This document shows, piece by piece, positions 1-64,000 of a stretch of DNA of 64,000 bases; the first letter of the stretch is position 1; every line of letters starts with the position of its first letter. The stretch covers positions 5,600,001 to 5,664,000 of the forward strand of contig OZ245838.1 of the NCBI GenBank assembly GCA_965228735.1. The letters are read 5' to 3'. Below the pieces are notes generated by a model. The model ran no database searches, was not told the DNA's origin, and saw only the letters and a list, made by a program, of their open reading frames with translations. The position numbers were made by a program, and so were the translations under genes. The stretch comes from Planctomycetota bacterium (lineage in GTDB: Bacteria; Planctomycetota; UBA1135; UBA2386).

Positions 1-675
1 GGACCGATCACGCGGCCGGCGCACATCTACGCGCAGTCCTTCAATGGACCGGCGAGCACGCCACTCGCGACGACGAGCATCACCGTCGGCCCGACGCCGG
101 GCTTCTACACGGCGACGTTCGCAGCGCCGGTCGCGGTGAACGGCACGTTCTACATCGGCTACGACAACGCGCTTGGCGGCGTCGTCAGCAACCTCACGGG
201 CGGCACGACGGGCCGCGGCTTCTTCCGCTCGCCGACGACCGGCGCGTGGGCGCAGAGCGGCCTCGTGCAGTTCCCGTCGTGGCGTGTCACCTGCGCGGGC
301 GGGCCGTTGTTCGCGTCGCCTTTGCTCGGCAACGTCGGCCTGCCGATCCTCGGTGGCAGCTACGACGTCACCCTCGATGACGCGGCGCCGTCCACCGCGG
401 CGTTCATGCTGGTTGGTCTGTCCGATCAGAGCTTCCAGGGCACCGCGTTGCCCGCGCCGATCCCGGGCGCGCCAGGCTGCGACGTCCAGGCGTCGCCGCA
501 CAGCACGCAGCTGATCTTCACGAGCGCGGCCGGCACCGCATCGACGAACCTCGGTGTTCCCAACACGCTGTCGTTCGTCGGCCTCGAGCTCTTCCATCAG
601 TGGGCCGTGCTCGATGCGGTGAACGCGATCGGCATCGTGGTCTCGGACGCGGGCAAGGCGACGGTCGGCGGCTGA
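1..675 (+). CDS. 5'-partial secreted protein ending in the shared Cys-containing C-terminal domain
   Basis: Frame 1 is open from base 1 to TGA at 673-675. The C-terminus has P-ILG, GAPGC, L.VP..LSFVG.ELFHQW...D and VSDAG, as in other secreted proteins in this window. Confidence 0.85.
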   Translation, partial: GPITRPAHIYAQSFNGPASTPLATTSITVGPTPGFYTATFAAPVAVNGTFYIGYDNALGGVVSNLTGGTTGRGFFRSPTTGAWAQSGLVQFPSWRVTCAGGPLFASPLLGNVGLPILGGSYDVTLDDAAPSTAAFMLVGLSDQSFQGTALPAPIPGAPGCDVQASPHSTQLIFTSAAGTASTNLGVPNTLSFVGLELFHQWAVLDAVNAIGIVVSDAGKATVGG

Positions 676-1006
676 CGGGGTGGGGCCGGTACGGCGCCTC
701 CGTTACGTTCGGCGCATGCACGCAGCCTGCACCTTCGTGGCGCTGGGTGCGGTCGATCTGGAGCTCGATGGCGCGACGCGGCTGCCGGGCGGCTCGACGC
801 GGTTCGGGGCGAAACGCGGTCAGGTCGCGGGCGAGGCCGTGGCGGGCGAGTTGCTCGTCGTCGAGTTCCCGATCCGCGCGCCGGCCGATCTCGGGGAGCG
901 GGCGGATCGCGGCGGATCCGGGCGCTGATCGGTCTGCCCGCCAATCTCCTGGGGCTGGCCGCCTCGCGCTTGCCTGTCGGTTGGGAGGTCGTAGGTTGCA
1001 GGCACC

Positions 1007-1246
1007 ATGACCGACCAGAAGAAGATCGTCGTCTACAGCGGTGCCGGTTGACCGGCGTGCACCATGGTGAAGGAGTTCCTCACCAAGAAGGGCCTGGAGT
1101 TCGAGGTCAAGGACGTCCACAACGACGCCGATGCGCAGAGCGACATGGTCGAGATGGGCATCATGTCGATCCCGGTGACGCGCATCGACGGCGGTGAGCC
1201 GATCGTCGGCGCGGACTACGCGAAGATCGAAGCCCAGCTGGCCTGA
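1007..1246 (+). CDS. Glutaredoxin/NrdH-like protein with probable selenocysteine (UPAC motif)
   Basis: ATG at 1007 gives MTDQKKIVVYSGAG-TGA(1049-1051)-PACTMVKEFLTKKGLEFEVKDV...MSIPVTRIDG..IVG. This is a glutaredoxin pattern with TGA at the first Cys of CxxC. Confidence 0.9.
1065..1085 (+). promoter_or_regulatory. Candidate bacterial SECIS hairpin
   Basis: TGGTG-A-AGG-[AGTT]-CCT-CACCA. The loop starts 22 nt after the UGA and has G at its second position. Confidence 0.7.
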
Positions 1247-1255
1247 TCGGCCGGT

Positions 1256-1903
1256 TCAGGCCATCGGTGAACGCCAGACGACCTGCGTGACGTCCTCGAG
1301 TCCGGCCGCCTTGAACTTCGGCGGCAGCTCGTCGACCACGCGCGTGGTTTCGACCCGCTCGAGGTCGGGCCAATAGCCGAGCACCTCGTCCGGATGCACG
1401 GCGAACGGCGGGCCGGCGGTCACCGACTGGTCGTACTCGAGCGTGACGACGACCCGCGCCGGATCGGCCGTGAGTCGCGCGTTGGTGTGCGCGACGTACT
1501 TCGGCCGCAGATCCGGCGGCAACGCGACGAGCGCAGCGCGGTCGTAGCACGCGTCGAAGTCGGTCGCCGAGAACGCGAAGTAGTCGCCCTGCAGGATCTG
1601 CAATCGGAGCGGCTCGTCTACGTCGACGGCGACGTGGGCGGTGAGTTCGCCGGCGCTCCGGCGCTCGCGCGCCAGCCCCTGTTCACGGAAGAACGCGTCG
1701 ATCGCGATCTCCGACAGCTCGACGCCGACGACGTCGTGGCCGCGGCGGGCCAGCCAGAGCAGGTCCGGCGTCTTGCCGCAGAGCGGCACGAGCACGCGGT
1801 TGCCTTCGCTGCGCCAGTGGCGCTGCAGCCCGTCGTTGCCCTGAGGCTGGTGCCAGCCCGTGCGGCCCGTCTGCCAGCGGTCGATCCAGTCACTGTGCGT
1901 CAT
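1256..1903 (-). CDS. tpm: Thiopurine S-methyltransferase
   Basis: W..RW..G.TGWH, RVLVPLCGK, GVELS, YDRAALVAL and GPPF motifs. Confidence 0.92.
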   Translation of the reverse strand: MTHSDWIDRWQTGRTGWHQPQGNDGLQRHWRSEGNRVLVPLCGKTPDLLWLARRGHDVVGVELSEIAIDAFFREQGLARERRSAGELTAHVAVDVDEPLRLQILQGDYFAFSATDFDACYDRAALVALPPDLRPKYVAHTNARLTADPARVVVTLEYDQSVTAGPPFAVHPDEVLGYWPDLERVETTRVVDELPPKFKAAGLEDVTQVVWRSPMA

Positions 1904-1955
1904 CGCCACGGGATAGCGCGCGGCGGGCCTGCTGCCAACGGTCTTTGCCCGCCAG

Positions 1956-2369
1956 TCAGCGCGCGAGCATGCGGGGCAGGATGTCGCTGAGGCTCAGGAT
2001 GCCGACGACCTCGGTGCCGCGCAGCACGGGCACGCGTCGCACGCCCGACATCCGCATCAGGTTGACACAGTCGAGCACGTTCGCCGTCGCCGGCACGCAG
2101 ATCGCCGGATGGGTCGCGGCGTCGGCGACCGCGAGCTGATCGAGGATCGCGGTGTCGTGCGCGGCGACGAGGTTGACGATGTCCTTGCTCGTGAGGATGC
2201 CGGGCAGGTCCGCAGCCGTGCGGCCGGGGACGAGCAGGGCGCGGACACCTTGCCGCACCATGTGGTCGCCGGCGGCGCGCAGCTCGTCGGTCGGCTGCGC
2301 CCACTGCAGGTCGGTCGTCATCAGCTCCTCGGCGCGGAGCTCCGTGAGGTCGAGTTGGGTCGTGGTCAT
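1956..2369 (-). CDS. CBS domain pair protein
   Basis: Two CBS repeats (LPGILTSKDIV; RRVPV..VVGILSLSDIL). The start overlaps the FapA stop (ATGA). Confidence 0.88.
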   Translation of the reverse strand: MTTTQLDLTELRAEELMTTDLQWAQPTDELRAAGDHMVRQGVRALLVPGRTAADLPGILTSKDIVNLVAAHDTAILDQLAVADAATHPAICVPATANVLDCVNLMRMSGVRRVPVLRGTEVVGILSLSDILPRMLAR

Positions 2370-3667
2370 GGCAGCAGTCGCCGCACGATCGTGCGGCTCT
2401 CTTGGTCGAAGTGGAACGTGCACGGGCCGAGCTCGTGGTCGGGTCGCAGCTCAGCGCCGCCGAAGCGGATCACGACCCCCGGATGGCAGGCCGTGTGAAC
2501 CTGGATCTCGGCTTCCGCGAGCAGGACGGCGCGTTGTCGGCGAACGCGCAGGCGGGCGTCGCTCTCGCGGTCGGCCGCGCGAACGGCCGCGCGCAGGGTC
2601 TTGCCGCCGCGGTTGCCGGTCTTCCGAGCGTTGCGAGCGAGCCGCGATGCCTTCGCGGTCTCGCGGGCCGCGGCGACTCGTTCGGCCACGGGTTCACCGA
2701 CGGCGAGCAGGGTCGTGGTCCCGGACGGGCAGCCGGCCGTGCCGACGACGATGCGGCGCTGTGCCCGCAGCTCGCCACCACGCACCGACGCGCGGCCGCG
2801 CTCGACATGGATCGTGTCCGCCGTGATGCGAGCCTGATGAGCCTGGTCCGCGATCTCGACGTCGCCCCGAGCCGTGATGCGTGCCGCGGTCGCGTGGCGG
2901 CAGGCGACGTCCGCGCCGGCCTGCACGACGCTGTCGCCGAGGATCCCGTGCTGCACGTGCGCTGCGCCGCCGGCGCGGATCTGGCCGTTCTCGACGGAAC
3001 CGTGCACGACGACGTCGCCGCTCGCGTCGGCGAGGAAGCCGCGCACGATGTCGCCCGTCACGATGAGCGTGCCGTTGCTGTGCAGGTTGCCGCCCGCGTA
3101 GTCGACGTCGCCGCGGTGCACGTGCAGCGGGGTCACGTCGACGAGGTCGCTCGTCCACAGCACGACGCCGTCACGGGCCGCGACGAGCGTGTCACCCCGG
3201 CGTTCGAGCCCTTCGCCGATGTGGCGGCCATCGGGGCGGCCGGCGCGCGGCGGGAGGGGCTCGCCTCGCACCGTGTGACCCGGGGTGCCGGATGTCGGCG
3301 ACCGGACGATCGCGACGGTGTCGCCGACGGTCACCGGTCGCAGCGCGTTCCGCTCGCGGAAGTCGATCGTCTCGTCGTCGGCGGTCCGGCCGGCCTGCAG
3401 GTCCTTCTCGAGGCGGCTTTCGATGCAGCCGTCGGTCCCGTCGACGGGCGCGATGCCGTGGGCGATCGCGATCGCCGCGCCGGTCGCGGGCTCCTGCAGC
3501 CGTTCGGCCAGGGCCGTGAGGGCGTCCTCGTCGACGCCGCGTTCGACGCCGGCGGCCGTCAGCGCCGCCCGAACGTCGGTCAACGCAGCGACCGCGCCGC
3601 GGTCAACGCGCACCTGCGCCACGAGTCCGTCGTCGGAGATCGTGACGTGCAGGGCGGCGTTGGTCAT
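2366..3667 (-). CDS. FapA (DUF342) family flagellar assembly protein
   Basis: V.ISDDGL.A, GIAPVDGTDG, IDFRE, G.PG.TVRGE.LPP..G and GDVDY..GNL, followed by beta-helix repeats. Confidence 0.85.
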   Translation of the reverse strand: MTNAALHVTISDDGLVAQVRVDRGAVAALTDVRAALTAAGVERGVDEDALTALAERLQEPATGAAIAIAHGIAPVDGTDGCIESRLEKDLQAGRTADDETIDFRERNALRPVTVGDTVAIVRSPTSGTPGHTVRGEPLPPRAGRPDGRHIGEGLERRGDTLVAARDGVVLWTSDLVDVTPLHVHRGDVDYAGGNLHSNGTLIVTGDIVRGFLADASGDVVVHGSVENGQIRAGGAAHVQHGILGDSVVQAGADVACRHATAARITARGDVEIADQAHQARITADTIHVERGRASVRGGELRAQRRIVVGTAGCPSGTTTLLAVGEPVAERVAAARETAKASRLARNARKTGNRGGKTLRAAVRAADRESDARLRVRRQRAVLLAEAEIQVHTACHPGVVIRFGGAELRPDHELGPCTFHFDQESRTIVRRLLP

Positions 3668-3691
3668 GGGCGGTGGATCCCGTCATTGAGA

Positions 3692-3720
3692 CCATCGTCT
3701 GGCGCGAATCGTGGCTTGAG
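3692..3720 (-). promoter_or_regulatory. Sigma28 (FliA)-like promoter of fapA-CBS
   Basis: CTCAAG-N15-GACGATGG, 24 nt upstream of the fapA ATG. Confidence 0.5.
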
Positions 3721-3742
3721 GCACTACCATGCGCGCCTCTCG

Positions 3743-4522
3743 ATGCTCCGAATCCTCGTTGTCGTGGCCGCGGCCGTGCTCTCGGGCTGTGCCGGTTTCT
3801 TCCCCCAGTCCGCGCAGGTGACGCCGCAGCGGCCGACGTTCTCCTCCAACACCGCCACCACGGCCGAGGGCACCCTCGAGCTCGAGGCCGGCGGTGCGAT
3901 CGATCCGGGTGATTCGATCGACACGCCGCTCGTCGCGAAGTGGGGCACAGGTCCCGGTACCGAGCTGTTCGCCGGTTGGTCGCCGCTGCAGTATCTCGAA
4001 CGCCCCGGGCCCGACGGGCTCGGCGTGTCGGACCTCGTGCTCGGCACGCGCCATCGCTTCATCGAGGCAGGCGATGGCACGCCGTCGATGGCCGTGCAGC
4101 TCGCGACCAAGCTGCCGTCGGGCGACAGTTCGGAGGGCCTGTCCACCGATCAGATCGACTTCAACCTCGCGGCGATCCTGACGCAGACGTTCGGCAGCCT
4201 CGAGGCGACGGTCTACTACAACGCGGGCTTCCTCGGCCAGGGCGTCGGCGACCCCAACCTGCAGCACACGCTCGCGCTCGCGGCCGGGCTGCCCATCAAC
4301 GATCGCATCGGCGTGTTCGGTGAACTCACCGGGATCATCGAGCACGAGCGCAGCCTCGAGGAGTACTACTTCATCGGCGGCGCGACCTACTCGAGCGAGC
4401 CCGGCGTGATGTTCGACCTCGGTGCGCGGATCGGTCTCAACGACGACGCGGCCGACTTCGCGCTGCTGTTCGGCTTCACGACGAACTTCGGGCCCGCGAG
4501 CTCTTGGGGCGGCGGCGAGTAG
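3743..4522 (+). CDS. Outer-membrane beta-barrel 'transporter' (MetA-pathway/phenol-degradation-like family)
   Basis: Signal peptide or lipobox LSGC, RPTFS...T...G.LELE, G.SD..LG.R.RF, KLPSG and terminal amphipathic strands. Confidence 0.75.
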   Translation: MLRILVVVAAAVLSGCAGFFPQSAQVTPQRPTFSSNTATTAEGTLELEAGGAIDPGDSIDTPLVAKWGTGPGTELFAGWSPLQYLERPGPDGLGVSDLVLGTRHRFIEAGDGTPSMAVQLATKLPSGDSSEGLSTDQIDFNLAAILTQTFGSLEATVYYNAGFLGQGVGDPNLQHTLALAAGLPINDRIGVFGELTGIIEHERSLEEYYFIGGATYSSEPGVMFDLGARIGLNDDAADFALLFGFTTNFGPASSWGGGE

Positions 4523-4531
4523 TCGCCGAGG

Positions 4532-5431
4532 TCACGCGAGACGGTCGACGGCGAGCTGCATCGTCTGCGTGTGGACGGTGACGACGTCGCCGAGGTCGCG
4601 GCCGTACCCGCCGGCGATCGTGATGGCGACCGGCAGACCGCGCGAGCGACACGCGTCGAGCACCATCTCGTCGCGGGCGCGCAGGCCGGCGAACGTGAGC
4701 TTCATCTTGCCGATGCGGTCGCGTTCGTGCGGATCGGCGCCCGCGAGGTAGATCGCGAGGTCGGCGTCGGCGCGGTCGATCGCGGTGCGCAGGCCGTCCT
4801 CGAGCTCCGCGAGGTAGATCACGTCGCCCGTGCCGTTCGGCAGCTGGATGTCGAGGTCCGAGCGCTTCGAGAACTTGGGGTAGCCCGACATGCCGTGGAT
4901 CGAGAACGCGAAAATCGAGGCGTCGTCCTGCACGAGCTCGGCCGTCCCGTCGCCCTGGTGGACGTCGCAGTCGATGATGATCGCGCGCCGGATCGCACCT
5001 TCCCGTTGGAGTGTGCGCACCGCGACGACCGCGTCGTTGAACACGCAATAGCCCGCGCCGCGATCGGCGGCCGCGTGGTGGGTGCCGCCGCCGAGATAGG
5101 CCGCGATCCCGTCCGTCAGCGCGGCTCGCGTCGTGGCGAGCGTCGCGCCGACCGAACGGCGGCTCCGCTCGACGAGCTCGGGCGACCACGGCAGGCCGAT
5201 GCGGCGTTGCTCGAGCGGCGTCAGGTCGCCGGTGAGCACGCGCTCGACGTAGTTGGCGGTGTGCGCCAGTCGCAGCTGATCCGGCGTCGCCGCCGGCGCT
5301 ACTTCGCAGTGGCCGTTCGCCGGCAGGCCGAGCTCTTCGACGCGTTCGCGCAGGCGGCGGTACTTCGAGAGCGGAAAGAAGTGGCCGTCCGGCAGCGGGA
5401 TCGGGAACGCGTCCGTCGTGAAGATCCGCAT
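4532..5431 (-). CDS. Histone deacetylase family protein
   Basis: H.FP..KY, GGTHHA, GYCVFND, DCDVHQGDGT, AGADPH and GGY motifs. Confidence 0.93.
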   Translation of the reverse strand: MRIFTTDAFPIPLPDGHFFPLSKYRRLRERVEELGLPANGHCEVAPAATPDQLRLAHTANYVERVLTGDLTPLEQRRIGLPWSPELVERSRRSVGATLATTRAALTDGIAAYLGGGTHHAAADRGAGYCVFNDAVVAVRTLQREGAIRRAIIIDCDVHQGDGTAELVQDDASIFAFSIHGMSGYPKFSKRSDLDIQLPNGTGDVIYLAELEDGLRTAIDRADADLAIYLAGADPHERDRIGKMKLTFAGLRARDEMVLDACRSRGLPVAITIAGGYGRDLGDVVTVHTQTMQLAVDRLA

Positions 5432-6009
5432 CACGACTCGTGGTCGCGCGCGTCGTCCAGACCGATGCGCTCGGCGCGGGCGCGATAGGTCGCCGGCGGT
5501 TGCACGGCCTTGTCCCGCCACCAGGCGCGATGGTCGGGTGCGCCCTCCGGCAGCCCGTTCACGTACCCGATGCGCGCGTCGGGAATGCTGTCGCAGTACG
5601 GCAGATACGGCTTGAGGTCGAGCACGGGCGTGCCGTCGAGCAGATCGTGATCCGCGATGTGCAGCACCCGCTTGTCGCGGCGCATCAACCGCACGGCGGA
5701 CAACCCGATCGGGTTGGGCCGCTGAGGCGCGCGCGTCGCGAACACGCCGCGCTTCTTGTCGTCGCGCGGCGGCTGCACCACGAGCGGCCGCCCGCGCGCG
5801 TGGTGGCACCAGAACACGACCCACAGATGGCTGAACCCGTCGAGGTCACCGAGTCCGTTCTGGTAGTCCTGGTGCACGACGATCTCACCCGTCGCACCGC
5901 GCCCGAGCCCGCTCTGCCGCGGCGCCTCGTGATGCACGGTGGCGTCGCAGCGGACGATCGCGATGGCGTCGAGCGGTGGGGTGGCGGGGCTGGGCGAACG
6001 GTCGGGCAC
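5431..6009 (-). CDS. tsaA: tRNA (m6t6A37) methyltransferase TrmO/TsaA
   Basis: PRQ, L.GFSHLWVVF.CH, GVFATRAP.RPNPIGLS and DLLDGTPVLDLKPY motifs. Confidence 0.92.
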   Translation of the reverse strand: MPDRSPSPATPPLDAIAIVRCDATVHHEAPRQSGLGRGATGEIVVHQDYQNGLGDLDGFSHLWVVFWCHHARGRPLVVQPPRDDKKRGVFATRAPQRPNPIGLSAVRLMRRDKRVLHIADHDLLDGTPVLDLKPYLPYCDSIPDARIGYVNGLPEGAPDHRAWWRDKAVQPPATYRARAERIGLDDARDHES

Positions 6010-6054
6010 GCCTGCATCGTGCCGGTTCGCCAGCAGCCGCGCAAAGACCGCCGC

Positions 6055-8727
6055 TCAGCGGGCCCACTCGGGCGGCAGCCGGATCGGGACCGTCGTGGTC
6101 TGACCGGCGGCGATGGCCGCGGTTCCGATGGTGACCCAGTGCGATCCGAGCGGATCCTCGAGGCCGCGGGCGCGGCCCTCCTGCCAGGCCGCGCGCCACG
6201 CCTCGTTCGACATCAAGCGCTTGGGGAGGGTGCGCAGGGTCACGTTCCTGGCGATCACTTCCTGCTCGGTCACGCCGGCCTCGTCGGTCGGTGGCAGTGA
6301 GTCGCCACCGGGTTCGAGCTGCACCGAGAGGCCGGCCACGGGTTTGCCGTCCGGGCCCGAGACTTCGAGTCGGAGGCTGCCGGTCGTGATCTCGAACGTC
6401 TGTCGCGTCGTCTGGCCGCGGACGATCGTGACCGTCGCCATGCTCTTGAAGCTGATCCAGCGGTCCCCGACCGACCTGCCGATCCGGAGGGGGTAGGTGC
6501 CGGGTCGGGTCTGCAGCGTGAACCGACCTTCGGCGTCGGTCTTGGCGACCTCCGATCCGCGGTCGCCGTCGAGCAGAACGCGGTCGTTGGCCCACGGCGC
6601 ACCGTTGAGGGTCACCACGCCTTCGAGAGTGCCCGGCAGGATCGCGGCCAGATCGAGATCGATCTCGGTGCGTTGGCCCGAGCGCAGCGTGACCGTACCG
6701 GCGGCGATGGGGTACGTGACGCGGGTCGACTCGCGCACTCCCACCGCGTTGACGACGACGTCCCACTCGCCGGGTGGGGCGCCCGACAGCACGAAGGTAT
6801 CGTCCTCGCGGATGCGGGTGCCCCGATCGGTGATCTGTCCGGTTTCCGGTGGCGGATAGGTCTCGTCGCCGCGCTTCAGCTGCAGCGTCGGTTTGCGGCG
6901 GTCCTCGAACGGTTGCCCGGCCGCGGTCTTCGCCAGCCGCCGGATCTCGTCGAGGACCTCGGTCGAGGTGACCCGGGCCAGGAGCTCCGCTCCCGGGTCC
7001 ACCGTCACGACGAAGTCAGTCGACTCGTCGAGCCGAACCGCCTCGAACTCCTGGGCGACGTGCCCCGGGCCAGGAAGCTGCACACCGACCGGTCGACTGC
7101 CGGGGCCGCGCAGAACGTACTCCCCCTTGCTGTCCGTCGTCCCGTTCGCGAGCACCATGATGTTGTCGTTCTGCGAGTTGATGAGCCAGTGCGAGCGCTC
7201 CATCACGTAGCGGCGCGGCCCGAAGCCGCCGCCGAACATCTCACAGAGGATCACGCGTGCGTCCGCGACCGGCTCACCGTTCGGGGTTCGGAGACGGAGC
7301 GTTCGCGCGATGGTGCGAGAGGCCCGCAGGTCGAGCCGCGTGTCGCGCGTCGCGTCGAGCGTGAACTCCTCGGTCAGCAACTCGAACTGCGCGGAGGCCG
7401 GGAAGTCGATGAAGAGCAGCCAGCTGCCGGCGGTCAGGCCAGCGACCTTGGCCGTGCCGTCCTCGTACGGACCGGTGGCCTTCACTTCGGCGTCCTGCGA
7501 GCTGAATCGATTCCGGCCGCGCGGGATGAGCCGCACGCTGTAGCGATCGATCGGCGCGTCGTCGGGATCCGTGATTCGGATCGTCAGGGTCGCGGCGGGA
7601 GAGAGCCGGAGTTCGATGCCCTGCTGGTTGACCTCGTATTCGGCTGCGGTCGTGAGGGGCTCGAACCCGTCGGCGTCGACGTTCAGCGTGATCTTGCCCG
7701 CGGTTCCGGAGTTCGTGCGGAGGCGCAGAGCGAAGGTGCCGTCACGCTTGGAGCTACCGTGCAACCAGGCGCCGTTGGTGCTGTGACCTTGGATCCTGGC
7801 GCGGGGAACCGGCTGACCGCGTTGGTCGACGACGCGGCCCGAGATCGTGTCGACCTCGGTCATCGGCTTCACGACGACACGCACGTCGGCTTCGGGCTCG
7901 CTCGCTTTGAGTTCGATCGGCGCCTCGTCCACGAGCTCCCGGTCCCGCACTCGGATCGTATACGTCCCAGGCGTCAGCCAGCCTCGCATCTCGAACGCAC
8001 CGTTCGGGCTCGTTCGGGTCTGCGAGCCCCAGCGCGGTCGGATCTCGCCGGTGATGGGGCTGGAGTCGCCAGTGTGGCTGAACGTCACGGTGGTCTCCGC
8101 GAGTGCCGCGCCGCTCGTCTCCACGACGTGACCGCGCACCCTGACCCCGGGTGTTACGGCGATGTCGCCGAGGTCGGTCGTCGAGCCCGGTTCGAGGCGG
8201 CCCCAGCGCGCCGACAACGCGCCGCAGCCCCGGCGTCGGACGTCGAGCGCGAACTGGAACGGCGGCGGCGGCCAGAAGCGGAACTCGAATCTGCCGTCGC
8301 TGGCGGTCGTGATCGCTGTCGGGTCCTCCCAAGCCGGCATCTCGTCGTGATCCCGGAGCCACTCGTCTTTCCGCCCCTGGTTGGCACCCCAACCATGCAG
8401 GTCGACGAGAGTGTCGGCCAGAGGTTGCCCGTCGGCATCGACGCAGCGACCCCGAACGATCGCGACGGGGCCGGTGAGCGCCGACGGGTCGGGCTCGGCA
8501 ACGGTGCGGTCCGGTGCGGGGGTCTCGTCGACCGCGGCCGGCTCGTCGTTCGCGACGCTCCTTGCCGCAGCCTTCGCCGCCGTCGGGCTGGGCGCAGCGT
8601 GATCGGTCGAGGTGTCGGTCGCGGCGTTGGCGGGGTGAGTGACGGCCTGGTCGGCAAACCACCAGATGCCGAGCGTGAACGCGATCGCGATGGCCAGCAG
8701 CGCGGTGAGGATCTGGCGTGGGTTCAT
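6055..8727 (-). CDS. Membrane-anchored protein with carboxypeptidase-regulatory-like (CarboxypepD_reg) beta-sandwich repeats
   Basis: N-terminal TM helix, Ala/Pro/Thr linker, and repeated GRVVD..G.P...A.V and TD..G.F motifs. Confidence 0.85.
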   Translation of the reverse strand: MNPRQILTALLAIAIAFTLGIWWFADQAVTHPANAATDTSTDHAAPSPTAAKAAARSVANDEPAAVDETPAPDRTVAEPDPSALTGPVAIVRGRCVDADGQPLADTLVDLHGWGANQGRKDEWLRDHDEMPAWEDPTAITTASDGRFEFRFWPPPPFQFALDVRRRGCGALSARWGRLEPGSTTDLGDIAVTPGVRVRGHVVETSGAALAETTVTFSHTGDSSPITGEIRPRWGSQTRTSPNGAFEMRGWLTPGTYTIRVRDRELVDEAPIELKASEPEADVRVVVKPMTEVDTISGRVVDQRGQPVPRARIQGHSTNGAWLHGSSKRDGTFALRLRTNSGTAGKITLNVDADGFEPLTTAAEYEVNQQGIELRLSPAATLTIRITDPDDAPIDRYSVRLIPRGRNRFSSQDAEVKATGPYEDGTAKVAGLTAGSWLLFIDFPASAQFELLTEEFTLDATRDTRLDLRASRTIARTLRLRTPNGEPVADARVILCEMFGGGFGPRRYVMERSHWLINSQNDNIMVLANGTTDSKGEYVLRGPGSRPVGVQLPGPGHVAQEFEAVRLDESTDFVVTVDPGAELLARVTSTEVLDEIRRLAKTAAGQPFEDRRKPTLQLKRGDETYPPPETGQITDRGTRIREDDTFVLSGAPPGEWDVVVNAVGVRESTRVTYPIAAGTVTLRSGQRTEIDLDLAAILPGTLEGVVTLNGAPWANDRVLLDGDRGSEVAKTDAEGRFTLQTRPGTYPLRIGRSVGDRWISFKSMATVTIVRGQTTRQTFEITTGSLRLEVSGPDGKPVAGLSVQLEPGGDSLPPTDEAGVTEQEVIARNVTLRTLPKRLMSNEAWRAAWQEGRARGLEDPLGSHWVTIGTAAIAAGQTTTVPIRLPPEWAR

Positions 8728-8884
8728 TTCGCAGCTCTCCGACCCGCATGGTAGCGCCGGGCGTCAGCTCCCGTGAAGGCCCGGCGCCAACGCGGCCACG
8801 GCGCTCCGGATCCCACCCTGGGATCCCGGGATCAAGCTCGACCCTTGCGGATCTCGAAAGGCGCTGCAACTGGAGAAGACCACC

Positions 8885-9055
8885 ATGAGCAAGAAGAAGG
8901 ACAACAAGAAGGGCAACAAGGGCAAAGGCGGGTTCGGCAAGTTCCTCGTCGTCGCCGTCGTCGTGATCGTCGGGGGCGGGGCCGCGGCCTGGTTCCTGGC
9001 GCCCGACCAGGTGCAGGCGCAGCTCGACAGCCTGAAGTCGATGCTCGGCATGTAG
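8885..9055 (+). CDS. Small 56-aa membrane protein with a Lys-rich N-terminus
   Basis: RBS GGAGAAG, then MSKKKDNKKGNKGKGGFGKFLVVAVVVIVGGGAAAWFLAPDQVQAQLDSLKSMLGM. Codons are GC3-rich. It falls below the ORF-track length cutoff. Confidence 0.75.
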   Translation: MSKKKDNKKGNKGKGGFGKFLVVAVVVIVGGGAAAWFLAPDQVQAQLDSLKSMLGM

Positions 9056-9105
9056 CCGGCTCTGCTGCGCATGAGTTCGGGCGCCCGTTGTGGTATGCCC
9101 GGGGC

Positions 9106-9840
9106 ATGCGCGCGCTACTCGCAGCCTCGTTCCTCGTCACCGCCTGTGCGCCTTTGCCCGATGGGGCGGCCACGCTTCGGGACGCGTCGACGTACACGCT
9201 CGTTCTCCTGCGCACCGGACCGCGGGCAGAGCCGCTCTCGCGAGAGGAGAGCGCGCGCCACTTCGCCGGCCACTTCAGCAACATGGGGCGGCTCGCGGAG
9301 GCCGGCGACCTGCTGCTGGCCGGGCCGTATGGCCGGCAGAAGTCGGCCGACGATCTGCGCGGCATCTTCGTGCTCGCGACGGCGGACCGCGCGCGGGCGC
9401 GCGAGCTCGCGGAGACCGACCCGTGCTTCCAGGCGGGGATCTTCCGCTTCGAGTATCACGACCTGACGACCGCGTTTCCGCTGCGCGAGTGCGCCGAGTA
9501 CGACAAGCGTCGGCGCGCCGCGGCGGCAGCGTCGGGCAAGCCGATGCGGCCGGGCGATGGCGCGCGCAGCTACGTTCTCGTGACGGTCGCAGACCGGGCC
9601 CGCGCCGGCAAGCTGTTCGGGCACGAGAACGTCGTGCTGCGGGCCGATCTGGATGGCGGCGGCGGTCTCGTGCTGCTCGACAGTTCGGACCACGCGAGCG
9701 CGAGCGCGATGCTCGCGCCGTTCGCCGGCGAACTCGGCGAGCATGGCGTCGACGAGTGGTTCGGCACCGACGCGCTCGTCGGTGCCCGCCGCGCGCGCGC
9801 CGAGGTCGAAGCCGCTGCCGCCGCGGTCGGCGGTCAGTGA
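9106..9840 (+). CDS. YciI (YCII) family putative lipoprotein
   Basis: Lipobox-like VTAC, then GHFSNMGRLAEAGDLLLAGPY, RGIFVL and TDPCFQAG. Confidence 0.78.
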   Translation: MRALLAASFLVTACAPLPDGAATLRDASTYTLVLLRTGPRAEPLSREESARHFAGHFSNMGRLAEAGDLLLAGPYGRQKSADDLRGIFVLATADRARARELAETDPCFQAGIFRFEYHDLTTAFPLRECAEYDKRRRAAAAASGKPMRPGDGARSYVLVTVADRARAGKLFGHENVVLRADLDGGGGLVLLDSSDHASASAMLAPFAGELGEHGVDEWFGTDALVGARRARAEVEAAAAAVGGQ

Positions 9841-9870
9841 CTCCGCGGACCCAGGGCTGTGGATTCCGGG

Positions 9871-11772
9871 CTAAGGCGTGATCGTGATCGCGACCGCGTT
9901 GGTCGCGCCCGCGAAGCCGGTCGCGTCGACGAGCACGGCCGCGAAGTGACCGTTCGATGGCCACAGCAGCCCGCCGGTCGGCAACGTGAACGTCGCGTGA
10001 CCGATTCCGGCCGAATCGAGCGTGCCGAAGAAGCCGCCGAACATCGCGCCGTTCAAGAGCGACAACCCGAGCTGGGTGTGGAAGTCCTGGTTGAGCGGCA
10101 CGGTCGTGCCCGGCGCGAGCGTCGTGCCAGGCGTCGTGCCGGAGCAGCCCCATGCGACCAGGTAGAGCGTGCCGGGTGCGGCGCACGGGGCGACGACCGT
10201 CGGATGCAGCGCGCCACCCGCGCCCGTCGAGATGCTCGCGGCATCGAACGGGTAGACCAGCGGGTCGTCGAACTCGAGCTTGCTGAAGCACGGCCCGCCC
10301 TGTTGGACGAGCGCGATCAAGCGCGTGTTGTCGTTCTCGTTGGTTTCGAGCACGGCGTTCGCCCGGTCGGCGACGGCGGTGATGAAGTGCACCCCGGGCG
10401 CGAGGCGCCACGGTGCGTCGGCGACGTGCGCCAGGGCCTGCTGCTGGTTGGCCTGCAGCCCGGTGATCGTCGCGCTGCCGAGATAGACGTCGTTCGGCGA
10501 CCAACTCTGCGTCGCCGAGAGGAAGAACTCGACGTCGAACGACGCTGTCGCGGGGCCGGCGTTGTCCACCGTGTAGTTCAACGTCATCGTCTCGCCGGGC
10601 GAGACGTAGACGTCCTGGATCGACATCATCGGGATCGACAGTTGGGCGGCGGTCGGGTCGACGATGTCGAGGGTCCAGCTGTGCTCGTGCACCATGACCG
10701 CGGCCGGATCGACGCGAACGATGCTGGTGTTGTCGAGCACGCGGCACGTCACCGTGTGCTGGCCGAGCGCGAGTCCCGTCGTGTCGACGTTGTGGCTCGT
10801 CGTCGTCGCGCCAGGGATGACCTGGCCGTCGAGTTCCCACTCGAGCGTCGGCGCGTTGGCGATCGGCACGAAGTGGGTGAACGAGAACGCCTGCATGGCG
10901 CCGACGTTGACCTGCACCACCTGGTTCGCCGGCGTCGTCGAGTCGATCGCCTGGCAGATCGAGTTGGTCACCCGAGCGATGTTCTCTTGACAGACCGCGC
11001 AGAGCGGCTGGCCGAGCGAGCGCATCAGGCAATTGATGCGCGGGCGGTAGAGCCCGAACTGGTTGTAGCCGGCACCCTGATAGGCGCTCGAGCTGATGCC
11101 GCCCGTGCCCCACCAGTGCGACCACTTCTGGCCGGACGGTGACTTCGTGATGTTGACCTGGTTGGGCTCGGGGCCGGTGTAGGTCTGGCCCGCGTACTCG
11201 TACTCGTCCGCGAGCTGCCCGAGGCTGTGCCCGAGTTCGTGGATCTGCACCTGCGACATCTGCGCGCCGGTGTAGCTCACCGCGAACTGACCCGCGCAGC
11301 CGCCGTAGCGCGTATCGTTGACCATGACGAGCACGCGGCCCTCGGTCGCGGGCGCGAGGGCCGCGTCGGCGAGCGCCTGGGACGCGTTGCCGATGTAGAG
11401 GCAGCGCGGGGTGCCGCCCGTGTTGTACGACGCGTCGTAGACGGTGTTGCGGTAGATCGGCGGGCTGGCGTCCGGATGGTCGGCGCCGCTCTCGGCGCTC
11501 GCGCGGAACACCGTGTGCACGTTGTAGTACGACGCGAACGTCGAGTACGGCGGCGTCGCGAACAACGCCGCGAGGAACGTGGTCACGTCGCTGTCGAACT
11601 TGTTCTGCTCGAACGACTGGTAGCCGTCACCGAGGATGACGATGTCGTAGCGGGTCGACGTCGAGCCGTTGCTCAAGACGGTGTTGACGGTCTGCGCGGG
11701 CAGCGCCGAGCCCAGAGGCAAGGCGGAGGCGAGCAAAACGCCGACGGAGCACAGCATGGTGCGCGCGTTCAT
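9871..11772 (-). CDS. Secreted M64-family metallopeptidase with CARDB-like and C-terminal domains
   Basis: Signal peptide, DIVILGDGY, SAESGAD, YGG, HELGHSLGQLADEY, YRP..NCLMR and C..C. CARDB-like V.N.G...AD..N.V.E.NE.DN. Confidence 0.9.
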   Translation of the reverse strand: MNARTMLCSVGVLLASALPLGSALPAQTVNTVLSNGSTSTRYDIVILGDGYQSFEQNKFDSDVTTFLAALFATPPYSTFASYYNVHTVFRASAESGADHPDASPPIYRNTVYDASYNTGGTPRCLYIGNASQALADAALAPATEGRVLVMVNDTRYGGCAGQFAVSYTGAQMSQVQIHELGHSLGQLADEYEYAGQTYTGPEPNQVNITKSPSGQKWSHWWGTGGISSSAYQGAGYNQFGLYRPRINCLMRSLGQPLCAVCQENIARVTNSICQAIDSTTPANQVVQVNVGAMQAFSFTHFVPIANAPTLEWELDGQVIPGATTTSHNVDTTGLALGQHTVTCRVLDNTSIVRVDPAAVMVHEHSWTLDIVDPTAAQLSIPMMSIQDVYVSPGETMTLNYTVDNAGPATASFDVEFFLSATQSWSPNDVYLGSATITGLQANQQQALAHVADAPWRLAPGVHFITAVADRANAVLETNENDNTRLIALVQQGGPCFSKLEFDDPLVYPFDAASISTGAGGALHPTVVAPCAAPGTLYLVAWGCSGTTPGTTLAPGTTVPLNQDFHTQLGLSLLNGAMFGGFFGTLDSAGIGHATFTLPTGGLLWPSNGHFAAVLVDATGFAGATNAVAITITP

Positions 11773-12320
11773 CGGCCACCTCCCGCGAGGTCGTGCACGC
11801 GCAGCGCGGTCGAGCTGCCGACGACGACGTCGCCGTGCAGCAGGACGTAGTTCGTCGCGCCTTCGACGCAGGGCACGCTGGCGAGCAGACCGACGCGCGC
11901 ATCCTTGACCATGCAGCCCTGCACCTGCACGCCCTTGCCCTGCCGCTCCGGTCGCAGGTCGAACGCGGACAGGTCGAGCGGCACCTGCTGCAGCTCGGTG
12001 CCCTTGCCGTCGCGGATCGACAGTCGCCAGTCGCTGCGCAGACCCTTCGGCACGCCGCCCCAACCGGCCTCCTTGTGGCTCGCGTGGGTGATCGCGAGCC
12101 CGGTGCGGTCGCCTTCGATCACCAGCACGTAATGGCCGGCCGCGGGCAGCGTGACCGGCGGCGTCACGGCCGGCTCTGCGATCGGCGTCGCGACCGCCGG
12201 GGTCGCGGTGGCGGCCGCCCGATCGTGAGTCCGCTCCGGACGGTTGCCGGCGTCGGCCACGAAGAAGGTCGCCACGACCGCGCAGAGCGCCGTGGCACCG
12301 ATCCAATGGAGTCGTTGCAT
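11769..12320 (-). CDS. Hypothetical membrane-anchored or secreted protein coupled to the M64 peptidase
   Basis: N-terminal hydrophobic segment and Ala/Pro linker. Its stop overlaps the peptidase start (ATGA). Confidence 0.7.
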   Translation of the reverse strand: MQRLHWIGATALCAVVATFFVADAGNRPERTHDRAAATATPAVATPIAEPAVTPPVTLPAAGHYVLVIEGDRTGLAITHASHKEAGWGGVPKGLRSDWRLSIRDGKGTELQQVPLDLSAFDLRPERQGKGVQVQGCMVKDARVGLLASVPCVEGATNYVLLHGDVVVGSSTALRVHDLAGGGR

Positions 12321-12390
12321 GGGGGTGGAGGGGCGGACCCGAGAAGTATAGCGAGTGGAAACGGCCGCGGCCTCACGCCAGCATGGCCGG

Positions 12391-13509
12391 ATGAACTTCA
12401 CGGGGGACTTCACCGGCCACGCCATCTTGGCTCCGCTGACCAAGGGCGGCAATCTGCCGTTTCGGCGGCTGTGTCTGGCCCATGGCGCCGTGGTCACGAT
12501 GGGGGAGATGGCGTATGCGCGTCAGATCGTGCGGCGCAGCCGCAGCGAGTTGCCGCTGCTGCGTAAGCATCAGGATGAGACGTGCTTCGGGGTGCAGCTC
12601 GCCGCCGTCAAGCCGGACGAGGCCGTCAAGGCCAGCCTGACGGCGGTCGAGCAGGGCGCGAGCTGGATCGACATCAACTGCGGCTGCCCGATCCGCGACG
12701 TCGTGCGGCGCGGCATGGGCGCCGTTCTCATGCGCAAGTCGGGCGCGCTCGGTCGGCTCGTCGAGGCGATGACCGCGGCGCTGCCCGTGCCGGTGACGGT
12801 CAAGCTGCGGCTCGGCTGGTCCGAGAGCTACACCGTGCACGAGGTCGCGCGCATCGCGGAGGAGGCCGGAGCCGCGGCGATCGGTGTGCACGGTCGCACG
12901 CGCGAGCAGCGTTATTCCAAGGCCGCCGACTGGGACGCGATCGCCGAGGTCGCGGCCGCCCGTTCGGTGCCGGTCATCGGCAACGGCGATCTGTTCACGT
13001 TCTACGAGGTCGAACGGCGGTGGCAGGAGAGCGGCGTCGCGTCGGTCATGCTCGGGCGCGGCGCGCTCATCAAGCCGTGGATCTTCCGCGAGATCGCCGA
13101 GGGGCGCGCGATCGAGCCGGACGCGCGCGAGCGGCTCGGCATCGCACTGGAGCTCGCGGGCTACATGAAGGCGCACTTCCGCGACGACGAGAAGGGGCGG
13201 GAGCGGGCCATGCGCTTCCTGCCCTGGCACCTCGGCTTCTTCTGCCGTTACCGCCCGTTCCCGCGTGACGAGTTCGAGGCGGAGTCACGCGAGCATCCGT
13301 TGATGCAGACACGGCAGAGCGACCCCGACGACCTGCCGGTGCTCGAGCGGCTGCTGCGCGATCCGCGCGACGAAGTGCACGAACGGCTGGCGGCGCTGCT
13401 GCTCGATGCGGTCGATCTCGACGGCGCGGTTGCGGGGGCCGAGGCGCTAGCGGTCGAGCTGCCGCCCGAGAGCGGCGAGGCGGGCGAGGTCGCGACCGCG
13501 CACGGGTGA
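12391..13509 (+). CDS. tRNA-dihydrouridine synthase (Dus3-like)
   Basis: LAPLTKGGNLPFRRLC, DINCGCP, TVKLRLGW, VHGRTREQRY, IGNGD and MLGRGALIKPWIF motifs. Confidence 0.92.
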   Translation: MNFTGDFTGHAILAPLTKGGNLPFRRLCLAHGAVVTMGEMAYARQIVRRSRSELPLLRKHQDETCFGVQLAAVKPDEAVKASLTAVEQGASWIDINCGCPIRDVVRRGMGAVLMRKSGALGRLVEAMTAALPVPVTVKLRLGWSESYTVHEVARIAEEAGAAAIGVHGRTREQRYSKAADWDAIAEVAAARSVPVIGNGDLFTFYEVERRWQESGVASVMLGRGALIKPWIFREIAEGRAIEPDARERLGIALELAGYMKAHFRDDEKGRERAMRFLPWHLGFFCRYRPFPRDEFEAESREHPLMQTRQSDPDDLPVLERLLRDPRDEVHERLAALLLDAVDLDGAVAGAEALAVELPPESGEAGEVATAHG

Positions 13510-13530
13510 ATGATTGCCGGAGGATCGGTG

Positions 13531-13875
13531 ATGAGTACGAATCGCGAAGTGGATGAACGACCGAGCTACCGACCCGCGGCGCGCGGACTGCTGTTCGGAT
13601 TGGCCGCGACCGGTCTGCGACTCGGCGCGATCGGGACGATCTTCCTGTTCTTCCTCACGCAGGACGGTGGTTTTCGACCCGATGTCACGCGGATGGCCAT
13701 CGCGCTGCTCGTGCTCGATGCCCTCGCCGTCACATGCGCGCTGATCGGGGTCGGCTACAGCGCGATCGCGTGGCATCGCGGTGCGCGCGGCGCGCAGGTG
13801 TGGTTCGCCTGGGTATTCAGCGTCGTCGGCGTCGTCGGGCGGATCGAGACGTTCTCCTACGCGTCGCTCGGCTGA
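13531..13875 (+). CDS. Small hypothetical membrane protein (3 TM)
   Basis: RBS GGAGGA and three hydrophobic segments. Confidence 0.65.
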   Translation: MSTNREVDERPSYRPAARGLLFGLAATGLRLGAIGTIFLFFLTQDGGFRPDVTRMAIALLVLDALAVTCALIGVGYSAIAWHRGARGAQVWFAWVFSVVGVVGRIETFSYASLG

Positions 13876-13905
13876 GCGTCGGCAGGCCTCGGTCGCGACT
13901 GCCGG

Positions 13906-15303
13906 TCAGTCCACGAGGGTGAGCGCGAAGACGCCCGGGTCGCCCGTGCGGACCGCGGCCTGCAGCGCCATGGATCGATCGATCGCGCGCGCCGCGTAGC
14001 CGAACGGCAGCGTCGGGCCATCGAGATCGACCCAGCGCGGGCGCGCGGCCCGACGATCGACCTCGCAGCGGACCCGGCCGACGAGGTCGCGGTCATTGGT
14101 CGCGCTCGCGAGCGCGGCGAGGTTGGTCGCGGCGGGAACGTACGACGGCGACACCTCGAGCGCGCGGTGCAAGAGCCGCCAAGCGGTCTCGCCGCCCTCG
14201 TTGCCCTGCCATCGCAGCGTCGCGAGCGCGAGCAGGTTGAGCGTGCGCGGATCGTCGGGCGCGAGGTGGTTCGCCGCGAGTGCGGCAGCGGCGATGTTCT
14301 CGCCCGGGGCCCAGGTGAGCAGCATCGCGACCGCGCGACCGAGAACGCGATCCGCTTCGCTGCTCTGCGGTCGGCCGGGGCCGGGTCGTTGCAGCACGTT
14401 CTGAAGGTCGCCGATGCGGCGCCCGAGGCGGTGATCCTGCACGCGGCGATGGCCCGCGGCCGCGATCCGTTCCCGGCGGTCGTCGTCGCCGAGCAGATCG
14501 ATGACCACCTGCTCGAAGTCGTCGTCGTCGTAGAGCACGCACTCCTCGTCGGGCTCGAAGAAGTCGCGCACCTCGAGGTTGTCGCGCTCCATCATCAGCA
14601 CGGCGCCGCAGGCCGGCACCTCGAAGCCGCGCAGGTTCATCTCGCCGCGAATGCTGCGATTCCAGCCGATCTTGCAACGGTTGAGGAACTGGCCGTAGGC
14701 CCGGCCGAACTGACCCGACACGAGTTCCGCGCCAACGCCACGGTTGCCGAGGTCGCGCACGCGGTCGAGCCACGGCGCGCGTTCACGCTGCACCGCCGGG
14801 TTGAGGTTGCCCGCGAACCCGATGTCGATGTCGCGCGTTCGGATCTCCGGCATCCGGTGGTGGAACGGCCGTTTGTGGGCGTACTGGCACCAGTAGCGCA
14901 CGTCGGCGAACGACAGATTGGCGAACAGCTCCTGGCCTGCGCGGTCGCACAGGATCGTGTCGAAGAACGGCCACAGGCCCGCGATGTACGGCAGCGCGAG
15001 GTTGTAGTCGGAGATCACGCCGACGATCGGCACGGGGCAGTGTTCGAGGCCGGCCGGCAGCGGTTCCTGGTCCGGCCAGTAGATCAGGATGAGATCGGGG
15101 ACGAACCCCGCTGGCAGCTTCCGTTCGAGCTCGTCCCAGCTGCCCGCCGACGGGTCGAACTCGACGTCGTACGGGAAGTGCACACCGTCGACCATCATGC
15201 GATCGGCGGGGCCGTACGTGACGAGTTCGATGTCGGCGAGCGCCTCGCGTTCGTCGAAACACTCGAGCGGCAGGTTGCAGAGGATGCGCACCGCTCCGCT
15301 CAC
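13906..15303 (-). CDS. Glycosyltransferase (CgeB/Glyco_trans_1_2-like) with TPR
   Basis: RDIDIGFAG, KIGWN, MNLRGFEVPACGAVL and R.RIAAAG.RRV motifs, plus TPR-like C-terminal helices. Confidence 0.85.
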   Translation of the reverse strand: MSGAVRILCNLPLECFDEREALADIELVTYGPADRMMVDGVHFPYDVEFDPSAGSWDELERKLPAGFVPDLILIYWPDQEPLPAGLEHCPVPIVGVISDYNLALPYIAGLWPFFDTILCDRAGQELFANLSFADVRYWCQYAHKRPFHHRMPEIRTRDIDIGFAGNLNPAVQRERAPWLDRVRDLGNRGVGAELVSGQFGRAYGQFLNRCKIGWNRSIRGEMNLRGFEVPACGAVLMMERDNLEVRDFFEPDEECVLYDDDDFEQVVIDLLGDDDRRERIAAAGHRRVQDHRLGRRIGDLQNVLQRPGPGRPQSSEADRVLGRAVAMLLTWAPGENIAAAALAANHLAPDDPRTLNLLALATLRWQGNEGGETAWRLLHRALEVSPSYVPAATNLAALASATNDRDLVGRVRCEVDRRAARPRWVDLDGPTLPFGYAARAIDRSMALQAAVRTGDPGVFALTLVD

Positions 15304-16793
15304 GCCGCCGTGAGGTCGGTCAGGTTGTTGCGGGCGTCGCCGTGGTCGGGGTCGAGCGCGAGCGCGCTCTCGAATGCCTTGCGCGCGCCGCGCCTGTCGC
15401 CGGCCTGATAGAGCACCATGCCGAGGCGGTTGAACGCGTCACCCGTGCGGCCGCCGACCGCGATCGCGGCCCGGAACGCCTGCGCGGCGTCGTGATAGCG
15501 CTGCAGCGCGTGCAGGGCAGTGCCGCGCAGCTCGTGCAGTTCTTCGTCGTCGCAGCCGGTGCGGGCGAGCGTGTCGAGCGCGGTGAGTGCGGTGTCGAAC
15601 TCGCCAGCCGCGAGCTGTTCGCGCGCCGCCCGGCAGATCGACGCCGGGTCGACGGTGTCGTTCGGGAGCAGTGCCGGGATCGGCGCGGGTGCGGGCGGTT
15701 CGTTCGAAGGCCGATCGCCCGGCATCGAAGCCGCGACGGCGACCGGCGCGTTGCGTTCCGCGATGATGGTCTGCAGGGCCCGCTCGAGTTCGCGGCCGTG
15801 GGCGTCCTTGTCGTAGCGTGAGGCGACCTCGAGGCCGGCCTCGCGCAGGCGCGCCCGCACGTCGGGCACGCGGCCCGCGACGACGATCGCCTCGGCCATC
15901 GCCGCGGGGTCGTTCGGCGGCACGAAGAGCGCGTAGTGGTCCCGGTCGCTGCCGATCTGCTTGCTGCCGTGACTGCGGAAGCACGGGATGTCGGTCAGCA
16001 CGGTCGGGACGCCGCACGCCATCGCCTCGATCGCCGGCAGGAAGAAGCCCTCCTCGGGGCCGACGCTCGTCGCGATGAACAGATCGAGCGAGCGGTAGTA
16101 GTCGCCCATCTTCGACGGCTCGACCTGCTCGTGCCACTCGATCGTGAGATCGCCGGTGTGCTCCGCGACGTCGGGCGTCGTATTGGTCGCGCGCACGAGC
16201 ACGAGGTCCTGACCGGCGGCCTGCGCGAGGCGGCAGGCGTCGTAGCCGGTCGGCAGTCCCTTCCAGCTGATCTGGTACGGCCCGACGAGACCGACGCGAA
16301 GCGGCGATCCGGGCGCCCGCTCCGGCGCCGGGTAGTGCACGCTGCTGTCGATCGCGTAGACGATCTGGCGACTCTCGATGCCGAAGCGTTCGCGGAGCAG
16401 CGCGGTCAGGTTGTCGCTGATCGTGATGTGCTCGACGCCGGGGAGTCGATACGCGGACTCGATCCGCTCCCGCAGCGCGGCGTTCTCCTTCTGGTCGCCC
16501 TCGTAGCCCTGGCAGTAGTGCACGGGGACGCCCTTCTCCGGCCCCGCGGCAGCGGCCCACGGCACGGTCGTCCAGAACGTGCCGATCACGACGTCCGCAT
16601 CCGGCAGGTTCTCCGCCTGGAAGTCGCTGACCTGCTGAAACTCGCACGAGAGCGGCAGCCAGCTCGGCGCTGCCGAGCGGGACACGACCGTGACCGTGTG
16701 GCCCTGCTCCTGCAGCCAGTTCGCGTCTTCGAGCGCGACCTTCACGCCGCCCCAGATCTGGGACGCGTCTTCGAGTAGCCAGGTGATTCGCAT
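15300..16793 (-). CDS. GT4 family glycosyltransferase with C-terminal TPRs
   Basis: WGGVKV, DVVIGTFWTT, HYCQGYE and EEGFFLPAIEAMACG.P motifs. The TPR region ends ALALDPDH.DA..NL. Confidence 0.9.
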   Translation of the reverse strand: MRITWLLEDASQIWGGVKVALEDANWLQEQGHTVTVVSRSAAPSWLPLSCEFQQVSDFQAENLPDADVVIGTFWTTVPWAAAAGPEKGVPVHYCQGYEGDQKENAALRERIESAYRLPGVEHITISDNLTALLRERFGIESRQIVYAIDSSVHYPAPERAPGSPLRVGLVGPYQISWKGLPTGYDACRLAQAAGQDLVLVRATNTTPDVAEHTGDLTIEWHEQVEPSKMGDYYRSLDLFIATSVGPEEGFFLPAIEAMACGVPTVLTDIPCFRSHGSKQIGSDRDHYALFVPPNDPAAMAEAIVVAGRVPDVRARLREAGLEVASRYDKDAHGRELERALQTIIAERNAPVAVAASMPGDRPSNEPPAPAPIPALLPNDTVDPASICRAAREQLAAGEFDTALTALDTLARTGCDDEELHELRGTALHALQRYHDAAQAFRAAIAVGGRTGDAFNRLGMVLYQAGDRRGARKAFESALALDPDHGDARNNLTDLTAA

Positions 16794-16808
16794 GTTGCCT
16801 CTCCGGCT

Positions 16809-16839
16809 TCATCGGCCCGTTGGCATGGGCGGACTTGAG
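16809..16839 (-). promoter_or_regulatory. Sigma28-like promoter of the glycosyltransferase pair
   Basis: CTCAAG-N17-GCCGATGA just upstream of the RBS. The spacer is longer than canonical. Confidence 0.35.
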
Positions 16840-16933
16840 CCGATCGGCGCCAGAACGGCAGGCGAGCAACGGCCGGGGCGGCCGGGCGCGGGCGGGGTGC
16901 TACGATCCCAGCACCTTGAGCCGTTCCGCCGGC

Positions 16934-18337
16934 ATGCTCGCCCTGTTCGTTCTCGCTGCGGTGATCGCGGTGGCGGCCGGGTTCGCGGGGAGCGACCCGG
17001 ACCTCGCCGGTTCCGCGCCGTCGGCGGCGAGCGACGCCCGTGATCGGGCGGGGGCCGCGGCGCCCGATGTCGCCCGCGCGGACGGGGCGGTCGCCGAGCG
17101 GCCGGACCCGACCGGGTCGGTCGCGCGCGACATCCGGACCGACGGGGGCGGCGCGGACCAGGCCGGCGATCCCGCAGCGGCTCCGCCCGCGCCGGCGGGC
17201 GACGGCTACGAACTGCGCGGTCGCGTGTTCGCGTTCGACAACGAGCCCATCGCGGCGGCCCGCGTGCTGTTGTTACCGCCGCTCGTCGGGCGCTCGGTGC
17301 CGCCCGCGGCGGTCGGCGGCGCCACGCCGAACGTGACCACGACGGCGGACGGGCGCTTCGCGATCCGGTTTCGGGACGCGCGGGCCCGCGACGTCGTCGT
17401 CGCGGCGGCGGGATTCGCGCCGGTCGTCGTCGCCGGGTTCGATCCGGCCGCGGTGCGAGCACCCGGCTTCGAGCTCGCGGTGCGCCTGCCTCGCGGCGCG
17501 ACGGTTCACGGCTCGGTGCGCGATGAGGCGGGGCAGCAACGCGCTGGAGTCCGCGTCGAGGCGTGGCTCGAACGCACCGCGCCGGTCGTCGCGAGATCCG
17601 AGCTCGGCCCCCGGCCGCTGTGTCCCGGTGGGCAGTTCGTGGCCGCGGTCGACACGGCCTTGGACGGCAGCTTTCGGTTCGACTCGTTGCCGGGCGGCGC
17701 CGTCGTCGTCGGCGTCGCGCCGACCCATGGCGGCGAGCGGCAGCGGCTCACCCTCGGGGCCGGCGAGCGCCGGCACGTCGACCTGCGCTTGCGCGACCCC
17801 GGCGACATCCGCGGAACGGCGGATCCTGGCTCGCTCGTCGTGCTGTACTCCGCGGCCGTCAAACGGTTCGCGACACCCGACGCCGAGCGGGCGTTCGCGT
17901 TCGTCGGCGTGCCGCCGGGCGACTGGTTGTTGTGCGCGGTGTGCGAGCCGGTCGGCGACAACGTTCACGCCATCGTGCAGGAATTCCTCGTCACCGGCCG
18001 CTCGACGTTGGCCCGCGAAGTCACCGTCGTGAGCGGCGAGACGCAGCTCGTGGAGCTGCCGCCGGCGCGAGCGTGCACCGGGACCGTGCGCGGTTCGGCG
18101 TGGCACGACGGCCGTCCGGCGGCAGGCGGCGAGGTGATCCTGCGACCCGTGAACGAGGTCGGGGCGCACGTGCGGCGGGGGATCATCGCCGAAGACGGCA
18201 GCTTCGAAGTGCCGAACGTTCCGGGCGGATCCTACGACGCGGAGCTCGTGCCGGCCGGCCGCGAGTCGCCCGCGTCGCGCCAGGCCTGCCGCGTGCGGAT
18301 CGGGCTCGTGACCGAGCTCAAGCTGACCTCGCGGTGA
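16934..18337 (+). CDS. Membrane-anchored CarboxypepD_reg-like repeat protein
   Basis: N-terminal TM helix, Ala/Pro linker and LRGRV..D.EPI..ARV / T.ADGRF repeats. The start is uncertain. Confidence 0.8.
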   Translation: MLALFVLAAVIAVAAGFAGSDPDLAGSAPSAASDARDRAGAAAPDVARADGAVAERPDPTGSVARDIRTDGGGADQAGDPAAAPPAPAGDGYELRGRVFAFDNEPIAAARVLLLPPLVGRSVPPAAVGGATPNVTTTADGRFAIRFRDARARDVVVAAAGFAPVVVAGFDPAAVRAPGFELAVRLPRGATVHGSVRDEAGQQRAGVRVEAWLERTAPVVARSELGPRPLCPGGQFVAAVDTALDGSFRFDSLPGGAVVVGVAPTHGGERQRLTLGAGERRHVDLRLRDPGDIRGTADPGSLVVLYSAAVKRFATPDAERAFAFVGVPPGDWLLCAVCEPVGDNVHAIVQEFLVTGRSTLAREVTVVSGETQLVELPPARACTGTVRGSAWHDGRPAAGGEVILRPVNEVGAHVRRGIIAEDGSFEVPNVPGGSYDAELVPAGRESPASRQACRVRIGLVTELKLTSR

Positions 18338-19250
18338 GGTCCGCGGTCAGGATCGCGTGGGCGTTGACGACGGTGACGGGCAGGTGCGCGTGCTGCACGA
18401 AGTGCTCGACGTGACGGCCGGGCCCGACGTTGACGAAGCGCGTGACCCCGTGACGTTCGTGCAGGGTCCGAATCGCGGCCGCGAAGTCGAAGGGCGCCGC
18501 GACGTTGTCGGCGAGCTCGCGGGCGAGTTCGGTTCGACCTCCGAGTTCGCACTGGGTCTGACTCGAATAGATGCGGACGCCGTCCGCGGGCAGGAGCGGC
18601 GCTCGGGCCAGCGATCGCAGCAGCTGGTCGGCCAGCGGTCGCCAGGCCGGGCCGTGCAACCCGCACGGCGCCAGGTCGAAGAGGCGCAGCCCGCGGGCGA
18701 TCAGGGCGCAACGCGTGGTCTTCTCGTTCGCCGGATCGACGGGCAGCGCGACCATGCGTTCGGACAGCCGACTGTGGTGCCGTGCGAGCGGGCCGAGGGC
18801 GGCAATTGCCCGGTCGGCCGCGGTCCGGTCCGCGGCGAACGCGACGATCGCGCGCCCCGTATCGCCGCGCGGGGCCTGCGGCGGCAGGTTCGCGAGGAAC
18901 GTGAGCAGGTCGTGGAAGTCGGCGGACCCGGCGGCCAGCGTGCGGGCCACGTTGCCGATCGAGTAGCCCGTGTGCCACGTCGCGGCGAGGCCACGCGCTT
19001 GCAGCGCGTGGGCCGTGCCGAGCTGCATCGCGGCAACGGCCAGCGCCGGCCACCGCCAGTCGCGCGCGTCTCGCAGCACGCGTCCGCCGGCGAGGAGCGC
19101 CGCGCTCGTTCTCGCGAACTCCGGATCGGCGCCGAACACGCGTTCCGCGCGGCCCCACAACGACCGGAACTCGGGTAACGCGAGGCTGCTGCCGAAGTCG
19201 ACGGCACGCTGCACGCCGTCGAGACCCGCGAACACGAACCCGGTCGTCAC
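18318..19250 (-). CDS. Divergent FabD-like (ACP S-malonyltransferase fold) acyltransferase
   Basis: GFVFAGL.G.Q, GYSIG nucleophile elbow, CGLH, ELADNVAAP.DF and FVNVGPG. The GTG start overlaps the upstream stop. Confidence 0.7.
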   Translation of the reverse strand: MTTGFVFAGLDGVQRAVDFGSSLALPEFRSLWGRAERVFGADPEFARTSAALLAGGRVLRDARDWRWPALAVAAMQLGTAHALQARGLAATWHTGYSIGNVARTLAAGSADFHDLLTFLANLPPQAPRGDTGRAIVAFAADRTAADRAIAALGPLARHHSRLSERMVALPVDPANEKTTRCALIARGLRLFDLAPCGLHGPAWRPLADQLLRSLARAPLLPADGVRIYSSQTQCELGGRTELARELADNVAAPFDFAAAIRTLHERHGVTRFVNVGPGRHVEHFVQHAHLPVTVVNAHAILTADLTARSA

Positions 19251-19762
19251 GTCTTGTTGAGTGTCGCGGTGCCGTTGGCAACCGACGCGTTGTCGAACGT
19301 GATCGTCACGTTGGCGGTGATCTGAGTCGCGTTCCAGGTGCCGGTGAGCGCGAAGCGATCGACCGCGCCGGGGATCCCGGTCCCATTCAGCGTCAGCGTT
19401 CCGTCGCTGGCGAGCGAACCGGTGACGGTGCCGTAGACCGTCGACGTGATGCTGACGAGGTTGGCGTCGGTCATGCTGATGTTCGCCGTGAAGTTTTCCA
19501 ACGCCGGATCGGTGCCGCCGAACACGTTGCCGTCCATGTCGAAATCGACGCTGAACGTCGAGCCGCTCTGGGTGACCGTCATCGTGACGTTGCCGGTGCT
19601 GGCGAACGTGGTGTTGGTCCAAGTTCCGGACCACGTCCCGAGGTAGGTCGAAGCGGTGAAGGTGCCGCCGCCTCCACCGCCGCTGCTGCCGCTGCAGCCG
19701 GCGAGGAAGAACGGGGTCAGCGCGAGCGCGCCGGCGAGAATACGGGTGGCTAGTCGTCCCAT
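19247..19762 (-). CDS. Hypothetical lipoprotein (paralog 1)
   Basis: Lipobox LAGC, Gly linker, GTWSGTWTNTT and a beta-rich body. Confidence 0.82.
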   Translation of the reverse strand: MGRLATRILAGALALTPFFLAGCSGSSGGGGGGTFTASTYLGTWSGTWTNTTFASTGNVTMTVTQSGSTFSVDFDMDGNVFGGTDPALENFTANISMTDANLVSITSTVYGTVTGSLASDGTLTLNGTGIPGAVDRFALTGTWNATQITANVTITFDNASVANGTATLNKT

Positions 19763-19840
19763 CGCCGCGTGCAGCGGCAGGAGCAGCCCGTCGACCGCCA
19801 ACGAATCGGAGAAAAAGAGCCGAGCGGACGCGGCGGCCCT

Positions 19841-20362
19841 CTACGGCGTCTTCATCAACGTCGCGTAGCCCGTCTGGACGGAGCCGTTCTCGCCGCGGAT
19901 CGTCGAGTTGATCGTGATCGTGTCCGCGAGGACCGAGCCGATGAGTTCGAAGCTCTCGGAGCTCGAGGGCACGTCCGTGCCGAGAACGGTGATGACGCCG
20001 AAGCCGTCGAGGCTGCCGGTCAACGTGCCGAACGAGTCGGATCTGACGCTGATCAGGTCCGCCGAACCGGCGCCAACAGCGAGTTCGAACGTCTCCTCTT
20101 CCGGGTCCAACGTGCCGAAGATGTTGCCGGTGATCTCGAAGTCGACGGTCATGGTCATCTCGTCGAACGTGACCATGAGGGTGATGTTGCCCGTCGCGCC
20201 CGACGTGGCGTTGGTCCACGTGCCGGTCCACTCGCCGACCCAGACCAGCGGGTTGAACGTGATCGAGACCGGGGTTTCGTCGGTGCTGCTGTTACTGCAG
20301 CCGCCGGTCGCGAACGCGAGAGCGAGCAGCGGCAAGGCGAGGGCGGAGGGGCGCGCAGACAT
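19841..20362 (-). CDS. Hypothetical lipoprotein (paralog 2)
   Basis: Lipobox-like TGGC and GEWTGTWTNAT. Clear similarity to the neighbouring gene. Confidence 0.82.
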   Translation of the reverse strand: MSARPSALALPLLALAFATGGCSNSSTDETPVSITFNPLVWVGEWTGTWTNATSGATGNITLMVTFDEMTMTVDFEITGNIFGTLDPEEETFELAVGAGSADLISVRSDSFGTLTGSLDGFGVITVLGTDVPSSSESFELIGSVLADTITINSTIRGENGSVQTGYATLMKTP

Positions 20363-20421
20363 GGGACGGAAGGATGACCGCGCGTTCCGTCAAGAACAGT
20401 GAAGGCATTGTTAAGAAGGCG

Positions 20422-20976
20422 TCAGACGTCCCCGGGCGCCGTCGCCGGCCGGCGAGCCAACAGGTGTTGCCGGACCGCCCGGATCGGCACGCCCTCGGCG
20501 CCGTGGCCGTACTCGATGAGCCGGAGTTCGCCGCGGATCGCGTCGAGCAGTTCGCCCGGCCTCAGCAGGAAGTCCGGATTGCGCGGCCTGCCGTGGCGTT
20601 CGTGGCCCGCCGCGAAGGTCTCGTAGAGCAGCAGACCGCCCGGGGCGACGCTCCGGACGATCGTCTCGAGCAGCGGGCGCCAGAGGTAGTTGGTCACGAC
20701 GACGGCGTGGAACGTCCGGCCGGCGAGCGGCCACGGCGCGCCCTCGAGGTCGGCCTCGACGATCTCGAGCCCGGGGCGTCGCAACTCGCGGAGTCGCGTC
20801 ACGTCACGGTCGACCGCGACGACCGGATGACCGCGGTCGAGGAACAGCCCGGTGTGTCGACCGCCGCCGGCCGCGACGTCGAGCACGGGACCCTCGGGTG
20901 TGAGGTGCTCGGCCCAACGGCGAATCGCGGGTGCGGGCCGTTCGTTCGTCGTGCGCTCGTCGTGCATCTCAGCCAT
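20422..20976 (-). CDS. Class I SAM-dependent methyltransferase (TehB-like)
   Basis: VLDVAAGGGRH, VVAVDRD, ADLE, VVTNYLWR, PGGLLLYETF and F.L.PGEL motifs. Confidence 0.88.
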   Translation of the reverse strand: MAEMHDERTTNERPAPAIRRWAEHLTPEGPVLDVAAGGGRHTGLFLDRGHPVVAVDRDVTRLRELRRPGLEIVEADLEGAPWPLAGRTFHAVVVTNYLWRPLLETIVRSVAPGGLLLYETFAAGHERHGRPRNPDFLLRPGELLDAIRGELRLIEYGHGAEGVPIRAVRQHLLARRPATAPGDV

Positions 20977-21157
20977 CGTTTCGTACGGGAAGTCCCGTGC
21001 GGTTACTCCCGCAAGCAGACGATCGCCAGCTCGAAGCGGGCCGCTTCTCGATCATGGGCTTTGTACTTCGGGTTCTGGCATGCCGATACAACGCCGTTCG
21101 CACCCGGAGAGGAGGGGCGGACACCGGCGCACGGACTACGAGGAGGAGGCGCCCCGA

Positions 21158-22792
21158 ATGGCCCAGGGACAACCGCTTTCCGCGGCACACGAACTCAACG
21201 ACACGGCACTGCGCGTGCTGATGATCGACGACGATCCGACTGACGCGTATCTCGTGCGCGCGCGGCTGCTCGACGGGATCAAACAGGCCCGTGTTGCGGA
21301 CGAACTCGAGTTCACCAACGCCGAGACGCTGAGCGAGGGGCTCGAGATCGCGACGACCGCGACGTTCGACGTGATCCTGCTCGACCTCGGTCTGCCGGAC
21401 GGCCAGGGGATCGAGAACGTCGAACGCGTGCTCGCTCGGGTGGCTGGCGTGCCGACGATCGTGCTCACGGGGCTCGTCGACGAGAAGGTCGCGATCGAGG
21501 CCCTGCGCATCGGCGCGCAGGACTACGTCGTGAAGGCCGACCTCGGCGGTCGCACGCTCATTCGCGCGGTCGCGTACGCACTCGAGCGCCATCGGCTCGT
21601 GCAGGAGATCGAGCGGGCACGCTGCGAGGACAACGAGGTCAAGGATCGCTTCCTGTCGCACATCTCGCACGAACTGCGCACGCCGCTCACGGCAGTGATG
21701 TCGTTCGCGTCGATCATGCAGGAGGGCATCGCGGGGCCGCTGACCTCCGAGCAGGAGGAGTATCTCGGCATCATCCGCCGCAACGCTGAGCAGCTGAAGC
21801 ACGTGATCACGTCGCTCATGGACGTGACCCGGGCGGACGCGGGCAAGCTGCAGTGTGACCTTCGCATCTCCGACCCGGGGAGTATCGCGCGCGACGCTGC
21901 GGATGCGTTCCGGCAACCCGCGGCGGACGCCGGCATCGGGTTGACGACCATCGTGACTCCGGGGGTTGGGCCGATCGTTGCCGACTCCGACAAGCTCGCG
22001 CAGGTCCTGTCCAACCTGGTCGCGAACGCGATCGAGTCTACGCCCGAGGGCGGCAACATCGAGGTCGGGATCGCGCCCGACCCGGATCGCGGTGAACGGT
22101 TGCGCTTCTCGGTTCGCGATACCGGTTGCGGCATCCCCGAGGGTGAGGTCGAGATGGTCTTCGAGCGCATGCACCAGGTCGGCGAGCCGCGCGACGTGAG
22201 CCGCAACGGCCTCGGCCTCGGACTGCACGTCTGCAAGGAGATCGTGCGCTTGCATGGTGGCGAGATCGGGGTCGAGAGCGCGCTGGGAACGGGCAGCACG
22301 TTCTGGTTCTCGGTCCCGCTCTACTCGTTGAGCACGTTCGTGCAGCGCGTGATCGTCGCGAACGACCGCGTGCAGCCGGGGCTGTGCCTCGTGACCGCGA
22401 AGGTGCGGCCCGAGACCGCAGTCGCTCGGGCCAAGGGGCCCGGGACCGCGGTCGACGAGGTCGCCGGTCTCGCGCGGAAGTGTCTGATCGCGATCCACGA
22501 CGTCGTTCTGCCGATCGGCTCCGGCGCGGACGGTGCCAACGCGGTCTACATCCTCGCGCGCACCGACGAAGCCGGCGGCGGCGCGTTCGTCGACCGATTG
22601 CGCGGTGAGCTCGCGGATCACCCCCGGCTGCTGCGCAACGGATTCGAAGTGGACGTGAGTCTCGACTACCTCGAGTTCGGCGAGCCGCCGAGCGCGATCG
22701 ATCAGGGAGTGCTGGAGATGACGGGTTTCGTCAACGCCTGCATCACGGGCGACGTCGAACAGGAACAGGGGTGCCGCGGGAGTAAGCTCTGA
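21158..22792 (+). CDS. Hybrid sensor kinase (REC-HisKA-HATPase) with a degenerate GGDEF-like tail
   Basis: RBS AGGAGGAGG, REC (LMIDDD, LLDLGLPD, DYVVK), H-box SHELRTPL, N-box QVLSNLVANA, DTGCGI and GLGLGL. Confidence 0.92.
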   Translation: MAQGQPLSAAHELNDTALRVLMIDDDPTDAYLVRARLLDGIKQARVADELEFTNAETLSEGLEIATTATFDVILLDLGLPDGQGIENVERVLARVAGVPTIVLTGLVDEKVAIEALRIGAQDYVVKADLGGRTLIRAVAYALERHRLVQEIERARCEDNEVKDRFLSHISHELRTPLTAVMSFASIMQEGIAGPLTSEQEEYLGIIRRNAEQLKHVITSLMDVTRADAGKLQCDLRISDPGSIARDAADAFRQPAADAGIGLTTIVTPGVGPIVADSDKLAQVLSNLVANAIESTPEGGNIEVGIAPDPDRGERLRFSVRDTGCGIPEGEVEMVFERMHQVGEPRDVSRNGLGLGLHVCKEIVRLHGGEIGVESALGTGSTFWFSVPLYSLSTFVQRVIVANDRVQPGLCLVTAKVRPETAVARAKGPGTAVDEVAGLARKCLIAIHDVVLPIGSGADGANAVYILARTDEAGGGAFVDRLRGELADHPRLLRNGFEVDVSLDYLEFGEPPSAIDQGVLEMTGFVNACITGDVEQEQGCRGSKL

Positions 22793-22817
22793 TCGTCGAG
22801 GGCGGCGTCGCCGCGGC

Positions 22818-24659
22818 TCACTGACGCAGACGCGCGAGCTGGTGGCGGACGCGCTCCGCGATCCCGGCCGCGCCCTCGCGATCGGCGCGGGCGGCGATGC
22901 GATCGCCGAGAGCGATCGCTTCTGCCCGCTCGTCCGTGAGCAGCAGCGCGCGGAACAGGGCGTACTCGTCGAGCAGTTCGGGCGCCGGCACCGCATTGAG
23001 GCGGCGCGCGAGTTCGACTGCGCGCGGGCCGTCGCGCACCGCCGCGTCGGGCGCCTGCCCGAGCACCTGCGCGAGGTTGCGCAGCAGTTCGCGGTTGTCC
23101 GGCGCGAGCGCGACGCCGCGTTCGAACCAGTCGCGGGCCGCAGCGAACTCGCCCGCGATGCCGGCCATGACGCCGAGGTTGTTGAACGTCAGAGGGTCGT
23201 CGGGTCGCGCGGTGAGCGCTCGGTCGAAGTGCGCACGCGCCGCCCTGAAGTCGCCGTTCCGGGCGAAGTGGTTGCCGACCGCGTTGTTCGATTCGAACGC
23301 GTCAGGGTAGATCGCGACCGCCCGGCGATGATGCTCGAGTCCGTCGCCGGGGGCGCCGCGGGTGTCGAGCAGGTTGCCGAGGCAGGTGTGCGCGAGCCAC
23401 GCCTCCGGTTCGGCTGCGATGGTCGCATGCCAGAGCTGATCGAGGTTGCTGAACAGATGGGCGCGGCGCCAGGTCAGTGCGCCGAGGACAGCGACGATGA
23501 TCAGGGCGACCGCGGTCGCGATCGTGCGGCTGCGGGCAGTGCGGCCGAACAGCGAGAGGCCGCCGCATACAACGAGCGCGATCGGGCCGAAGCTCGGCAG
23601 GTACTGGAAATGGTCCGCGGCGAACGCGTACCGCAGGTAATAGAAGTCGACGAGCCCGCTCACGGGCAGCAGGTTGCCGACGAATGTGAGTACGGCGAGG
23701 CCCGCTGCGAGCGTGGTGCGCGACCGCCCGCGCAGGATGGTGATAGCGCCGAAGGTGAGAACCGCGAGCAGCAGGATGGTCGGCAGCCAGCCGAGCGCCG
23801 TGCCCGCGCCGATCTCCCACTTCGCGTAGACGAACGCCAGGTCGGCTGGCCACAGCAGCTGTCCCGCATAGAACGCGACGTTCTGACCGAGCAGCGCCAA
23901 CCGCTCCGGCGGCGTGAGGGCCCAGTCGTGACCGACCGCGCCCTCGCCTCGTTCCATGACGATCGTGAGTGCCGCGAACCCGAGCGTCAGGGCGGCGAAC
24001 GGGAGCAGGCCGCGGCCCACCGATCGCGCCGCTTTGGTGGGGGAGCCGGCCGCGCGATGCCGCCAGATCGCGATCGCCGCGAGCGCGACGGGGAGCATCA
24101 GGGTCGCCGTCTTGGCGAGCAGCGCGAGCGCGAACGTCGTCGACGCGAGCACGAGCGTGCGGGGGCGCGGCTCGTCCAGCCACGAGAGCCACACGTGCGC
24201 GGTGAGCAGGTAGAGCACCGTCGAGAGCGTGTTCTTGCGTTCGACGAGCCAAGCGACCGACTCCACGTGGACGGGATGCAGCAGGAACACGAGCGCGGCC
24301 ACGAATCCGAATGGCAGGCCGAGCCGCTGCAGGAGGCGGCCGAACAGCAGCGCGGAAAGCGCGTGCAGCAGCACGTTCTCGACGTGCATGACCGTCAGGT
24401 CGAGCCCGAACAGCTGCGCGTCCAGCCACCAGGAGGTGTAGGTCAGCGGGTAGTACTGGATGACAGCACCTGGCTCGCACCAGATGCGGACCAGACCCGG
24501 AACGGAACGCAACGTTTCGTTGTCGCGGATCCAGTCCGTGTCGTCCCAGAGGAACTCACCCCCGAGGGCCGGTCCGTAGGCCGCGAGCGCGAGGCCCGCC
24601 AGCGCGAGGAACTGCACGGCGGGGTGGCTGAGGAGGCGACGTGGCACGATGGTCGGCAT
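22818..24659 (-). CDS. TMTC-like GT-C protein O-mannosyltransferase with TPRs
   Basis: FLWDD, YYPLT, HPVHVESVAW..ERK, LLAK and DHFQYLP motifs, many TM helices and C-terminal TPRs. Confidence 0.88.
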   Translation of the reverse strand: MPTIVPRRLLSHPAVQFLALAGLALAAYGPALGGEFLWDDTDWIRDNETLRSVPGLVRIWCEPGAVIQYYPLTYTSWWLDAQLFGLDLTVMHVENVLLHALSALLFGRLLQRLGLPFGFVAALVFLLHPVHVESVAWLVERKNTLSTVLYLLTAHVWLSWLDEPRPRTLVLASTTFALALLAKTATLMLPVALAAIAIWRHRAAGSPTKAARSVGRGLLPFAALTLGFAALTIVMERGEGAVGHDWALTPPERLALLGQNVAFYAGQLLWPADLAFVYAKWEIGAGTALGWLPTILLLAVLTFGAITILRGRSRTTLAAGLAVLTFVGNLLPVSGLVDFYYLRYAFAADHFQYLPSFGPIALVVCGGLSLFGRTARSRTIATAVALIIVAVLGALTWRRAHLFSNLDQLWHATIAAEPEAWLAHTCLGNLLDTRGAPGDGLEHHRRAVAIYPDAFESNNAVGNHFARNGDFRAARAHFDRALTARPDDPLTFNNLGVMAGIAGEFAAARDWFERGVALAPDNRELLRNLAQVLGQAPDAAVRDGPRAVELARRLNAVPAPELLDEYALFRALLLTDERAEAIALGDRIAARADREGAAGIAERVRHQLARLRQ

Positions 24660-24831
24660 CGCACGATACCGTCCCAACCGGTGTTCTCACAGGCGACTAC
24701 GTGAGTGTCCGGAGGGCCGGTGCCGGCGGGCCCGGAAATCCAGGGGAAACCCCTAAGGGTCCTCCCCGGCCGTTGCCGATGGCCCGGATCCGCCGCACTC
24801 GCCAAACCCCGCGGCGTCTCGTGAATCCCCC

Positions 24832-25518
24832 GTGCTCGAAACCCTCCCTCGCGCTCCCGTTCCGGCCACGCCGATCCCTCGCAGCACGCCGTTCGCGGCG
24901 TTGCGATACCACAACCACCTCGCGAAGGCAGCGGACTCGGCATTCGCGGGCATTGCGGAGCTCGCCGGTCGCGACTCGGGTGCAACGATCGCGATCGTCG
25001 TCCTCGATCGGAACGGCGAGGATCGCACCGCTGCGGTTCATGGTTGTGATCCCGACATGGTGCCGCCCGTCTGGTCCGACGGCGCTGCCGACGACTTCCG
25101 CGCGGCGATCACCGATGCGCAACCCGGCCGGGCGGTCCGGTTCCGCATCGCGATGCCGATCGTGGACGTCGATGGCGAGAGCCTCGGCACGCTGCGCCTC
25201 TACTGGGTGGTCGCCGACGAGTCGGTGCAGTTGAACGCGGACCAGGAACGGCGGCTGGAGCTGCTCGTCGCGCAAGCCTCGCACCTCGCGCAGCAGCAGC
25301 ACACTGCCGCGCTGCTCGCCGCCGGTCTCGAGCGCCTGCGCCGCGCCGACGACCTCGTGCCGATGTGCAGCCACTGCCACGACGTCCGCAACGACGACGA
25401 CCAGTGGGTGCGCGTCGAGCGCTATCTCGGTCAGATCAGCGGTGCCCGCGTTTCACACGGGATCTGCCCGGAGTGCTTTCTCGAGCACTATCCGACCGTC
25501 GCGGCCGACGGCGCCTGA
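24832..25518 (+). CDS. GAF-like protein with a C-terminal CxxC...HGICPEC metal-binding domain
   Basis: F..IAELA and AMPIV..DG..LGTL, then LVPMCSHCHDVRNDDDQW..VERY...SHGICPEC. The start is uncertain. Confidence 0.75.
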   Translation: MLETLPRAPVPATPIPRSTPFAALRYHNHLAKAADSAFAGIAELAGRDSGATIAIVVLDRNGEDRTAAVHGCDPDMVPPVWSDGAADDFRAAITDAQPGRAVRFRIAMPIVDVDGESLGTLRLYWVVADESVQLNADQERRLELLVAQASHLAQQQHTAALLAAGLERLRRADDLVPMCSHCHDVRNDDDQWVRVERYLGQISGARVSHGICPECFLEHYPTVAADGA

Positions 25519-25561
25519 ATCCGGGATCAGCCCAACGCGGGGGGCAGCGCAGCAAGGGGGA

Positions 25562-26518
25562 TCAACGCAGCGAGAGCCAGAGGCGCTGCAGCTGGCGCAC
25601 GTTCCCCGGCGCGTCGACGTAGCTCGTGCGGTTGTGCGCGAGCGTGCGGTTGTTCACGAACATCGCATCGCCACGCTCGAGCCGGAAGCGGATCACGTTC
25701 TCCGGCCGCGCCAGCAGCTCGTCCAGCAGGTCGAACGCGCGGCGCTCGTCCACCGTCAGGGGGTTGCCGGCCTTCTCCTGACCGCGCTCGATCCAGTAGC
25801 GCATGTAGCGGAACAGCACGCCGCCCGTGCGATCACAGCGCGCGAAGACGGGGAAGCGGTTGCGCAGCAGCGCCGCGTGGGTCTTCTCGATGCCCGGCGT
25901 GACGACGTCGCGGATCCATGGGCGGGAGAGGATCTCGAGGGCCCACGGCGCTTCCTGCTGCAGCGTGTCGAACACGCGCAGCGCGTTGCTCACGAGGCTG
26001 TCGCCGCCGCTCGTGCTCGGCTGTTCGCAGAGCAGCCCGACGACGTCCGGGACGGCGTCGACCGAGCTGCTGTCCGTGTGATACGCGGTCTCCGCGTTCG
26101 TCATCGAGACCGGCACGGCCTCCTTCGTGTACGACTTGCCGCGATCGACGACCGGGTAGAGCCGGCCGTACTGCAGCATCGGGTCTCCGATCGCGCATCC
26201 GATCGCGAGGTAGAGACACCTTTGCTGTTCCGCGCTCAGGCCGAGGTTGCCGAGGCCGCGCAGCTGGCACAGCCCGTAGCCGTGCTCGAGCTGGTCGCGC
26301 AGCCGGTCGCCGAACGCGGCGAGGTGCGGCAAGACCGCTGCGTCCCATTCGAACGTGTCCGCCGTGAGTTCGGGGTGCTGCGCCAGGTAGGCGATGAACT
26401 CGTCCGCGACGATCACCGGCAGCTGCCGGCGCCAGCTGCCCAACGTCGACGTCGTCCATCGTCCGGGGGCGGTAGCGGGAGCCAGCGCGGGGGCACTGAC
26501 GGGGGTGATCGTCGTCAT
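25562..26518 (-). CDS. TauD/TfdA family Fe(II)/2-oxoglutarate dioxygenase
   Basis: YHTD (HxD), VGLLC, GGDS.V.N and L..GD..FVNN..LAHNRTSY...RQLQRLW. Confidence 0.9.
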   Translation of the reverse strand: MTTITPVSAPALAPATAPGRWTTSTLGSWRRQLPVIVADEFIAYLAQHPELTADTFEWDAAVLPHLAAFGDRLRDQLEHGYGLCQLRGLGNLGLSAEQQRCLYLAIGCAIGDPMLQYGRLYPVVDRGKSYTKEAVPVSMTNAETAYHTDSSSVDAVPDVVGLLCEQPSTSGGDSLVSNALRVFDTLQQEAPWALEILSRPWIRDVVTPGIEKTHAALLRNRFPVFARCDRTGGVLFRYMRYWIERGQEKAGNPLTVDERRAFDLLDELLARPENVIRFRLERGDAMFVNNRTLAHNRTSYVDAPGNVRQLQRLWLSLR

Positions 26519-26563
26519 GGCGGCCTCGAAGGGAGAAGGGGAGAAGGGGGGCTGTTCCGGCGG

Positions 26564-27322
26564 TTACTTCGTCAGTTGGAACGCGAGGTGCAGGGGCTTG
26601 TCGCGCAGCGGCCCGAACCAGTCGGGATCGAGCTCCAGGTGCTCTTCCGTCACGTGCAGTTCCGCGACCAGCGGCATCCGGTCGAACCCGCCGTCGGCGA
26701 GCCCGGACATGTAGTCCTCGACCGTCTTGTGGACGCTGCGGACGCGCACGCTCTTGCCGTCGCGGCGCCAGATCTCGCCCTCGAACTGCACGTCGCGGCC
26801 GGAGTAGTAGCCGCGCTGCTGCGCGTCGAAGTAGAACGGCGCCGTCTTCTGCCCGAGGAAGGCGAGCGAGGGGTGCGGCACCGCGAACACGAAACGCCCG
26901 CCCGGCCGCAGCACGCGGTGGACCTCGGCCATCGTGTGGCGCGTCTGCTCGAGCGACAGGTAGTTGAACAGGAACACCGCGACGACGAGGTCGAACGATT
27001 CGGCGCCGAAGCTGTCGAGGTTGCTCGCGTCGCCGGCGACGTACTCGATGCCGAGCTGTTCGCGGCTCTCGCGCTGCTTGGCCGCTGCGATCATCTCGGT
27101 CGACACGTCGACACCGAGGATGGTGCGCGCGCCGCGCTGCTTGAGCTTGCGGGCGAAGTAGCCTTCACCGCAACCGAGGTCGAGCACGTCCTGACTCTCG
27201 ACCGGCGTGCACCAGTCGAGCAGGAACGGCCGCGCCGTGTAGTCCGACAGCAGCACCGGCTCGGTGCGCTGCCAGTCCCCGCTGGCGCCGTCGTAGATCT
27301 CCTTGGTCGTGGCCATGATCAT
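26564..27322 (-). CDS. Class I SAM-dependent methyltransferase
   Basis: VLDLGCGEG, GVDVS.EMI, GDA, FDLVVAVFLFNY and VLRPGG.FVF.VPHP. The start overlaps the upstream stop (ATGA). Confidence 0.92.
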   Translation of the reverse strand: MIMATTKEIYDGASGDWQRTEPVLLSDYTARPFLLDWCTPVESQDVLDLGCGEGYFARKLKQRGARTILGVDVSTEMIAAAKQRESREQLGIEYVAGDASNLDSFGAESFDLVVAVFLFNYLSLEQTRHTMAEVHRVLRPGGRFVFAVPHPSLAFLGQKTAPFYFDAQQRGYYSGRDVQFEGEIWRRDGKSVRVRSVHKTVEDYMSGLADGGFDRMPLVAELHVTEEHLELDPDWFGPLRDKPLHLAFQLTK

Positions 27323-28143
27323 GCGATCCGTGCCTTCCGCGGCATCGAGGAGCGCGCGCCATCGAGCTTGAAGTAGATGCGATCCCAGAACTCGCAGCGC
27401 AGCTCGAGCGCCTTGAGCATGCCGTTGCGCAGCTCGGCGAGGCCGCCCGGCTCCTTCGCCAGGTCCTTCGCGATCGCCAGCAGGTCCTGCTGGTGCTGAT
27501 CGTCGACGAGGCAGTGCAGCTCGAAGAACACGTAGTCCTCGCGGGCCAGCTCGCCGCACTGGCGAATGCCCTTCAGCAGCTGCTGGTAGACCGGCTTCAC
27601 GATGTGCTCGGTGCCGAGCCCGAGCGCGCCGACGGCTTCGGCGGGAGTCGCGGTGCTGAGGAACTCGAGGAACGAGCTGCGCCACTTCTTCGCCGCTTCC
27701 GTCGGTCGCGCCAGGGTCCGGTCCGTCACGCCGATCGCGTGGCAGAAGCGGCGGAAGAGCACGGGGTGCGGAATACCCATCACCGATTCCGGATCGATTC
27801 CGACCTCGCGCAGCTCCGCGCTCTCCTCCTCGTCGAGGTGACCCTTCTCCTCCTCGAGGTTCTTCAGCAGCAGCAGCCGGTGGTCCTTTCGATCCAGGCG
27901 ACGAATCACCATGCGGAGGTAGTTGGGGAACCACGCGGCGTAGCCGCTGTACTCGTGGGCGTACTGCTGGAGCACGCGAACCGGATCCATGAAGTCGACC
28001 TGGGCGAACGACTTCAGGTACGGATGATGAACGGCCGGGTGCTCGAGCGACTCGCGAACGAGGTCGTCGATCTGACGGTCGAGGTCGGCGGAACGGGCCG
28101 AGCGGGTCGTGGCTGCGGCGTTGAGGGGTTGCAGGCTGGTCAT
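27319..28143 (-). CDS. Heme-oxygenase-like diiron oxidase (iron-containing redox enzyme, CADD/PqqC-like fold)
   Basis: HP...HPY, NLEEEKG, PHPVLFRRF, GTE and FFELHCLVDDQH give a complete E/H/E/H/D/H diiron ligand set. Confidence 0.88.
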   Translation of the reverse strand: MTSLQPLNAAATTRSARSADLDRQIDDLVRESLEHPAVHHPYLKSFAQVDFMDPVRVLQQYAHEYSGYAAWFPNYLRMVIRRLDRKDHRLLLLKNLEEEKGHLDEEESAELREVGIDPESVMGIPHPVLFRRFCHAIGVTDRTLARPTEAAKKWRSSFLEFLSTATPAEAVGALGLGTEHIVKPVYQQLLKGIRQCGELAREDYVFFELHCLVDDQHQQDLLAIAKDLAKEPGGLAELRNGMLKALELRCEFWDRIYFKLDGARSSMPRKARIA

Positions 28144-28333
28144 TGCGCTTCGGATGCGTGACGTGTGCTGGTTGGGAGGGCGGATCGAGGACTCGACCCG
28201 CGTCACGAAGAGCTACGTTCCCCCCTTAAGAGCGGGGCTTCGTCACGCCCCGATCCGGAGCCGCAAGTCGCTTGCTGGAAACGGTCTGCACCAATCTCAG
28301 ACTTTTTCCGATATTCGAAGAGGTGGACCCCGA

Positions 28334-30922
28334 ATGGACCTCGAACAGACCCCTTCCGTGACTCCGACGGACCGTCCGCCACGGCGCGCCGCGCTCGTCG
28401 GCGCGGCCGGGCTCGCGGTCGCGTTCGCGGCGATGCTCGTGGGGATTACGGCGGTGCCTCCGGTGTCGCCGGATCTGGCGCCGGGGCCCGATGAGCCGGC
28501 GGGTCCGGACGCGGCCGCGATCGAGCGGTCTGCCGTGCCGGGGGCGGTGGACCGGGTTGCCGCGGACCGGAGTCCGGCACGGCGGGTGACCGGGCGGTGC
28601 GTGGCATGGACGTCCGGCGAACCCCTCTCCGGATGCGCCGTGACCCTGTCCGTCGAAGGGGCCGACGCCGAAGTCCATGCCGCCGCGGACGGGCGGTTCG
28701 AGTTCGTGCTGCGCCGCGATCTGGGCGTGTCCGTCAGGGCGGGCGCGGCGCTGCGGGTCGAAGTGCGACGCCACGATCGGGTCATGGTCGCCCGTACCGT
28801 CGAACTCACGGCCGGGTCCGTCGGCGCGGGGCAGCGGGATGCTGTCGTCGCGCTCGGCGACGTCCGGCTGCGCCGCGGCACGCGCGTGGTCGGCGCGGTC
28901 GTCGACGCGAACGGCGTGCCACGAGACGGCGCCCTCGTGCACCTGCGCGGGCGGTCCATCGACCGCGCCGATGGCTGGCAGGAACGTCGCAGCGGGCGGG
29001 CGCGCTCCGGGTTCGATGGCGCATTCGAACTGCCGGCGGCGCTGCCCGCGGGCACCGCCGTGGTCACGGTCACGAACGCGGCGCCGCTCGTCAGCGGGGT
29101 GACCCAGGCACTGCACGGCAGCGTGCACCACTGCGAACTCGTCGTCGCCGCGAGCCGGTCCGTCGATCAGATCGAGGGAGTCGTGTTCGACGCGGTCGGT
29201 GCACCGGTTCCGGACGCGATCGTCGTCGCGCGAACCGCGCGGCCGGGTGCGGCGGGCGGAGCGGCGAGCGCGACGTCGACGACGGACGGTGCGGGCCGAT
29301 TCCGTCTCGTTCGCCCCCCGCTCGCGGATGTCGAGGGGGCAGTGCAGCTCGAGGTGCTCGGGCGCGACGCTTCGCAGCACAGTCGCGACGAGGTGACGAC
29401 CCGCTGGGGCGACCACGACGCCGTCGTGCGCCTCGCCGCCGGCCGCGGGCCCGGCAACGCGCTGCGGGTCGTCGATGCCGAAACCGGGTCGCCGATCGCC
29501 AACTACCGCGTGCAATGCGTGCCGCTCACGGGGCTGCGTTCGGCCGGAGCCGGCGCGATGCGCGACGTCGCACCGGCCGCCGGACGGGCCGGCCGCGCCG
29601 GCGGGAGCGTGGGCGATGGTTGGACCTGGCTCGCGCCGGTGCGCCGCGGGCCCAACGCGGTGATCGTGTGGCCCGACGATCCGCGGTGGCTGCCGAACCT
29701 GCCCGTCGTCTTCGAACACGACGTCGCCGCGGGGCCGTGGGTCGTCGCGCTCGAGCGCGCCGAAGCGTGCCGGGTACGGGTGCTCGCCGGCGGCTTGCCG
29801 GTCACGGGGGCCGAACTCACGCTCGTGCGGCCGGCCTCCGGCGCCCGGCTCGATCGCACGCACCGCGACCTGCTCGCGCAGGGTGGGATCCGCGGCGCGG
29901 TCAACGTCGAGCTCGCGACGGCGACGACCGACGAGGACGGGCTGGCGACGCTGCGCTGGTTTCACGACGAGGCGGCGCTCGAACTGCGCGTGGCCGGTGC
30001 GGGCATCACAGCACACGCCGTCTCGGGTGTGCGGCTCGGGCCGCGAGTGCTCACCGTCACGGTCGAGCGCGCAGCTCGGCTCGAGGTCCGGCAGGCGACC
30101 GTTGCAGCAGTGCGAGCCGTGCGCGTCGTGCTGCGTCGGAGCGATGGTGCGCTGGCCGCGCCGGAGCCATGGCAGCGCGCGTGGCGCGTCGAGCCGGGCA
30201 AGGCCGCGACGTTCGCCGCGCCGGCGGGCGAGTTCGACGTGCACGTCGCGGTCCCGATGCGCGGTGACGATCGCCGGGACGGCGCGTTCCACGAGGTGCC
30301 GGTTCCCGTTGCCCGCGTCGATCTCGCGGCCGGGGCGACGCGGTCGTTGACGCTCGATCTCGACGAACTGTTGCGACCGGCCGAACTCGTCGGGACCGCG
30401 TTCGTCGACGGTGAACCTGCCGACCACGTCGTACTCATGGCCGGCGCGCCGGACGGTCACGGCCGCGTGCGCGCGCAGCGTTCGCTCGACGGCGGCACGG
30501 ATGAGCGCGGCTGGTATCGCTTCGAGGGCCTGCCCCCGGGCCACTACGCGATCGAGTTGCGGGTCCTGATCGGCGGCCGGCAGGTCGCGGTGCCGATCGA
30601 GCGCGGGGTGTGGCGGTGGCTTCCGGGTGGCCGGACGCACCGGCACGCGCCGATCGACGTGCGGACCGCAGCGGTGGACGCCGTGGTGCGGGACCGTGCG
30701 GGCGAGCCCGTGCGGCGGCAGTTCGTGGAGCTGCGTTCGGCGAGCGGCGTCGCGATCCTCGGTGAGCTCGATGGCAACGGCCGTCTGCAGCTCGCCGGCG
30801 TGCCCGTCGGTCGCTACCGCGCGCGATTGCGATCGCTCGACCCGGACGCCCCGATCGTGCCGCTCACCGAGCTGGTCGTGCCCACCCAACCCGGGGCCGC
30901 GCTCGAGCTGCGAGCACGCTGA
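28334..30922 (+). CDS. Membrane-anchored CarboxypepD_reg-like repeat protein
   Basis: N-terminal TM helix, linker and G.VVD..G.P / TD..G.F repeats. Paralogous to 6055..8727. Confidence 0.82.
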   Translation: MDLEQTPSVTPTDRPPRRAALVGAAGLAVAFAAMLVGITAVPPVSPDLAPGPDEPAGPDAAAIERSAVPGAVDRVAADRSPARRVTGRCVAWTSGEPLSGCAVTLSVEGADAEVHAAADGRFEFVLRRDLGVSVRAGAALRVEVRRHDRVMVARTVELTAGSVGAGQRDAVVALGDVRLRRGTRVVGAVVDANGVPRDGALVHLRGRSIDRADGWQERRSGRARSGFDGAFELPAALPAGTAVVTVTNAAPLVSGVTQALHGSVHHCELVVAASRSVDQIEGVVFDAVGAPVPDAIVVARTARPGAAGGAASATSTTDGAGRFRLVRPPLADVEGAVQLEVLGRDASQHSRDEVTTRWGDHDAVVRLAAGRGPGNALRVVDAETGSPIANYRVQCVPLTGLRSAGAGAMRDVAPAAGRAGRAGGSVGDGWTWLAPVRRGPNAVIVWPDDPRWLPNLPVVFEHDVAAGPWVVALERAEACRVRVLAGGLPVTGAELTLVRPASGARLDRTHRDLLAQGGIRGAVNVELATATTDEDGLATLRWFHDEAALELRVAGAGITAHAVSGVRLGPRVLTVTVERAARLEVRQATVAAVRAVRVVLRRSDGALAAPEPWQRAWRVEPGKAATFAAPAGEFDVHVAVPMRGDDRRDGAFHEVPVPVARVDLAAGATRSLTLDLDELLRPAELVGTAFVDGEPADHVVLMAGAPDGHGRVRAQRSLDGGTDERGWYRFEGLPPGHYAIELRVLIGGRQVAVPIERGVWRWLPGGRTHRHAPIDVRTAAVDAVVRDRAGEPVRRQFVELRSASGVAILGELDGNGRLQLAGVPVGRYRARLRSLDPDAPIVPLTELVVPTQPGAALELRAR

Positions 30923-31176
30923 AGACCGGCAGCGCTCTCCCGCCCGGGCGACTCGTCCGTCAGGGAGATTCCCGACCGGCTTGATCCCTGGTCGAAGAAT
31001 TCGACACCCGTGAGACAGCGGCGGACCGCCCCATGGGGTCGCGGGATCCGCACGCCGGTTCGTTGCCAGGGGCACCAGATCGAGCCTCGATCGGCCGGGT
31101 TCTCGGTCAACCGTTCGATATCGCAGCACATCGCGGGACGGGACCCGCGGGGAATCAGAACGGGAGACGAGTGCGC

Positions 31177-31533
31177 ATGGCGATCCAGACCTACCTGGCT
31201 ACGACGTTGGCTGCCGCGCTGCTGGTGGCAGCGCCGATCGATGACATGACGGGGGGGCCCGCGGGGAACCCGTCGATGGCGGTGAATCCGGACCCGCTGA
31301 CGGCCGGCGGTTCCGCGACGGTGACCTACTCGGACCCGAGCCAGGCGAACCAGTCGATCGTCGTCGACATCGATAACGGCATGCAGCGGGGCACGCAGAC
31401 ATCGACGCTAGTCATCGAACTCGATGAGCACGGTGAAGGCAGCGCAGTCTGGGAAGTGCCGACAACTTGGTTCCTGGCCAACTTCAACGCGCCCAACGTT
31501 GCGGAGATCGGTTGCATGATCTCGCACAACTAG
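31177..31533 (+). CDS. Small hypothetical secreted protein (Ig-like)
   Basis: RBS GGGAG, signal peptide and a beta-rich body (VNPDPL.AG..ATVTY). Confidence 0.72.
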   Translation: MAIQTYLATTLAAALLVAAPIDDMTGGPAGNPSMAVNPDPLTAGGSATVTYSDPSQANQSIVVDIDNGMQRGTQTSTLVIELDEHGEGSAVWEVPTTWFLANFNAPNVAEIGCMISHN

Positions 31534-31549
31534 ACGCCGGCTGCTTGGC

Positions 31550-32362
31550 CTATTCGCCGAGCAGCTGCGTGATGTTGTCGAGCGCGATTACCGCGTTGCC
31601 GCGGATCGCGTCGCTCGCGTCGTCGGTGCGCGAAGCGTGCAGCGCTTGCACGCCGTGGTGCATCTGAGCCGAGAGTTGGCGCAACGCATCGAGTCGCGAT
31701 TCGGCGTCCAGCGCCTGGTCGAGCACCAGATCGCCGAGATACGAGTGCATGTCGGGGAAGTCCGTCGGGCTGAACGGTGACGGGCTCGCGACTTCGACCC
31801 GCAGTTCGTCGAGCGCGCGCTGCGCGGCACGCCCCACGCGGTTCGCCTCTGGCGCGACGGTACGCAGCGCCAAGATCGAGCCGATCAGATCGCCAGTGAT
31901 CCGGCGTTGTGCCGTGTTCCGGTCTACCTCAGGACTATCGGCGTCCATGAGGATGTCGACGGCATCCTGATACGGCAGCGTGAACGTCGAGTAGCGAATA
32001 CCGACGTAGGTCGACACCGCGACCACCGTCACCGCCGAGGCGGCGAGGATGAACTTCGGCGCGATCATGAGCGCGGCTGCGGCCGCGACGGCACGCTGCG
32101 CGCGGACCCACCAGCGTGGCTGACCGGTCGGCGGCGTCGCGTTCTCGTTGTCCGTCTCTGCTGCGGTCGCGGCGAGTGCGGCCTGGACGAACTCTTCGAT
32201 CTGCGCGGCTGGCAGCGGTTCGTCGACGACGTCGTCGTCGGAGTCCTCGTCGAGCTGGGCGAGCATGCGCTCGACCTCGGCGAACTCCTCGGCTTCCGCG
32301 GCGACCGCGACGTCGTGGCGCTCGCGCAACCAGCTCCAGAACTCTTCGTCCTTCAGTTCCAT
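31550..32362 (-). CDS. Putative anti-sigma factor (acidic N-terminus, TM segment, helical domain)
   Basis: Overlaps the 3' end of the ECF gene and has a central hydrophobic segment. Confidence 0.7.
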   Translation of the reverse strand: MELKDEEFWSWLRERHDVAVAAEAEEFAEVERMLAQLDEDSDDDVVDEPLPAAQIEEFVQAALAATAAETDNENATPPTGQPRWWVRAQRAVAAAAALMIAPKFILAASAVTVVAVSTYVGIRYSTFTLPYQDAVDILMDADSPEVDRNTAQRRITGDLIGSILALRTVAPEANRVGRAAQRALDELRVEVASPSPFSPTDFPDMHSYLGDLVLDQALDAESRLDALRQLSAQMHHGVQALHASRTDDASDAIRGNAVIALDNITQLLGE

Positions 32363-33003
32363 GAGGGCTGTCCTGTGGTCTCTCCCGGTCCGATGCCCTG
32401 CTCGACGAGCAGGCCCTTCAGGGCCTTGCGCGCCATCGAGCGTGAGGCATAGATCGAGTTCTTGGTGGTCTTGAAGCGGTGCGCGAGTTCGCCGGCGTCG
32501 GCGACGTCGCCCGTGAGCAGGTCCGCTTCGATGATGTTGCGTTGCAGGCGCGGCAGCTTCTTGATGCAGTTCCGCAGCACCTCGAGGAACCGGCTCGGCG
32601 CCGGAGCCTCGTCCGTGTCGGGGTCGTCCGCCACCGCCGTGGCGGCCGCCGTGCCGAGCTCTTCGACCGCTTCGCCGCGGGTCTCCCAGCGCCGGCGTTT
32701 GCGGTCGCGCAGGATCTCCACGCCGGCGTTGCGCGCGATCACGTAGAACCAGGCCCGCAGCGAGCCCTTCGCAGGGTCGTACGAGTCGGCGGCATTCCAG
32801 GCCTTGTAGGTCGCTTTGCTCATTGCGTCGTCGAGTTCTGCTGCGTTGAGGGAGTCGCCGAAGCTACGGACGAGTCCGCCACGAACGCGGGCGCCATGCT
32901 TGGTCAGGAGTTGCTGCAACCCACCCGATTTCCGCTCCACGATGAGGCGGATGATCTCCGCGTCACCGGAGGGCGCGGGGGGGTTGCTGGTCGAGGGGGA
33001 CAT
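32353..33003 (-). CDS. ECF RNA polymerase sigma factor
   Basis: D.EII, DDAM..A..KAW....YDPAKGSLRAWFY.IARN, and region 4 L.RLQRNII.....ELA......S.ARK.L. Confidence 0.88.
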   Translation of the reverse strand: MSPSTSNPPAPSGDAEIIRLIVERKSGGLQQLLTKHGARVRGGLVRSFGDSLNAAELDDAMSKATYKAWNAADSYDPAKGSLRAWFYVIARNAGVEILRDRKRRRWETRGEAVEELGTAAATAVADDPDTDEAPAPSRFLEVLRNCIKKLPRLQRNIIEADLLTGDVADAGELAHRFKTTKNSIYASRSMARKALKGLLVEQGIGPGETTGQPSWN

Positions 33004-33237
33004 CGCGAAGACCGCCGTGGTCTTCTCCTGGAAGGGTTACGCGTGGGCCTTAACGAAGGATGCCACACGCGGCGCGCCCGGCTCGGAACGGGACCGAAAT
33101 GGCGCGTCGTAACCGCATTTTTGGCGGGGACTTACCCATGCCGTCGCCAGATCCGTTCCGGTTGCGGGAAATCCAGATCGCTCTCTTCAGCGTAAACCGC
33201 GCGGATGCCGATCCTGCGATTACGTGAGGTGCGCGCC

Positions 33238-33804
33238 ATGATGGGACACATCAACAATCTGGTCGTCGAGATGGTCCGCGAATCGCTCGGGGCGGACGCG
33301 GTCGAGAAGTTGTTCGCGGAGTCGGGGCTGGAGCACCGGCGCTTTCAGCCCGAGGTCATCTACCCCGAAGAGGATTTCCAGGCGCTGTTCGCCGGGGCCC
33401 AAGCGGTCTTCGGTGTCGATGCTGCCGCGGCGGAGGAGGCGTTCGCCGGCTACTTCATGAAGCGGTCGCCCGAGATGTTCCCCGCGATCTTCGAGCAGGC
33501 GGGCTCGGCGCGCGGACTCATCGAGAAGATCCCGACGATCCACCGGAACTTCCCGGCGTCGGCGTCACAGGGCGATTATCGCGACAAGGTGGAGATCACC
33601 GAGTCGACGCCAGAGCGGATCACGCTGCGCTACATGTCGCCGAACCAACTGTGCGCCACGCTGTGTCACGTCGGCGGCATCTGTCTCGACTTCTTCCATG
33701 AGAAGGGCAAGGTCTACCATCGCTGCTGCGCGAAAGAGGGCGCCGAGTACTGCGAGATCGTCGTCGAGTTCCACGGCAAGAAGGAGCCGGTGGCGTCCGA
33801 ATGA
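33238..33804 (+). CDS. H-NOX (heme NO-binding) domain protein
   Basis: M.G.I, YPEE.F, FAGYF, proximal His (IH), YxS motif and a C-x21-H-x2-C-x7-C zinc site. Confidence 0.88.
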   Translation: MMGHINNLVVEMVRESLGADAVEKLFAESGLEHRRFQPEVIYPEEDFQALFAGAQAVFGVDAAAAEEAFAGYFMKRSPEMFPAIFEQAGSARGLIEKIPTIHRNFPASASQGDYRDKVEITESTPERITLRYMSPNQLCATLCHVGGICLDFFHEKGKVYHRCCAKEGAEYCEIVVEFHGKKEPVASE

Positions 33805-34157
33805 CCCCTGAAGGTCAGGTTCACGGCAGCTCGCCCGCGTACTCGGAGGAGTTCGTGCGGGATCAGGTCCGTCACATCGAGGAGTGTCTGGCCCGTGCGT
33901 TGGCCGGAGACTTCGAGGCCGTCCGGCTGCCGGAGGGCGACACGATGTGGGGGAATCTCGCGATGCACGTCAACGTGGTCATCCACGCGACGCGCGCCGC
34001 ATTGACTCGAGCCGAACGGTTCGAGAAGGAGGCTGCCGCACTGCGGGCGGTATCGCAACCGGACGGAGCGGCCATGGCCGTGCGTTCGATTCGGCGGCCG
34101 GCGCGCGCTGCACGGCCCCAGGACCTCGTGGTGGACGATGAGCGAACGACCCGCTGA
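33801..34157 (+). CDS. Stand-alone soluble HAMP-like protein paralogous to the kinase N-terminus
   Basis: ATGA coupling to the H-NOX gene. IE..L...L.GDF.AV...MWGNLAMHVNVVI. Confidence 0.8.
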   Translation: MTPEGQVHGSSPAYSEEFVRDQVRHIEECLARALAGDFEAVRLPEGDTMWGNLAMHVNVVIHATRAALTRAERFEKEAAALRAVSQPDGAAMAVRSIRRPARAARPQDLVVDDERTTR

Positions 34158-35187
34158 TCCCACCGCCGAGCCGCAGACCGCAGGTTCGGACGTCGGGTAC
34201 ACGCACGATTCCGTGCGGAGCAACATCCGGCAGATCGAGTCCGGGCTCACGAAGGTCCTGTTCGGCGACTACACGGCCGTCGTCAGCCTGGACGACGCGA
34301 ATCCGATGTGGGGCAACCTCGCGATGCACGTGAACGTCGTGATCAACGCGGCGCGCAACGCGATCGCGCGGGCGGAGGCCTCCGAGCGCGAGGCCGCGCT
34401 CGCCCGCGATCGCGCGATCGCAGCGGCCGAGGCCGAATCCAAGTTCCTCACGAACGTCACGCACGAGCTGCGCACGCCGATGGCGTCGATCAAGGCATCG
34501 GCCGAGATCCTGCGCGACTACGGCAAGGGTGACGCCGCGGTGTTCGATGAGTTCCTCGACGTGATGCTCACCGACAGCGATCGCCTCACCCGGCTCATCG
34601 AGAACGTGCTGACCCTGGGCAAGCTGCAGACCGACGAGACGGAGTGGCAGGTCGCCGAGACGCAGCTCGCCGATCTCTGCACCGAGATCGTGGAGTCGAT
34701 GCGCCAGCCTGCGCTCGGGCTCGGACAACACGTTCACCTGACGGTCGGCACCGACCTGCCGCGCTCCTTCCTCGATGCGGAGAGCATCAAGCAGGTCCTC
34801 GTGAACCTGCTGAGCAACGCGATGAAGTTCGGGCCCTCCGAGGCCGTGATCGAGGTCGAGGTCGGCTACGACGCGGCGACCGATCAGCTCGTCGTCGCGG
34901 TGATCGACCGCGGCCCCGGCGTCGCGGAGGCGGAACGCGAGGTGATCTTCCAGCGCTTCGAGCAGGCGACCGAGGACATCCTCACGCAGAAGCCGAACGG
35001 GACGGGCCTCGGCCTCGCGATCGCGAAGGAGATCGTCGATCGCCACGGTGGCCACATCGGAGTCGAGTCGGCGGTCGAGCAGGGCTCCCGCTTCTGGTTC
35101 ACGCTGCCCGTGCTGCGCGAGGCCGCGGCGTTCGATCGCATCCGCGAAGCGACGCCGTCGGAACCAGCAGCGCCATCGGCGTCCTGA
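34138..35187 (+). CDS. Cytoplasmic HAMP-HisKA-HATPase sensor histidine kinase
   Basis: THELRTPM, QVLVNLLSNAMKF, DRGPGV and GTGLGLAI motifs. No TM helix. Confidence 0.93.
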   Translation: MSERPADPTAEPQTAGSDVGYTHDSVRSNIRQIESGLTKVLFGDYTAVVSLDDANPMWGNLAMHVNVVINAARNAIARAEASEREAALARDRAIAAAEAESKFLTNVTHELRTPMASIKASAEILRDYGKGDAAVFDEFLDVMLTDSDRLTRLIENVLTLGKLQTDETEWQVAETQLADLCTEIVESMRQPALGLGQHVHLTVGTDLPRSFLDAESIKQVLVNLLSNAMKFGPSEAVIEVEVGYDAATDQLVVAVIDRGPGVAEAEREVIFQRFEQATEDILTQKPNGTGLGLAIAKEIVDRHGGHIGVESAVEQGSRFWFTLPVLREAAAFDRIREATPSEPAAPSAS

Positions 35188-35253
35188 GTCGAAGCGATCG
35201 ACCGCCATCACCGGCATGTTCACGGTCATGGCGTCCGCCTCGATCGTTCGGCA

Positions 35254-35375
35254 CACCCGTACGGTACCTCACCCGTACGGTACCTGGTTCATGCTGCCGG
35301 CCGCGAGCCCGTTTCCTCGCGGGTGGCGCCTCGACGGCCGGCAGCATGAACCAGGTACCGTACGGCAAGGTACCG
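35254..35375. repeat. REP/MITE-like palindromic element
   Basis: Perfect 31-bp inverted repeat at 35273-35303 and 35335-35365, a tandem 16-bp CACCCGTACGGTACCT at 35254-35285, and outer arms CGGTACCT/AGGTACCG. Confidence 0.85.
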
Positions 35376-35785
35376 ACGAGAACTCGTGGGTGACGATCGA
35401 CGGCTATCGGATGCAATCGGTCGCCGGCGGCGGCCACTGGGGCGGCGGCATGTTCATCAGCAGCCGCGACCACGCCCGCTTCGGTCTCCTCATGCTGCGC
35501 GATGGGCGCTGGGGCGACCGGCAACTGCTGTCGCAGGAGTGGCTCGCGCGGGCCCGGACACCGACGCCTCAGCAACGAACCTACGGCTACATGAACTGGT
35601 TCCTCAACGCCGACGCCGACCACAAGCGGTTCGCGTCGGCGCCGGTCGGCGACGTCTTCTTCCTCGGAGCCGGGACCAACATGATCTGGCTCTGCCCGTC
35701 GCGCGACATGGTCGTCGTCGTGCGCTGGCTCGAGGGCCGGCACGTCGACGCGTTCATCGGCAAAGTGCTCAGCGCGTTCGCGTGA
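35369..35785 (+). pseudogene. 3' fragment of a serine hydrolase (beta-lactamase family)
   Basis: ENSWV.IDG..MQSV.GGGHWGGGMFIS.RD.ARFGLL.L..G.W, YGYMNW and GAG.N.I. There is no N-terminal SxxK, and the frame begins inside the repeat. Confidence 0.75.
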
Positions 35786-36527
35786 ACCGCGGCAGCGGCA
35801 GCAGCATCGGCACGCGGTCGCGGTAGTCGGTGTAGTCGCTGCCGTGGGCCGCGACGAGGCTGCGTTCTTCGATCTGCAGCGCGACGAGCGTGAACGTCGT
35901 GAACGTGAGGCCGAACACGAGACCGCCGTAGGTCATCGTGGGGATCGTCCAGAACGCGGTGAGGAAGCCGAGCATCAGCGGGTGCCGGACGAGGCTGTAG
36001 AGGCCTCGGGCCTTGAACGCGGGTGAGCGTGGCTCCTGACCGCGGAACGCCGCGAGCGTCTGCTTGACGCCGAACAGCTCGAAGTGGTCGATCTGGAACG
36101 ACGACAGCACGACGGTGAGCCAGCCGAGTGCGGAGACCGTCCACATGACCGTGGCCCACGGGCCGTCGATCTGCCAGACCACTTCCGGCAGCGGTCGCCA
36201 CTGCCAGTACATCAGCGCCAGCACGAGGCCGGTCACGATGACGAACGTGCTGCGCTCGATCGGCGCGGGAATGATGCGCGTCCACCGGCGCTTGAACCAG
36301 GCGCGCGCCATGATCCCGTGCTGAATGCCGAACACGAGGATCAGGCCGATGTTGGTCAGCACGGCTTCGAGCATCGGTGACTCGGGGCCACCGCGCGCCA
36401 CGGAGGTGGGCACGAAGACGTCGCTCGTGAAGCCGATGAGGTAGAGGAACGAGGCGTGGAACGCGGCGTAGGCCAGCAGGCCGTAGAACAGGTAGAAGTA
36501 GCGCATGATCGGATCTCGGTCGGACAT
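35769..36527 (-). CDS. mddA: Methanethiol S-methyltransferase (MddA/nurim family)
   Basis: FLYLIGF, F.IQH.IMAR..FK.RW...IP.PIERSTFV, WQWRP, I.HFELFG..Q and LYSLVRHPLMLGF..AFW..P.MT. Confidence 0.88.
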   Translation of the reverse strand: MSDRDPIMRYFYLFYGLLAYAAFHASFLYLIGFTSDVFVPTSVARGGPESPMLEAVLTNIGLILVFGIQHGIMARAWFKRRWTRIIPAPIERSTFVIVTGLVLALMYWQWRPLPEVVWQIDGPWATVMWTVSALGWLTVVLSSFQIDHFELFGVKQTLAAFRGQEPRSPAFKARGLYSLVRHPLMLGFLTAFWTIPTMTYGGLVFGLTFTTFTLVALQIEERSLVAAHGSDYTDYRDRVPMLLPLPRFTRTR

Positions 36528-36584
36528 CCGATTCGGCGCAGGTCAGCTGCGCGACCGGCCAACTCCCGGCCGGTTTTCACGCCG

Positions 36585-37100
36585 CTATTCGGCCGACAGG
36601 CGCTGGTAGAGCCACGCGCGGGCGAACGCCCACTCGCGTCGGACCGTCCGCTCCGAGATGTTCATCGTCGAAGCCGTCGCGACCTCGTCGAGGCCGGCGA
36701 AGAACCGCAGGCGCACGATCTCGGCCGCGCGCGCGTTGACGTCGGCGAGCGCCTGGATCGCCTCGTCGATCGCCATGACCTCGCCGAGGTCCGCCGTCGC
36801 GGCGACCTCGGCCACGTCGAGGGACAGTCGGTTGAGGTCAGGGCCGCCGCGCTTCTTCGCGCCGCGTTTCCTGGCGTGGTCGATGAGGATGCGCCGCATC
36901 GCCTCCGCGGCCATGCCGAAGAAGCGCCCTGGATCCTCGCGCACGCCTTCGAGCCGGTCGCGCATCGCCAGCCAGGCCTCGTTGACGAGAGCCGTCGCCT
37001 GCAGCGTGTGATCGCCGCGCTCACCGGCCATCTGGCGGCGGGCCAGGGCGCGCAACTTGTCGTGCACCTCGGAGAGTTGGGATCGTTCGGTCTCGCTCAC
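36585..37100 (-). CDS. ECF-type sigma factor of the kinase-associated planctomycete/ECF43-like type
   Basis: LR.LA...M.GER..HTLQATALV.EAW, FF..AAEAMRRILIDHAR...A.KRGG and LRFFAGL......R.W.FARAWL. Confidence 0.92.
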   Translation of the reverse strand: MSETERSQLSEVHDKLRALARRQMAGERGDHTLQATALVNEAWLAMRDRLEGVREDPGRFFGMAAEAMRRILIDHARKRGAKKRGGPDLNRLSLDVAEVAATADLGEVMAIDEAIQALADVNARAAEIVRLRFFAGLDEVATASTMNISERTVRREWAFARAWLYQRLSAE

Positions 37101-37210
37101 GTGTTCTTGCCCTCGTTCACTGCCATCGTCGCCTCGATGCGCGATGGCAGCAGGGTAGGCGCAGGGTCGGCCCGCGCCCGGCCATGGTTTTCGCGGGTGT
37201 GTCGGCCGTG

Positions 37211-37260
37211 ACTCAGAATATCCTAATTAGTCTTCGATACGCTACTTAACAGTATCGACC
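37211..37260. promoter_or_regulatory. AT-rich patch with inverted repeat TCGATAC-N11-GTATCGA
   Basis: 19 of 50 bases are G or C in a ~70% GC context. Arms at 37234-37240 and 37252-37258, upstream of the ECF and mddA genes. Confidence 0.45.
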
Positions 37261-37323
37261 ACGGCTTCGAGGCAGGCCGACGTCGAGCGCGCGGGCGCCG
37301 GGTTCGAGCGCCATGCGGCGCAC

Positions 37324-39618
37324 TCAGCGGCGCGCCTGCACGCGCAGGCCGCGGGTCGTGCGCATGCCGGTCGGGTTGACGCCCGGCTCGAGCAGCGCCC
37401 ACTGGAAGTGCAGATCGGCCGGCGGCAGGAAGCCCGGGATCGGCAGATCCATCGCGGCACGGCCGACGACGCTCGTCACGAAGAACGCGGTGGCGAGGTG
37501 CATCGGCGGGTTCACGTCGACGAGCAGCGTGCATCCCGGCATGCCGAACGGCTGCAGCGAGGTCGACGCGCCGCCGAGCGACGCGACGAGGAACGCGCTC
37601 GTGTAGGCCGGCGCCTGCGCGACCTGGACGCGGCCGAACTCGAAGCCGAGCGCGTGGTCCCCGAACCAGCTGATGTTGGCCGTCGGGTGGCACGCGGTGC
37701 CGTAGATCGACGTCGACATCTGCTCGTAGGTGACGTAGTTGCCCATGAGCAGGTTGGTCGACGTGTTGTTGTCGACGTGGAACGCGACGGCGAAGCGTTC
37801 GTTGTCCTCGTCGTACGACACGCCGCCCGGAATCGGCTGGAAGCCCGGCACGTCGTAGAGCACGACGTGCTCCGTCCAATTGCCGTCGTAGCCGACCTTG
37901 CTCATGAGCAGCTTCTCGGAGCCCGCGTTGGTCGTCGCGTACGTCGTGACCCAGTGCGAGCGCGACTCGAGGTCGTAGGCGACGCTGCCCGGGATCTGAC
38001 CCGCGAGCGTGCCGCCGTAGAGGCTCCGCGACGGCGCCGGGAAGCTCGCGTGGACCGCGTTGTGCGGCCAGTCGATCCGCCGCGCGCGGATGTACGTGGA
38101 CCGGATGCCGGTCGGCTTGTTCAAGGGGCTCTGGTTGTGACCGTAGGTCACGAGGTAGCGCCCATCGGCGCCGGCCACGTCGGGCCCGACCTCGTGGAGG
38201 TTGCTGTTGTCGATGTGGCGGGCGTAGCTGAAGCCGCCGAACGCGCCCGGCGTGCGCTGCACGATGACGTTCCACTTGCCGGTGCTCGAGTTGTCGTGCT
38301 GCTGCCAGACGACGACCCACGAGAACTGGACGCCGCCCTCGGAGGTCTGGTTGACCGCCGGCCGTTCTTCGTCGGGGCTGACGGCGCCGAAGCCGAAGAC
38401 CGAACCGACGGGCGCGCCGTTGGAGCTGATCGCGGTGTCGATCTTGAGGCCGACGACCTGGCTGTGTGCCGTCTCCTGGAACGGCGCGGCCGGCTCACGC
38501 TGGAAAACGAGCAGCGCGACCGTGCCGGGCACCGACGACCTCGTGCCGCCGACGTCCGGACGCCAGTCACTCGTCCCCGCCTGGTAGGGCACCGAGCTCA
38601 CGCCGGTGCGCAGCGACAGGTCACTCTTGCCGTGGGTGTGCCAGCGCACGCGGCGGTCACCGCTCGCGAAATCGCGCTCGAAGACGGTGATCGTCTTGCC
38701 GGCACCGCTGCCGCCGACGCCCGCGATCTGGCCGTGCTGCGAGTTCCACGATGACGTGAGATCGTTGAAGACGGGGACACCGAGGCCGCTGAAGCCGTCG
38801 TCGTAGCGCACGCCGAAGATATCGATGTCGCTCGCCGACGCCGCGCTCGAGTAGATGACCCACACGTTGCGGGTGATCTGCTCGCCGTCGCGGTAGATGT
38901 CGACGTCCTGCGCGATCGGCACCAGCTCCAGGAGCTCGTTGCTCAGGACCGGGTCGACGACGATCGGGAACGTCGCCTGCTCGAGCCACTGGCCCGGGAG
39001 CCGCAGCTCGATCTGGCCGTTCTCGACGGCCGTCGTCATCTCGGCCACGTCGCCATTGCCGTCGATCGCGATGGCGTGGCCGTAGGTCACGGTCGCCACA
39101 CCCGCGTCGTCGAAGAACGTCACCGGACCGTGGGCGGCGCTGCGGTTCGTCGTCGTGAGATTGCCGCCGATCGAGCCACGAACGACGAGGTCGCCGGCGA
39201 TCGTCGGGCGGTCCGCGATCACGAACGTCTGGTGCAGGCCCTCCGCGAGCACGTCGTAGGCCTCGATGACGCCGCCGAGATCGTACTCGTAACGGAAGTC
39301 ACCGGCCCGGCGTGCGTGCGAACGACCGTTCGTGAGCTCGGTGCCGCCGACGCGGACGGCGGTCGTGCGCCAAGACAGTTCGCGGTTGGTCGCGACGTCC
39401 ATGCCGGCGTAGGGCACGAACGTCATGCCGCCGTGGAACGAGGCCTTGTAGTTCTTGCCGGCGGCCCAGGTGCCGTATGCGCCGCCGACCGGGTCGGCGT
39501 CCGAGGTGTGGATCGGCACGCGCAGCTCGGAGCGGTCGAAGTTCTGGGCGGCGAGGCCGGTCGACAACGCGCCGGCGAGCGCCATGCAAGTGAGAGCGGA
39601 GGAGACGGAGAGATTCAT
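37324..39618 (-). CDS. Large secreted protein with the shared C-terminal domain
   Basis: Signal peptide (LAAQ), V.E.Y.V...G..Q.F, FPIVVDP and beta-propeller-like P.V repeats. C-terminal YGTAC...FGMPGC...FQW. Confidence 0.87.
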   Translation of the reverse strand: MNLSVSSALTCMALAGALSTGLAAQNFDRSELRVPIHTSDADPVGGAYGTWAAGKNYKASFHGGMTFVPYAGMDVATNRELSWRTTAVRVGGTELTNGRSHARRAGDFRYEYDLGGVIEAYDVLAEGLHQTFVIADRPTIAGDLVVRGSIGGNLTTTNRSAAHGPVTFFDDAGVATVTYGHAIAIDGNGDVAEMTTAVENGQIELRLPGQWLEQATFPIVVDPVLSNELLELVPIAQDVDIYRDGEQITRNVWVIYSSAASASDIDIFGVRYDDGFSGLGVPVFNDLTSSWNSQHGQIAGVGGSGAGKTITVFERDFASGDRRVRWHTHGKSDLSLRTGVSSVPYQAGTSDWRPDVGGTRSSVPGTVALLVFQREPAAPFQETAHSQVVGLKIDTAISSNGAPVGSVFGFGAVSPDEERPAVNQTSEGGVQFSWVVVWQQHDNSSTGKWNVIVQRTPGAFGGFSYARHIDNSNLHEVGPDVAGADGRYLVTYGHNQSPLNKPTGIRSTYIRARRIDWPHNAVHASFPAPSRSLYGGTLAGQIPGSVAYDLESRSHWVTTYATTNAGSEKLLMSKVGYDGNWTEHVVLYDVPGFQPIPGGVSYDEDNERFAVAFHVDNNTSTNLLMGNYVTYEQMSTSIYGTACHPTANISWFGDHALGFEFGRVQVAQAPAYTSAFLVASLGGASTSLQPFGMPGCTLLVDVNPPMHLATAFFVTSVVGRAAMDLPIPGFLPPADLHFQWALLEPGVNPTGMRTTRGLRVQARR

Positions 39619-39841
39619 GACAGTGTTCTGCAGTGGGGATCTGGTCCAAGAGGAACGACCCGGCGCGGTGTGCACACGCGGCAGCGGCACGGGTCGCTCG
39701 CAGAGGCGCATTGCGCGATCCCGGCCGGACAGGTTGCTCGGGAATCCGGGTTGGCGTCGCGATTTCGTTGGCCGGCGCACCGCCCGCAACGCGCCTCTCC
39801 GAGGCAGTTCCCTTTCCAGGTCATTGCCCGAACCGGCCGTC

Positions 39842-41209
39842 ATGATGCGACTCTCCGCCGTTCTCTCCGTTCTCGTCCTCGCCGCCTCGCCGGCCGTCGC
39901 GCAGGAGTGGCGTCTCGAAACGCCCGTTGCGTCCCCGATCGACCGCGCGTCGCACAGCGTCGTCTGTGATGCGGCGCGCGACCGCCTCGTCATGTTCGGC
40001 GGCTACAACTGGAACCTCGACGTGCACTACGACGAGACGTGGGAGTACGACGGTGCGACGTGGGCACAGCGGCACCCTCTGAGCGCGCCGGCCCCGCGCA
40101 AGCGCGCCGGCATGTGCTACGACTCCCGGCGCGGGGTCGTCGCCCTCTTCGGCGGCCTGCGCGACAGCTTCTGGGGGCCGACGACCTGGTTCGGTGACAC
40201 GTGGGAGTACGACGGAACGAACTGGACGCAGGTCCCGGTCTCGGGTCCCGTGCCCTCGGCGCGCTACTGCGATCTGACGTTCGACTCGGCCCGCGGTGTC
40301 GCGGTCCTCGTCGGTGGCACCGGCCCGACCGGTCGTCAGTCCGACACGTGGGAGTTCGATGGGACGACGTGGACGCAGCGCCACACGCCGACGACGTTGC
40401 CGCTGCGGCCGAGCTGGGCGACCGCGTTCGATGCGCGCCGCGGCGTGGTCGTCGCGCACCCCGAGTACGTCTACGGCAATCTCGGTGCGTGGGAGACGTG
40501 GGAGTACGACGGCACCGACTGGTCGCTCGCGACGTTCACGCTGTCGCCGGGCGCGTGCCCGTCGCCGGCCATGACGTTCGATGCGCAGCGCGGCAAGGTC
40601 GTGCTCGTCGGCGGTGCCTTCGCCGGCGTGCCCGACACCTGGGAATACGATGGCGTCGATTGGCAGCGCAGCGGGGTGAATCAGCTGACGGATGGCCTGA
40701 CGGGGCAAGCCCTCGCGTTCGACGCGGGCACCGGCAGTGTCGTGCTCTTCGGCGGCGAGAAGATCCAGGGGATCTTCGTCGTCGGCACCAACGAGACGTT
40801 CCGCTACGGGACGTTCGCGGGGTTCGACGTGATCGGCACGAGCTGCGGTCCGAACCGGCCGGCGCCGTTGCCGGCTCTCGCGGCGCCGAACGAGACGCCG
40901 CAACTCGGGGGCACGTTCGACGCCGTCGTTGACGATCTCATGTCCGCGGACCTGCCGGTCCTCGTCCTCGGTTTCGCGACCGCGAACAACGGGCTCGCCA
41001 ACCTCGGTCTGCCGGGTTGCACGCAGCACGTGCGCGTCGATGCGACGCACTTCCTGGCATCGCAAGGAAACAGCGCATCGTGGCAGCTCACGGTGCCGGC
41101 GCAGCCGGTGCTGCAGGGGGTGCAGCTGTTCGCGCAGGTGCTCGTGCTCGACGGCAACGCGCAGCCCGCCGCCGTCACCAACGGCGCGCGCTTGACGATC
41201 GGGCTGTAG
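39842..41209 (+). CDS. Secreted Kelch-like beta-propeller protein with the shared C-terminal domain
   Basis: Signal peptide and five to six D..R..V.FGG...DTWEYDG..W repeats. Confidence 0.9.
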   Translation: MMRLSAVLSVLVLAASPAVAQEWRLETPVASPIDRASHSVVCDAARDRLVMFGGYNWNLDVHYDETWEYDGATWAQRHPLSAPAPRKRAGMCYDSRRGVVALFGGLRDSFWGPTTWFGDTWEYDGTNWTQVPVSGPVPSARYCDLTFDSARGVAVLVGGTGPTGRQSDTWEFDGTTWTQRHTPTTLPLRPSWATAFDARRGVVVAHPEYVYGNLGAWETWEYDGTDWSLATFTLSPGACPSPAMTFDAQRGKVVLVGGAFAGVPDTWEYDGVDWQRSGVNQLTDGLTGQALAFDAGTGSVVLFGGEKIQGIFVVGTNETFRYGTFAGFDVIGTSCGPNRPAPLPALAAPNETPQLGGTFDAVVDDLMSADLPVLVLGFATANNGLANLGLPGCTQHVRVDATHFLASQGNSASWQLTVPAQPVLQGVQLFAQVLVLDGNAQPAAVTNGARLTIGL

Positions 41210-41214
41210 CCGAC

Positions 41215-43158
41215 CTACGGCTCGTTGCGGTTCACGAACAGGAAGTTGCCGAGCACGCCGCCGGTCCAGCCGAACAGGATGCTGGCACCGTCGGCGATGA
41301 TCTGCGGCGATGACTGCGAGTTCGTTCCGCTGCCGACGTTGACCGGCGTCGAGAACGTCTGGCCGGTGTCGGTCGAGACGACGTGCACGATGCGCCCCGC
41401 GTTGCTCGGCAGGTCGCCGCTCCGCCAGCCGGCGAACACGTAGCTGCCGTCGTGGTGGATCGTCGTGGTCCCCGCGACCGTCATGGTCGTGTCGTCGACC
41501 TGCGTCCGGGTCGGCAGCGAACCGGTCGCGGTGACGGCGGCGACCCAGACCGAATTGCCGTTCACGACGTAGGCCGCGAAGATCCGTTGCTCGTCACACG
41601 CGATCGACGGTGAGGTGACCGCGCCACCGCTGGCGTCCTGCAGCGTGATCGCCGGTGCCCAGCCCCCGCCGCCGTCCGTCGACGCGGCGTAGCGCAGCTG
41701 ACCGCCCTGCAGCCAGGCAGCGTGCACGTTGCGCCCGTCGCCGCCGCTCTGGAGCATCGGATCCTGCACCGCGACGCCGGGCGAGCTGCGCAGTCCGGGC
41801 ATGCTCCAGGTGACGCCCGCGTCCGTCGAACGCGCCGTGTAGGTGCCGAAGATGCCCGCGCCCTGACGGTCGTCGGTGAACGCGACCCACACGACCGCGC
41901 CCTCGCAGTCGATCGCTGGCGCGGACTGCTGCCCGCTGCCCGCGCCGCCGTCGACCGTCACCGGTGCGGCCCACGTCGCGCCGGCATCCGTCGAGCCCGC
42001 GACCGCGATCCTGCCCTGGGCGAGGCCGACGTCGCCGGCGCGCCATGCCGCGTAACGGCGATCGGCGCTCGCACTGATCTGCAGTTGCGCGGCGGGCGTG
42101 GCGCCCGCGGTCGGGTTGACGACGACCGCGGGGTCGAACGAACTGCCACCGTCACTGCTGCTGCGCGACTGCACCGACGTCCCGTCGCCGAGCCAGACGA
42201 CGGTCACGTTCGTGCCGGTCACGGCAACACGCGGTTCCGTCGGCGTCTCGGCGCCGCTCAGCGTCAGCGGCGCGCTCCAGGTAACACCCGCATCCGCGGA
42301 GCCGCGGTGGATGACCGCGCCGCCCTCGAGGAACACCGCGTGGATCGCCGAGCCGTCGCGCGCCAGGTGCAGCGCGGAGCCCGTCGCGGTGTCGAGCGGT
42401 GTGTCGCTGGTCTGGAAGATCGGCGGATTGCGATACGCGGTGAATTCCGAGCTCGGCAGAGCCGCGGTGCCGAACTGGTTCGCCGCCGTGATCGCGATCG
42501 GCCCAGCGGTGAGCCCAGTCGGGGTCTGGGTCGCGATGGTCGTGTCGTTCACGATCGTCGTGAACTGACCGAGCGTCCCCGCGAACCGAACGGTCGTCGC
42601 GGCCTGGCCGCCGAGCGAGAACGCGGTGCCCGAGATGGTGACGGGCTGCGACGCGTTGACGAACGCGCTGCTCGGTGTGACGCCCGTCAGCGTCGGCGTG
42701 CCGCTGCGCACGATGAGCAGGTCGACCGCGGACGCGTTCCCGGACGTGTCCTCGACGACGAGCACGATCGCGAGGCTCGCGGGTGCGGTCACGGTCGCGA
42801 AGTCGAGCTGGAACGTCGTGCCGATCGTCGGCCCGGGCGCCGTCATGCCGACCGACGCGGCAGTGCTGCCGGCACCGAGGATCGACCAGGACAGCGTGTC
42901 GCCCTCGGGGTCGCTGGCCGTGAACAGCAGGGAATCCGTGCCGGTCGTCGCCAGCGTCAGCGTGAAGCTCGCGCCGGTGCCGGCGAGCCCGATCGGCGGC
43001 GCGAGCGTCGGCGCCTGGTTGACTTCGGGCTCCGGGTCGCCGCCAGAACTGCTGCCGCCGCAGGCAGAAAGGGCCAACAGGGCCACCAGGCCGGCGACGA
43101 GTGGGGCCAGCCGGGCCGGTGCCGCCGGGGACGAGAGCGGGCAATACGCGCGAGACAT
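41215..43158 (-). CDS. Lipoprotein with Ig-like, IPT/TIG and Asp-box (BNR/sialidase-like) repeats
   Basis: Lipobox LSAC, NQAP, ASDPEGD, PT.T.VTP and repeated S.D.G.TW. Confidence 0.87.
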   Translation of the reverse strand: MSRAYCPLSSPAAPARLAPLVAGLVALLALSACGGSSSGGDPEPEVNQAPTLAPPIGLAGTGASFTLTLATTGTDSLLFTASDPEGDTLSWSILGAGSTAASVGMTAPGPTIGTTFQLDFATVTAPASLAIVLVVEDTSGNASAVDLLIVRSGTPTLTGVTPSSAFVNASQPVTISGTAFSLGGQAATTVRFAGTLGQFTTIVNDTTIATQTPTGLTAGPIAITAANQFGTAALPSSEFTAYRNPPIFQTSDTPLDTATGSALHLARDGSAIHAVFLEGGAVIHRGSADAGVTWSAPLTLSGAETPTEPRVAVTGTNVTVVWLGDGTSVQSRSSSDGGSSFDPAVVVNPTAGATPAAQLQISASADRRYAAWRAGDVGLAQGRIAVAGSTDAGATWAAPVTVDGGAGSGQQSAPAIDCEGAVVWVAFTDDRQGAGIFGTYTARSTDAGVTWSMPGLRSSPGVAVQDPMLQSGGDGRNVHAAWLQGGQLRYAASTDGGGGWAPAITLQDASGGAVTSPSIACDEQRIFAAYVVNGNSVWVAAVTATGSLPTRTQVDDTTMTVAGTTTIHHDGSYVFAGWRSGDLPSNAGRIVHVVSTDTGQTFSTPVNVGSGTNSQSSPQIIADGASILFGWTGGVLGNFLFVNRNEP

Positions 43159-43330
43159 CGGGGGCATGATAGCTCCGATCGGGCTGAGCGTTACCGCTCG
43201 ATGCGAACGGCCCGGCCGGTTTCGCGGATCGGCCATGGCACGGACCGGCCGGGCTCACCGCGCCCTGGCCGAGGGTTTTTGGAGATCCCCGCTGCGGGTT
43301 GCGCGCCGGTCTCGCGCATCGGCTGGCGAG

Positions 43331-44962
43331 ATGCAGACCAAAGATCGTAGTTCATGTTCTTCCCGCTGTCGGACCATCGCAGCGGTCCTCGGCGGCCTGG
43401 CCCTTGCCGCGTGCAGCGGCGGGGGCGGTGGCAGCGGCGGGGGCCCGGTCGGCCCCGGTCCGGGTCCTGGTCCGGGCGGCCGCACCGCCCAAACTGCGGT
43501 CTACCTCGCCGAGGACGGCCTGCGCGTGATGGCCGCGCCCGACGACGCCGGGCAGACGCCGGTCGCCCTCGGCGCGCCCGCGATGACGCGAGTCCGCCAG
43601 TTCACCGTGTCGCCCGACGGCGGTGCCGTCGCGTGGATCGCCGACGGTGACATGGTCGATCAGTACGACCTCTATGTGAGCGAGATCAGCAATCCGGCGG
43701 CGATCCGTGTGTCGATGCTGAGTTTCCCGGTGAACGACGTCGAGGACTTCCAGTGGGCGCCCGACAGCCAGAGCCTCGCGTTCCGCGCCGACGACATCAT
43801 CGACGATCGCTTCGACCTGTTCCGCGTGAACCGCGACGGCTCGGACCACTACCGCGTGTATCAGTCCGGCAGCGCGACGATCTTCGTCAAGAGCTACGGC
43901 TTCTCGCCGGACAGTGCTCACCTCTTCTGCACGATGCAGCAGACGCTGACGGAGTTCGAACTGCGGCTGCACCGCACGTCGACCGGCGGCGAAGGCGCGA
44001 CGTCGGTGCTGTTCGTCCAGCCCGGGCGCGAGATCCTCGATGTGACGTTCTCGCCCGACAGTCAGTGGATCACGATGCGCGCCGATCACCAGCGTGGCAA
44101 CGAACAGTTCCAGGTCTATCGCCGCCGGACGGACTTCACGACGGCGCTCCTGCTGTCGAACGGCAGCGTCGGTTCGTCGCAGAAGATCGAGAGCTACGCG
44201 TGGTCGCCCGACAGCCGCTGGCTGGCGCAGGAAGTGCGCGGTTATCCCAACAGCTCGGCGATCGGGGTCAACACGTACGACCTGTTCTCGAGCACGAGCC
44301 GGCGCGTCGCGAGCACGAGTGCGCTCGGCGACTTCGCCTGGGCGCCGGCCGCCGGCGGTAACAGGCTCGCGTTCGTCGCCGGCTACAACCCCGCGACCAA
44401 CTCGCCGGCCGGCACGGAGTACCTGCTCGTCCACGATCCCGTCGCCGACACGCTGACGATCGAGAACGCGGCGTTCAACAGCAGCGAGGAGATCCGGCGC
44501 GAACCGTTCGCATGGTCGCCCGACGGCACGCGCATCGCCTACGTGACGCGCGAGACGTTCAACGTCGAGAACACCTACATCGTCGAGGTCGGCGCCGGGC
44601 AGCCGGCGACGATGGCGATGGACCTGGCTCGGCTCGGCGTGCTGAGCCTCACGTGGTCGCCCGACGGCGAACGCCTGGCGGTGCTCGAACACGACAACAC
44701 GACCGCGTTCCACCCGGCCGAGTGGCACCTCGTCGACCGCATGGGCCGCTCGGTCTTCCGGTCGGGCTCGTTCAACAGCTACTTCACGAGCCAGTCGATC
44801 CGGTGGTCGACGGACAGCCAGCGCGCGGTCTACGCGGTGGACGCCGCGCAGGCCGGCCCAGATCGCCTGCGCAGCGTCGTCGCCGACGGCTCGGACGACG
44901 TGAGCCTCGCGAACGAAGCGACACTCGCATTCGACTACGCGAGCGCGGCGCTGCCGCGGTAG
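43331..44962 (+). CDS. Lipoprotein with PD40/WD40-like (TolB-like) propeller repeats
   Basis: Lipobox LAAC, Gly/Pro linker and many WSPDG/WAPDS repeats. The start is uncertain. Confidence 0.87.
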   Translation: MQTKDRSSCSSRCRTIAAVLGGLALAACSGGGGGSGGGPVGPGPGPGPGGRTAQTAVYLAEDGLRVMAAPDDAGQTPVALGAPAMTRVRQFTVSPDGGAVAWIADGDMVDQYDLYVSEISNPAAIRVSMLSFPVNDVEDFQWAPDSQSLAFRADDIIDDRFDLFRVNRDGSDHYRVYQSGSATIFVKSYGFSPDSAHLFCTMQQTLTEFELRLHRTSTGGEGATSVLFVQPGREILDVTFSPDSQWITMRADHQRGNEQFQVYRRRTDFTTALLLSNGSVGSSQKIESYAWSPDSRWLAQEVRGYPNSSAIGVNTYDLFSSTSRRVASTSALGDFAWAPAAGGNRLAFVAGYNPATNSPAGTEYLLVHDPVADTLTIENAAFNSSEEIRREPFAWSPDGTRIAYVTRETFNVENTYIVEVGAGQPATMAMDLARLGVLSLTWSPDGERLAVLEHDNTTAFHPAEWHLVDRMGRSVFRSGSFNSYFTSQSIRWSTDSQRAVYAVDAAQAGPDRLRSVVADGSDDVSLANEATLAFDYASAALPR

Positions 44963-44988
44963 CCGCGGCGGCGCCCGTCGGCGGTCGG

Positions 44989-45336
44989 CTACTCCTCGTT
45001 CAGTCCTTCGAGGGTCGATGGCAGGTCGTGGGGCCGCGGTCGCTGCGCCGCCCCCCGCATGCCGATTATCCTGACCTTGCGGCGATCGTCGTCGATCGAG
45101 AACAGCAGGAGCTGGCTGCCCACCGCGAGTTCGCGAACCTCGTAGGCCCGATAGTTGTCTTCCGCAGCGAGGCGCGCTCGTCGGGGGAACCGTTCGAGAG
45201 AATGGAACGCGCGCCACACGCTTTCGAGCCAGCGCTCGGCATTGCGCGGCTGCTGCTGCTCGATCGCGATGTAGCGCGCCTGCTCGGCGATCGCCGCTCG
45301 CGCACTGGCGGTCAGCTCGACCGCGTATTCGCTCAT
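44989..45336 (-). CDS. Type II toxin, RelE/ParE family
   Basis: Y.V.LT.SA...I.....YIA....P.NA.RW.......SL..FP.R and V.II. Coupled to the antitoxin by ATGA. Confidence 0.88.
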   Translation of the reverse strand: MSEYAVELTASARAAIAEQARYIAIEQQQPRNAERWLESVWRAFHSLERFPRRARLAAEDNYRAYEVRELAVGSQLLLFSIDDDRRKVRIIGMRGAAQRPRPHDLPSTLEGLNEE

Positions 45337-45626
45337 CGTTTGAGTTTCAGGCCGAGTTCGTCGGCGATCTCGCGCAGCGCTGCCTTGGCCGGTTGCGTCC
45401 GGCCCTCCTGGATGTCCTTCATGCTGCGATCGAGGAGCGCCAGGCTGTCGAGGAGCTCGGCTTTGTCGGCGAGTGCGTCGTAGGCTTCCGGGCTCATGAC
45501 CACGGCATCCGTTTCGCCGTTCGTAGTGATGTAGAGCGGGCGGCCGGTCTCCCTGACCTGTTCGAAGTGATCGCGCAGGTGTTGGCGGTGTTCCGTGAAG
45601 CTGGTGATATCGGTGCTGCGGGCCAT
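45333..45626 (-). CDS. Type II antitoxin, Phd/YefM family
   Basis: I.SFTE.R..L......V.ETGRP.YIT.NG...AVVMS.E.Y. Confidence 0.9.
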   Translation of the reverse strand: MARSTDITSFTEHRQHLRDHFEQVRETGRPLYITTNGETDAVVMSPEAYDALADKAELLDSLALLDRSMKDIQEGRTQPAKAALREIADELGLKLKR

Positions 45627-45645
45627 GTGTGGCTCTTCGGCTCTA

Positions 45646-45667
45646 TGTACAGGATTCTGTACAGAAT
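45646..45667. promoter_or_regulatory. YefM-type operator (short and long TGTACA palindromes)
   Basis: TGTACA at 45646-45651 and 45658-45663, 12 bp apart. The second lies inside the perfect palindrome ATTCTGTACAGAAT (45654-45667). Confidence 0.8.
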
Positions 45668-45728
45668 GTCGCAAGCTTCTCGAGATGTCAAGAAGCGGCT
45701 GGTTCGCGTGCTGTGCGAACGACCGAAC

Positions 45729-47117
45729 CTAGTTGCCGACGAACACGCATAGCGCGTTCGTAGTGCGCGCACCGAGCACGTTGGTGCCGGGCGTCAGCAG
45801 CAGGCCCTGCGCGAAGAACGTCGTGCCGAGCAGGCCCGGCGCGGCCGGGATCGCGAGGGCGGCCTGCGCGATACTGCCGGCGATCGCCGCCGCCAGCGTC
45901 GCGTCGGGACTCGCGAGCAGCGTGCACCCCGGCGCGCCGTAGCCGGCGAGTCCGAGTGGCAGGCTGCCGAAGCTCGACGTCGAATCGCTCAGGCCGAGCG
46001 TGATCGCCACGGCCTGCACGTCGGGCTGCAGGAAGTCGATCGCGAACTCCGCCGTGCTGCCGGGAACCGGCGCCGCTGCCTCCGTGAGCGATTCGACGCC
46101 GCAGCCGCTGCCGAACCGATCCATGCCGGCGCCGAGCATCCAGGTGTCGTCGCGTGCCGCCGTGTAGTCGGTGTAGCCGGCGTGCATCACGATGCGGCCG
46201 TGACGCGGGCTGAACAGCATGCCGAACTCGGCGCGCAGCCCCGTCGGGGCGAACGGTGCGGGCATCGTCACGTCGGTCCACGAGGTGCCGTCGAACTCCC
46301 ACGTGTCGTTGGGCGACTCCGCGTTGATGTCGAGTCCGGAGTGCAGCACGAGCACGTCGCGTTCGGGGTCGTGGGCGAGGCGGGTCTGGAACCGGCCGAT
46401 CGGCAACGGACCCGCGACCGGAACCTGGGTCCAGTTCGTGCCGTCCCACGCCCACAGTTCACTCGAAAGCGGACCCGGGCCCATGCCGCCGATCACGTAC
46501 GTCGCTCCGCGCGATGGCCAATACGCCATCCCGTGGTCGCGCCGATTGCCCGGCCCGCCGGTGCCGCGCGACAGCCAATCGACGCCGTCGTACTCCCAGA
46601 CCTCGTGGTTGTTCGCGAAGCTCATCCAGTCGCCGCCGCCGTGCAGCACGACGACCTTGCGCGCGCTGTCGTAGACCATGCGATGCCGGATCAGGCCCGG
46701 TCCGTCGAAGCCCGGCAGCTGCGTGCCGGGCAACGTCGCGGTCGGCACGAGCTGCCACGTGGTGCCGTTGAACTCCCACGTTTCCGCATACACGGTCGTC
46801 GAGTACGACCCGCCGAAGCCGACGATCACGCTGCGATCCTCGTCGAACACGAGCTCCATGCCCTGGCGCACTGATGGCGAGTTGGTCGGGTGGATCTCGT
46901 TCCACGTGTCCGTGAAGAGCCACGTGTCGCCGAGGTAGGCGCCGCTCTCGTAGCCGCCGTAGCGCACGATGCCGTTCAGCTCGGGGTGGAACGCCATGGT
47001 CGCGCCGCGCGATGGCCGCGGCGGGGTGACCGTGGACTCGAGCCATTGAGCCGGCAGTGCAGCCGGGCTGGCGATGGCGGCGGCGAGCGCCGAGAGAGCG
47101 AGCAGGGAGCGGGTCAT
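45729..47117 (-). CDS. Secreted Kelch-like beta-propeller protein with the shared C-terminal domain
   Basis: Signal peptide (LPAQ) and FGG...TWEF.G..W repeats. C-terminal FGSGC...YGAPGC...FAQ...TNA. Confidence 0.9.
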   Translation of the reverse strand: MTRSLLALSALAAAIASPAALPAQWLESTVTPPRPSRGATMAFHPELNGIVRYGGYESGAYLGDTWLFTDTWNEIHPTNSPSVRQGMELVFDEDRSVIVGFGGSYSTTVYAETWEFNGTTWQLVPTATLPGTQLPGFDGPGLIRHRMVYDSARKVVVLHGGGDWMSFANNHEVWEYDGVDWLSRGTGGPGNRRDHGMAYWPSRGATYVIGGMGPGPLSSELWAWDGTNWTQVPVAGPLPIGRFQTRLAHDPERDVLVLHSGLDINAESPNDTWEFDGTSWTDVTMPAPFAPTGLRAEFGMLFSPRHGRIVMHAGYTDYTAARDDTWMLGAGMDRFGSGCGVESLTEAAAPVPGSTAEFAIDFLQPDVQAVAITLGLSDSTSSFGSLPLGLAGYGAPGCTLLASPDATLAAAIAGSIAQAALAIPAAPGLLGTTFFAQGLLLTPGTNVLGARTTNALCVFVGN

Positions 47118-47168
47118 CGTGCCTGCGGGAGCGCTGTTGCGCTCCGCCGGCGGACTCGAAATCCGCCG

Positions 47169-47726
47169 TCACTTTCGCTTGCCGAAGAGCTGGGCATCCC
47201 GGGTGGGGGACAGGGCGCGGTGGTGCTTGACGTCGGACCGGGTGTAGATCGCGTCTGGATCCGCGGCCTCGATCGCCCGCAGGAGCCGCGGCAGCCGCCG
47301 GCGTTCCTCCACGACGAGCAGCACCTCGACCGGCGTGCCGTGATCATCGTGTCCGTCCAGCTCGGTGACCGAGAAGCCGTCTTCACGGAGACGCGTCGCG
47401 AGCGCGACGTCCGGGCTCTTGGAAACGGCGCGCACCAGCTCCATGCCGAGCGCGAGCTTCGACTCGAGCCAGATCCCGACGTAGTTGCCCGTGGCGAACC
47501 CGGCCGCGTAGGCGACCGCCACGTACCAGGCGGAGAGGTCGCGCAGCACCGCCCCCGCCGCGAGAATCCAGAGCAGGACCTCGACGAAACCGATCAGTGC
47601 GGCCGCCGCGCGATAGGCTCGGAAGACCAGGATGACGCGGAGGGTGCCGAGCGAGACGTCGACGACGCGAGCGCAGAAGACCGCGACGCTCAACAGGACG
47701 GGGTGGTCGGCCAGGAAGTCCATCAT
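47169..47726 (-). CDS. UPF0316/DUF5698 (DUF2179) membrane protein
   Basis: FCARVVDVSLGTLR, AYAAGFATGNYVGI.LE.KLALG, LR..GF.VT..DG and DP.A motifs. Confidence 0.88.
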   Translation of the reverse strand: MMDFLADHPVLLSVAVFCARVVDVSLGTLRVILVFRAYRAAAALIGFVEVLLWILAAGAVLRDLSAWYVAVAYAAGFATGNYVGIWLESKLALGMELVRAVSKSPDVALATRLREDGFSVTELDGHDDHGTPVEVLLVVEERRRLPRLLRAIEAADPDAIYTRSDVKHHRALSPTRDAQLFGKRK

Positions 47727-47760
47727 GGGCAGGGATCGCGGCGTCGATGCCGTGGAGGCC

Positions 47761-49080
47761 TCAGATCAGCAGGTCCTGGAGCATCACGGCGAATCCGAGG
47801 AACGCGAAGAAGCCGACGACGTCGGTCACCGTCGTGAGCACGATGCTGGACGACTGGGCCGGATCGAGGCCGAACTTCTTCATGGCGATCGGGATCATGG
47901 CGCCGGAGAAACCGGCGGCCGTCAAATTCACGATCATCGCCAGGCCGATGACGAGGCCCAGATACGGATTGCCGTTCCACGCCCAGGCGACTCCGGCCGT
48001 GACGAGCCCGATCGCGACGCCGTTGACCGCCCCGATGATGCTCTCCTTGGCGAGGAGTGCGCGAACGCGCTGCGCGGGGATCTCCTTCATGACCAACCCC
48101 CGCATCACGACCGCCAGCGACTGGGCGCCCGCATTGCCGCCCTGCCCCGCGACGACCGGCAGGTAGACCGCGAGAACCGTGATGCGCGCGATCACGTCCT
48201 CGAACAGCGCGACGACCGATGCGGCGAGGAACGCGGTGACGAGATTGACGTGCAGCCACGGCAGGCGCTTCTGCAGGCAGAACATCAACGGTGAGAACGC
48301 GCGCTCGTCACGCCCGACGCCGAACAGCTTCTGCAGGTTCTGGGATGCCGTCTCCTGAGCCTCGGCGAGGAGTTGGGTCGCGCGGACCACGCCGATCAGA
48401 TGTCCCTGGGCGTCGACCACCGGCAGGGTCGTGAAGCCGCGTCCCGAGAGGGTCTGGAACGCTGTCGCGGCCTCGTCGAACGGACCGACGCTGACCACGT
48501 TCGTGGCCATGATCTCCTGCAGTGCGCTCTCACCGTCGGCGAGGAGCAGATCGCGCATCGGCACCACGCCGAGCAGCCGTCGGTCCGCATCGATCACGAA
48601 GACGTTCGAGTACGAGCGGTGCGTTTCGGCGCGCTTCCTCAGTCGGGCCACCACCTCGTCGATCGACAGGCTCTGCTCGAATGCCACGTAGTCGGTCTTC
48701 ATCGCCCGACCGACGCTCTCCTTGGGGAACGCGAGGTAGTCGCGCAATCCCTCCTGCAGATCCTCTGGCAGCGCGCGCAAGAACTCTTCGCGCTCCTGCT
48801 CCGCGAGATCCAGGAGGACGGATGCGCAGACCTCCGGCCCGCCGTTCTGGAGCACGCGAGCCACACGTTCCGGCGGCGCGGCGCCGACCAGGGCAGCGAG
48901 GGCCGATGGGTTGATGTGGGGCAGGAGCTTGTGCAGCGGCTGCGGCGGCAGGGCTTCGAGGACCTCGAGGATCTGCTCCTGGGGCTGTTGCTCCAGGGCC
49001 TGCGCCCCGGCAACGGGGTACTGGGAGCAGAATCGGATGGCCAGGTCCAGCGGAGTGTCGTGGCGGGCGGTTGCGGTCAT
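47761..49080 (-). CDS. mgtE: Magnesium transporter MgtE
   Basis: N domain, CBS pair, KRLPWL.VNL, P.VAG.GGNAG.Q and DPA..S....TT.TDVVGFF. Confidence 0.95.
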   Translation of the reverse strand: MTATARHDTPLDLAIRFCSQYPVAGAQALEQQPQEQILEVLEALPPQPLHKLLPHINPSALAALVGAAPPERVARVLQNGGPEVCASVLLDLAEQEREEFLRALPEDLQEGLRDYLAFPKESVGRAMKTDYVAFEQSLSIDEVVARLRKRAETHRSYSNVFVIDADRRLLGVVPMRDLLLADGESALQEIMATNVVSVGPFDEAATAFQTLSGRGFTTLPVVDAQGHLIGVVRATQLLAEAQETASQNLQKLFGVGRDERAFSPLMFCLQKRLPWLHVNLVTAFLAASVVALFEDVIARITVLAVYLPVVAGQGGNAGAQSLAVVMRGLVMKEIPAQRVRALLAKESIIGAVNGVAIGLVTAGVAWAWNGNPYLGLVIGLAMIVNLTAAGFSGAMIPIAMKKFGLDPAQSSSIVLTTVTDVVGFFAFLGFAVMLQDLLI

Positions 49081-49192
49081 CGTGTCTCCAGGGGCTCGCC
49101 GCGTGGCGGATGATGCCGGCAAGCCTTCCCCTTCGACGGCCGCTTTCAAGAACGAGCCGTCTCGTGGCGTCCACCGCTGCCGCCCGTCGCGC

Positions 49193-52100
49193 CTACTCGA
49201 TCACGATCCGCGCCGTGCCGCCGCCGCCCGCGGGCACCGTGCACGTCGTCGTTCCGCGGCTGTCGTAGTAGCCGCTCACCGACAGCGAGTGCGTGCCGAC
49301 CGGCAGCGGCACGGTGAACTCGAGGTGGTGGGTGAACGTGCCGTAGAACGGTTGGGTGAGCTTGTGCTGCACCGTCCGGCCGGCCGCGTCCTTCGCGATG
49401 AGCTTGCCCGACCACGAGCTCAGGTGGCGGGGGAAGTCGGCCGGCAGGTCGATGCTCAGCCTGGTCGGCGCGTGTTTGGTGAGCGTCGCGGTGGCGCGCG
49501 TCTCGTCGCCTTCCAGCCGCACCTTCTGCGGCGCCGCCCACGCGTCGTTCGACCACGCGCGCAGCGTGTACTCGCCGCGGTAGAGCGTCCGCGACCGCCA
49601 CGTGCCGTCCTTCTGCCGGCGCAGAGCCCAGGTGCTGGTCGACTTGCCGGGGCCGATGAGCTCGACGCGCTTCGGCGGCGAGGTGTCCGCGTCCGCGACG
49701 ATCGTGACGATCGCGCGCCCGAGCTCTTGGAGCACGATGTCACCGAGCGCGATCGTGCCGCCGCCGCGGGCATCGATCGGCGGCAGGGTGAGCCACGGAC
49801 GATTCGGCGCGACGGCGTAGGCGTGATAGCGCCCGGGCGGCAGGTCCTCGGCGGCGAACGCGCCGGTCTCCGGGTCGGTGCGGAACTCGTTGCCCCAGGC
49901 GCTGCCGAACGCGCCCTGCAGGCGGACGTCCGAGTCCGGGACCGGCTTGCCCGCGGCATCGACGATCGCGCCCTGGATCCGATGCATCGCGCGCACGTGA
50001 TCCGGCACGCGGATCCGGTGCTCCATGCCGACCGCGAGCGGTGGCGTGACGAGGCTCGGCCAGCGCGAGAAGTCCTGCCACTTGTTCTCGTGCTTGCCGA
50101 GCGGCGGCGAGACCGCGAGGCGCACGAACGAGCCCGTGGGATAACGGAAACCGGACGAATCCGACGGCAGGCGACCGTCCTCGCCAGTCAACGAGCCGCC
50201 GCGCGGATACTCGCTGCCCGGCGGGATGACGCCGATCTGCCAGCCGGCGAGCGGCTGACCTTTGCTGTCGACGAGCTCGAACTCGACGGGCGAGAGCGAT
50301 GCGCGTTGCGGGTTCCAGGTCGCGACCTCGCCTGGCGCGAGGTCGATGATGCGATTCTCGCAGTGCTCGCACTCGAGCTGGTAGCGGCCCGCGACGAGAC
50401 CGTCGATGACGAAGCGGCCGTCCTTGCCGGAGCGCGACCACGTCTCGAGGAACGGCAGCCCGTGGATGCCTTCGGGGCGGTCGCGGGCGACGACGTTGGT
50501 GCCGCTCAGCGGCTGGCCCTGCACGTTCGTCAGCTGGCCTTCGACGCGTGCACCGCGCGTCATCTTGAAGTCGAGCACGATGCCGCCGTCGCCGCCGTGC
50601 GAGAACCGCAGGTGGCCGCGGCGCGTGACGCCGTCCTTCGTGTGGATCCCGGAGAGCGCGTGGTTGCCGCGGCCGAGTGCGCCGATCGCGAACTTGCCTT
50701 CGGCGTCCGTGATGACGAACTGCGGCTGCCTGGGGATGCTGGTCAGCTGCACGAACGCGAGGTGCGCGCCCTGCAGCGGGTTGCCGTCCTCGTCGTGCGC
50801 CGTGCCGTGGGCGGCGAAGCCCGCTCCCGGCAGCTTCAGCGTCTGCACGCGACGGTCACCGACGGCGCCATCCGCGTTGATGATGCGACTCGGCAGGTGC
50901 CCGTCGGCCCACGCGCGCAGCTGACCGTTGGTGCCGATGTGGCGGCGCACGATCTTGCCCTCGGCGTCGGTGCGGCCGAACGGCGACAGCATCTGGTGCG
51001 GCTGACTGCCGTGGGAGGACTCGACGAGCGCGCCGGCGACCGGTTTGCCGTCGGCGTCGACGACGCGCACCTCGAGCGTCATGCCGCGCTCGATCACGAG
51101 GCGGCAGGTCTCCGGCTCGGTCGGCGGGCGCACGAAGTCCGGCCACCGGATCGTGTCGCGGGCCCCGGTGCCGAGCACGAACACCTCGTGGTAGCCGGGC
51201 CACGGCAGCGCGACCTCGAGCTTGCCGTCGGTGTCCGTCTCCCAGCGTTGCAGCGTCTTGTCGAGCAGGATACCGATCGGCACGCCGGCCGCGGGTTCGT
51301 CGCCTTCTTCGTAGACGACCTCGAACACGACGGTCGGACGCTGCGGGTCGAACGCGGGTCGTTCGTTCTGCGGCGGCGAGGGCATTGCTTCGGTCGGGGA
51401 GTCGTTCACCGCGACGAGTTGTCGGTCGGGCGACGCGCGGCCGAGTTCGGCCCTGGGCGTGGTGGCGGTCGTCGACGCCTGGTGGGGGAGTGGGGTCGGG
51501 TCGTCGCCGACGAACAACGGAATGAGAACGGCGAGAGTTGCCGCGATGGCGGTAGCGATCATCGTTTCGAGCCTCCAGCTCGTGAAGAACAGCGACGATG
51601 ATCCAGCAGCGGTTGCGGGCAGCGAGCCGAGCACGTTGCCGCGCACGGCGGCGAGCACGCGATCCGGGGCGAGCAGCGTCACGGAGACCGCGGTCAATCC
51701 CACGAAGCCCGCCGGCAGCTTGCTGCGCAGCCGTTCGAGCCCGCGCACGACCTGCGTGCGGACCGTGCCCGCGGGCCGGCCGAGCGCGTCACCGATCTCG
51801 CGCGCCGAGAGGCCGTGCTGCAGGTGCAGCACGATCACCTCGCGGAACGGCGGCGGCAGCTCCTGCATCGCCGCGGTCGCGGCGCTGCTGAACTCCCGTT
51901 GCTCGGCCGCGCCGGCTGGCGACTCGCCGCCCGCGACGACCGAATGCAGCGTCGCTGCATCGGGCCCCCGTTGCTTACGAGTCTGCCGCCGGTGCTTGCG
52001 CACGTGATTGGCGAGGATGCCGAGCAGCCAGGGTCGCACGGCGCGCCCCTCGTCCCACTGCTCCGCATCCTCGATCGCGGTGAGAAACGTCGCCTGCAGC

Positions 52101-52252
52101 GCATCGTGCACGAGCTCGCGGTCCCCGTTGCCGAGGTGGGCCGCGACCCGCAGCAACTCCGGCGCGGTCAGGTCGAACACCGCGGCCAGGGCCTCAGGTT
52201 CGCCGGTGCGCCGGAAGTGTGCGAAGCGTTCGTTCTCGTCGATTCGAGTCAT
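49193..52252 (-). CDS. ECF sigma factor fused to a TM helix and extracytoplasmic CarboxypepD_reg-like repeats
   Basis: Region 2 (D.LQ.TFL.A, RPWLLGIL.N) and region 4 (LP..FREV..L....GLS..EIG..LG.P.GTV.T...RG..RLR), then a TM helix and about 700 aa of G.V.D..G.P repeats. Confidence 0.9.
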   Translation of the reverse strand: MTRIDENERFAHFRRTGEPEALAAVFDLTAPELLRVAAHLGNGDRELVHDALQATFLTAIEDAEQWDEGRAVRPWLLGILANHVRKHRRQTRKQRGPDAATLHSVVAGGESPAGAAEQREFSSAATAAMQELPPPFREVIVLHLQHGLSAREIGDALGRPAGTVRTQVVRGLERLRSKLPAGFVGLTAVSVTLLAPDRVLAAVRGNVLGSLPATAAGSSSLFFTSWRLETMIATAIAATLAVLIPLFVGDDPTPLPHQASTTATTPRAELGRASPDRQLVAVNDSPTEAMPSPPQNERPAFDPQRPTVVFEVVYEEGDEPAAGVPIGILLDKTLQRWETDTDGKLEVALPWPGYHEVFVLGTGARDTIRWPDFVRPPTEPETCRLVIERGMTLEVRVVDADGKPVAGALVESSHGSQPHQMLSPFGRTDAEGKIVRRHIGTNGQLRAWADGHLPSRIINADGAVGDRRVQTLKLPGAGFAAHGTAHDEDGNPLQGAHLAFVQLTSIPRQPQFVITDAEGKFAIGALGRGNHALSGIHTKDGVTRRGHLRFSHGGDGGIVLDFKMTRGARVEGQLTNVQGQPLSGTNVVARDRPEGIHGLPFLETWSRSGKDGRFVIDGLVAGRYQLECEHCENRIIDLAPGEVATWNPQRASLSPVEFELVDSKGQPLAGWQIGVIPPGSEYPRGGSLTGEDGRLPSDSSGFRYPTGSFVRLAVSPPLGKHENKWQDFSRWPSLVTPPLAVGMEHRIRVPDHVRAMHRIQGAIVDAAGKPVPDSDVRLQGAFGSAWGNEFRTDPETGAFAAEDLPPGRYHAYAVAPNRPWLTLPPIDARGGGTIALGDIVLQELGRAIVTIVADADTSPPKRVELIGPGKSTSTWALRRQKDGTWRSRTLYRGEYTLRAWSNDAWAAPQKVRLEGDETRATATLTKHAPTRLSIDLPADFPRHLSSWSGKLIAKDAAGRTVQHKLTQPFYGTFTHHLEFTVPLPVGTHSLSVSGYYDSRGTTTCTVPAGGGGTARIVIE

Positions 52253-52373
52253 CGTCGACTGTGCTGCCCCGCGTGGCGGCGAGTGCGCCCCGATTCTCGC
52301 GAAAAGCTGGCGCGGAGGAACGGCCGGTCGGTGGCGCGTTTGCGATCCGATACGATCCGGCGTCGTGCCAGCC

Positions 52374-52943
52374 GTGCAACCCGAGTTCGAGAGCCGGTCG
52401 ACACGCCGCGCGGGGGTGGTGGGCGTCCTTCTTGTTGGGCTCGCTGCCTGTGCGGCGAATCCGGCGTCGGATTCGCTGGCCGGCTCAGCGGCCGGTCCGG
52501 TGGCGACGTCGGCGGTCGAGCGGAGCGAAGGCGGGCCCTGGCTCGGCGCCGAGTTCGGCCAACTCGTGACGATCGATGCCGAGGTCCGGGTCGTTCGGCC
52601 CGGCAAAGGCCCGGTCGCCCAGGTGCTCCGCATCGCGCGGGTCGACGGCCGGGCCGTCGACGAGTTCGAGATCGAATGGACCTACGGCGGCCACCTCGCG
52701 GAACGGGCGGCGGCTGCCGGAGTCGGGGGTTCCGTCATCGAGCCGGGGCGCCGCTACCGACTGCGCGGCTACGAGACCGGCGGCTGGGCCGGCTCACCGC
52801 CTGCCGCCAGGCTGATCCCGGTGGACGAGTTCGGCCCGCCCCAGGTGCGCAACTTCGGGTTCCGCCGAGTCTTTCGGGTGCTCGACGGCGAGGTCGTCGG
52901 GTCGCCGAGTGCGGGTTCATCCGGGGCTCCGCCTCGTGATTGA
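52374..52943 (+). CDS. Hypothetical lipoprotein
   Basis: Lipobox LAAC and RLRGYETGGW.G.P. The start is uncertain. Confidence 0.65.
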   Translation: MQPEFESRSTRRAGVVGVLLVGLAACAANPASDSLAGSAAGPVATSAVERSEGGPWLGAEFGQLVTIDAEVRVVRPGKGPVAQVLRIARVDGRAVDEFEIEWTYGGHLAERAAAAGVGGSVIEPGRRYRLRGYETGGWAGSPPAARLIPVDEFGPPQVRNFGFRRVFRVLDGEVVGSPSAGSSGAPPRD

Positions 52944-53376
52944 CCTCTGGATCGACATCGCCTTCGGCGCCGTCCTGGTGGCGGTTGGGCCGGTTGCCGG
53001 TCGGGCGCCGGATGTGCCGGGGCGCAGCACCGTAGCTGGATATGTGGCCGCCGTGTCGCCGGCCGCGCTGAGCGTGCTGTTGGTCTTGTCGCTGGCAGTT
53101 CACGGGTATGCCGAGTTCGGCAGCTGGCCGCCGGCACCGGGGACCGAAGGTTTGCCGCAGGCGCTGGCCATCCATGCGGCCTTCTCGATGCGGGTGTTGG
53201 GGATGGTGGCGGCGGGTGGTCTCTTCGTCTGGCCGCTTGCCCTTCTCATCACAACGATCGTCCCGGCGATGCGGCGTGATCGGCCGTTCGTTCTGGCCTA
53301 CGGGGCGGCCGCGGCCGTGGCGGTCGGCGTGACCTTGCTCGCACCAGCCCCGTTCCGCACCTGGTGGTGGGATTGA
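52936..53376 (+). CDS. Hypothetical membrane protein
   Basis: Three to four hydrophobic segments, ending F.TWWWD. Overlaps the upstream stop. Confidence 0.65.
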   Translation: MIDLWIDIAFGAVLVAVGPVAGRAPDVPGRSTVAGYVAAVSPAALSVLLVLSLAVHGYAEFGSWPPAPGTEGLPQALAIHAAFSMRVLGMVAAGGLFVWPLALLITTIVPAMRRDRPFVLAYGAAAAVAVGVTLLAPAPFRTWWWD

Positions 53377-53389
53377 CCGCGCCGCTCGC

Positions 53390-53635
53390 CTACCAGACGT
53401 TGAAGTGCAGCCCGAGCGCGTAGGCGATGGGGCCGCCGATGAGCAGCAGCATGATGCCGCGGCCGATCCACTCCTGCCGCGCGAGGTGCTTCTGGTCGAG
53501 CATCCGCACGTTGCCGATCGGCGGCAGGTGATAGTCCGCGCCGCGCCGCTGGGGCGCCCGAGCGCGAGCGCGGAAGGCGTCGGGTTCCTGGGGCTCGTAG
53601 GGGTTCTTCACCCTGTAAGGGTAGGTCCGTGACAC
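53390..53635 (-). CDS. Small hypothetical protein with a C-terminal TM helix
   Basis: 81-aa ORF with GC3-rich codons and a hydrophobic C-terminus. Confidence 0.55.
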   Translation of the reverse strand: MSRTYPYRVKNPYEPQEPDAFRARARAPQRRGADYHLPPIGNVRMLDQKHLARQEWIGRGIMLLLIGGPIAYALGLHFNVW

Positions 53636-53671
53636 GAATGCGACAAGTGCCGCCAGCCCATGACGGGGGGT

Positions 53672-53711
53672 GCGTACGGCAGGCCGGCAGTTCGAACCGC
53701 GTACCGTACGC
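53672..53711. repeat. Degenerate copy of one arm of the 35.3-kb palindromic element
   Basis: GGCCGGCAGttcGAACCgcGTACCGTACG matches the right arm at 24 of 29 positions. Flanked by a GCGTACGG/CCGTACGC inverted repeat. Confidence 0.55.
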
Positions 53712-53731
53712 CAGTCCCGGTCGTGCGTCGG

Positions 53732-54886
53732 CTAGAAGCTCTGGCGCGTGCAGCCGTTGGCGTAGGCCATGCTCGTCGCCGGGTCGATGCCGATCGACTG
53801 GTGCACGATGCTCAGGCCGCCGATGAGCGTGCGGGCGGTCGGTGAGAAGTTCCAGGCGAACGTCGCTTCGCCGCCGCTCGTGAAGCCGAGCGCGATCTGC
53901 GAGAACGACGTCGTGTCGATGCACACCGCACCTTCACCGGGAACGAACAGCGACAGCGGGATGTCGGGCGCGATCGGCTGGAACGACGCGAAGAAGAACA
54001 CGGCCGAGTTGTCCGGCATGCCGGCCATGAACCAGCGGCTCACGATGTCGTCCATGCGACCCGGGTTGAGCGGCGGGTTGGCCGCGTCCGGGTAGAGGCC
54101 CGAGCCGCCGCCGGCCATGCCGGGGGGCGCGTTGCTGGCCACTGCCGAGGTCTGGTTGGTGACGGTGCACGCGACGCCCGCAGCGCCCGGCACGATCGCC
54201 TCGATCATCCACTGGCGTGACGTCGTCGTGTAGGTCGGGCCGAGCGTCGACGACGGGACGTAGTAGCCGCTCTGCCCTTCGCCGGGCGGCCCCGACGGCT
54301 GCGCGGGCCCCGCGAGGTCGTAGCTCGTGGCCGGCGGTTGGAACACGTAGTACATCGCGTGGCACGACAGTCCGTCGTTGGGCCACGTGGTTCCGGTCGG
54401 CTGCGGCAGTCCGATGCCGAGGAAGACGTCCGCGTTGGCGGGCGTCGTCATCGGGGTCGCGAAGTTCATCGAGTACCCGAACGCGATGGCGCCGGTCGCG
54501 GTGCTCGCCGGGGTCGGGAACGGGCCGGCCATGCCCTGCGGAGCGGTCACCAGCGGGTAGTCCAGGTTGGCCGGGTCCTCGGTGTAGACCAACAGGTCGT
54601 AGGTCTCGGGCGTGTTGCCGATCTGGTCCTGGATCGTGCCGGTGATGCCGGTCACGGTGCGCATCCCGGGGCTGCTCGCGTCGACGCCCCAGCCCGCGTA
54701 GCGGTCGCTGTCCAGCCGGACGAACGCGACGCTCGGGTTGGTATTGGGCGAGGAGTTGCTACCGCGCGAGGTGAACGAGACGCCGGTGTTGAGCAGCACG
54801 CCGAGCTCGCTCTGGGCGGCGGCGACGGTGGTCAGGGCGAGCGGCGCGAGCGCCGCGAGAACGAGAGGGCAGACAGATCGGGGCAT
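53732..54886 (-). CDS. Secreted hypothetical protein with a divergent form of the shared C-terminal domain
   Basis: RBS GGAG, signal peptide (AAAQ) and C-terminal G..C.D...G.A...G.SI.HQ...D. Confidence 0.85.
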   Translation of the reverse strand: MPRSVCPLVLAALAPLALTTVAAAQSELGVLLNTGVSFTSRGSNSSPNTNPSVAFVRLDSDRYAGWGVDASSPGMRTVTGITGTIQDQIGNTPETYDLLVYTEDPANLDYPLVTAPQGMAGPFPTPASTATGAIAFGYSMNFATPMTTPANADVFLGIGLPQPTGTTWPNDGLSCHAMYYVFQPPATSYDLAGPAQPSGPPGEGQSGYYVPSSTLGPTYTTTSRQWMIEAIVPGAAGVACTVTNQTSAVASNAPPGMAGGGSGLYPDAANPPLNPGRMDDIVSRWFMAGMPDNSAVFFFASFQPIAPDIPLSLFVPGEGAVCIDTTSFSQIALGFTSGGEATFAWNFSPTARTLIGGLSIVHQSIGIDPATSMAYANGCTRQSF

Positions 54887-55078
54887 GGACTTCTCCGTCG
54901 AATACGAGTGGCCCGAGTGTAGCCGACCGAACGGGTTTCGTGTGATCGGGCCGTCCGGTTCTCGACGCCTCGAAAACCGCGGCCTCCGCGCCTCGTAATC
55001 GGTCCCCAGAAACGACGGACTCCCCGATCGCCGCGGTCGGGGAAGGTGCGGCTGCGTCATCGTGCTATCGTGGCCCGG

Positions 55079-56980
55079 ATGCGCGCCCTCGTCCCCGTCG
55101 CGATGACCGCAGCCGTGCTCGCCGTCGGCCGGCTCCAGGCCCAGGAGGTCCACCCCGACGAACTCGTTCTCAAGCCGCAGGTGGACGAGGCGATCGCGGC
55201 CGGCGTCGAACGTCTCCTCGACCAACAGCTGCGCGACGGCTCGTTCGGCGTGCACGGCAACCACCTCGGTGGCCAGACCGCGCTCTGCGCGTACGCGCTG
55301 CTGAAGTGCGGCGTGCCGCTCGATCATCCGGCGTTGCTGCGCGCGTTCGCGTTCCTCGACAACGTCGAGCCGATCAACACCTACGCGATCGGCTGCATGA
55401 TGCTCGCGTATCACGTGACCGGCGAGGCCGGGCACAACGAGCGCCTCGAGGAGTTGCTCGAGCGGATGCTCGACCGCCAGCACAAACACGGGACGTGGGC
55501 GTACCCGAGCGGGGCGCCCGACCTGTCCAACACCCAGTATGCGGCGCTCGGTCTGTGGGCGGCGAACAAGGCCGGGTGCAAGATCCCGCCCGAGGTCTGG
55601 GAGGAACTGGCGCGCGGCACGATGGCGCACCAGGAAGCGTTTCGCATGGCCGACGTCGGGGAGAGCGGCCGCACCGGCGCCGCGCAACGCGAGATCGCGG
55701 GCTTCCAGTATCACGCCAAGGGTTCCAAGGAGAACACCAACGCGACGGGCACGATGACGACGGCCGGCGTCTCGATCCTGCGCATCTGCGAGATCGGCCT
55801 CGGCAAGAGGTTGCGCGGCAGCGAGCGCAAGGAGCTCACCCGTTCGCTCGAGGCCGGCATGAACTGGCTCGACGTCAACTTCAGCGTGACGCGCGACCAG
55901 AAACCCGACGGCCGTGCCGGGCGCTGGCTGCTCTATTACCTCTACGGCATCGAGCGCGTCGGCGGGCTGATGCGGCGCGAGCAGTTCGGCCAGCACTGGT
56001 GGTACGTCGAGGCCGCGCGCGAGCTGCTGAAGCGCCGCAAGAAGAAGGAGGGCGGCTGGGGTGCCGTGCACGACACGTGCTTTGCGCTGCTCGTGCTGCG
56101 GCGTGCGACGATGTCCGGGCCGATGACCGGTGAGGGCGCCGGCTCTGGCAAGTCGACGCACCTGTTCGCCTCGGGGCGCGCCGGCGACGAGATCCAGCTG
56201 CGCGGCGCCGGCCAGCAGCCGCTCGTGCTCTACATCGAGAAGTTCGGGCAGCGGGTGCTCAGCAAGCACAAGAAGTATGGGCTGCGCATCCTGCGGGTCG
56301 AGTACCTCGAGGGTGAGCGCGTTCTCGGGCAGCTCGCCGCGGATCCGACGAAGGCCTGGACCGAGCTCGACACGTTCGTGCATCGGTGCCCGGCGCTGCC
56401 GTACGGCGTGCACTCGATCCACGCGCGCGTCGTCGCGGTCGCGCCCGAGTGCCCGCCCGGAGAGGTCGCCGAGACCGTGACGTTCGGCTCCAAGCCCATG
56501 GAAGTCCGGATCCGCGACGTCTTCGAGCCGTGGATGCAGGAGCTCGCGGAGATGCAGCGCGACAACGAGCTCAAGGGGATGAAGGTCACGGTGACCGTGA
56601 GCAGCCGGGAGAAGGAAGCGCCGCGCGTCGTCGACGGCATGACGCACACGCACTGGCTGTGCGATCCGGAGGACGAGAGCCCGACGGTGACGCTCGAGTT
56701 CGAAGAGCCCGTGCGCGTGCGCCGTCTCGTGCTCACGCAGCCGCTGCAGAAGCGCGAGGACCTTCGGCGCATGGGGCTCATCCGGCGGCTCGAGGTGCAG
56801 TGGAACGACAGCAAGTCGACCGAGTTCATCGAGCTGCACCCCAACCCGCTCGCGGCGACGGAGTACGAGCTCAAGCGTACGAAGCGCGTGCGCAAGCTGA
56901 CGCTCCAGGTCGTGGATCGCGGGGGCAAGCCCGGGCTGCCCGTCGGCTTCTCCGAGATCGTGGTGGAGCGGCGCAAGTGA
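55079..56980 (+). CDS. Secreted prenyltransferase/squalene-oxidase-repeat (alpha-toroid) protein with a C-terminal discoidin-like domain
   Basis: Q..DGSF, G.TAL..YALL, Q..HG.W.Y..DLSNTQYA.LGL and YYLYGIERVG, then VVDG.T.T.W. Confidence 0.85.
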   Translation: MRALVPVAMTAAVLAVGRLQAQEVHPDELVLKPQVDEAIAAGVERLLDQQLRDGSFGVHGNHLGGQTALCAYALLKCGVPLDHPALLRAFAFLDNVEPINTYAIGCMMLAYHVTGEAGHNERLEELLERMLDRQHKHGTWAYPSGAPDLSNTQYAALGLWAANKAGCKIPPEVWEELARGTMAHQEAFRMADVGESGRTGAAQREIAGFQYHAKGSKENTNATGTMTTAGVSILRICEIGLGKRLRGSERKELTRSLEAGMNWLDVNFSVTRDQKPDGRAGRWLLYYLYGIERVGGLMRREQFGQHWWYVEAARELLKRRKKKEGGWGAVHDTCFALLVLRRATMSGPMTGEGAGSGKSTHLFASGRAGDEIQLRGAGQQPLVLYIEKFGQRVLSKHKKYGLRILRVEYLEGERVLGQLAADPTKAWTELDTFVHRCPALPYGVHSIHARVVAVAPECPPGEVAETVTFGSKPMEVRIRDVFEPWMQELAEMQRDNELKGMKVTVTVSSREKEAPRVVDGMTHTHWLCDPEDESPTVTLEFEEPVRVRRLVLTQPLQKREDLRRMGLIRRLEVQWNDSKSTEFIELHPNPLAATEYELKRTKRVRKLTLQVVDRGGKPGLPVGFSEIVVERRK

Positions 56981-58644
56981 GCCGGCGGACTTCGTGGTTG
57001 CTCGCCGGCGTCGCGGTGATCGCCGGCGCTGCAGCGCTGCCCGCGCAGAACGGGGATGTCGGCAAGGCGCTGCGCGCGCTGCGGGGCGGCGATGCCGACG
57101 CCTACGAGCCGGCGGAACGCCGGGCGCTCGTGCGCACCGTGCTCGCCGACCCGGAACGGCACCGCGCGCTCGAGGACGCGCTCGACGCCCGGATCGCGGT
57201 GGCCGTGCGCGACTATGCGGACGCGCTCGATGAACCGATCCGCGCGGCCTACATCGATCGCCTCCGGTCGCTCGAGCCGGCAGAGCTGCGCGAAGTCGCG
57301 CGCGTGCGACGCGTGTGGCGCAACTACGTCCTGCAACCGTCGACGCAGCTGCACTTCCAGCAACACTTCCTCGAACCCGCGACGGCCGTCGGTCAGCTGC
57401 TGCTGCCCGACGTCGCGCTGCTCGGCACCAAGGCGAGCGCTGCGGTGCTGCGGCGGATGCGCGAGCTCGACGGCTACCGTACGCTCGTGCGCGAGGCGCA
57501 GGGGCTCGGCGAGGATCCGACGGCGGGCCGGAAGGCGCCGACCGGCATCCCGCTGCCGCCGCTCGATCGACCGCGTGGCTTCGAGGAGTTCCTCGATCAT
57601 CTGCATCGCTCGCTGGCTGTCGCGAGCAGCGTCGCGGCGAAAGGGGCGCGCGATATCCTGCTGGACAACGCCGTGCAGGCGCGCTTCATCGACTTCGAGG
57701 AAGCGGAGTTCGTGCTCTACAGCAACGAGATCCGCGCGCTCATGGGCGTCGTCGCGTGGTCGACGGACGTGCTCGCATGCGCCGCGACCCGCGATCACAG
57801 CAAGGATCGCGTCGAGGGCAACGCGAAGGGTCACTGGTCGAGCCTGCCGGGCAAGCGCGGCTTCGTCGATCGCCTGCGGCGCTTCGGCACGGGCGGCACG
57901 AGCGAGGGTGCCGGCGGCGGCAACAGCGGGCGCCGCTACCTGCACGGTCTGAGCTACGGCGGCGGTCACACCGGGCCGCTGTACTCGATGCAGCGGAACC
58001 AGGTCGGGGTCGGGCGCTTCGGCAACTGCTACACGAGCACGTACGGCAAGAACGGGGGCAAGATCCACTCGTGTCAGGCCAGCGAGGGCGAGCTGTTCAT
58101 GCCGCCCGGGATCGGCCCGTCGGACATCGCGAGCAAGAGTCTGGAGGGCGTCTACCAGACGCTGTTGTTCGAGAACTACGTCGGCGCCGAGCAACTGCTC
58201 GACGAGGCGAAGGCAAAGACCGCGCCCGACAAGTTTCTGCGCAAGTACCTCGCCATCGCGATCGACGTCGAGGCGGATTGGCAGATCGAGTGCCTGCGGC
58301 GCTACGCGACCGTTGGCGACCTGCTCGCGGTCGAGCACCGGATCGCGACCATCCGCGGTATGTTCGGCGACTCGCTCGACCAGCGGTTGCGGCCGTTCGA
58401 GAAGCGGCTCGCGACGCGCGCGGCGGCCGATGTGCTCGCCGCCGGGCGCGACTTCGAGGCGGCGTGCAAGAGCGCGGACCAGGGGGCGTTCGAGGTCGTG
58501 ACGACCGCGCATCCGGAAACGGTCTACGCGCAGGCGGCACAGCACTATCTCGCCGCGGAGCAGGACAAGCACAAGGAGCCGCGCAGCTGGTTCCTCACCG
58601 TCGATCCGTACCTCGCCCGTTTCGAGTTCATGAACCCCAGGTAG
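56977..58644 (+). CDS. Secreted CAP (SCP) domain protein
   Basis: N..R..MG, L..A.RDHS.D, GH.S, SE and GH...L....N.VGVG motifs. GTGA overlap with the upstream gene. Confidence 0.78.
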   Translation: MSRRTSWLLAGVAVIAGAAALPAQNGDVGKALRALRGGDADAYEPAERRALVRTVLADPERHRALEDALDARIAVAVRDYADALDEPIRAAYIDRLRSLEPAELREVARVRRVWRNYVLQPSTQLHFQQHFLEPATAVGQLLLPDVALLGTKASAAVLRRMRELDGYRTLVREAQGLGEDPTAGRKAPTGIPLPPLDRPRGFEEFLDHLHRSLAVASSVAAKGARDILLDNAVQARFIDFEEAEFVLYSNEIRALMGVVAWSTDVLACAATRDHSKDRVEGNAKGHWSSLPGKRGFVDRLRRFGTGGTSEGAGGGNSGRRYLHGLSYGGGHTGPLYSMQRNQVGVGRFGNCYTSTYGKNGGKIHSCQASEGELFMPPGIGPSDIASKSLEGVYQTLLFENYVGAEQLLDEAKAKTAPDKFLRKYLAIAIDVEADWQIECLRRYATVGDLLAVEHRIATIRGMFGDSLDQRLRPFEKRLATRAAADVLAAGRDFEAACKSADQGAFEVVTTAHPETVYAQAAQHYLAAEQDKHKEPRSWFLTVDPYLARFEFMNPR

Positions 58645-58648
58645 CGCC

Positions 58649-59806
58649 ATGCCACACGTCCCCGTCGGGTCCGTTCTTCTCGTCCTTGTCGCCGCGACCG
58701 CTGGGAGCGCGAGGTTGAAGGCCCAATGGACCGGCGAGTGGACGATGGACATGACGGCGGGCAGCGTCGCGTTCGACCTGACGCCCAACGCCAACGACGG
58801 CGCGCTCATGAGCTTCACGGGGCCCAACCCATGGGTGCCGGGGATGTTCGGCAACGCGCTCTCGTTCGACGGGGTCGACGACTACGTGATGACGGCCAAC
58901 CAGACCGCCTCGATCTACGACGGTCTCGGGTCGCCCTACTCGGTGTGCTATTGGGTCAAAGCGCCGGCGCAGAACAACGCGTTCGTCTACGCCGAGGGCA
59001 CGATCGGCACGTCGGCGATCTTCATCTTCGGCAGCGGCCAGTTCCTGGCGGACCAGGACAAGTTTCGCACCTACCTGCGGAACGATCAGGGCGACGTGCC
59101 GCTCGTCGGAGTGTCCGACACGGTCGTCTACGACGACACGTGGCACCACGTCGCGTTCGTCGACGTCGCGGGCGACGTCAGCCTCTACATCGACGGCGTG
59201 CTCGACACGGCGACCATCGCCTACGATCCGTTGCGGCTGCCGGGCATGCCCGGTCACGGCACGTTCTCGATGAATACGGCGTCGATCGGCGCGCTGCGGC
59301 GCGGGTCGGTCTGCTGCAACATGGTCGGTCTCGTCGACGACCTGCGGCTCTACGACTTCGCGATGACCCAGACGGACGTGATGCTCGCGATGGCCAGCGT
59401 GCCGCTGATCACCGAGTCGGCGAGTGTCGGCGAGTACGGCGTCGGGTGCGGCGCGGGGCCGTTCGACGCGGTCGGTGTCGGCAGCGCGTCGCTCGGCGGC
59501 CCGGGGCTGCGTGTGGACATGCAGTCGGGACCGCCGAACGCACTCGCGTTTCAGCTCTGCAGCTTCCGGCCGATCCAGCCCGTCGACCTCGGGCAGTTCG
59601 GCTTCGCCGGTTGCACGGGCTACCCCCAGACGCCGACGTCGTTCGTCGTCGGGTTCCTGGACGCGGCGGGCAGTGGCAGCGGCCCGCTGATCGCGATCCC
59701 CAACAACCCGCTGCTGTCGTTCGTGCCGCTCAACTGTCAGGCGGCGGTGCTCGCCGGTTCGACGATCGAGTTCTCCGACGTCGTGCTCGCGGTGATGGGG
59801 CGGTAG
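58649..59806 (+). CDS. Secreted LamG-like jellyroll protein with the shared C-terminal domain
   Basis: G.FGNALSFDGVDDYV, D.TWHHVA, LYIDG and G.VDDLRLYD.A, then YGVGC...FGFAGC...IPN.P.L...Q. Confidence 0.9.
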   Translation: MPHVPVGSVLLVLVAATAGSARLKAQWTGEWTMDMTAGSVAFDLTPNANDGALMSFTGPNPWVPGMFGNALSFDGVDDYVMTANQTASIYDGLGSPYSVCYWVKAPAQNNAFVYAEGTIGTSAIFIFGSGQFLADQDKFRTYLRNDQGDVPLVGVSDTVVYDDTWHHVAFVDVAGDVSLYIDGVLDTATIAYDPLRLPGMPGHGTFSMNTASIGALRRGSVCCNMVGLVDDLRLYDFAMTQTDVMLAMASVPLITESASVGEYGVGCGAGPFDAVGVGSASLGGPGLRVDMQSGPPNALAFQLCSFRPIQPVDLGQFGFAGCTGYPQTPTSFVVGFLDAAGSGSGPLIAIPNNPLLSFVPLNCQAAVLAGSTIEFSDVVLAVMGR

Positions 59807-59821
59807 CGGCCGCGGCGATGT

Positions 59822-60253
59822 TCAGCGCGGTTGGCGCGGCTCGCCGTTGACCGTGACCTCTCGCCCTGGGCCCGCGCCGACCATGACTTCGTCCCCAGGT
59901 GCAACCGGGCCGTGGTCGCGGCCGCCGACCCACATGGGCCGGGTCGTGAGTTCGCCCGTCGTCACCGCCGGGCCGAGGTGCACGACGACCTCGCCGAACG
60001 TGAGGGCGGCGTCGAAGCGGATCTCCCGACCGTCGAGCGTCGTCGTGCCGCTCGTCGAGAAGCTCGACCCGCCTTCGCCGGTCGCTTCGACGGTGAACGC
60101 GATGTCCCAGACCTTGGCCGTCCCGTGACCGTCCGTGACGTTGATGACGCCCTCGGGCGTCATGCTCGCCGCATCGCGCCCCCCGCAGGCGGCGAGGCCG
60201 GCGGCCAGCGTGAACGAAATCGCTAGCAGGAACGGGGTCGGGCGCGCGCGCAT
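59822..60253 (-). CDS. Hypothetical lipoprotein
   Basis: Lipobox LAAC and a beta-rich body. Confidence 0.75.
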   Translation of the reverse strand: MRARPTPFLLAISFTLAAGLAACGGRDAASMTPEGVINVTDGHGTAKVWDIAFTVEATGEGGSSFSTSGTTTLDGREIRFDAALTFGEVVVHLGPAVTTGELTTRPMWVGGRDHGPVAPGDEVMVGAGPGREVTVNGEPRQPR

Positions 60254-60329
60254 GACCCCCGGTGTAGCCGGTGAGTCATCGCGCGCAAGGCGCGGCTTCT
60301 GCCGCTCGGTCCGGTTCAGGTACCCGAAC

Positions 60330-62273
60330 TCAGCGGCGGAACAGGCCGCCCGTCGTGCCGACGAACACGCTCGAGTTCTGGATCATCACGGACCAGGCCT
60401 CGACCGGTTCGAGGCCGGTGTTGAACTGCACCCAGGTGTCGCCCTGGTTCTCGCTGATGTAGACGCCCGGGAACCGCCCGTCGTCACTGTCGCCGGGGCT
60501 GACCGCGTAGATGACGTTGCTGTTGCTCGGCATCACCGCGATGTCCGCGATCGTGTCCGCGTTCATGCCGCTGTTGCGGCGGCGCCAGTCCGCGCCGCCG
60601 TCGAGCGACCGGTAGACGCTGTCGTTGACCGTGCCGACGTAGAGCGTGTCCGGCGCGTTGGGGTCGATCGCGATGCAGTTGAGCACCGGGTCGTCGAGGT
60701 CGTTGTTCGCGCCGGCCCAGTTGGCGCCGCCGTCGGTGCTCTTGAAGACGCCGCCGCGGGTCGCGAGGTAGACGATGCTGGTCGTCGTCGGGTGGATCGC
60801 GATGTCGTAGACCTGCAGGTTGATGAGGCCCGTGTTGCTCGCGGCCCAGTTGTTGCCGCCGTCCGTGCTGAGGAACAGGCCGCCACCGTCCGTGCCGGCG
60901 AAGACCGTGAGCGGGTTGGCGGAGTCGATCGCGACCGCGCGCACGTCGAGGTCGGTCAGGCCCGTGTTGACCGCGGTCCACGTGCCGCCCTCGTCCTGCG
61001 TGCGGAAGACGCCGCCGCCGAGCGCGCCGACGTAGACGGTCACGGTGTCGGTGCTGACGGCCACCGACGTGAGTTCGAAGTCGGTCACGCCATTGCTGCG
61101 CAGCGTCCAGTTCGCGCCGCTGTCCGTGCTGAGGTGCGGGCCGTTCTGCGTCGCGACCCAGTGGCGTGACGGGAAGTTCGGCGCGAACGCCATGGCCCGG
61201 ATCGAGCCGCCGGTCAGGCCGGTGCAGCTCACGGCCCAGGTCGCCGCGTCGTCCGTGGACGCGAACACGCCGCTGCCGTCCGTGCCCGCGACGAGCCGCG
61301 TCGGGTCGGCGCGGTTGATGATGAGCGCCTCGACGTCGTCGAACAACAGGCCGGTCGAGACGGCGGTCCAGTTCGTCGCGCCGTCGAGCGTGCGGTAGAT
61401 GCCGCTGCCGTTCGTCGTCGCGTAGACCGTCGTCGTCGTCGAGTGGTGGACGCGCAGGGCCTGGATGCCGACGTTCGGCACGCCGGTGCTCGACGACGTC
61501 CACGACGTTCCCGAATTGGTCGTCTTGAAGATGCCGCCCGTGTTGGTGCCGGCGTAGGCCGTCGTCGGATCGAACGGATCGACCGCGAGGGCCTCGCAGT
61601 TGGACGGGCCGGTGCCCGTCGCGGTCCAGCTGTCGGCGCCGTCCGTGGACACGAACACGCCGTCGGGCGTGCCCGCGTAGACGACGCTCGTGTTCGACTC
61701 GGCGAGCGCGATGGCGTAGACGTTCTGGTTGGTCAAACCGGAGACCTCGCGCGACCAAGTGCCGCCGTTGTCCGTCGACTTGTAGACACCGCGGCCGATC
61801 GTGCCGGCGTAGAGCGTCGTCGGGGTCGTCCGATCGACCACGAGCGCGCGGACGTCGGTGTCCGACAGGCCGAAGTTCGCCTCGGTCCACGTCACGCCGC
61901 CGTCGGTGCTGCGGTAGACGCCGCCGCGCAGCAGACCCGCGAACACCGTCGTTGGCGTCGTCGGGTTGACCGCGATCGCGGTAACGCGCGCGGTGCCGCC
62001 GAGCGGGTCGACGACCGCGTCGGGCAGGCCGGTGCCCGTCGCCGCCCACGTTGCGCCGAAGTCCGTGCTGCGGAACACGCCGCGCGCGGCCGTGCCGGCG
62101 TACAGGGTCGTGCCCGACTCGCCGCCGAGGCTGACGACCTCGCCGCCATCCATGCCGGTGTTGGTGGCCTGGAACTCACCGGCGCCGGCGACCCCGCCGC
62201 CGCCACCGCCACCGCATGCGGCGAAGAAGAACGTGGAGAGGACGAGGGTCGGGCGAGTGATGTTCGGCGTCAT
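60330..62273 (-). CDS. Lipoprotein with about 13 Asp-box (BNR/VPS10-like) propeller repeats
   Basis: FAAC-G7 followed by tandem YAGT..GV..STDGG..W....GL repeats. Confidence 0.9.
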   Translation of the reverse strand: MTPNITRPTLVLSTFFFAACGGGGGGGVAGAGEFQATNTGMDGGEVVSLGGESGTTLYAGTAARGVFRSTDFGATWAATGTGLPDAVVDPLGGTARVTAIAVNPTTPTTVFAGLLRGGVYRSTDGGVTWTEANFGLSDTDVRALVVDRTTPTTLYAGTIGRGVYKSTDNGGTWSREVSGLTNQNVYAIALAESNTSVVYAGTPDGVFVSTDGADSWTATGTGPSNCEALAVDPFDPTTAYAGTNTGGIFKTTNSGTSWTSSSTGVPNVGIQALRVHHSTTTTVYATTNGSGIYRTLDGATNWTAVSTGLLFDDVEALIINRADPTRLVAGTDGSGVFASTDDAATWAVSCTGLTGGSIRAMAFAPNFPSRHWVATQNGPHLSTDSGANWTLRSNGVTDFELTSVAVSTDTVTVYVGALGGGVFRTQDEGGTWTAVNTGLTDLDVRAVAIDSANPLTVFAGTDGGGLFLSTDGGNNWAASNTGLINLQVYDIAIHPTTTSIVYLATRGGVFKSTDGGANWAGANNDLDDPVLNCIAIDPNAPDTLYVGTVNDSVYRSLDGGADWRRRNSGMNADTIADIAVMPSNSNVIYAVSPGDSDDGRFPGVYISENQGDTWVQFNTGLEPVEAWSVMIQNSSVFVGTTGGLFRR

Positions 62274-62477
62274 GATGATCGCGTCTCTTGCAGCAGGCTC
62301 GGATTCAGCGAAGACGTCGCTTCTGTCGCTGGCAGCGCTATCGGTCGCGGTCACCCGTGTTCTTGCGTGATTGCCCGCATCGCGGTGTCTCGATCCGAGC
62401 CATGTCTCGGGCCGGAGCGGCCGAGTTGCGCGTTCTGCACCCCGATCGCGGCCGCTGCCTGCCGATGGCAGCGGGCG

Positions 62478-62507
62478 TTCAAGTCCCGCCGGCACTGTGG
62501 TCGATGT
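62478..62507 (+). promoter_or_regulatory. Sigma28-like promoter of the FkbM gene
   Basis: TTCAAG-N16-GTCGATGT, 10 nt upstream of the ATG. Confidence 0.4.
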
Positions 62508-62517
62508 CGACACTGCG

Positions 62518-63456
62518 ATGATCGAACCCCCGAATCTCACCGTGCTGCTCCGCGAGGGCGCGGAGGCGCTCGCGAGCGGCGACTTCCAGACCGCCGAAGC
62601 GATCGCACGGCGCGGGCTCGAGCACAACCTCGAGAACGAGGGTGCGCTGGATCTCCTGCTCGCCGTGCTCGAGCGCACGGATCGTCTGCCCGAGGCCTAC
62701 GTCATCCAGCGGCAGGTGCTCGCGCACTTCCGGGCGCTGCGGCTGCAGAACACGATCGGTTTCGGACTGGTGCTGCTGGACGAGCTCGGCTTCCGTCCGC
62801 GTGGCCTGATCGACGTCGGCGCCTACACGGGTGAGTTCACGCTGCTCGCCCGCCAGTTCTGGCCGGACGCGAGTGTCGTGATGATCGAGCCGCAGGCTGC
62901 CCGCCGCGAACATCTCGAGGAGATCAGCAACGAGCTCGGCGGTGACGTTCATGTGTTCTCGACCCTCGTTGGCGACCGCGAGCGCCCCGAGGTCGCGTTC
63001 CATCAGCTGTCGACGCCGTTCGGTTCGACCGGCTCGTCGCTCTACCCCGAGACGAGCGACTACGATCGCGAGGTCGTGAGTCTGCCGATGACGACCGTCG
63101 ACGCCCTCATCGAGCAGCATCCGGGACGCCGCTTCGACCTCCTCAAGGTCGATGTGCAGGGCGCCGAGCTCGACGTGCTACGCGGCGCGGGCGTCTGCCT
63201 CGGCAACGTCGAGGTCGTGTTCGCCGAGGTCGCCCTGCACGAGTGCAACGCAGGCGCTCCGCGGCTCGCCGAGCTCGTGCGTGCGCTCGACGACTGGGGT
63301 TTCCAGGCGTTCGATCTGCTGCAGATGGGGCGCGACGAGCTGCAGGTGCAGCGCCAGGTCGACGCGATCTTCGTGCACCGCGACTCGCCGCTGTGGCAGC
63401 GCGTCGGGCGGCAGGTGCGGCGATCCGCTGTTGCTACCCCGGCAGCTGCAGACTGA
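62518..63456 (+). CDS. FkbM family methyltransferase with an N-terminal TPR
   Basis: IDVGAY.G, MIEP, GSSLY, TVD, LLKVDVQGAELDVL.GA and Q.DAIFV motifs. Confidence 0.9.
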   Translation: MIEPPNLTVLLREGAEALASGDFQTAEAIARRGLEHNLENEGALDLLLAVLERTDRLPEAYVIQRQVLAHFRALRLQNTIGFGLVLLDELGFRPRGLIDVGAYTGEFTLLARQFWPDASVVMIEPQAARREHLEEISNELGGDVHVFSTLVGDRERPEVAFHQLSTPFGSTGSSLYPETSDYDREVVSLPMTTVDALIEQHPGRRFDLLKVDVQGAELDVLRGAGVCLGNVEVVFAEVALHECNAGAPRLAELVRALDDWGFQAFDLLQMGRDELQVQRQVDAIFVHRDSPLWQRVGRQVRRSAVATPAAAD

Positions 63457-64000
63457 TCTCACCGGTCACGGCACCCGCGGGCAGATCGACGTCTTCGAAC
63501 ACGTGTGGCTCGGGGTTCGCACTGCTTCGCACCTCGACGCGGAACGGTCGCAGCGGTGCGGGAAAGACCTCGACGCGGCCGTCACCGTCCGTCTCGAGTC
63601 CGCCGGGCAGGTGATACCCCGGTCGCTTGATCGTCACGGTGTGACCGACGACGGGCTGCCCGTCGGCCGTCGTGAAGCGAATGCGCGCGCGCCGCAGCGG
63701 GAGGTCGAAGTCCTGCTCGCGCGATTCGCCGGGCGCGAGCGTCCAGGTTTCCTCCGGCTGGAACACCACCCACCCCGGGCCCGGTTGGGCGGGGTAGGTG
63801 ACCGTGAACCCGTATTCGCCGGGCGGGACGAGGCCGCGATATCGCCCCTCGGAGTCGGTCGCGACGCGCAGGCTGCGCAACGATCGCCCGCCGCTGCGCC
63901 CGCCGACCGTCCGCAAGAAGCAGTGCACGTCGGCGAGCGGTGCGCCGCCGGCGATCACGCGGCCGAACGTCGTCGCCGGCAGCAGCGGCGCGAGGTCGAT
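63434..64000 (-). CDS. 5'-partial CarboxypepD_reg-like repeat protein
   Basis: Open to the window end. IDLAPLLPATTFGRV and TDSEGRY resemble the C-terminus of 6055..8727. Confidence 0.8.
   Translation of the reverse strand: MDLAPLLPATTFGRVIAGGAPLADVHCFLRTVGGRSGGRSLRSLRVATDSEGRYRGLVPPGEYGFTVTYPAQPGPGWVVFQPEETWTLAPGESREQDFDLPLRRARIRFTTADGQPVVGHTVTIKRPGYHLPGGLETDGDGRVEVFPAPLRPFRVEVRSSANPEPHVFEDVDLPAGAVTGEISLQLPG

Follow-up and report, generated by a model that had tools for sequence, protein, structure and literature searches.

Secreted proteins sharing a tail in the window

The window, meaning the whole stretch of 64,000 nucleotides analysed here, encodes seven secreted proteins whose C-terminal regions carry clear or divergent copies of a common domain. 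An S8 peptidase (PF00082) of about 954 aa enters the window with its 3' part (1..675, + strand), its gene starting 2189 bases upstream, and ends in a copy of the main subfamily, A, at about 283-675 (HMM 223-672, E 2.3e-26). On the - strand, an M64 peptidase with CARDB (9871..11772) ends in a subfamily-B tail at about 9871-10290, and a 764-aa protein without a Pfam match (37324..39618) carries the domain at about 37324-37710 (HMM 37330-37758, E 1e-14). Two Kelch propellers are found at 39842..41209 (+; domain at about 40815-41209, HMM 40781-41206, E 5.9e-25) and 45729..47117 (-; domain at about 45729-46125, HMM 45732-46166, E 9.3e-23). The remaining carriers are a 384-aa protein without a Pfam match (53732..54886, -), which has a divergent subfamily-E tail at about 53732-54100, and a LamG-like lectin (58649..59806, +) with the domain at about 59420-59806 (HMM 59381-59803, E 1.6e-11).

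The five copies that a sequence-only reading had regarded as clear were all recovered in place with a genome-trained HMM (E 2.3e-26 to 1.6e-11), each ending at a stop codon. The two copies described as divergent fared differently. The tail at 53732 has two close paralogues, with which it forms subfamily E (three members in the genome), and is accepted as a member; it scores E 0.0015 with a broad HMM that includes this tail among its seeds. The M64 tail belongs to subfamily B, with 16 members, in which neither the pair of Cys nor the conserved Gln is present. The C-terminal half of subfamily B is homologous to the main family (HHalign 86%, over an alignment limited to the last 48 columns). The broad HMM fails to recover the M64 tail. 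Sec-type signal peptides ending A|Q precede all seven carriers, including the S8 peptidase that starts upstream, and no copy is present on the lipoprotein propellers at 41215 and 60330, as had been noted.

Census and architecture of the domain

The genome examined (G000) is that of a member of the Planctomycetota, with 7.2 Mb and 5284 genes on one contig, and is 93% complete. The main HMM, seeded on the five clear C-terminal tails of the window, detects 268 copies in the whole genome, about 263 of them independent of the seeds, while none of 61,526 reversed ORFs matches it at E<0.1. The domain is real, and much commoner than the seven copies noticed at first. Several divergent subfamilies coexist in the genome, and once they are added, carriers amount to approximately 380 of the 5284 genes (about 7%). 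Beyond this genome, the family comprises 21,356 clusters at 50% identity, and the members viewed in databases are labelled only by their cargo or as "hypothetical".

The domain is about 125-135 residues long and weakly conserved, with a median identity among copies of only 28% and conserved positions that are mostly Gly or Pro. The conserved polar residues are a Gln and a Ser-Asn; a conserved aromatic platform is absent. The disulfide-forming pair of cysteines assumed at first to characterize the domain is common yet dispensable, and therefore not a defining trait: Cys occurs in both segments in 170 of 256 terminal copies, subfamily B lacks the pair, and in the genomes of one family (f10) 12 of 20 copies are devoid of Cys over the final 125 residues.

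According to the main HMM, 246 of the 268 copies (92%) are terminal and 22 lie elsewhere, so that the largely terminal position is borne out, but not the expectation that it would be invariable. No ORF contains two copies (0/278 at E<0.01). Ten copies are N-terminal, placed straight after the signal peptide, and 11 proteins with a mature part of at most 175 aa consist essentially of the domain alone, these stand-alone copies showing variable loops. In eight further proteins a tail of about 25-30 aa extends beyond the domain, and all 28 homologues examined retain it, among them one paralogue from the same genome. Because of these three arrangements, a free C-terminus is dispensable. In an AF2 model of the tail-bearing family (pLDDT 95.9), residues 1..335 align to single jelly-roll domains over 133-152 positions, while Ig matches span only residues 172-303. 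The prediction is therefore that residues of the tail finish the cargo fold, placing the domain inside a cargo jelly-roll in this family. The cargo partners fall into approximately 99 groups, including peptidases and lectins. Adjacent carrier pairs number 62 in the genome where 19 would be expected, an excess suggestive of local duplication.

Predicted fold and comparison with known systems

The predicted model (pLDDT 97.3) is an all-beta, Ig-like sandwich that ends in a beta-strand and would include an inserted hydrophobic flap of about 20 residues. The best structural matches are generic Ig-like domains, namely PirB/LILR, TEP1/macroglobulin MG, invasin and SiiE (Z 8.3, rmsd 2.6-3.3, 89-95 aligned residues). 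However, this Z lies in the range of common arrangements, identity is 7-17%, and no match stands out. Just as the sequence-only reading could not assign the domain to a named family, none was found for 65 copies compared with Pfam and NCBIfam, nor in a PDB sequence search (best E 0.025); Foldseek against the PDB gave nothing at E<=0.001, and 30 of 30 ESM Atlas matches are unnamed clusters, the top three displayed being from Planctomycetota. The literature search, which did not extend to subscription journals and supplements, yielded no earlier description. As for the candidate relatives suggested for comparison, FlgD-Ig (PF13860) has no HMM match in the 65 copies, cohesin has no Pfam match in the same copies and is absent from the top 50 structural matches, and the T9SS CTD is likewise absent from the top 50 of the wide structure search, which leaves a likeness possible. 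Binding in a lipid cup, as in the ML-domain proteins Der f 2, NPC2 and GM2AP, and a Thr-Gln ester bond, prompted by matches to ester-bond adhesins, were set aside because Foldseek TM values were low (about 0.3-0.4), no His is conserved, and subfamily B lacks the Gln.

The T9SS CTD (TIGR04183/PF18962) resembles the domain in being an Ig-like beta-sandwich found once, and usually terminally, on many unrelated Sec-exported proteins. The RgpB CTD is described as Ig-like, with cleavage by PorU and A-LPS attachment (PMC4804311). The present domain differs in being about 125-135 aa long, in having a flap inserted and a Cys pair that is optional, and in occurring also N-terminally, alone or inserted. 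TIGR04183, TIGR04131 and PF18962 give no match at E<=1 in the 65 copies. PorV (PF19572) has no candidate in this 93%-complete, single-contig genome, whereas the Bacteroides control was positive; SprA (PF14349) and PorP/SprF (PF11751) also have no match, but the control genomes likewise gave none. Since PorV was not found, and N-terminal, stand-alone and predicted inserted copies exist, the domain is unlikely to be a cleaved T9SS-type signal and probably stays uncleaved.

The PEP-CTERM, GlyGly-CTERM and MYXO-CTERM signals consist of a short motif, a membrane helix and a basic tail. They share with the domain a C-terminal position, many copies per genome and an occurrence on signal-peptide proteins. 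In contrast, the domain is a folded soluble unit, and 265 of 270 carriers have no membrane helix, judged by the absence of hydrophobic 19-mers from the mature part. The original analogy to terminal tags of the T9SS CTD or PEP-CTERM kind was not supported.

Export and composition of the carriers

Gene calling and signal-peptide detection relied on home-made procedures, and location was inferred from composition. By the signal-peptide heuristic, 241 of 270 carriers have a signal peptide, as opposed to 1469 of 4570 other genes. Only three of 179 lipoprotein calls carry the domain, and one of them is a miscall. The sequence-only picture of a lineage-restricted module found singly on unrelated exported proteins, and almost never on lipoproteins, was upheld. 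The two apparent lipoproteins bear the domain despite having an anchor of their own, an observation that counts against a docking role.

The relation to location was assessed in A|Q-type signal-peptide proteins of at least 280 aa, scoring only the cargo part. The domain is carried by 253 of 296 proteins with an extracellular-type composition, 10 of 195 intermediate ones and none of 232 of periplasm type. It is sharply linked to Lys-poor composition (Lys 0.56% vs 2.75%). K+E+R is lower in carriers in 15 of 19 families that mix carriers and non-carriers, with the reverse in 4 of 19, and a single tagged sulfatase has 0.95% Lys versus 2.57% in 30 paralogues. Beta-rich folds skew composition in the same direction as extracellular location. 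That extracellular proteins tend to be cheap in composition has been published (PMC2932507). These data support the view that the domain marks one class of exported proteins and that its role is tied to a location outside the periplasm. An obligatory export signal would account just as well for the presence of the domain on nearly all Lys-poor secreted proteins.

Distribution, dockerins and candidate machinery

In a genome of the same order (G021, a 91%-complete MAG), the domain was not found, also with a broader model, but there are 39 dockerin matches; conversely, dockerins PF00404 and NF041540 give no match in G000. The G021 dockerins are terminal in 28 of 28 proteins of the stretches examined, five dockerin proteins have a tagged protein as their best G000 match, and the dockerin-tailed cargo is not Lys-poor (2.19%, without a genome baseline). 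In a sample of 301 genomes, none of the 62 that carry the domain has at least seven dockerin matches, versus 35 of 239 others, a contrast drawn among related genomes with only 13-20 candidates scored in each and one within-order case, G021. We know of no experimental test of the function of planctomycete dockerins. The type I (PF00404) and GC-type (NF041540) dockerins of other Planctomycetota are, similarly, single terminal modules on diverse secreted cargo, but they are unrelated in sequence and fold, the model of the present domain being all-beta without Ca-binding loops. Under the docking explanation given below, the domain would play the part that dockerin-type tails seem to have in other planctomycetes. 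Three genomes (G062, G052 and G053) remained essentially negative after the broader-model search. Another (G185), at first without the domain, revealed 25 copies with that model; divergent copies may thus have gone unnoticed in other "negative" genomes.

Phylogenetic profiling, proposed as a way to find co-occurring transport genes, identified no machine gene among those tested that tracks the domain specifically. A search with one query located a GspD-like N-terminal region in all 36 carrier genomes tested. This distribution is confounded with kinship, as the region also occurs in tag-less G021 and in 6 of 23 further genomes. In G000, gspD/E/F-like genes are adjacent, and their best matches (TIGR02517/02533/02120) fall just below the NCBIfam cut-offs. 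Giant Big_5 lipoproteins, detected with a three-sequence model, occur in 23 of 38 carriers and 0 of 41 others; because they are also present in tag-less G021 and were not found in eight carrier families, they look like a lineage marker and were not adopted as a partner. A twin-secretin/TPR/ExbB/ExbD operon was rejected as unspecific: all 38 carriers and G021 have it, and so do 30 of 41 others.

Possible roles of the domain

The explanation we favor, at about even chances, is that a retained Ig-like module docks folded, Sec-exported proteins non-covalently at the cell surface once they have left, likely through a T2SS. The precursor would enter the periplasm by its Sec signal peptide and fold there with an optional disulfide. 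A T2SS with the GspD-like secretin would be the likely outer-membrane route for the folded cargo. The domain would then be kept without cleavage and would dock its cargo through a common ligand, which might be a lipid or polysaccharide of the outer leaflet, a receptor protein or further copies of the domain itself. Of the sorting or anchoring role first envisaged, a location outside the periplasm is backed by the composition split, but a partner or a dedicated machine was not identified.

A close rival, possible though somewhat doubtful, is that a periplasmic receptor of a secretin machine, either the GspD-like T2SS or another one, reads the domain as a folded export signal that is portable, after which the cargo is released or attached otherwise. 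The presence of the domain on at least 85% of Lys-poor A|Q signal-peptide proteins and on none of periplasm type, its single copy per protein, an Ig-like fold such as that of the T9SS CTD, the secretin in all 36 carrier genomes tested and the two lipoprotein carriers would all be expected. However, the 11 cargo-free proteins are hard to reconcile with a pure tag, a median identity of 28% with mostly Gly/Pro conservation speaks against such reading, none of the machine genes tested follows the domain, and G021 keeps the same secretins without it. Cleavage by a protease or sortase at the surface, with covalent linkage of the cargo as in the T9SS, is extremely improbable. It would accord with the 92% of terminal copies, with the Ig-like fold and with a mature N-terminal Gln in 208 of 270 carriers, which recalls the Bacteroidota "Q-rule"; against it stand the missing PorV with a positive control, the lack of TIGR04183/TIGR04131 matches in 65 copies, and the N-terminal, stand-alone and predicted inserted copies.

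Alternatively, the domains could bind each other in a self-assembling, S-layer-like lattice in which diverse cargo is displayed and stand-alone copies serve as filler. Variable loops in those copies, the tolerance of N-terminal and inserted positions and the amount of carrier protein (176,585 of 2,075,063 encoded residues) agree with this, but 28% median identity and several divergent subfamilies per cell fit a regular lattice poorly, and no dominant S-layer-type subunit was identified, making a coat unlikely. Finally, the generic Ig-like fold, the 62 adjacent carrier pairs against 19 expected, and the conserved polar Gln and Ser-Asn could reflect an ordinary module that binds a substrate (carbohydrate or particle) or acts as a spacer, spread by shuffling and without a role in sorting or attachment. 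This is very improbable for a domain that is never repeated within one G000 protein, is joined to about 99 cargo groups including peptidases and lectins, has no conserved aromatic platform and covers nearly all of one compartment class.

Implications

A broader proposal, possible though somewhat doubtful, is that uncultured Planctomycetota possess a new targeting system. Its portable tag, uncleaved and able to sit at the N- or C-terminus or within a protein, would send nearly all soluble secreted proteins (about 7% of genes) through a secretin and hold them on the surface, and in evolution it could be exchanged with an unrelated dockerin tail. The apparent swap suggests that the orphan planctomycete dockerins and the tag serve one role. 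If this is right, a single HMM would pick out the proteins on and outside the cells in several widespread lineages of uncultured Planctomycetota. A standing question would become testable as well: by what means planctomycetes, for which this analysis detected no T9SS components, export hydrolytic and adhesive proteins and hold on to them.

Occurrence of the Tag Domain

The source genome (G000; 7.19 Mb, single contig) contains the window at G000:C1:5600001-5664000. The seven proteins named in the sequence-only reading are all present there, end as claimed and have A|Q signal peptides, cleaved between Ala and Gln. Their cargo comprises an S8 peptidase, an M64 peptidase with CARDB, two Kelch propellers and a LamG protein, and the remaining two have no assigned family. 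Starting from the five clear window tails, an HMM search converged at 268-269 ORFs in this genome, with no reversed ORF below E 0.1. The main model missed the tails at 9871 and 53732; the first falls into subfamily B, with 16 members, and the second into subfamily E, with 3. Further divergent subfamilies are C (15 members) and D (13 members); HHalign to the main family gave 96% for C, 93% for D and 86% for B, where only the C-terminal half aligns. Together with a broader tail model (controls: 4 matches in internal windows, 0 in reversed tails), these sets mark 380 of 5284 called genes, an approximate count, since gene and signal-peptide calls come from our own dicodon model and heuristic.

Sequence searches of Pfam, NCBIfam and PDB matched no family, and no published account was found in the literature searched. 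A database search at E<=0.001 matched 21,356 representatives, and 149 of the 150 top matches stop, as we read the table, no more than 15 residues short of the C-terminus. The cargo of 64 longer relatives scanned includes Kelch, PKD, FG-GAP, RCC1, Rax2, F5/8, C-type lectin and beta-helix domains. Among five proteins closely related to the first tagged one, four come from Planctomycetota MAGs and the fifth has a record titled Luminiphilus. A contig titled Luminiphilus sp. (L062), encoding a relative 48% identical to the tail of the S8 carrier, is probably misbinned.

Elsewhere in the window, carboxypeptidase-regulatory-like repeats are fused to an ECF sigma factor and recur in other, membrane-anchored proteins (49193-52252, 6055-8727, 28640-30922). 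A run of TauD-type dioxygenase, methyltransferase and haem-oxygenase-like iron enzyme genes (25562-28143) is a possible small biosynthetic cluster. Two neighbouring small lipoprotein-like genes (19247-20362) have no match in Pfam, and two small overlapping genes (44989-45626) look, from their sequences, like a toxin-antitoxin pair.

Fold and Position within the Protein

Tag-domain copies share a median pairwise identity of 28%, and the best-conserved columns are Pro/Gly, one Gln (95%) and Ser/Thr-Asn. The proposed two-Cys disulfide could form in only part of the family: the two Cys are common (59% and 65% at their columns), but copies from genomes of family f10 are mostly Cys-free, 12 of 20 having no Cys in the last 125 residues. 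The loop ahead of the second Cys has a median of 20 residues, 43% of them hydrophobic or Pro (42 of 63 rows measurable). An AlphaFold2 model from 63 copies is all-beta (pLDDT 97.3) and Ig-like; its best Z, 8.3, is to unrelated Ig domains, none of which stands out, and Foldseek returned nothing at E<=0.001.

The domain is mostly, rather than always, terminal: 246 of 268 copies lie within 15 residues of the stop. Among the 22 others, 10 directly follow the signal peptide, one is a weak match without a signal peptide and 11 have 17-34 residues after them. Eight of these 11 have a cargo domain and a tail in common, kept in 28/28 homologues examined. The model of this family (pLDDT 95.9) matches single jelly-roll domains, for example the 161-aa 3gbw_A (Z 7.6, 133 positions aligned at rmsd 3.5) and residues 11-174 of 7tog_A (Z 9.3, 151 aligned at rmsd 3.4). 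Because single jelly-roll matches span model positions 1..335 and Ig matches only 172-303, the tail is predicted to complete the cargo jelly-roll around an inserted tag domain, whose cleavage would, on this model, break the cargo fold. Eleven proteins are barely more than signal peptide and tag domain, although one or two may be fragments. No protein among 278 in G000 has two copies; four of the best 150 database matches have two stretches.

Carriers and Their Composition

A signal-peptidase-I call was made for 241 of the 270 carriers of the main family, against 1469 of the 4570 genes outside that set. The remaining 29 comprise two lipoprotein calls and 27 without a signal call, many of which look like wrongly called starts; 265 of the 270 lack a membrane helix. 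Genome-wide, A|Q cleavage is called for 805 proteins, suggesting N-terminal pyroglutamate, as occurs in Bacteroidota.

Among A|Q-type proteins of at least 280 aa, the cargo part alone was scored as (T+S+N+G) minus (K+E+R). The domain occurs in 253/296 high-scoring, 10/195 intermediate and 0/232 low-scoring proteins, with Lys at 0.56% vs 2.75%. In families mixing carriers and non-carriers, K+E+R is lower in carriers in 15/19. From this split we infer that carriers occupy a different compartment. The 43 high-scoring untagged proteins include barrels, MAM-like tails and more tails resembling divergent copies. Five Lys-poor secreted untagged proteins (e.g. G000 5690029, 5970101, 7038004, 2954019, 891893) end in a common domain, presumably MAM-like and possibly a second tail type. 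Of 112 lipoprotein calls of at least 280 aa, 3 are tagged, one being a miscall, and 22 equally high-scoring ones are untagged; the two neighbouring apparent lipoproteins at G000:2745276-2750395 are tagged, as exceptions to the rule that lipoproteins lack the domain. The carriers' trend agrees with low-cost extracellular composition as presented in PMC2932507.

Distribution and Candidate Machinery

The domain is present in 30/31 relatives, many with at least 134 matches, and in 62 of 301 genomes of a phylum sample (13 candidates scored per genome), as whole families. In G021, from the same order, neither the main nor the broader model found a copy, and there are 39 dockerin matches; in 20 stretches around these, 28/28 dockerin proteins end in dockerin. 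For 5/9 G021 dockerin proteins with any G000 match, the best is a tagged protein. In the G021 stretches (L100-L119), a shared ~110-aa segment with an IDARQP motif typically precedes the terminal dockerin, forming a bipartite tail module. Across the 301 sampled genomes, at least seven dockerin matches occur in 35/239 non-carriers versus 0/62 carriers (carrier maximum 5), a pattern rather than a statistic, because related genomes are not independent.

Of the T9SS components, PorV was not found in G000, with its control, in Bacteroides, matching; SprA and PorP searches gave no match, but without a working control. G000 has seven secretins, and a gspD/E/F-like cluster (G000:2199409-2204764) scores narrowly below NCBIfam cut-offs. 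The GspD-like N-terminal region occurs in 36/36 carrier genomes, in G021 and in 6/23 others, a distribution confounded with phylogenetic distance.

No partner was found among the candidates examined. The presence of a twin-secretin/ExbBD operon does not follow the domain; at L068 (G000:6769699-6784599) its order is secretin A, TPR (949 aa), TPR (390 aa), ExbB, ExbD, ExbD and secretin B, alike in most of 13 loci compared, with a secretin match in 69/80 genomes. Lipoprotein-like proteins of giant size (870-1314 aa), which combine Gly-rich cores with Big_5 domains, form clusters (L066, G000:2689303-2703361; L067, L069, L070) that adjoin a prepilin-peptidase-like gene and lie close to rpoBC. They likewise do not follow the domain, occurring in 24/80 genomes, with G021 the sole non-carrier.

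Proposed Mechanism

The tag domain resembles both the T9SS CTD, whose features are taken from PMC4804311, and dockerin in architecture, yet belongs to neither. In the proposed route, cargo crosses the inner membrane by Sec, as its signal peptides show; it would then fold in the periplasm, a disulfide being optional, probably exit through a T2SS-like secretin and probably stay attached by its retained tag domain. We consider this sequence of steps about evenly balanced between right and wrong. Retained attachment is favoured by the stand-alone, N-terminal and inserted copies, the rarity on lipoproteins and the apparent exchange with dockerin. A close rival, which we hold to be rather unlikely, is that the domain acts as a folded export signal. 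Retained attachment and folded export signalling may also be combined in the same domain.

Follow-up and report, generated by a model that had tools for sequence, protein, structure and literature searches.

Does a small redoxin gene of a planctomycete contain a selenocysteine codon that gene callers mistake for a stop, and if so, what kind of enzyme does the gene encode? The window, that is, the whole stretch of DNA that was analyzed, comprises 64,000 nucleotides of contig OZ245838.1 (assembly GCA_965228735.1), and positions are counted from its first letter. A mechanical open reading frame scan begins the redoxin gene at 1064 and yields a product of 60 amino acids. The original prediction moved the start to an ATG at 1007, said to be in frame and to supply a missing first strand, and proposed that the only obstacle, a TGA placed exactly at the nucleophilic cysteine and followed by P-A-C, is read as selenocysteine.

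We found that positions 1007-1246 of the forward (+) strand form a single frame of 79 codons, with TGA 1049-1051 as its sole interruption when TGA is translated as U. From the reading frame, a match to PF00462 and a structure model, this is a predicted glutaredoxin-fold (YruB/cGrx1-like) selenoprotein gene of 79 residues. The in-frame UGA (1049-1051, +) is codon 15, the predicted selenocysteine and attacking residue of a U-x-x-C motif. It occupies the first cysteine position of a glutaredoxin fold and is followed by P-A-C18, as predicted. Cys18 (1058-1060, +), the predicted resolving cysteine, was invariant in 27/27 aligned sequences. So was Pro56 (1172-1174, +), a conserved proline opposite the active site that we take to be the cis-proline of the thioredoxin fold. 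The full form scored 50.9 bits against PF00462 with U scored as C (residues 7-62, profile positions 1-57; cut-off 22.9), and the short form from the scan scored 30.0 bits, with profile positions 1-13 missing. No signal peptide was seen by eye, so the protein is predicted to be cytoplasmic.

An assembly error does not account for the TGA, because contigs from four of four sequencing runs (four studies) cover 900-1400 without a single differing letter; the contigs are nearly identical, and the source of this DNA may be among them. TGC or TGT at codon 15 was sought in them, and all four runs had TGA. A search of 650-1400 for sigma-70 promoter and terminator consensus sequences found none.

The segment before the TGA behaves as coding sequence. 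Codons 1-14 (1007-1048, +), which gene callers skip, encode strand beta-1 (residues 7-11 of the model), the strand that the earlier start was expected to restore. We compared these codons with those of nine relatives and counted 7, 9 and 37 differences at codon positions 1, 2 and 3, respectively, per 126 sites each. In the 42 nucleotides upstream of the ATG, the same nine relatives differed at 96, 93 and 86 sites by phase. This pattern of differences by codon position, unlike that of the upstream 42 nucleotides, indicates that the segment is coding and under purifying selection. Homologs lacking this segment would have counted against the prediction; instead they retain it.

We found that the TGA is conserved among close homologs. 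Related genomes were defined as those of the same family and order as this genome (41, this genome included). A strong match was present in nine of them (this genome counted), each with one TGA, and seven others had only weak matches, to other glutaredoxins. Together with three further GTDB records, the nine genomes gave 12 distinct close homologs with 47-85% identity; L038 and L042, being duplicates of L022 and L026, added nothing to this count. One candidate homolog, L043, was dropped as a spurious match of 25 residues. In all 12 distinct close homologs, codon 15 is TGA and the start Met lies 14 codons upstream of it. The five true homologs in named GTDB records are all from Planctomycetota metagenome-assembled genomes, and the NCBI names among the protein matches agree.

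More distant homologs have Cys where this redoxin has UGA. In a sample of 400 genomes from the phylum, 21 genomes gave matches with an E value of 1e-8 or below. Of the 23 matches in all, eight carry TGA in the position of the first Cys, and the remaining 15 are free of stops. Two more TGA copies, in L058 and L059, adjoin Cys copies: in these two genomes of one genus there are three tandem glutaredoxin-like genes, and the motif opens with TGA in one copy and with Cys in the other two. Such tandem copies are a natural, built-in comparison of the Sec and Cys forms. L037 (G019:C13 near 70344-70493), a longer glutaredoxin-like frame of another kind with U-T-S-C, also has a TGA and was kept out of the alignments.

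The host has the machinery to decode UGA as selenocysteine. The original prediction called for a search for selA, selB, selC and selD. In this genome (G000; 7.19 Mb in one contig, 93% complete), selA (454 bits), selB (337 bits) and selD (367 bits) each scored above the curated cut-off, and a tRNA-Sec with anticodon TCA was found. The selD gene has one in-frame TGA of its own, in a U-A-A-K motif. selA was above cut-off in all 41 related genomes.

A hairpin had been predicted with its loop 22 nt after the UGA, and we found it within the coding sequence at 1065-1085 (+). It has 8 pairs, one bulged A and a 4-nt loop, AGUU (1074-1077), 22 nt past the UGA, with an energy of about -9.9 kcal/mol. The available text of PMC13188914 gives criteria for bacterial SECIS elements (loop of 3-9 nt, stem of 4-16 bp, G within the first two loop positions, spacing of 16-37 nt, energy of -7.5 or below), and the predicted hairpin falls within each of these ranges. 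By itself the hairpin of this gene is not beyond chance (z of -0.5 to -1.8 against shuffles; p 0.10 against synonymous recodings). When a comparable filter was applied to 209 candidate TGAs of this genome, which is 69% GC, 132 of them passed, so the test is weak on its own.

The family comparison was more informative. Over the same 11 codons, the mean z against synonymous recodings was -1.95 for the 21 TGA genes, compared to -0.21 for the 14 Cys genes, one of which (in L058) reached -1.89. A Mann-Whitney test of hairpin stability gave p 4e-6, a value that overstates the difference because the compared genes are related. A loop G was present in 20/21 TGA genes, compared to 5/14 Cys genes. Covariation was divided over two pairing registers, with 74% and 79% of cells paired. 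One register had compensatory changes at 4/7 pairs, a level reached by 0/500 shuffles, and the other at 2/7; slid controls came close behind in both (0.162 vs 0.180 and 0.208 vs 0.213). Covariation therefore gives modest support for the predicted SECIS hairpin. At the level of sequence, the support for it is the comparison of TGA and Cys genes across the family and not single-gene statistics.

We next consider what the protein is. An AlphaFold2 model, made from the alignment of 27 sequences, had a pLDDT of 87.6 and places the active site at the opening of helix 1. cGrx1 (7C10) ranked first among the PDB matches in both sequence (E 1e-14) and fold (TM 0.89, rmsd 1.0, 43% identity). The next-closest structures were BC3987 (3ZIJ/3ZIT; TM 0.81-0.83) and NrdH-redoxins (0.80-0.83). 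No NCBIfam model reached its cut-off. The best were TIGR02196 (YruB; 63 bits against a cut-off of 88.55) and TIGR02194 (NrdH-redoxin; 44.5 against 85.75), and UXX-star models scored far below (35.2 against 66, 18.6 against 72).

These scores argue against several identities. By its score, the redoxin falls outside the YruB family (TIGR02196). NrdH-redoxins are characterized, in the portion of PMC3720550 available, by a C-[VMI]-Q-C motif and an nrdHIEF operon; we rejected this identity on the score, the UPAC motif and the lack of ribonucleotide reductase neighbors. More generally, BC3987 of Bacillus cereus, Cp9-type thioredoxins and NrdH-redoxins are YruB-like small redoxins that have a similar fold but use Cys where this redoxin has UPAC, and the redoxin gene, unlike those systems, lies outside any nrdHIEF or TrxR-Prx operon. 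UXX-star selenoproteins (NF041212, NF041114, NF041211, NF047338) resemble it in having a small glutaredoxin fold with Sec first in the motif. That identity was also rejected: the scores are far under cut-off, the redoxin has UxxC rather than UxxT, and only one Sec is predicted in it. The terminal TGA (1244-1246, +) was ruled out as another Sec codon because the corresponding codon is TAA or TAG in 7/12 close homologs and TGA in 5/12. The terminal TGA is the true stop, and the protein is not a two-Sec UXX-star.

The closest known system is cGrx1 of Clostridium (Alkaliphilus) oremlandii (7C10, 7C12, 7C13), a selenoprotein in its native form, its motif being U(C)PXC, according to the accessible part of PMC7642778. 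The redoxin is like cGrx1, with its native Sec13, in the placement of U-P-x-C, the fold and the approximate size. The motifs differ, UPAC in this redoxin and UGAC in most relatives compared to UPHC in cGrx1. So do the hosts, a planctomycete with terminal oxidases and a clostridial anaerobe. According to the sections seen of PMC13188914 and PMC9312934, the UxxC glutaredoxin (PF00462) is an experimentally verified selenoprotein family, and PMC1794560, as far as its available text goes, already counted it in 2006. These sources and cGrx1 agree with the premise of the original prediction that UxxC selenoproteins of the thioredoxin fold are known. Like the catalogued Sec-glutaredoxins, the redoxin is above the PF00462 cut-off and has a UxxC motif. 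The catalogued hosts, in what was available of the sources, are Geobacter, Alkaliphilus and Moorella, whereas this host is a planctomycete; the string 'planctomycet' is absent from the two selenoprotein reviews (PMC13188914, PMC9312934). The redoxin is thus an ordinary instance of a kind of selenoprotein on which laboratory work already exists. It is also a second natural Sec-redoxin close to that of C. oremlandii. A literature search, with most subscription journals outside its coverage, found no paper on this redoxin subfamily or on a selenoprotein-rich planctomycete.

UGA codon 15 is very likely decoded as selenocysteine. Our main reading, to which we give a probability of roughly 0.88, is that the gene encodes a small disulfide reductase with Sec15, likely cytoplasmic and more likely recharged by thioredoxin reductase than by glutathione. 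By the established bacterial pathway, SelB bearing Sec-tRNA would bind the hairpin 22 nt 3' of the UGA, and Sec would be inserted at codon 15. By analogy with CxxC chemistry and with the C. oremlandii homolog, Sec15 would attack a substrate disulfide, Cys18 would resolve the mixed bond to leave a selenenyl-sulfide, and a reductase would then restore the redoxin.

The identity of that reductase is a separate matter. Glutathione synthetase was found in 4/41 genomes and in none of the eight relatives that carry the redoxin gene (these relatives are 80-94% complete, and the search was for the separate synthetase, not fused GshAB). Thioredoxin reductase was found in 40/41 genomes, including 7/8 of those relatives; its presence is not specific because it is so widespread. 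The text available of PMC3720550 describes Cp9, a relative of BC3987, as passing electrons from thioredoxin reductase to peroxiredoxin. Based on the synthetase in 0/8 and the reductase in 7/8 relatives, and on the Cp9 precedent, we favor recharging by thioredoxin reductase, which seems somewhat more probable than the other routes combined. Recharging by glutathione is possible and has perhaps one chance in three, and recharging by another thiol is improbable.

This genome itself has GshB, a GCS2-family ligase close by, and a glutathione reductase above cut-off. The presence of GshB in only 4/41 related genomes suggests that the glutathione system is patchy or acquired. The glutathione cluster of this genome (G000:C1 415900-422800) includes the GCS2 ligase, GshB, a monothiol CGFS glutaredoxin and a CPYC protein. 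Glutathione dependence of the redoxin in this lineage is doubtful. Of the original claim of a selenocysteine glutaredoxin, the predicted Sec in U-P-A-C and the glutaredoxin fold are supported, and the word glutaredoxin should be taken as the name of a fold. As to the substrate, our best guess, a tentative one, is the cytoplasmic peroxiredoxins; several peroxiredoxins of this genome likewise contain UGA.

The alternative that survives best accepts the same selenoprotein and gives it a different role: as a glutaredoxin in the strict, glutathione-dependent sense, it would recharge the Sec-MsrA of the genome, like Grx1 and MsrA of C. oremlandii. The available portions of PMC7642778 and PMC4479559 describe cGrx1 (Sec13) as the proposed reducer of Sec-MsrA and as itself reduced by glutathione. 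The parallel is tempting because the genome's MsrA, whose catalytic site includes an in-frame TGA, has as its best PDB match the C. oremlandii MsrA, including that of 7C13, an entry that also contains the Grx1 chain matched by the redoxin. However, all 12 copies of the planctomycete Sec-MsrA have a hydrophobic leader, and 11/12 have a lipoprotein-type cysteine (both judged by eye). Sec-MsrA is therefore probably exported, and the redoxin has no leader. TGA-containing MsrA occurs in 12/41 related genomes, and its co-occurrence with the redoxin is not significant (4/9 genomes with the redoxin compared to 8/32 without; Fisher p 0.41). Genes for glutathione synthesis and reduction are present in this genome, but the synthetase was absent from all eight redoxin-carrying relatives searched, another difference from the cGrx1 system. 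We consider this alternative unlikely.

The Sec-MsrA genes (L068/L145, G000:C1 near 5365793, and L171-L181) are of the C. oremlandii type, including the C-terminal region, and carry the lipoprotein-type leader.

A second alternative, that the TGA is a real stop and the gene is either a pseudogene or the source of a protein of 59-60 residues begun at ATG 1064 or GTG 1067, is very improbable. All 48 matches in a collection of 5.8 billion proteins are indeed annotated as 58-60 amino acids, but a protein of that form would lack beta-1 and both active-site residues. The GTG at codon 21 is kept in 11/12 close homologs, where it falls in the hairpin stem, and Met20, the start chosen by the scan, is present in 1/12. 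The gene is patchy (9/41 related genomes), yet the same TGA is retained over 47-85% identity, with codons upstream of it under purifying selection. A third alternative, that UGA is read as Trp, Gly or Cys through an altered code or leaky readthrough, is just as improbable: TGA terminates ordinary genes here (including the redoxin gene itself, Cys-MsrA and the monothiol glutaredoxin), tRNA-Sec is the only TCA-anticodon tRNA among the 67 called, and the UGA codon aligns with an invariant Cys.

With selenocysteine at codon 15 as the preferred reading, the same 48 database matches illustrate the truncation by gene callers that had been anticipated. None is a full-length entry, since all are 58-60 amino acids. 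The subfamily, present in the searched databases only as such fragments without an active site, would be corrected to a full selenoenzyme. Fused longer forms of the redoxin were found among none of 10 candidates, a weak indication that they do not exist.

The neighborhood of the gene did not point to a partner. Among 14 close-homolog loci (12 distinct), the only genomes to share neighbors were two of the same genus. When 58 flanking frames, drawn from 19 loci, were scanned with Pfam, one thioredoxin and the tandem glutaredoxins of L059 came up, and no frame matched ribonucleotide reductase, thioredoxin reductase, peroxiredoxin or MsrA. Convergent with the redoxin gene is a gene of the thiopurine S-methyltransferase (TPMT) family (1256-1909, -; below the TIGR03840 cut-off). 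A link to selenium detoxification through this gene was rejected because it is not a conserved neighbor. The genes at 1956-6009 are ordinary, encoding a CBS-domain protein, a FapA-family protein, a histone-deacetylase-family protein and a TrmO-like methyltransferase.

What deserves following up is the wider selenoproteome of the host. A crude codon-bias scan of the genome gave 220 in-frame TGA candidates, and the redoxin gene ranked second among those that passed the hairpin filter. We chose 60 other candidates by eye and scanned them with Pfam and NCBIfam; the counts that follow cover these 60 of the 220, and conservation in relatives was checked for MsrA among them. A family match spans or begins at the TGA at 27/60 sites, which correspond to 25 genes, two with two sites. 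The matched types include thioredoxin-like, peroxiredoxin, AhpD, SelW-like, ArsC-like, deiodinase-like, metal-binding, MsrA and SelD proteins. With the redoxin gene, there are at least 26 predicted selenoprotein genes with family support. Another 13/60 sites (12 genes) are selenoprotein-like by motif and leader with no spanning match, which would bring the total to perhaps about 38. The remaining 20/60 sites are gene junctions or noise.

For comparison, PMC13188914 gives record selenoproteomes of 57 and 63 genes and states that aerobic bacteria rarely retain selenoproteins, and the accessible text of PMC4807772 reports Sec machinery in four planctomycetes, with six putative selenoproteins in one. 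Two full-length genes for heme-copper oxidase subunit I are present in this genome, from which we infer that the host respires oxygen. A broader proposal is that an uncatalogued, glutathione-independent Sec redoxin feeds electrons to an unusually large selenoproteome (26 genes, or about 38 if look-alikes are counted) in a planctomycete lineage that respires oxygen and has selA in 41/41 sampled genomes. This is conceivable, although we hold it at below even odds. If true, a large aerobic selenoproteome would contradict the view of the 2026 review that aerobes rarely keep selenoproteins. With terminal oxidases and dozens of predicted selenoproteins, this planctomycete would be a test case for why Sec is retained under oxygen.

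Many of the selenoprotein candidates (L112-L169) have export leaders by eye. Three other TGA frames (L118, L157, L137) had no family match. L129 and L133 (G000:C1 near 5872224 and 3065085) encode FG-GAP repeat proteins with an in-frame TGA just before a Cys and a similar stretch after it, and neither had a family match across the TGA. L114 and L121 (G000:C1 1929-2561) are parts of an exported protein with two TGAs and two similar domains. Three paralogs, L113, L149 and L159 (G000:C1 near 4855623, 3484699 and 7087946), have a leader peptide and a conserved H-P-L-G-C-T-U. They had no Pfam or NCBIfam match and are possibly an uncatalogued CxU selenoprotein family.

Follow-up and report, generated by a model that had tools for sequence, protein, structure and literature searches.

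Three adjacent genes in a 64,000-nucleotide stretch of a Planctomycetota genome (the window) constitute a real, widespread and undescribed pathway built around a diiron oxidase of the heme-oxygenase-like type (HDO), with unusual regulatory wiring. Together with a class I SAM methyltransferase (MT) and a TauD/TfdA-family Fe(II)/2-oxoglutarate dioxygenase (TauD), the HDO probably forms a regulated pathway to a stable, oxidized and methylated metabolite of the amino-acid type (probability roughly 0.55).

Gene layout and neighborhood

The genes lie on the minus strand in the order HDO (28143-27319, 274 aa; PF14518, E=3e-19), MT (27322-26564, 252 aa; ToxA/XrdM structural group) and TauD (26518-25562, 318 aa; PF02668, E=5e-34, over the cut-off). 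The MT start overlaps the HDO stop as ATGA and a gap of 45 bp separates MT from TauD; the compact co-oriented arrangement described in an earlier note on this DNA is thus confirmed in the window sequence. As that note had also stated, no NRPS, PKS or transporter gene is present among the neighboring ORFs scanned, while its designation of the operon as an “orphan” was wrong, the triad being widespread and kept in many genomes. Contigs from 4 runs in 4 studies (one of which may be the window’s own source) cover the triad, with 0 differences listed within it. The scan for regulatory sites at the triad gave 0 promoter-like and 1 terminator-like sites, the same as in shuffled sequences. A convergent 228-aa ORF at 24832-25518 has no Pfam match and ends in a CxxC...HGICPEC motif.

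Conservation of the three-gene unit

A GTDB scan recovered HDO, MT and TauD in this order at 8/8 loci, two of which end at contig edges; named relatives are recorded as Planctomycetota. We classified 118 loci (window included, near-duplicates kept), after excluding 19 loci whose HDOs are more distant and a further 6 that were duplicates or not HDO loci. Where at least 2 kb of downstream sequence was available (n=70), MT and TauD were both present at 52 loci, in the same order and strand at 51. The others have MT only (2), a cupin only (12) or neither (4), and all four in the last group have lost HDO metal ligands. The GC content of ordered triads spans 0.35-0.73. Within the order of the window, MT (E≤1e-40) was detected in 26 of 301 genomes. 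The genomes with an HDO at E<1e-80 are the same 26, and in each of them MT lies directly behind the cognate HDO; 11 further genomes have weaker HDO matches only. TauD was present in each of the 15 HDO+MT genomes examined for it. No statistic is given for this co-occurrence, since related genomes are not independent. Viral contigs yielded no relative.

Fused forms bear out this unit. A profile search returned 188 representatives at E≤1e-30, and fusions were counted in the 150 of these that were listed; an earlier word-index search had given no longer forms. Nine of the 150 listed matches join HDO, MT and TauD in a single chain in operon order (TauD is Pfam-confirmed in 8/9 and partial in one), and five more are two-domain HDO+MT fusions. 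The window proteins are 28-48% identical to the corresponding domains of the complete fusions. Because the three are fused in the same order elsewhere, we regard HDO, MT and TauD as one unit. Among the triple fusions, one belongs to Lacrimia lanifica, a diplonemid protist, and another comes from a eukaryote transcriptome. The conservation of the triad, a check that the earlier note had asked for, is therefore borne out by the 8/8 GTDB loci, the 52/70 loci and the single-chain fusions: the three genes form one conserved, widespread unit common to marine and freshwater bacteria. Other HDO fusions in the search include class II aldolase and GntR domains and a tandem HDO repeat (P0357, P0378, P0380; P0346; P0312).

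The diiron oxidase

The predicted structure of the window HDO (pLDDT 93.6) has a seven-helix heme-oxygenase-like fold, with E98, H126, E179, H210, D214 and H217 as a 3-His/3-carboxylate (3H/3C) ligand set. In an alignment of 46 homologues, H210 is kept in 45/46 and each of the other five in 46/46, so that the CADD-like E/H/E/H/D/H set read earlier from the window is present and nearly invariant. On the modeled fold and these residues, the protein is assigned to the HDO superfamily as a 3H/3C enzyme with a predicted diiron site. The homologues of the partner enzymes likewise keep their motifs (MT, n=36; TauD, n=21; below), in line with the earlier statement that cofactor motifs are intact in all three.

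The spacing between the first two ligands, E98 and H126, is 28 residues versus 7 in CADD, an insertion of 21 residues that includes a confidently modeled helix. The earlier note had called this insertion acidic, which holds on average (mean net acidic charge 4.1, range 0-7), yet not one acidic residue within it is invariant, and the insertion therefore does not supply a seventh ligand. In SznF that ligand is Glu189 on auxiliary helix 2 (PMC7848743, as far as the accessible text goes); the corresponding site in the window HDO, placed by its 26-residue offset to the first ligand rather than by superposition, is Phe72, which is kept in 46/46 homologues. An invariant arginine, Arg249, maps by end offset to Arg240 of HamA, a proposed carboxylate-binding residue (PMC12522199), and might conceivably be its counterpart.

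By fold, the closest structure is HrmI (Z 24.5, rmsd 2.6, 223 aligned), followed by CADD (Z 23.8) and BesC (Z 22.6), with identities to the nearest folds of 17-26%; SznF ranks 44th (Z 16.5). HrmI/BelK, a lysine N-oxygenase, works with an Fe/2OG partner, HrmJ/BelL, and we know of no methyltransferase in that step. It shares the 3H/3C set, and in what is available of PMC13108848 it is described as a 3H/3C N-oxygenase, but it differs from the window HDO in its greater length and its large antibiotic clusters; identity is 20%, and it is not among the listed sequence-search matches to the window HDO. With HrmI and CADD tied and BesC close behind, C-C cleavage is by fold nearly as likely as N-oxygenation.

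By sequence the best match is CADD (E=2e-9), and the CADD/NePabS pABA synthases have the same six ligands, which raises the reading that the HDO is a self-sacrificing pABA synthase with incidental neighbors. We find this scarcely credible: the TIGR04305 score is 52 bits against a cut-off of 200, and CADD Tyr27 and Lys152, the sacrificial residues (PMC13108848, in the part consulted), align with an invariant Leu43 and with Leu189. The window HDO further differs from these synthases in its 21-residue insertion and gene context, no folate genes recur, and HDO is fused to MT and TauD elsewhere.

BesC, which carries out C-C cleavage of chlorolysine with a 3H/3C center like that of the window HDO, comes first among the sequence matches other than CADD (E=3.5e-11). 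UndA and AetD, too, combine the 3H/3C ligands with a Phe at the seventh site (PMC13133933, as excerpted). The HDO could accordingly fragment its substrate in the manner of BesC, UndA or AetD, in a unit that degrades, detoxifies or cycles methyl groups and releases an alkene, a nitrile or formaldehyde. This is improbable in our estimation, although the best NCBIfam matches of the TauD, at scores far below the cut-off, act on trimethylammonium compounds. Identity to BesC is 17-19%, the NF042919 score is 22.5 bits against a cut-off of 500, and no other bes genes were seen; moreover, genes for import, catabolic regulation or downstream catabolism do not recur, and the expenditure of SAM suits synthesis better.

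HDO relatives at L137-L140 and P0331 are without most metal ligands (L137-L140 also have no MT or TauD nearby) and are possibly a non-catalytic offshoot. At L101-L105 and L112-L118, two or three distant HDO paralogues form tandem arrays and belong to one Planctomycetota family (f87).

Methyltransferase and dioxygenase

The SAM-binding motif GCGEG of the MT is invariant (36/36). Its nearest solved folds are the N-methyltransferases ToxA (TM 0.81) and XrdM (TM 0.67), with ~23% of residues identical; genes for toxoflavin or dithiolopyrrolone were not seen nearby. XrdM methylates an amide nitrogen, according to the accessible part of 10.1101/2024.01.12.575338. In the TauD, H147-T-D149, H295, R297 and R308 are kept in 21/21 homologues, providing the HxD...H triad and the 2OG-binding arginine. 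FrbJ and 7n7v are the nearest solved structures, and an Atlas search returned generic TauD clusters only. DsyGD-type DMSP synthesis was rejected as a candidate: PF04115, the DsyD domain paired with the DsyG methyltransferase (PMC11306096, in part), is absent from all proteins scanned.

A variable third partner

HDO genes occur in 7/361 Pseudomonadales genomes. In five of these (L164-L168) HDO and MT are followed by an adenylation-carrier-alpha/beta-hydrolase protein of ~900 aa, an arrangement that stands as a separate undescribed mini-cluster; the remaining two have a glycan locus (L169) and an HDO-MT-TauD triad. At the glycan locus (L169:6255-14685) HDO and MT are accompanied by an ATP-grasp-like protein, an oxygenase-like HxD...H protein with no Pfam match, a TylF-like MT and a DegT aminotransferase. 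The same glycan-type set, adjoining flagellar hook genes, is found on a plasmid of a cultured strain, Indioceanicola profundi (L120:10152-17586). The placement of HDO and MT inside these two glycosyltransferase/DegT loci would fit a target other than a free metabolite, namely a macromolecule or a surface structure (a protein, a tRNA, a glycan or a lipid). For the triad this appears very unlikely, as no glycosyltransferase, precursor peptide or carrier gene recurs at TauD-type triads and the nearest characterized folds act on small molecules.

The HDOs of the ligase-linked subfamilies are distant (33-39% identical) and have a shorter insertion; overall, the spacing between the ligands follows gene context, at 28, 23 and 14-15 residues. 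These subfamilies may use another substrate than the triad. At low-GC loci, which look like Bacteroidota because of a T9SS neighbor, a cupin gene comes after that of the HDO, in many cases together with a flavin/2Fe-2S reductase and a GNAT gene, and an HxHxHE cupin adjoins or is fused to HDO in relatives. The genome of the window encodes no fused and no cognate cupin, and none was found in 10 further genomes by a search that had no positive control. Since the third partner varies, HDO+MT is the core of these systems, and because it is paired with ATP-dependent ligases, its product in those branches should be a stable building block.

Regulatory links and nitric oxide

A cNMP-binding domain is fused to the HDO at 33/118 loci and in 11 of the 150 profile matches listed; at least one of the 150 has a cupin. 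N-terminal EF-hands, joined to triple fusions in some cases, are present in P0280, P0299 and P0301/P0303, while the window HDO has no regulatory domain. The output of the unit is likely to be under second-messenger control. At two loci whose HDO has a cNMP-binding domain, a gene encoding FHA and adenylate/guanylate cyclase domains lies directly behind TauD (L028:10765-12588, L029:10773-12596).

H-NOX genes were found in 24/26 triad genomes versus 94/275 other genomes of the order, and in 15/26 they lie ≤6 kb from the triad: six of these 15 have the gene directly downstream, six divergently upstream and three 5 kb upstream. In one more genome the distance to the H-NOX is 17 kb, and two contigs do not extend far enough to judge. 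The adjacent H-NOX is of the Nostoc/sGC type (E=3e-52 to Nostoc Alr2278), with His104 and Y-S-R invariant in 13/13, and an HNOBA hybrid kinase gene lies behind it. All H-NOX-linked HDOs group in a single clade of the quick tree (SH-aLRT 91), so the link probably has one origin, and its occurrence both downstream and divergently upstream indicates that it survived a rearrangement. Neither a cNMP fusion nor a cupin occurs at any of 18 H-NOX-linked loci. A triad in one Pseudomonadales genome (G678) branches within the H-NOX-linked clade; its GC3 is 0.87-0.89 versus 0.5-0.65 in the flanks, and no H-NOX was found in that genome. This triad is a transferred copy, for which we claim neither donor nor direction because the tree was a quick build in which the fusions sit on long branches.

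In the window the link is weaker. The genome’s only H-NOX (PF07700, Shewanella-like type; 33205-33804, plus strand) lies ~5 kb upstream of the triad with four ORFs in between, and a histidine kinase gene (HisKA + HATPase; 34138-35187, plus strand) is just behind it. The same position is occupied in two other genomes (G470 and G554). The window H-NOX is Cys-rich and has Y-x-S-x-N in place of Y-x-S-x-R, as at L001 and L126, and may belong to the neighboring sigma-factor block instead of the triad. Between the H-NOX and kinase genes is a 118-aa ORF resembling a kinase N-terminus. The much higher contig depth of a short stretch at 35271-35375 suggests a repeated element.

A tie of the product to nitric-oxide (NO) sensing is possible. 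The unit could be an NO-generating system similar to SznE/SznF, in which arginine or a related amine is methylated and N-hydroxylated before NO or an NO donor is released oxidatively and sensed by the neighboring H-NOX kinase. The pairing of MT and HDO, with a cupin in relatives of the HDO, resembles SznE/SznF of the streptozotocin N-nitrosourea pathway, and HDO-cupin neighbors and fusions recall the layout of SznF, whose product can decay to NO (PMC11705231, in part). Other observations in its favor are the Nostoc/sGC-type H-NOX and HNOBA hybrid kinase beside the triad in 12/26 genomes, in a link that outlived rearrangement, and the genome of the window, which has no NirK match over the cut-off and partial, weak cd1 matches. 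NOS is absent from all 26 triad genomes, which says little because just 2/301 genomes of the order have one. These two NOS genes are at L141 (G542) and L142 (G670), and one lies in a 1093-aa frame and is possibly full-length. In Silicibacter TrichCH4B an H-NOX adjoins a hybrid kinase and is fed by an endogenous canonical NOS, and the EF-hand fusions parallel the Ca2+/calmodulin control of NOS (both PMC4436077, as excerpted). The triad genomes share with TrichCH4B the H-NOX beside a hybrid kinase but have no NOS, and an NO source here is hypothetical.

Against SznF-like chemistry, the window HDO has neither the C-terminal 3-His cupin nor, by the offset mapping, the seventh-ligand Glu; its fold match to SznF is weak, its genome has no cognate cupin, and the triad has an additional TauD. 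Furthermore, G678 carries the triad without any H-NOX, the sister clusters with ligases speak for a stable product, and the H-NOX link has a single evolutionary origin in an order where H-NOX is common. We therefore consider an NO-generating system unlikely. The broader proposal is of an unrecognized NOS-independent NO or NO-donor synthase, switched by Ca2+ or cyclic nucleotides, that occurs in aquatic bacteria and in some protists and that in Planctomycetota is paired with an H-NOX receptor kinase of its own; this is likewise rather unlikely.

Proposed pathway

Under the preferred reading, a stable, oxidized and methylated amino-acid-type metabolite, the diiron HDO would use O2 and an external reductant to oxidize a substrate nitrogen in an HrmI-like reaction, the substrate perhaps being a basic amino acid. 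An FAD/2Fe-2S reductase family adjoins the HDO in 7 loci. The ToxA-type MT would then cap the acidic, oxidized heteroatom and so stabilize it, and the TauD would act last, hydroxylating or cyclizing a carbon. We would expect the product to be a signal or a stress metabolite and not an antibiotic for export; the neighbor clusters show no recurring transporter family.

Significance

The searchable full texts (which include few subscription papers) contained no description of the HDO-MT-TauD unit, in agreement with the earlier view that it matches no known cluster, though it may stand unnamed in the SSN tables of PMC7848743. Nor did they describe HDOs that are controlled through EF-hand or cNMP domains or that occur in triple fusions. 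About a dozen HDOs have been functionally validated (PMC13108848, as excerpted). The earlier note was correct on the triad itself and missed its breadth, its fusions, its signaling links and its exchangeable third partner. Where H-NOX-bearing bacteria without NOS obtain NO is stated to be unclear in the accessible part of PMC4436077, and the unit would bear on this question if its product were NO. Its presence both in aquatic bacteria and in some microbial eukaryotes suggests that a probably common aquatic metabolite has been overlooked.

Follow-up and report, generated by a model that had tools for sequence, protein, structure and literature searches.

The DNA analysed here, a 64,000-nucleotide stretch from a Planctomycetota bacterium (the window), contains an operon of three genes that encode a stand-alone H-NOX of a divergent subfamily, a small protein copied from the input domain of the neighbouring kinase (hereafter the twin), and a soluble histidine kinase (Table 1). 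As an earlier note on this DNA had stated, all three genes overlap, by an ATGA between H-NOX and twin and by a longer stretch between twin and kinase. The first junction is ATGA in the window and in the congeneric genome G002, and a 1-nt TGATG overlap in the congener G001; the second has the same length in G000, G001 and G002. In each of four sequencing runs (possibly including the source data) a single contig covers the stretch from end to end with 0-1 letters different, and the duplication is therefore not an assembly error. No sigma-70 promoter or terminator was found in 32950-35420, and of 12 sequencing runs listed none was of RNA. A genome search returned 60 receiver domains, the nearest of which lies 11.7 kb from the H-NOX operon; the sole receiver domain in the window, at 21215-21538 (+), sits within a 653-codon open frame at that same distance.

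Table 1. Features of the H-NOX operon and its surroundings, in window coordinates unless a locus is named.
Feature	Coordinates	Strand	Basis or remark
Stand-alone H-NOX, divergent subfamily	33238..33804	+	Pfam HNOB, E 5.6e-16
Twin ORF, 118 aa, copy of the kinase input domain	33801..34157	+	HAMP-fold core followed by a short coiled coil and a tail of low model confidence
Twin helix 1 and its end (residues 16-38)	33846..33914	+	AlphaFold helix 16-34; conservation tables
13-residue motif in the twin, start of HAMP helix 2	33945..33983	+	Heptad register
Twin C-terminal tail, less constrained	34047..34154	+	pLDDT 45-51 for residues 91-118
Soluble histidine kinase, 349 aa	34138..35187	+	Pfam HisKA and HATPase_c
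Kinase input domain (residues 23-75), T/V/F/N family residues intact	34204..34362	+	Motif at 34306-34344
ATGA stop/start overlap, H-NOX/twin, 4 nt	33801..33804	+	
Overlap of twin end and kinase start, 20 nt	34138..34157	+	
Diiron enzyme/SAM methyltransferase region	26564-28131	-	Also L007:13934-15456, L051:14742-16252, L016:2784-4291, L018:259-702

Several features of the surroundings recur in relatives. A divergent ECF sigma factor, a likely anti-sigma factor and a small protein (window 31033-33003) flank the operon in G000, G001, G002 and G301, and a conserved block just upstream of the sigma gene start (intergenic, 33004-33070) is a possible promoter of that gene. Genes for a haem-oxygenase-like diiron enzyme and a SAM methyltransferase lie about 5 kb from H-NOX in G000, G001 and G301, and directly upstream of H-NOX on the same strand are found both genes in L016 and, in L018, where the contig ends, the oxidase. 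Some haem-oxygenase-like diiron enzymes act on N-methylated arginine, releasing NO, and this enzyme and the methyltransferase may make or modify the signal. Just after the kinase (window 35254-35365), a 16-nt tandem repeat leads into an element of 93 bases whose inverted arms, each of 31 nt, pair perfectly; the element matches the genome 99 times, often at one place on both strands, and looks like a MITE or REP-type repeat. In both congeners the kinase is followed by a PF00144 serine-hydrolase gene of about 370 residues (L007:5745-6863; L008:5927-7042), of which an ORF of about 130 codons beside the repeat element (window 35396-35785, +), for which Pfam gave no match, may be a 3' remnant. Beyond the operon in G000 and G001 (window 35769-37100, -) come a gene for an NnrU-like or methyltransferase-like membrane protein, with a weak Pfam match below the cut-off, and another ECF sigma gene.

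The twin aligns with the kinase N-terminus over residues 2-82 against 9-90, with 42 of 82 positions identical (51%, E 5e-18), which confirms the similarity reported in the earlier note and extends it beyond the 65 or so residues given there. That note had also picked out MWGNLAMHVNVVI, identical in twin (33945-33983) and kinase (34306-34344) in spite of five synonymous codon differences; exactly five are present, and the 13-residue motif has no further match elsewhere in the genome. Its view that the flanks have diverged needs qualifying, as the entire 62-residue core is 56% identical, and at an identity of 56-65% a 13-residue identical run is expected by chance at, roughly, 0.03-0.18. Within the motif, W50, L53, V57 and V60 fall on HAMP core positions in the heptad register of Af1503, as tabulated in Table 1 of PMC10731501 and mapped via the profile alignment. 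The motif is altered in two of the three orthologous twins, at two positions in G001 (including H56Q) and at three in G002 (including N52G and L53F). The motif, which the earlier note had proposed as a docking or dimer surface, thus belongs to HAMP helix 2, is mostly dimer core and is not fixed among the twins.

That the shared domain is HAMP-like is borne out by structural matches, profile alignment and a language-model search. The AlphaFold models, which are of monomers only, place in the twin a helix at 16-34, a connector and a helix at 48-85 with high confidence, followed by a disordered tail, and in the kinase (mean pLDDT 91.5) helices at 23-41 and 56-131. The predicted fold is the helix-connector-helix of a HAMP, with two amphipathic helices and a connector of about 14 residues, and the second kinase helix is modelled as unbroken from 56 to 131, through the phospho-accepting His109 of the DHp domain, after which the ATPase domain follows. 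Searched with VIA-align, the six best of 48,161 representative chains all contain HAMP domains (VicK, Af1503 constructs and Aer2; Z 6.9-8.2, values of 7-8 being common for helical models), and the match to Aer2 has a Z of 7.3 and an rmsd of 1.9 over 62 residues. A profile alignment with the 14 ordinary HAMPs of this genome (E 0.001, probability 22%) brings the heptad core pattern and the G-D/G-x-L signature into register, and the ten best family-bearing matches of an Atlas language-model search all belong to the HAMP family or clan. Foldseek returned no match at E <= 0.001, its lowest rmsd being among HAMP entries. Pfam assigns no family to the twin at E 0.1, Pfam HAMP is absent among the 25 families listed for 55 domain members, and the locus falls short of the PF00672 cut-off and is not among the 14 PF00672 matches of the genome; NCBIfam has no family for twin or H-NOX, and a PDB sequence search with the domain profile gave two weak, unrelated rows. 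The domain is therefore a HAMP-fold outlier and not a member of PF00672. The kinase that it heads has no transmembrane segment (maximum 19-residue hydropathy 1.02).

According to the earlier note, characterised H-NOX proteins contact their cognate kinases at the N-terminus or the DHp region. The domain studied here is closely tied to H-NOX genes. At 16 of 16 loci with clear matches (18 loci examined), an H-NOX gene lies directly upstream on the same strand, the weak matches L054 and L055 being without H-NOX; L017, with 159 bases upstream only, was excluded from this count. Two pairs among the 16 loci are duplicated, leaving 14 distinct lineages, or 15 with the window. In the 12 of these 15 that have no twin, H-NOX stands directly before the kinase, as in G301, where the flanking genes are the same and H-NOX overlaps the kinase directly. 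Of 339 genomes of the class, 9 contain the domain and 131 contain H-NOX, and at the 30 best-scoring canonical H-NOX loci of the class the domain was found in none. In the reverse direction, five genomes with weak H-NOX scores yielded a single full member of the subfamily, again with a distant form of the domain after it (L088), and a partial match where a contig ends. The domain-headed kinases have several architectures (HisKA only, PAS, GAF and hybrid), and the window kinase, a soluble HisKA/HATPase protein adjoining H-NOX, is of the HnoK type. The PAS, GAF, HisKA_3 or receiver kinases that carry the domain are P0021, P0023, P0043, P0045-P0050, P0064 and those of L012-L015. Its occurrence is very patchy and resembles that of a mobile cassette: the records are assigned by their sources to several phyla, and in two phyla the domain was found in 1 of 251 genomes and in 1 of 401. 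Since a membrane-less HAMP domain has no sensor of its own, we infer that H-NOX is its input. This HAMP-fold domain without a family model, and its link to a divergent H-NOX subfamily, may prove of greater value than the twin.

The window H-NOX, which scores 59.3 bits (cut-off 25.5) and is alone in the genome in matching HNOB, has S. oneidensis H-NOX (4U9B) as its closest solved relative. A proximal His, a three-Cys zinc site and a two-glycine hinge have been described for H-NOX proteins, and haem-free V. cholerae H-NOX can act through the zinc-cysteine site (PMC7108781). Among 58 homologues of the subfamily, the proximal haem His102, aligned with S. oneidensis His103, is present in 58, and the zinc-site cysteines of the Shewanella/Vibrio type are kept (Cys139 in 58, Cys164 in 57, Cys172 in 58), the fourth zinc ligand being His161 in the window H-NOX and Glu in 55 of 58. 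The YxSxR motif, with its role at the haem propionates, is present at 28 of the 30 canonical H-NOX loci of the class and absent from this subfamily; Tyr132 and Ser134 are kept in 58 of 58, and the Arg position is Asn in 56, as in the window H-NOX, and His in 2. The two-glycine hinge is likewise missing, position 70, the first of the hinge, being Ser or Ala in 58 of 58 and Gly not being among the four commonest residues at position 144. The subfamily has YxSPN in place of YxSxR and an almost invariant His4 (57 of 58). Judged by these columns, the subfamily may be a redox sensor, or may bind haem differently.

The twin itself is old and under selection. The order H-NOX, twin, kinase is retained in both congeners (G001 and G002), as the earlier note's reading would lead one to expect, but within the genomes searched the twin is restricted to a single genus. 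As a single query it had no match in the other 38 relatives, and a word-indexed protein search returned a near-identical copy as the sole match. A profile search of 1.84 billion representatives gave 35 matches, including a fourth, partial twin, P0039 (910-base contig), so that the known twins comprise three complete ones (G000, G001 and G002) and this partial one. P0044, P0053 and P0040, on contigs of 505-715 bases, were taken as fragments and not as twins, P0054 is cut by a contig end, and P0062 and P0066 were left out of the twin check; the close homologues P0003 and P0037 are labelled Planctomycetota by their source records. Two domain copies occur only in the three genomes of this genus among 339 searched in the class, six others having one, and each of four genomes reached through the loci also has one copy. 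No further twin was found in 401 genomes of the phylum, which gave four other single matches, two of them weak, or in 251 and 401 genomes of two other phyla, where the seed genome alone matched; the genomes searched are often incomplete. The four twins come out together on a single branch (support 98/98), nested within their closest kinases, in a tree of 75 columns with many unresolved forks, and by this topology the twin arose through one duplication. The stem branch of the twins has a length of 0.38, with conservation afterwards.

Over the 62-codon core, pN/pS between twins is 0.41, 0.46 and 0.27, with 95% bootstrap intervals below 1, in agreement with the earlier suggestion of purifying selection on an old copy. 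Corrected dN/dS in the same three genomes is 0.17-0.33 for the twin, 0.13-0.16 for the kinase copies and 0.21-0.29 for H-NOX, and dN alone is 0.17-0.29 for twins against 0.08-0.11 for kinase copies. We take these values to mean that the twin is under selection as a protein and changes faster than the domain from which it was copied. Its tail is looser, with a dN/dS of 0.29-0.83, although a short tail motif is common to all four twins.

These data bear on whether the twin acts as a protein at all. It might be a remnant, left when the H-NOX/kinase junction was duplicated in tandem, whose reading frame stays open mainly to bring ribosomes from H-NOX to the start of the kinase and which has little function as a protein. 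The geometry lends itself to such an origin, because the 20-nt twin/kinase overlap resembles the 23-nt H-NOX/kinase overlap of L010, and the tail is possibly a decayed copy of an H-NOX 3' end: local alignment with four close H-NOX 3' ends was not significant (p 0.07-0.37 for protein and 0.07-0.63 for DNA), and an anchored in-frame test, which was post hoc and not independent, was borderline (p 0.08, 0.10 and 0.02). Tail and overlap together hint that a tandem duplication of the junction may have given rise to the twin. The absence of the twin from 12 of 15 lineages implies that the system does not need it, and the loss of family residues described below would also fit relaxed selection. Against little protein function stand the core pN/pS, well below 1, and the codon-position pattern across three species (nucleotide identity 0.71-0.81, 0.84-0.89 and 0.50-0.55 at first, second and third positions), with strong conservation at second positions and about 50% identity at third ones. 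The dN/dS of the twin is moreover close to that of H-NOX, and both differences of the variant P0001 lie in the tail. We therefore regard a mere ribosome carrier as improbable.

A frameshift near the overlap could instead join twin and kinase into a kinase with two HAMP domains. The kinase frame is open for 34-45 codons upstream of its ATG in three genomes, which would permit this, but it is open for 38 codons in the twin-less L010 as well, as expected in GC-rich DNA. Given further that the ATG of the kinase is at the same place in all three genomes, and that no tandem-domain kinase was seen in the first 260 residues of 31 new representatives (a second matched stretch in P0047 being excluded), such recoding is very hard to credit.

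The residues replaced in the twins bear on what the protein may do. We compared 51 kinase-borne copies, the four twins and the 14 ordinary HAMPs of this genome. T31, V33, F35 and N66 are found in 47, 47, 47 and 46 of the 51 kinase copies, respectively, and each in none of the four twins; all four occur together in 42 kinase copies, and at least one is missing in nine. V33 belongs to the core and the other three are predicted to be exposed, and by the heptad register the outward-facing positions are T31, F35, M55, V59, N62 and N66. The last group includes further residues that the kinase copies conserve (M55 in 41, V59 in 48 and N62 in 45 of 51), whereas positions 31, 35, 55, 59 and 62 are variable and mostly polar in the ordinary HAMPs. 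Conserved outer residues of this kind are the pattern expected of a binding surface, and the docking patch proposed below is a candidate put forward from conservation and heptad position. Such a patch would not be universal, since distant H-NOX-adjacent kinases differ (Gly at 35 in L027/L050; Ala33 and Asp35 in L088) and nine copies lack at least one of the four residues.

The window twin carries A31, A33 and A35 where kinases have T, V and F. All four twins have Ala in place of the core V33 and share a new Phe74, and the three complete twins have a one-residue connector deletion. They retain L30, G36, W50, G51, M55, N58, V59, I61, R65 and A67, and part of the putative binding surface is left in them, as M55 and V59 are kept in four of four and N62 in three of four. 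V33A and A64T, both changes in the core, could weaken any dimer.

One way to use such a protein, and the first option in the earlier note, would be as a decoy, a twin homodimer that binds H-NOX, titrates it away from the kinase and so sets the threshold of the response. The tight linkage of the domain to H-NOX, the translational coupling of twin to H-NOX in all three genomes, and a largely kept helix 2, including the conserved and predicted-exposed M55, V59 and N62, would all suit this role. A decoy needs an intact docking surface, whereas a subunit poison needs only the dimer core, and T31, F35 and N66 are replaced in four of four twins while their partner kinases keep them. As the most strongly conserved of the residues predicted to be exposed are replaced, this pattern fits poisoning better, and we favour heterodimerisation over titration of H-NOX; the faster evolution of twins relative to kinase copies also tells against a decoy, which we consider unlikely.

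The twin might also have acquired a new partner, serving as an adaptor for a third protein through F74 and the tail motif, with or without the kinase. The features that the twins share among themselves (A33, F74, the connector deletion and the tail motif), and the stem branch followed by conservation, are what such an acquisition could leave behind, and an output-less HAMP as a site of protein interaction is known from the account in bioRxiv 10.64898/2026.05.25.727664. Yet no gene that could encode such a partner comes and goes with the twin, the neighbours in G301, which has no twin, being the same, and the tail is weakly constrained and of low confidence in the model, so that an adaptor role seems to us improbable as well.

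The reading that we prefer, with confidence somewhat below an even chance, is that the twin is a truncated paralogue that pairs with the HAMP domain of the kinase and damps the kinase or uncouples it from H-NOX. It keeps the dimer module of the kinase without the output domain. By this mechanism, the domain at the head of membrane-less kinases encoded directly behind one H-NOX subfamily would be the site at which H-NOX acts, its second helix running, in the predicted structure, unbroken into the DHp helix. H-NOX would bind the HAMP dimer at its lower end, on a conserved and exposed patch for which T31 and F35 of helix 1 with V59, N62 and N66 of helix 2 are the candidates, and thereby set kinase activity. 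Having kept the greater part of the dimer core and a coiled coil of about 20 residues, but with T31, F35, N66 and the core V33 replaced, a twin made from the same overlapping operon would form mixed HAMP bundles with the kinase, and these, having a damaged H-NOX site and no second catalytic arm, would have a higher threshold or a lower output. Counting against mixed bundles, a stable DHp dimer may resist subunit exchange. A wider picture, in which a so far undescribed H-NOX subfamily, possibly sensing redox state through its zinc and cysteines in place of NO through a canonical haem pocket, grips a HAMP docking domain of about 60 residues grafted on many types of kinase in several phyla, and in which the twin is a HAMP-only antikinase acting by subunit poisoning, is more speculative, and we hold it to be rather doubtful as a whole.

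In sum, the twin is real, conserved, selected and narrow in range, known among the genomes searched from one uncultured genus only, and is a variation on H-NOX/kinase signalling. If it inhibits by heterodimerising, it would exemplify a simple way to tune a kinase, namely to duplicate the input HAMP and drop the enzyme, and in the literature searched no earlier case was found of a two-component kinase regulated by a HAMP-only antikinase. The twin substitutions provide a natural set pointing to contact residues. A 2022 review records no high-resolution structure of an H-NOX with a signalling partner (PMC8738867, section 5). Because the docking candidate is very small and feeds straight into the DHp helix, it offers a minimal model of H-NOX-kinase docking, and the structure of such a complex, at about 250 residues per half, could be within reach.

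Pairs of H-NOX and kinase are well known (PMC8738867; PMC12329717). Nevertheless, the earlier note knew of no three-part design among described H-NOX systems, and in the largely open-access literature searched we likewise found no description of an H-NOX operon with a free HAMP copy; 'stand-alone HAMP' together with 'histidine kinase' returned 0 papers in that literature. The operon shares with the H-NOX/HnoK pairs of Shewanella oneidensis, Vibrio cholerae and Caulobacter a stand-alone H-NOX whose gene adjoins and overlaps that of the kinase, as these are described in PMC8738867 and PMC12329717, and it keeps the proximal His and three-Cys zinc site described in PMC7108781. It differs in that the kinase begins with a membrane-less HAMP-fold domain, of which a free copy lies between the genes, in that the H-NOX has neither the Arg of YxSxR nor the first Gly of the hinge (each 0 of 58), and in that no receiver domain lies within 11 kb. 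With the HAMPs of Af1503, Aer2 (poly-HAMP) and VicK, the domain has in common the helix-connector-helix arrangement, the G-D ending helix 1, a matching heptad spacing and, in the window kinase, continuity with the DHp domain. Unlike those, it is preceded by no transmembrane helix and no sensor, the Pro and Glu of the usual signature are missing, and outer positions that are normally polar hold conserved hydrophobic residues; the twin, moreover, carries no input domain and no output domain.

Three further systems bear on the proposed action of the twin. The Cache_heme-HAMP receptor of Pseudomonas azotoformans, which acts with a Ser/Thr kinase, is NO-related and has an output-less HAMP that docks a protein (bioRxiv 10.64898/2026.05.25.727664), but it is a membrane receptor with periplasmic haem c and, as described there, involves no H-NOX, no histidine kinase and no duplicated domain. 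TrlR of Agrobacterium is a truncated TraR paralogue that forms inactive heterodimers (PMC13043044); as described there, it too keeps the dimer-forming input part and has lost the output part, and the twin would work in like manner. Fold and pathway are unrelated, and the action of TrlR is demonstrated where that of the twin is proposed. A looser likeness is offered by RetS, which inhibits GacS by substituting a heterodimer interface for a homodimer one (PMC12148439), much as the twin would inhibit its kinase; RetS, in that description, is itself a complete sensor kinase and acts on the DHp domain, whereas the candidate inhibitor here is a 13-kDa protein consisting of a HAMP domain only.
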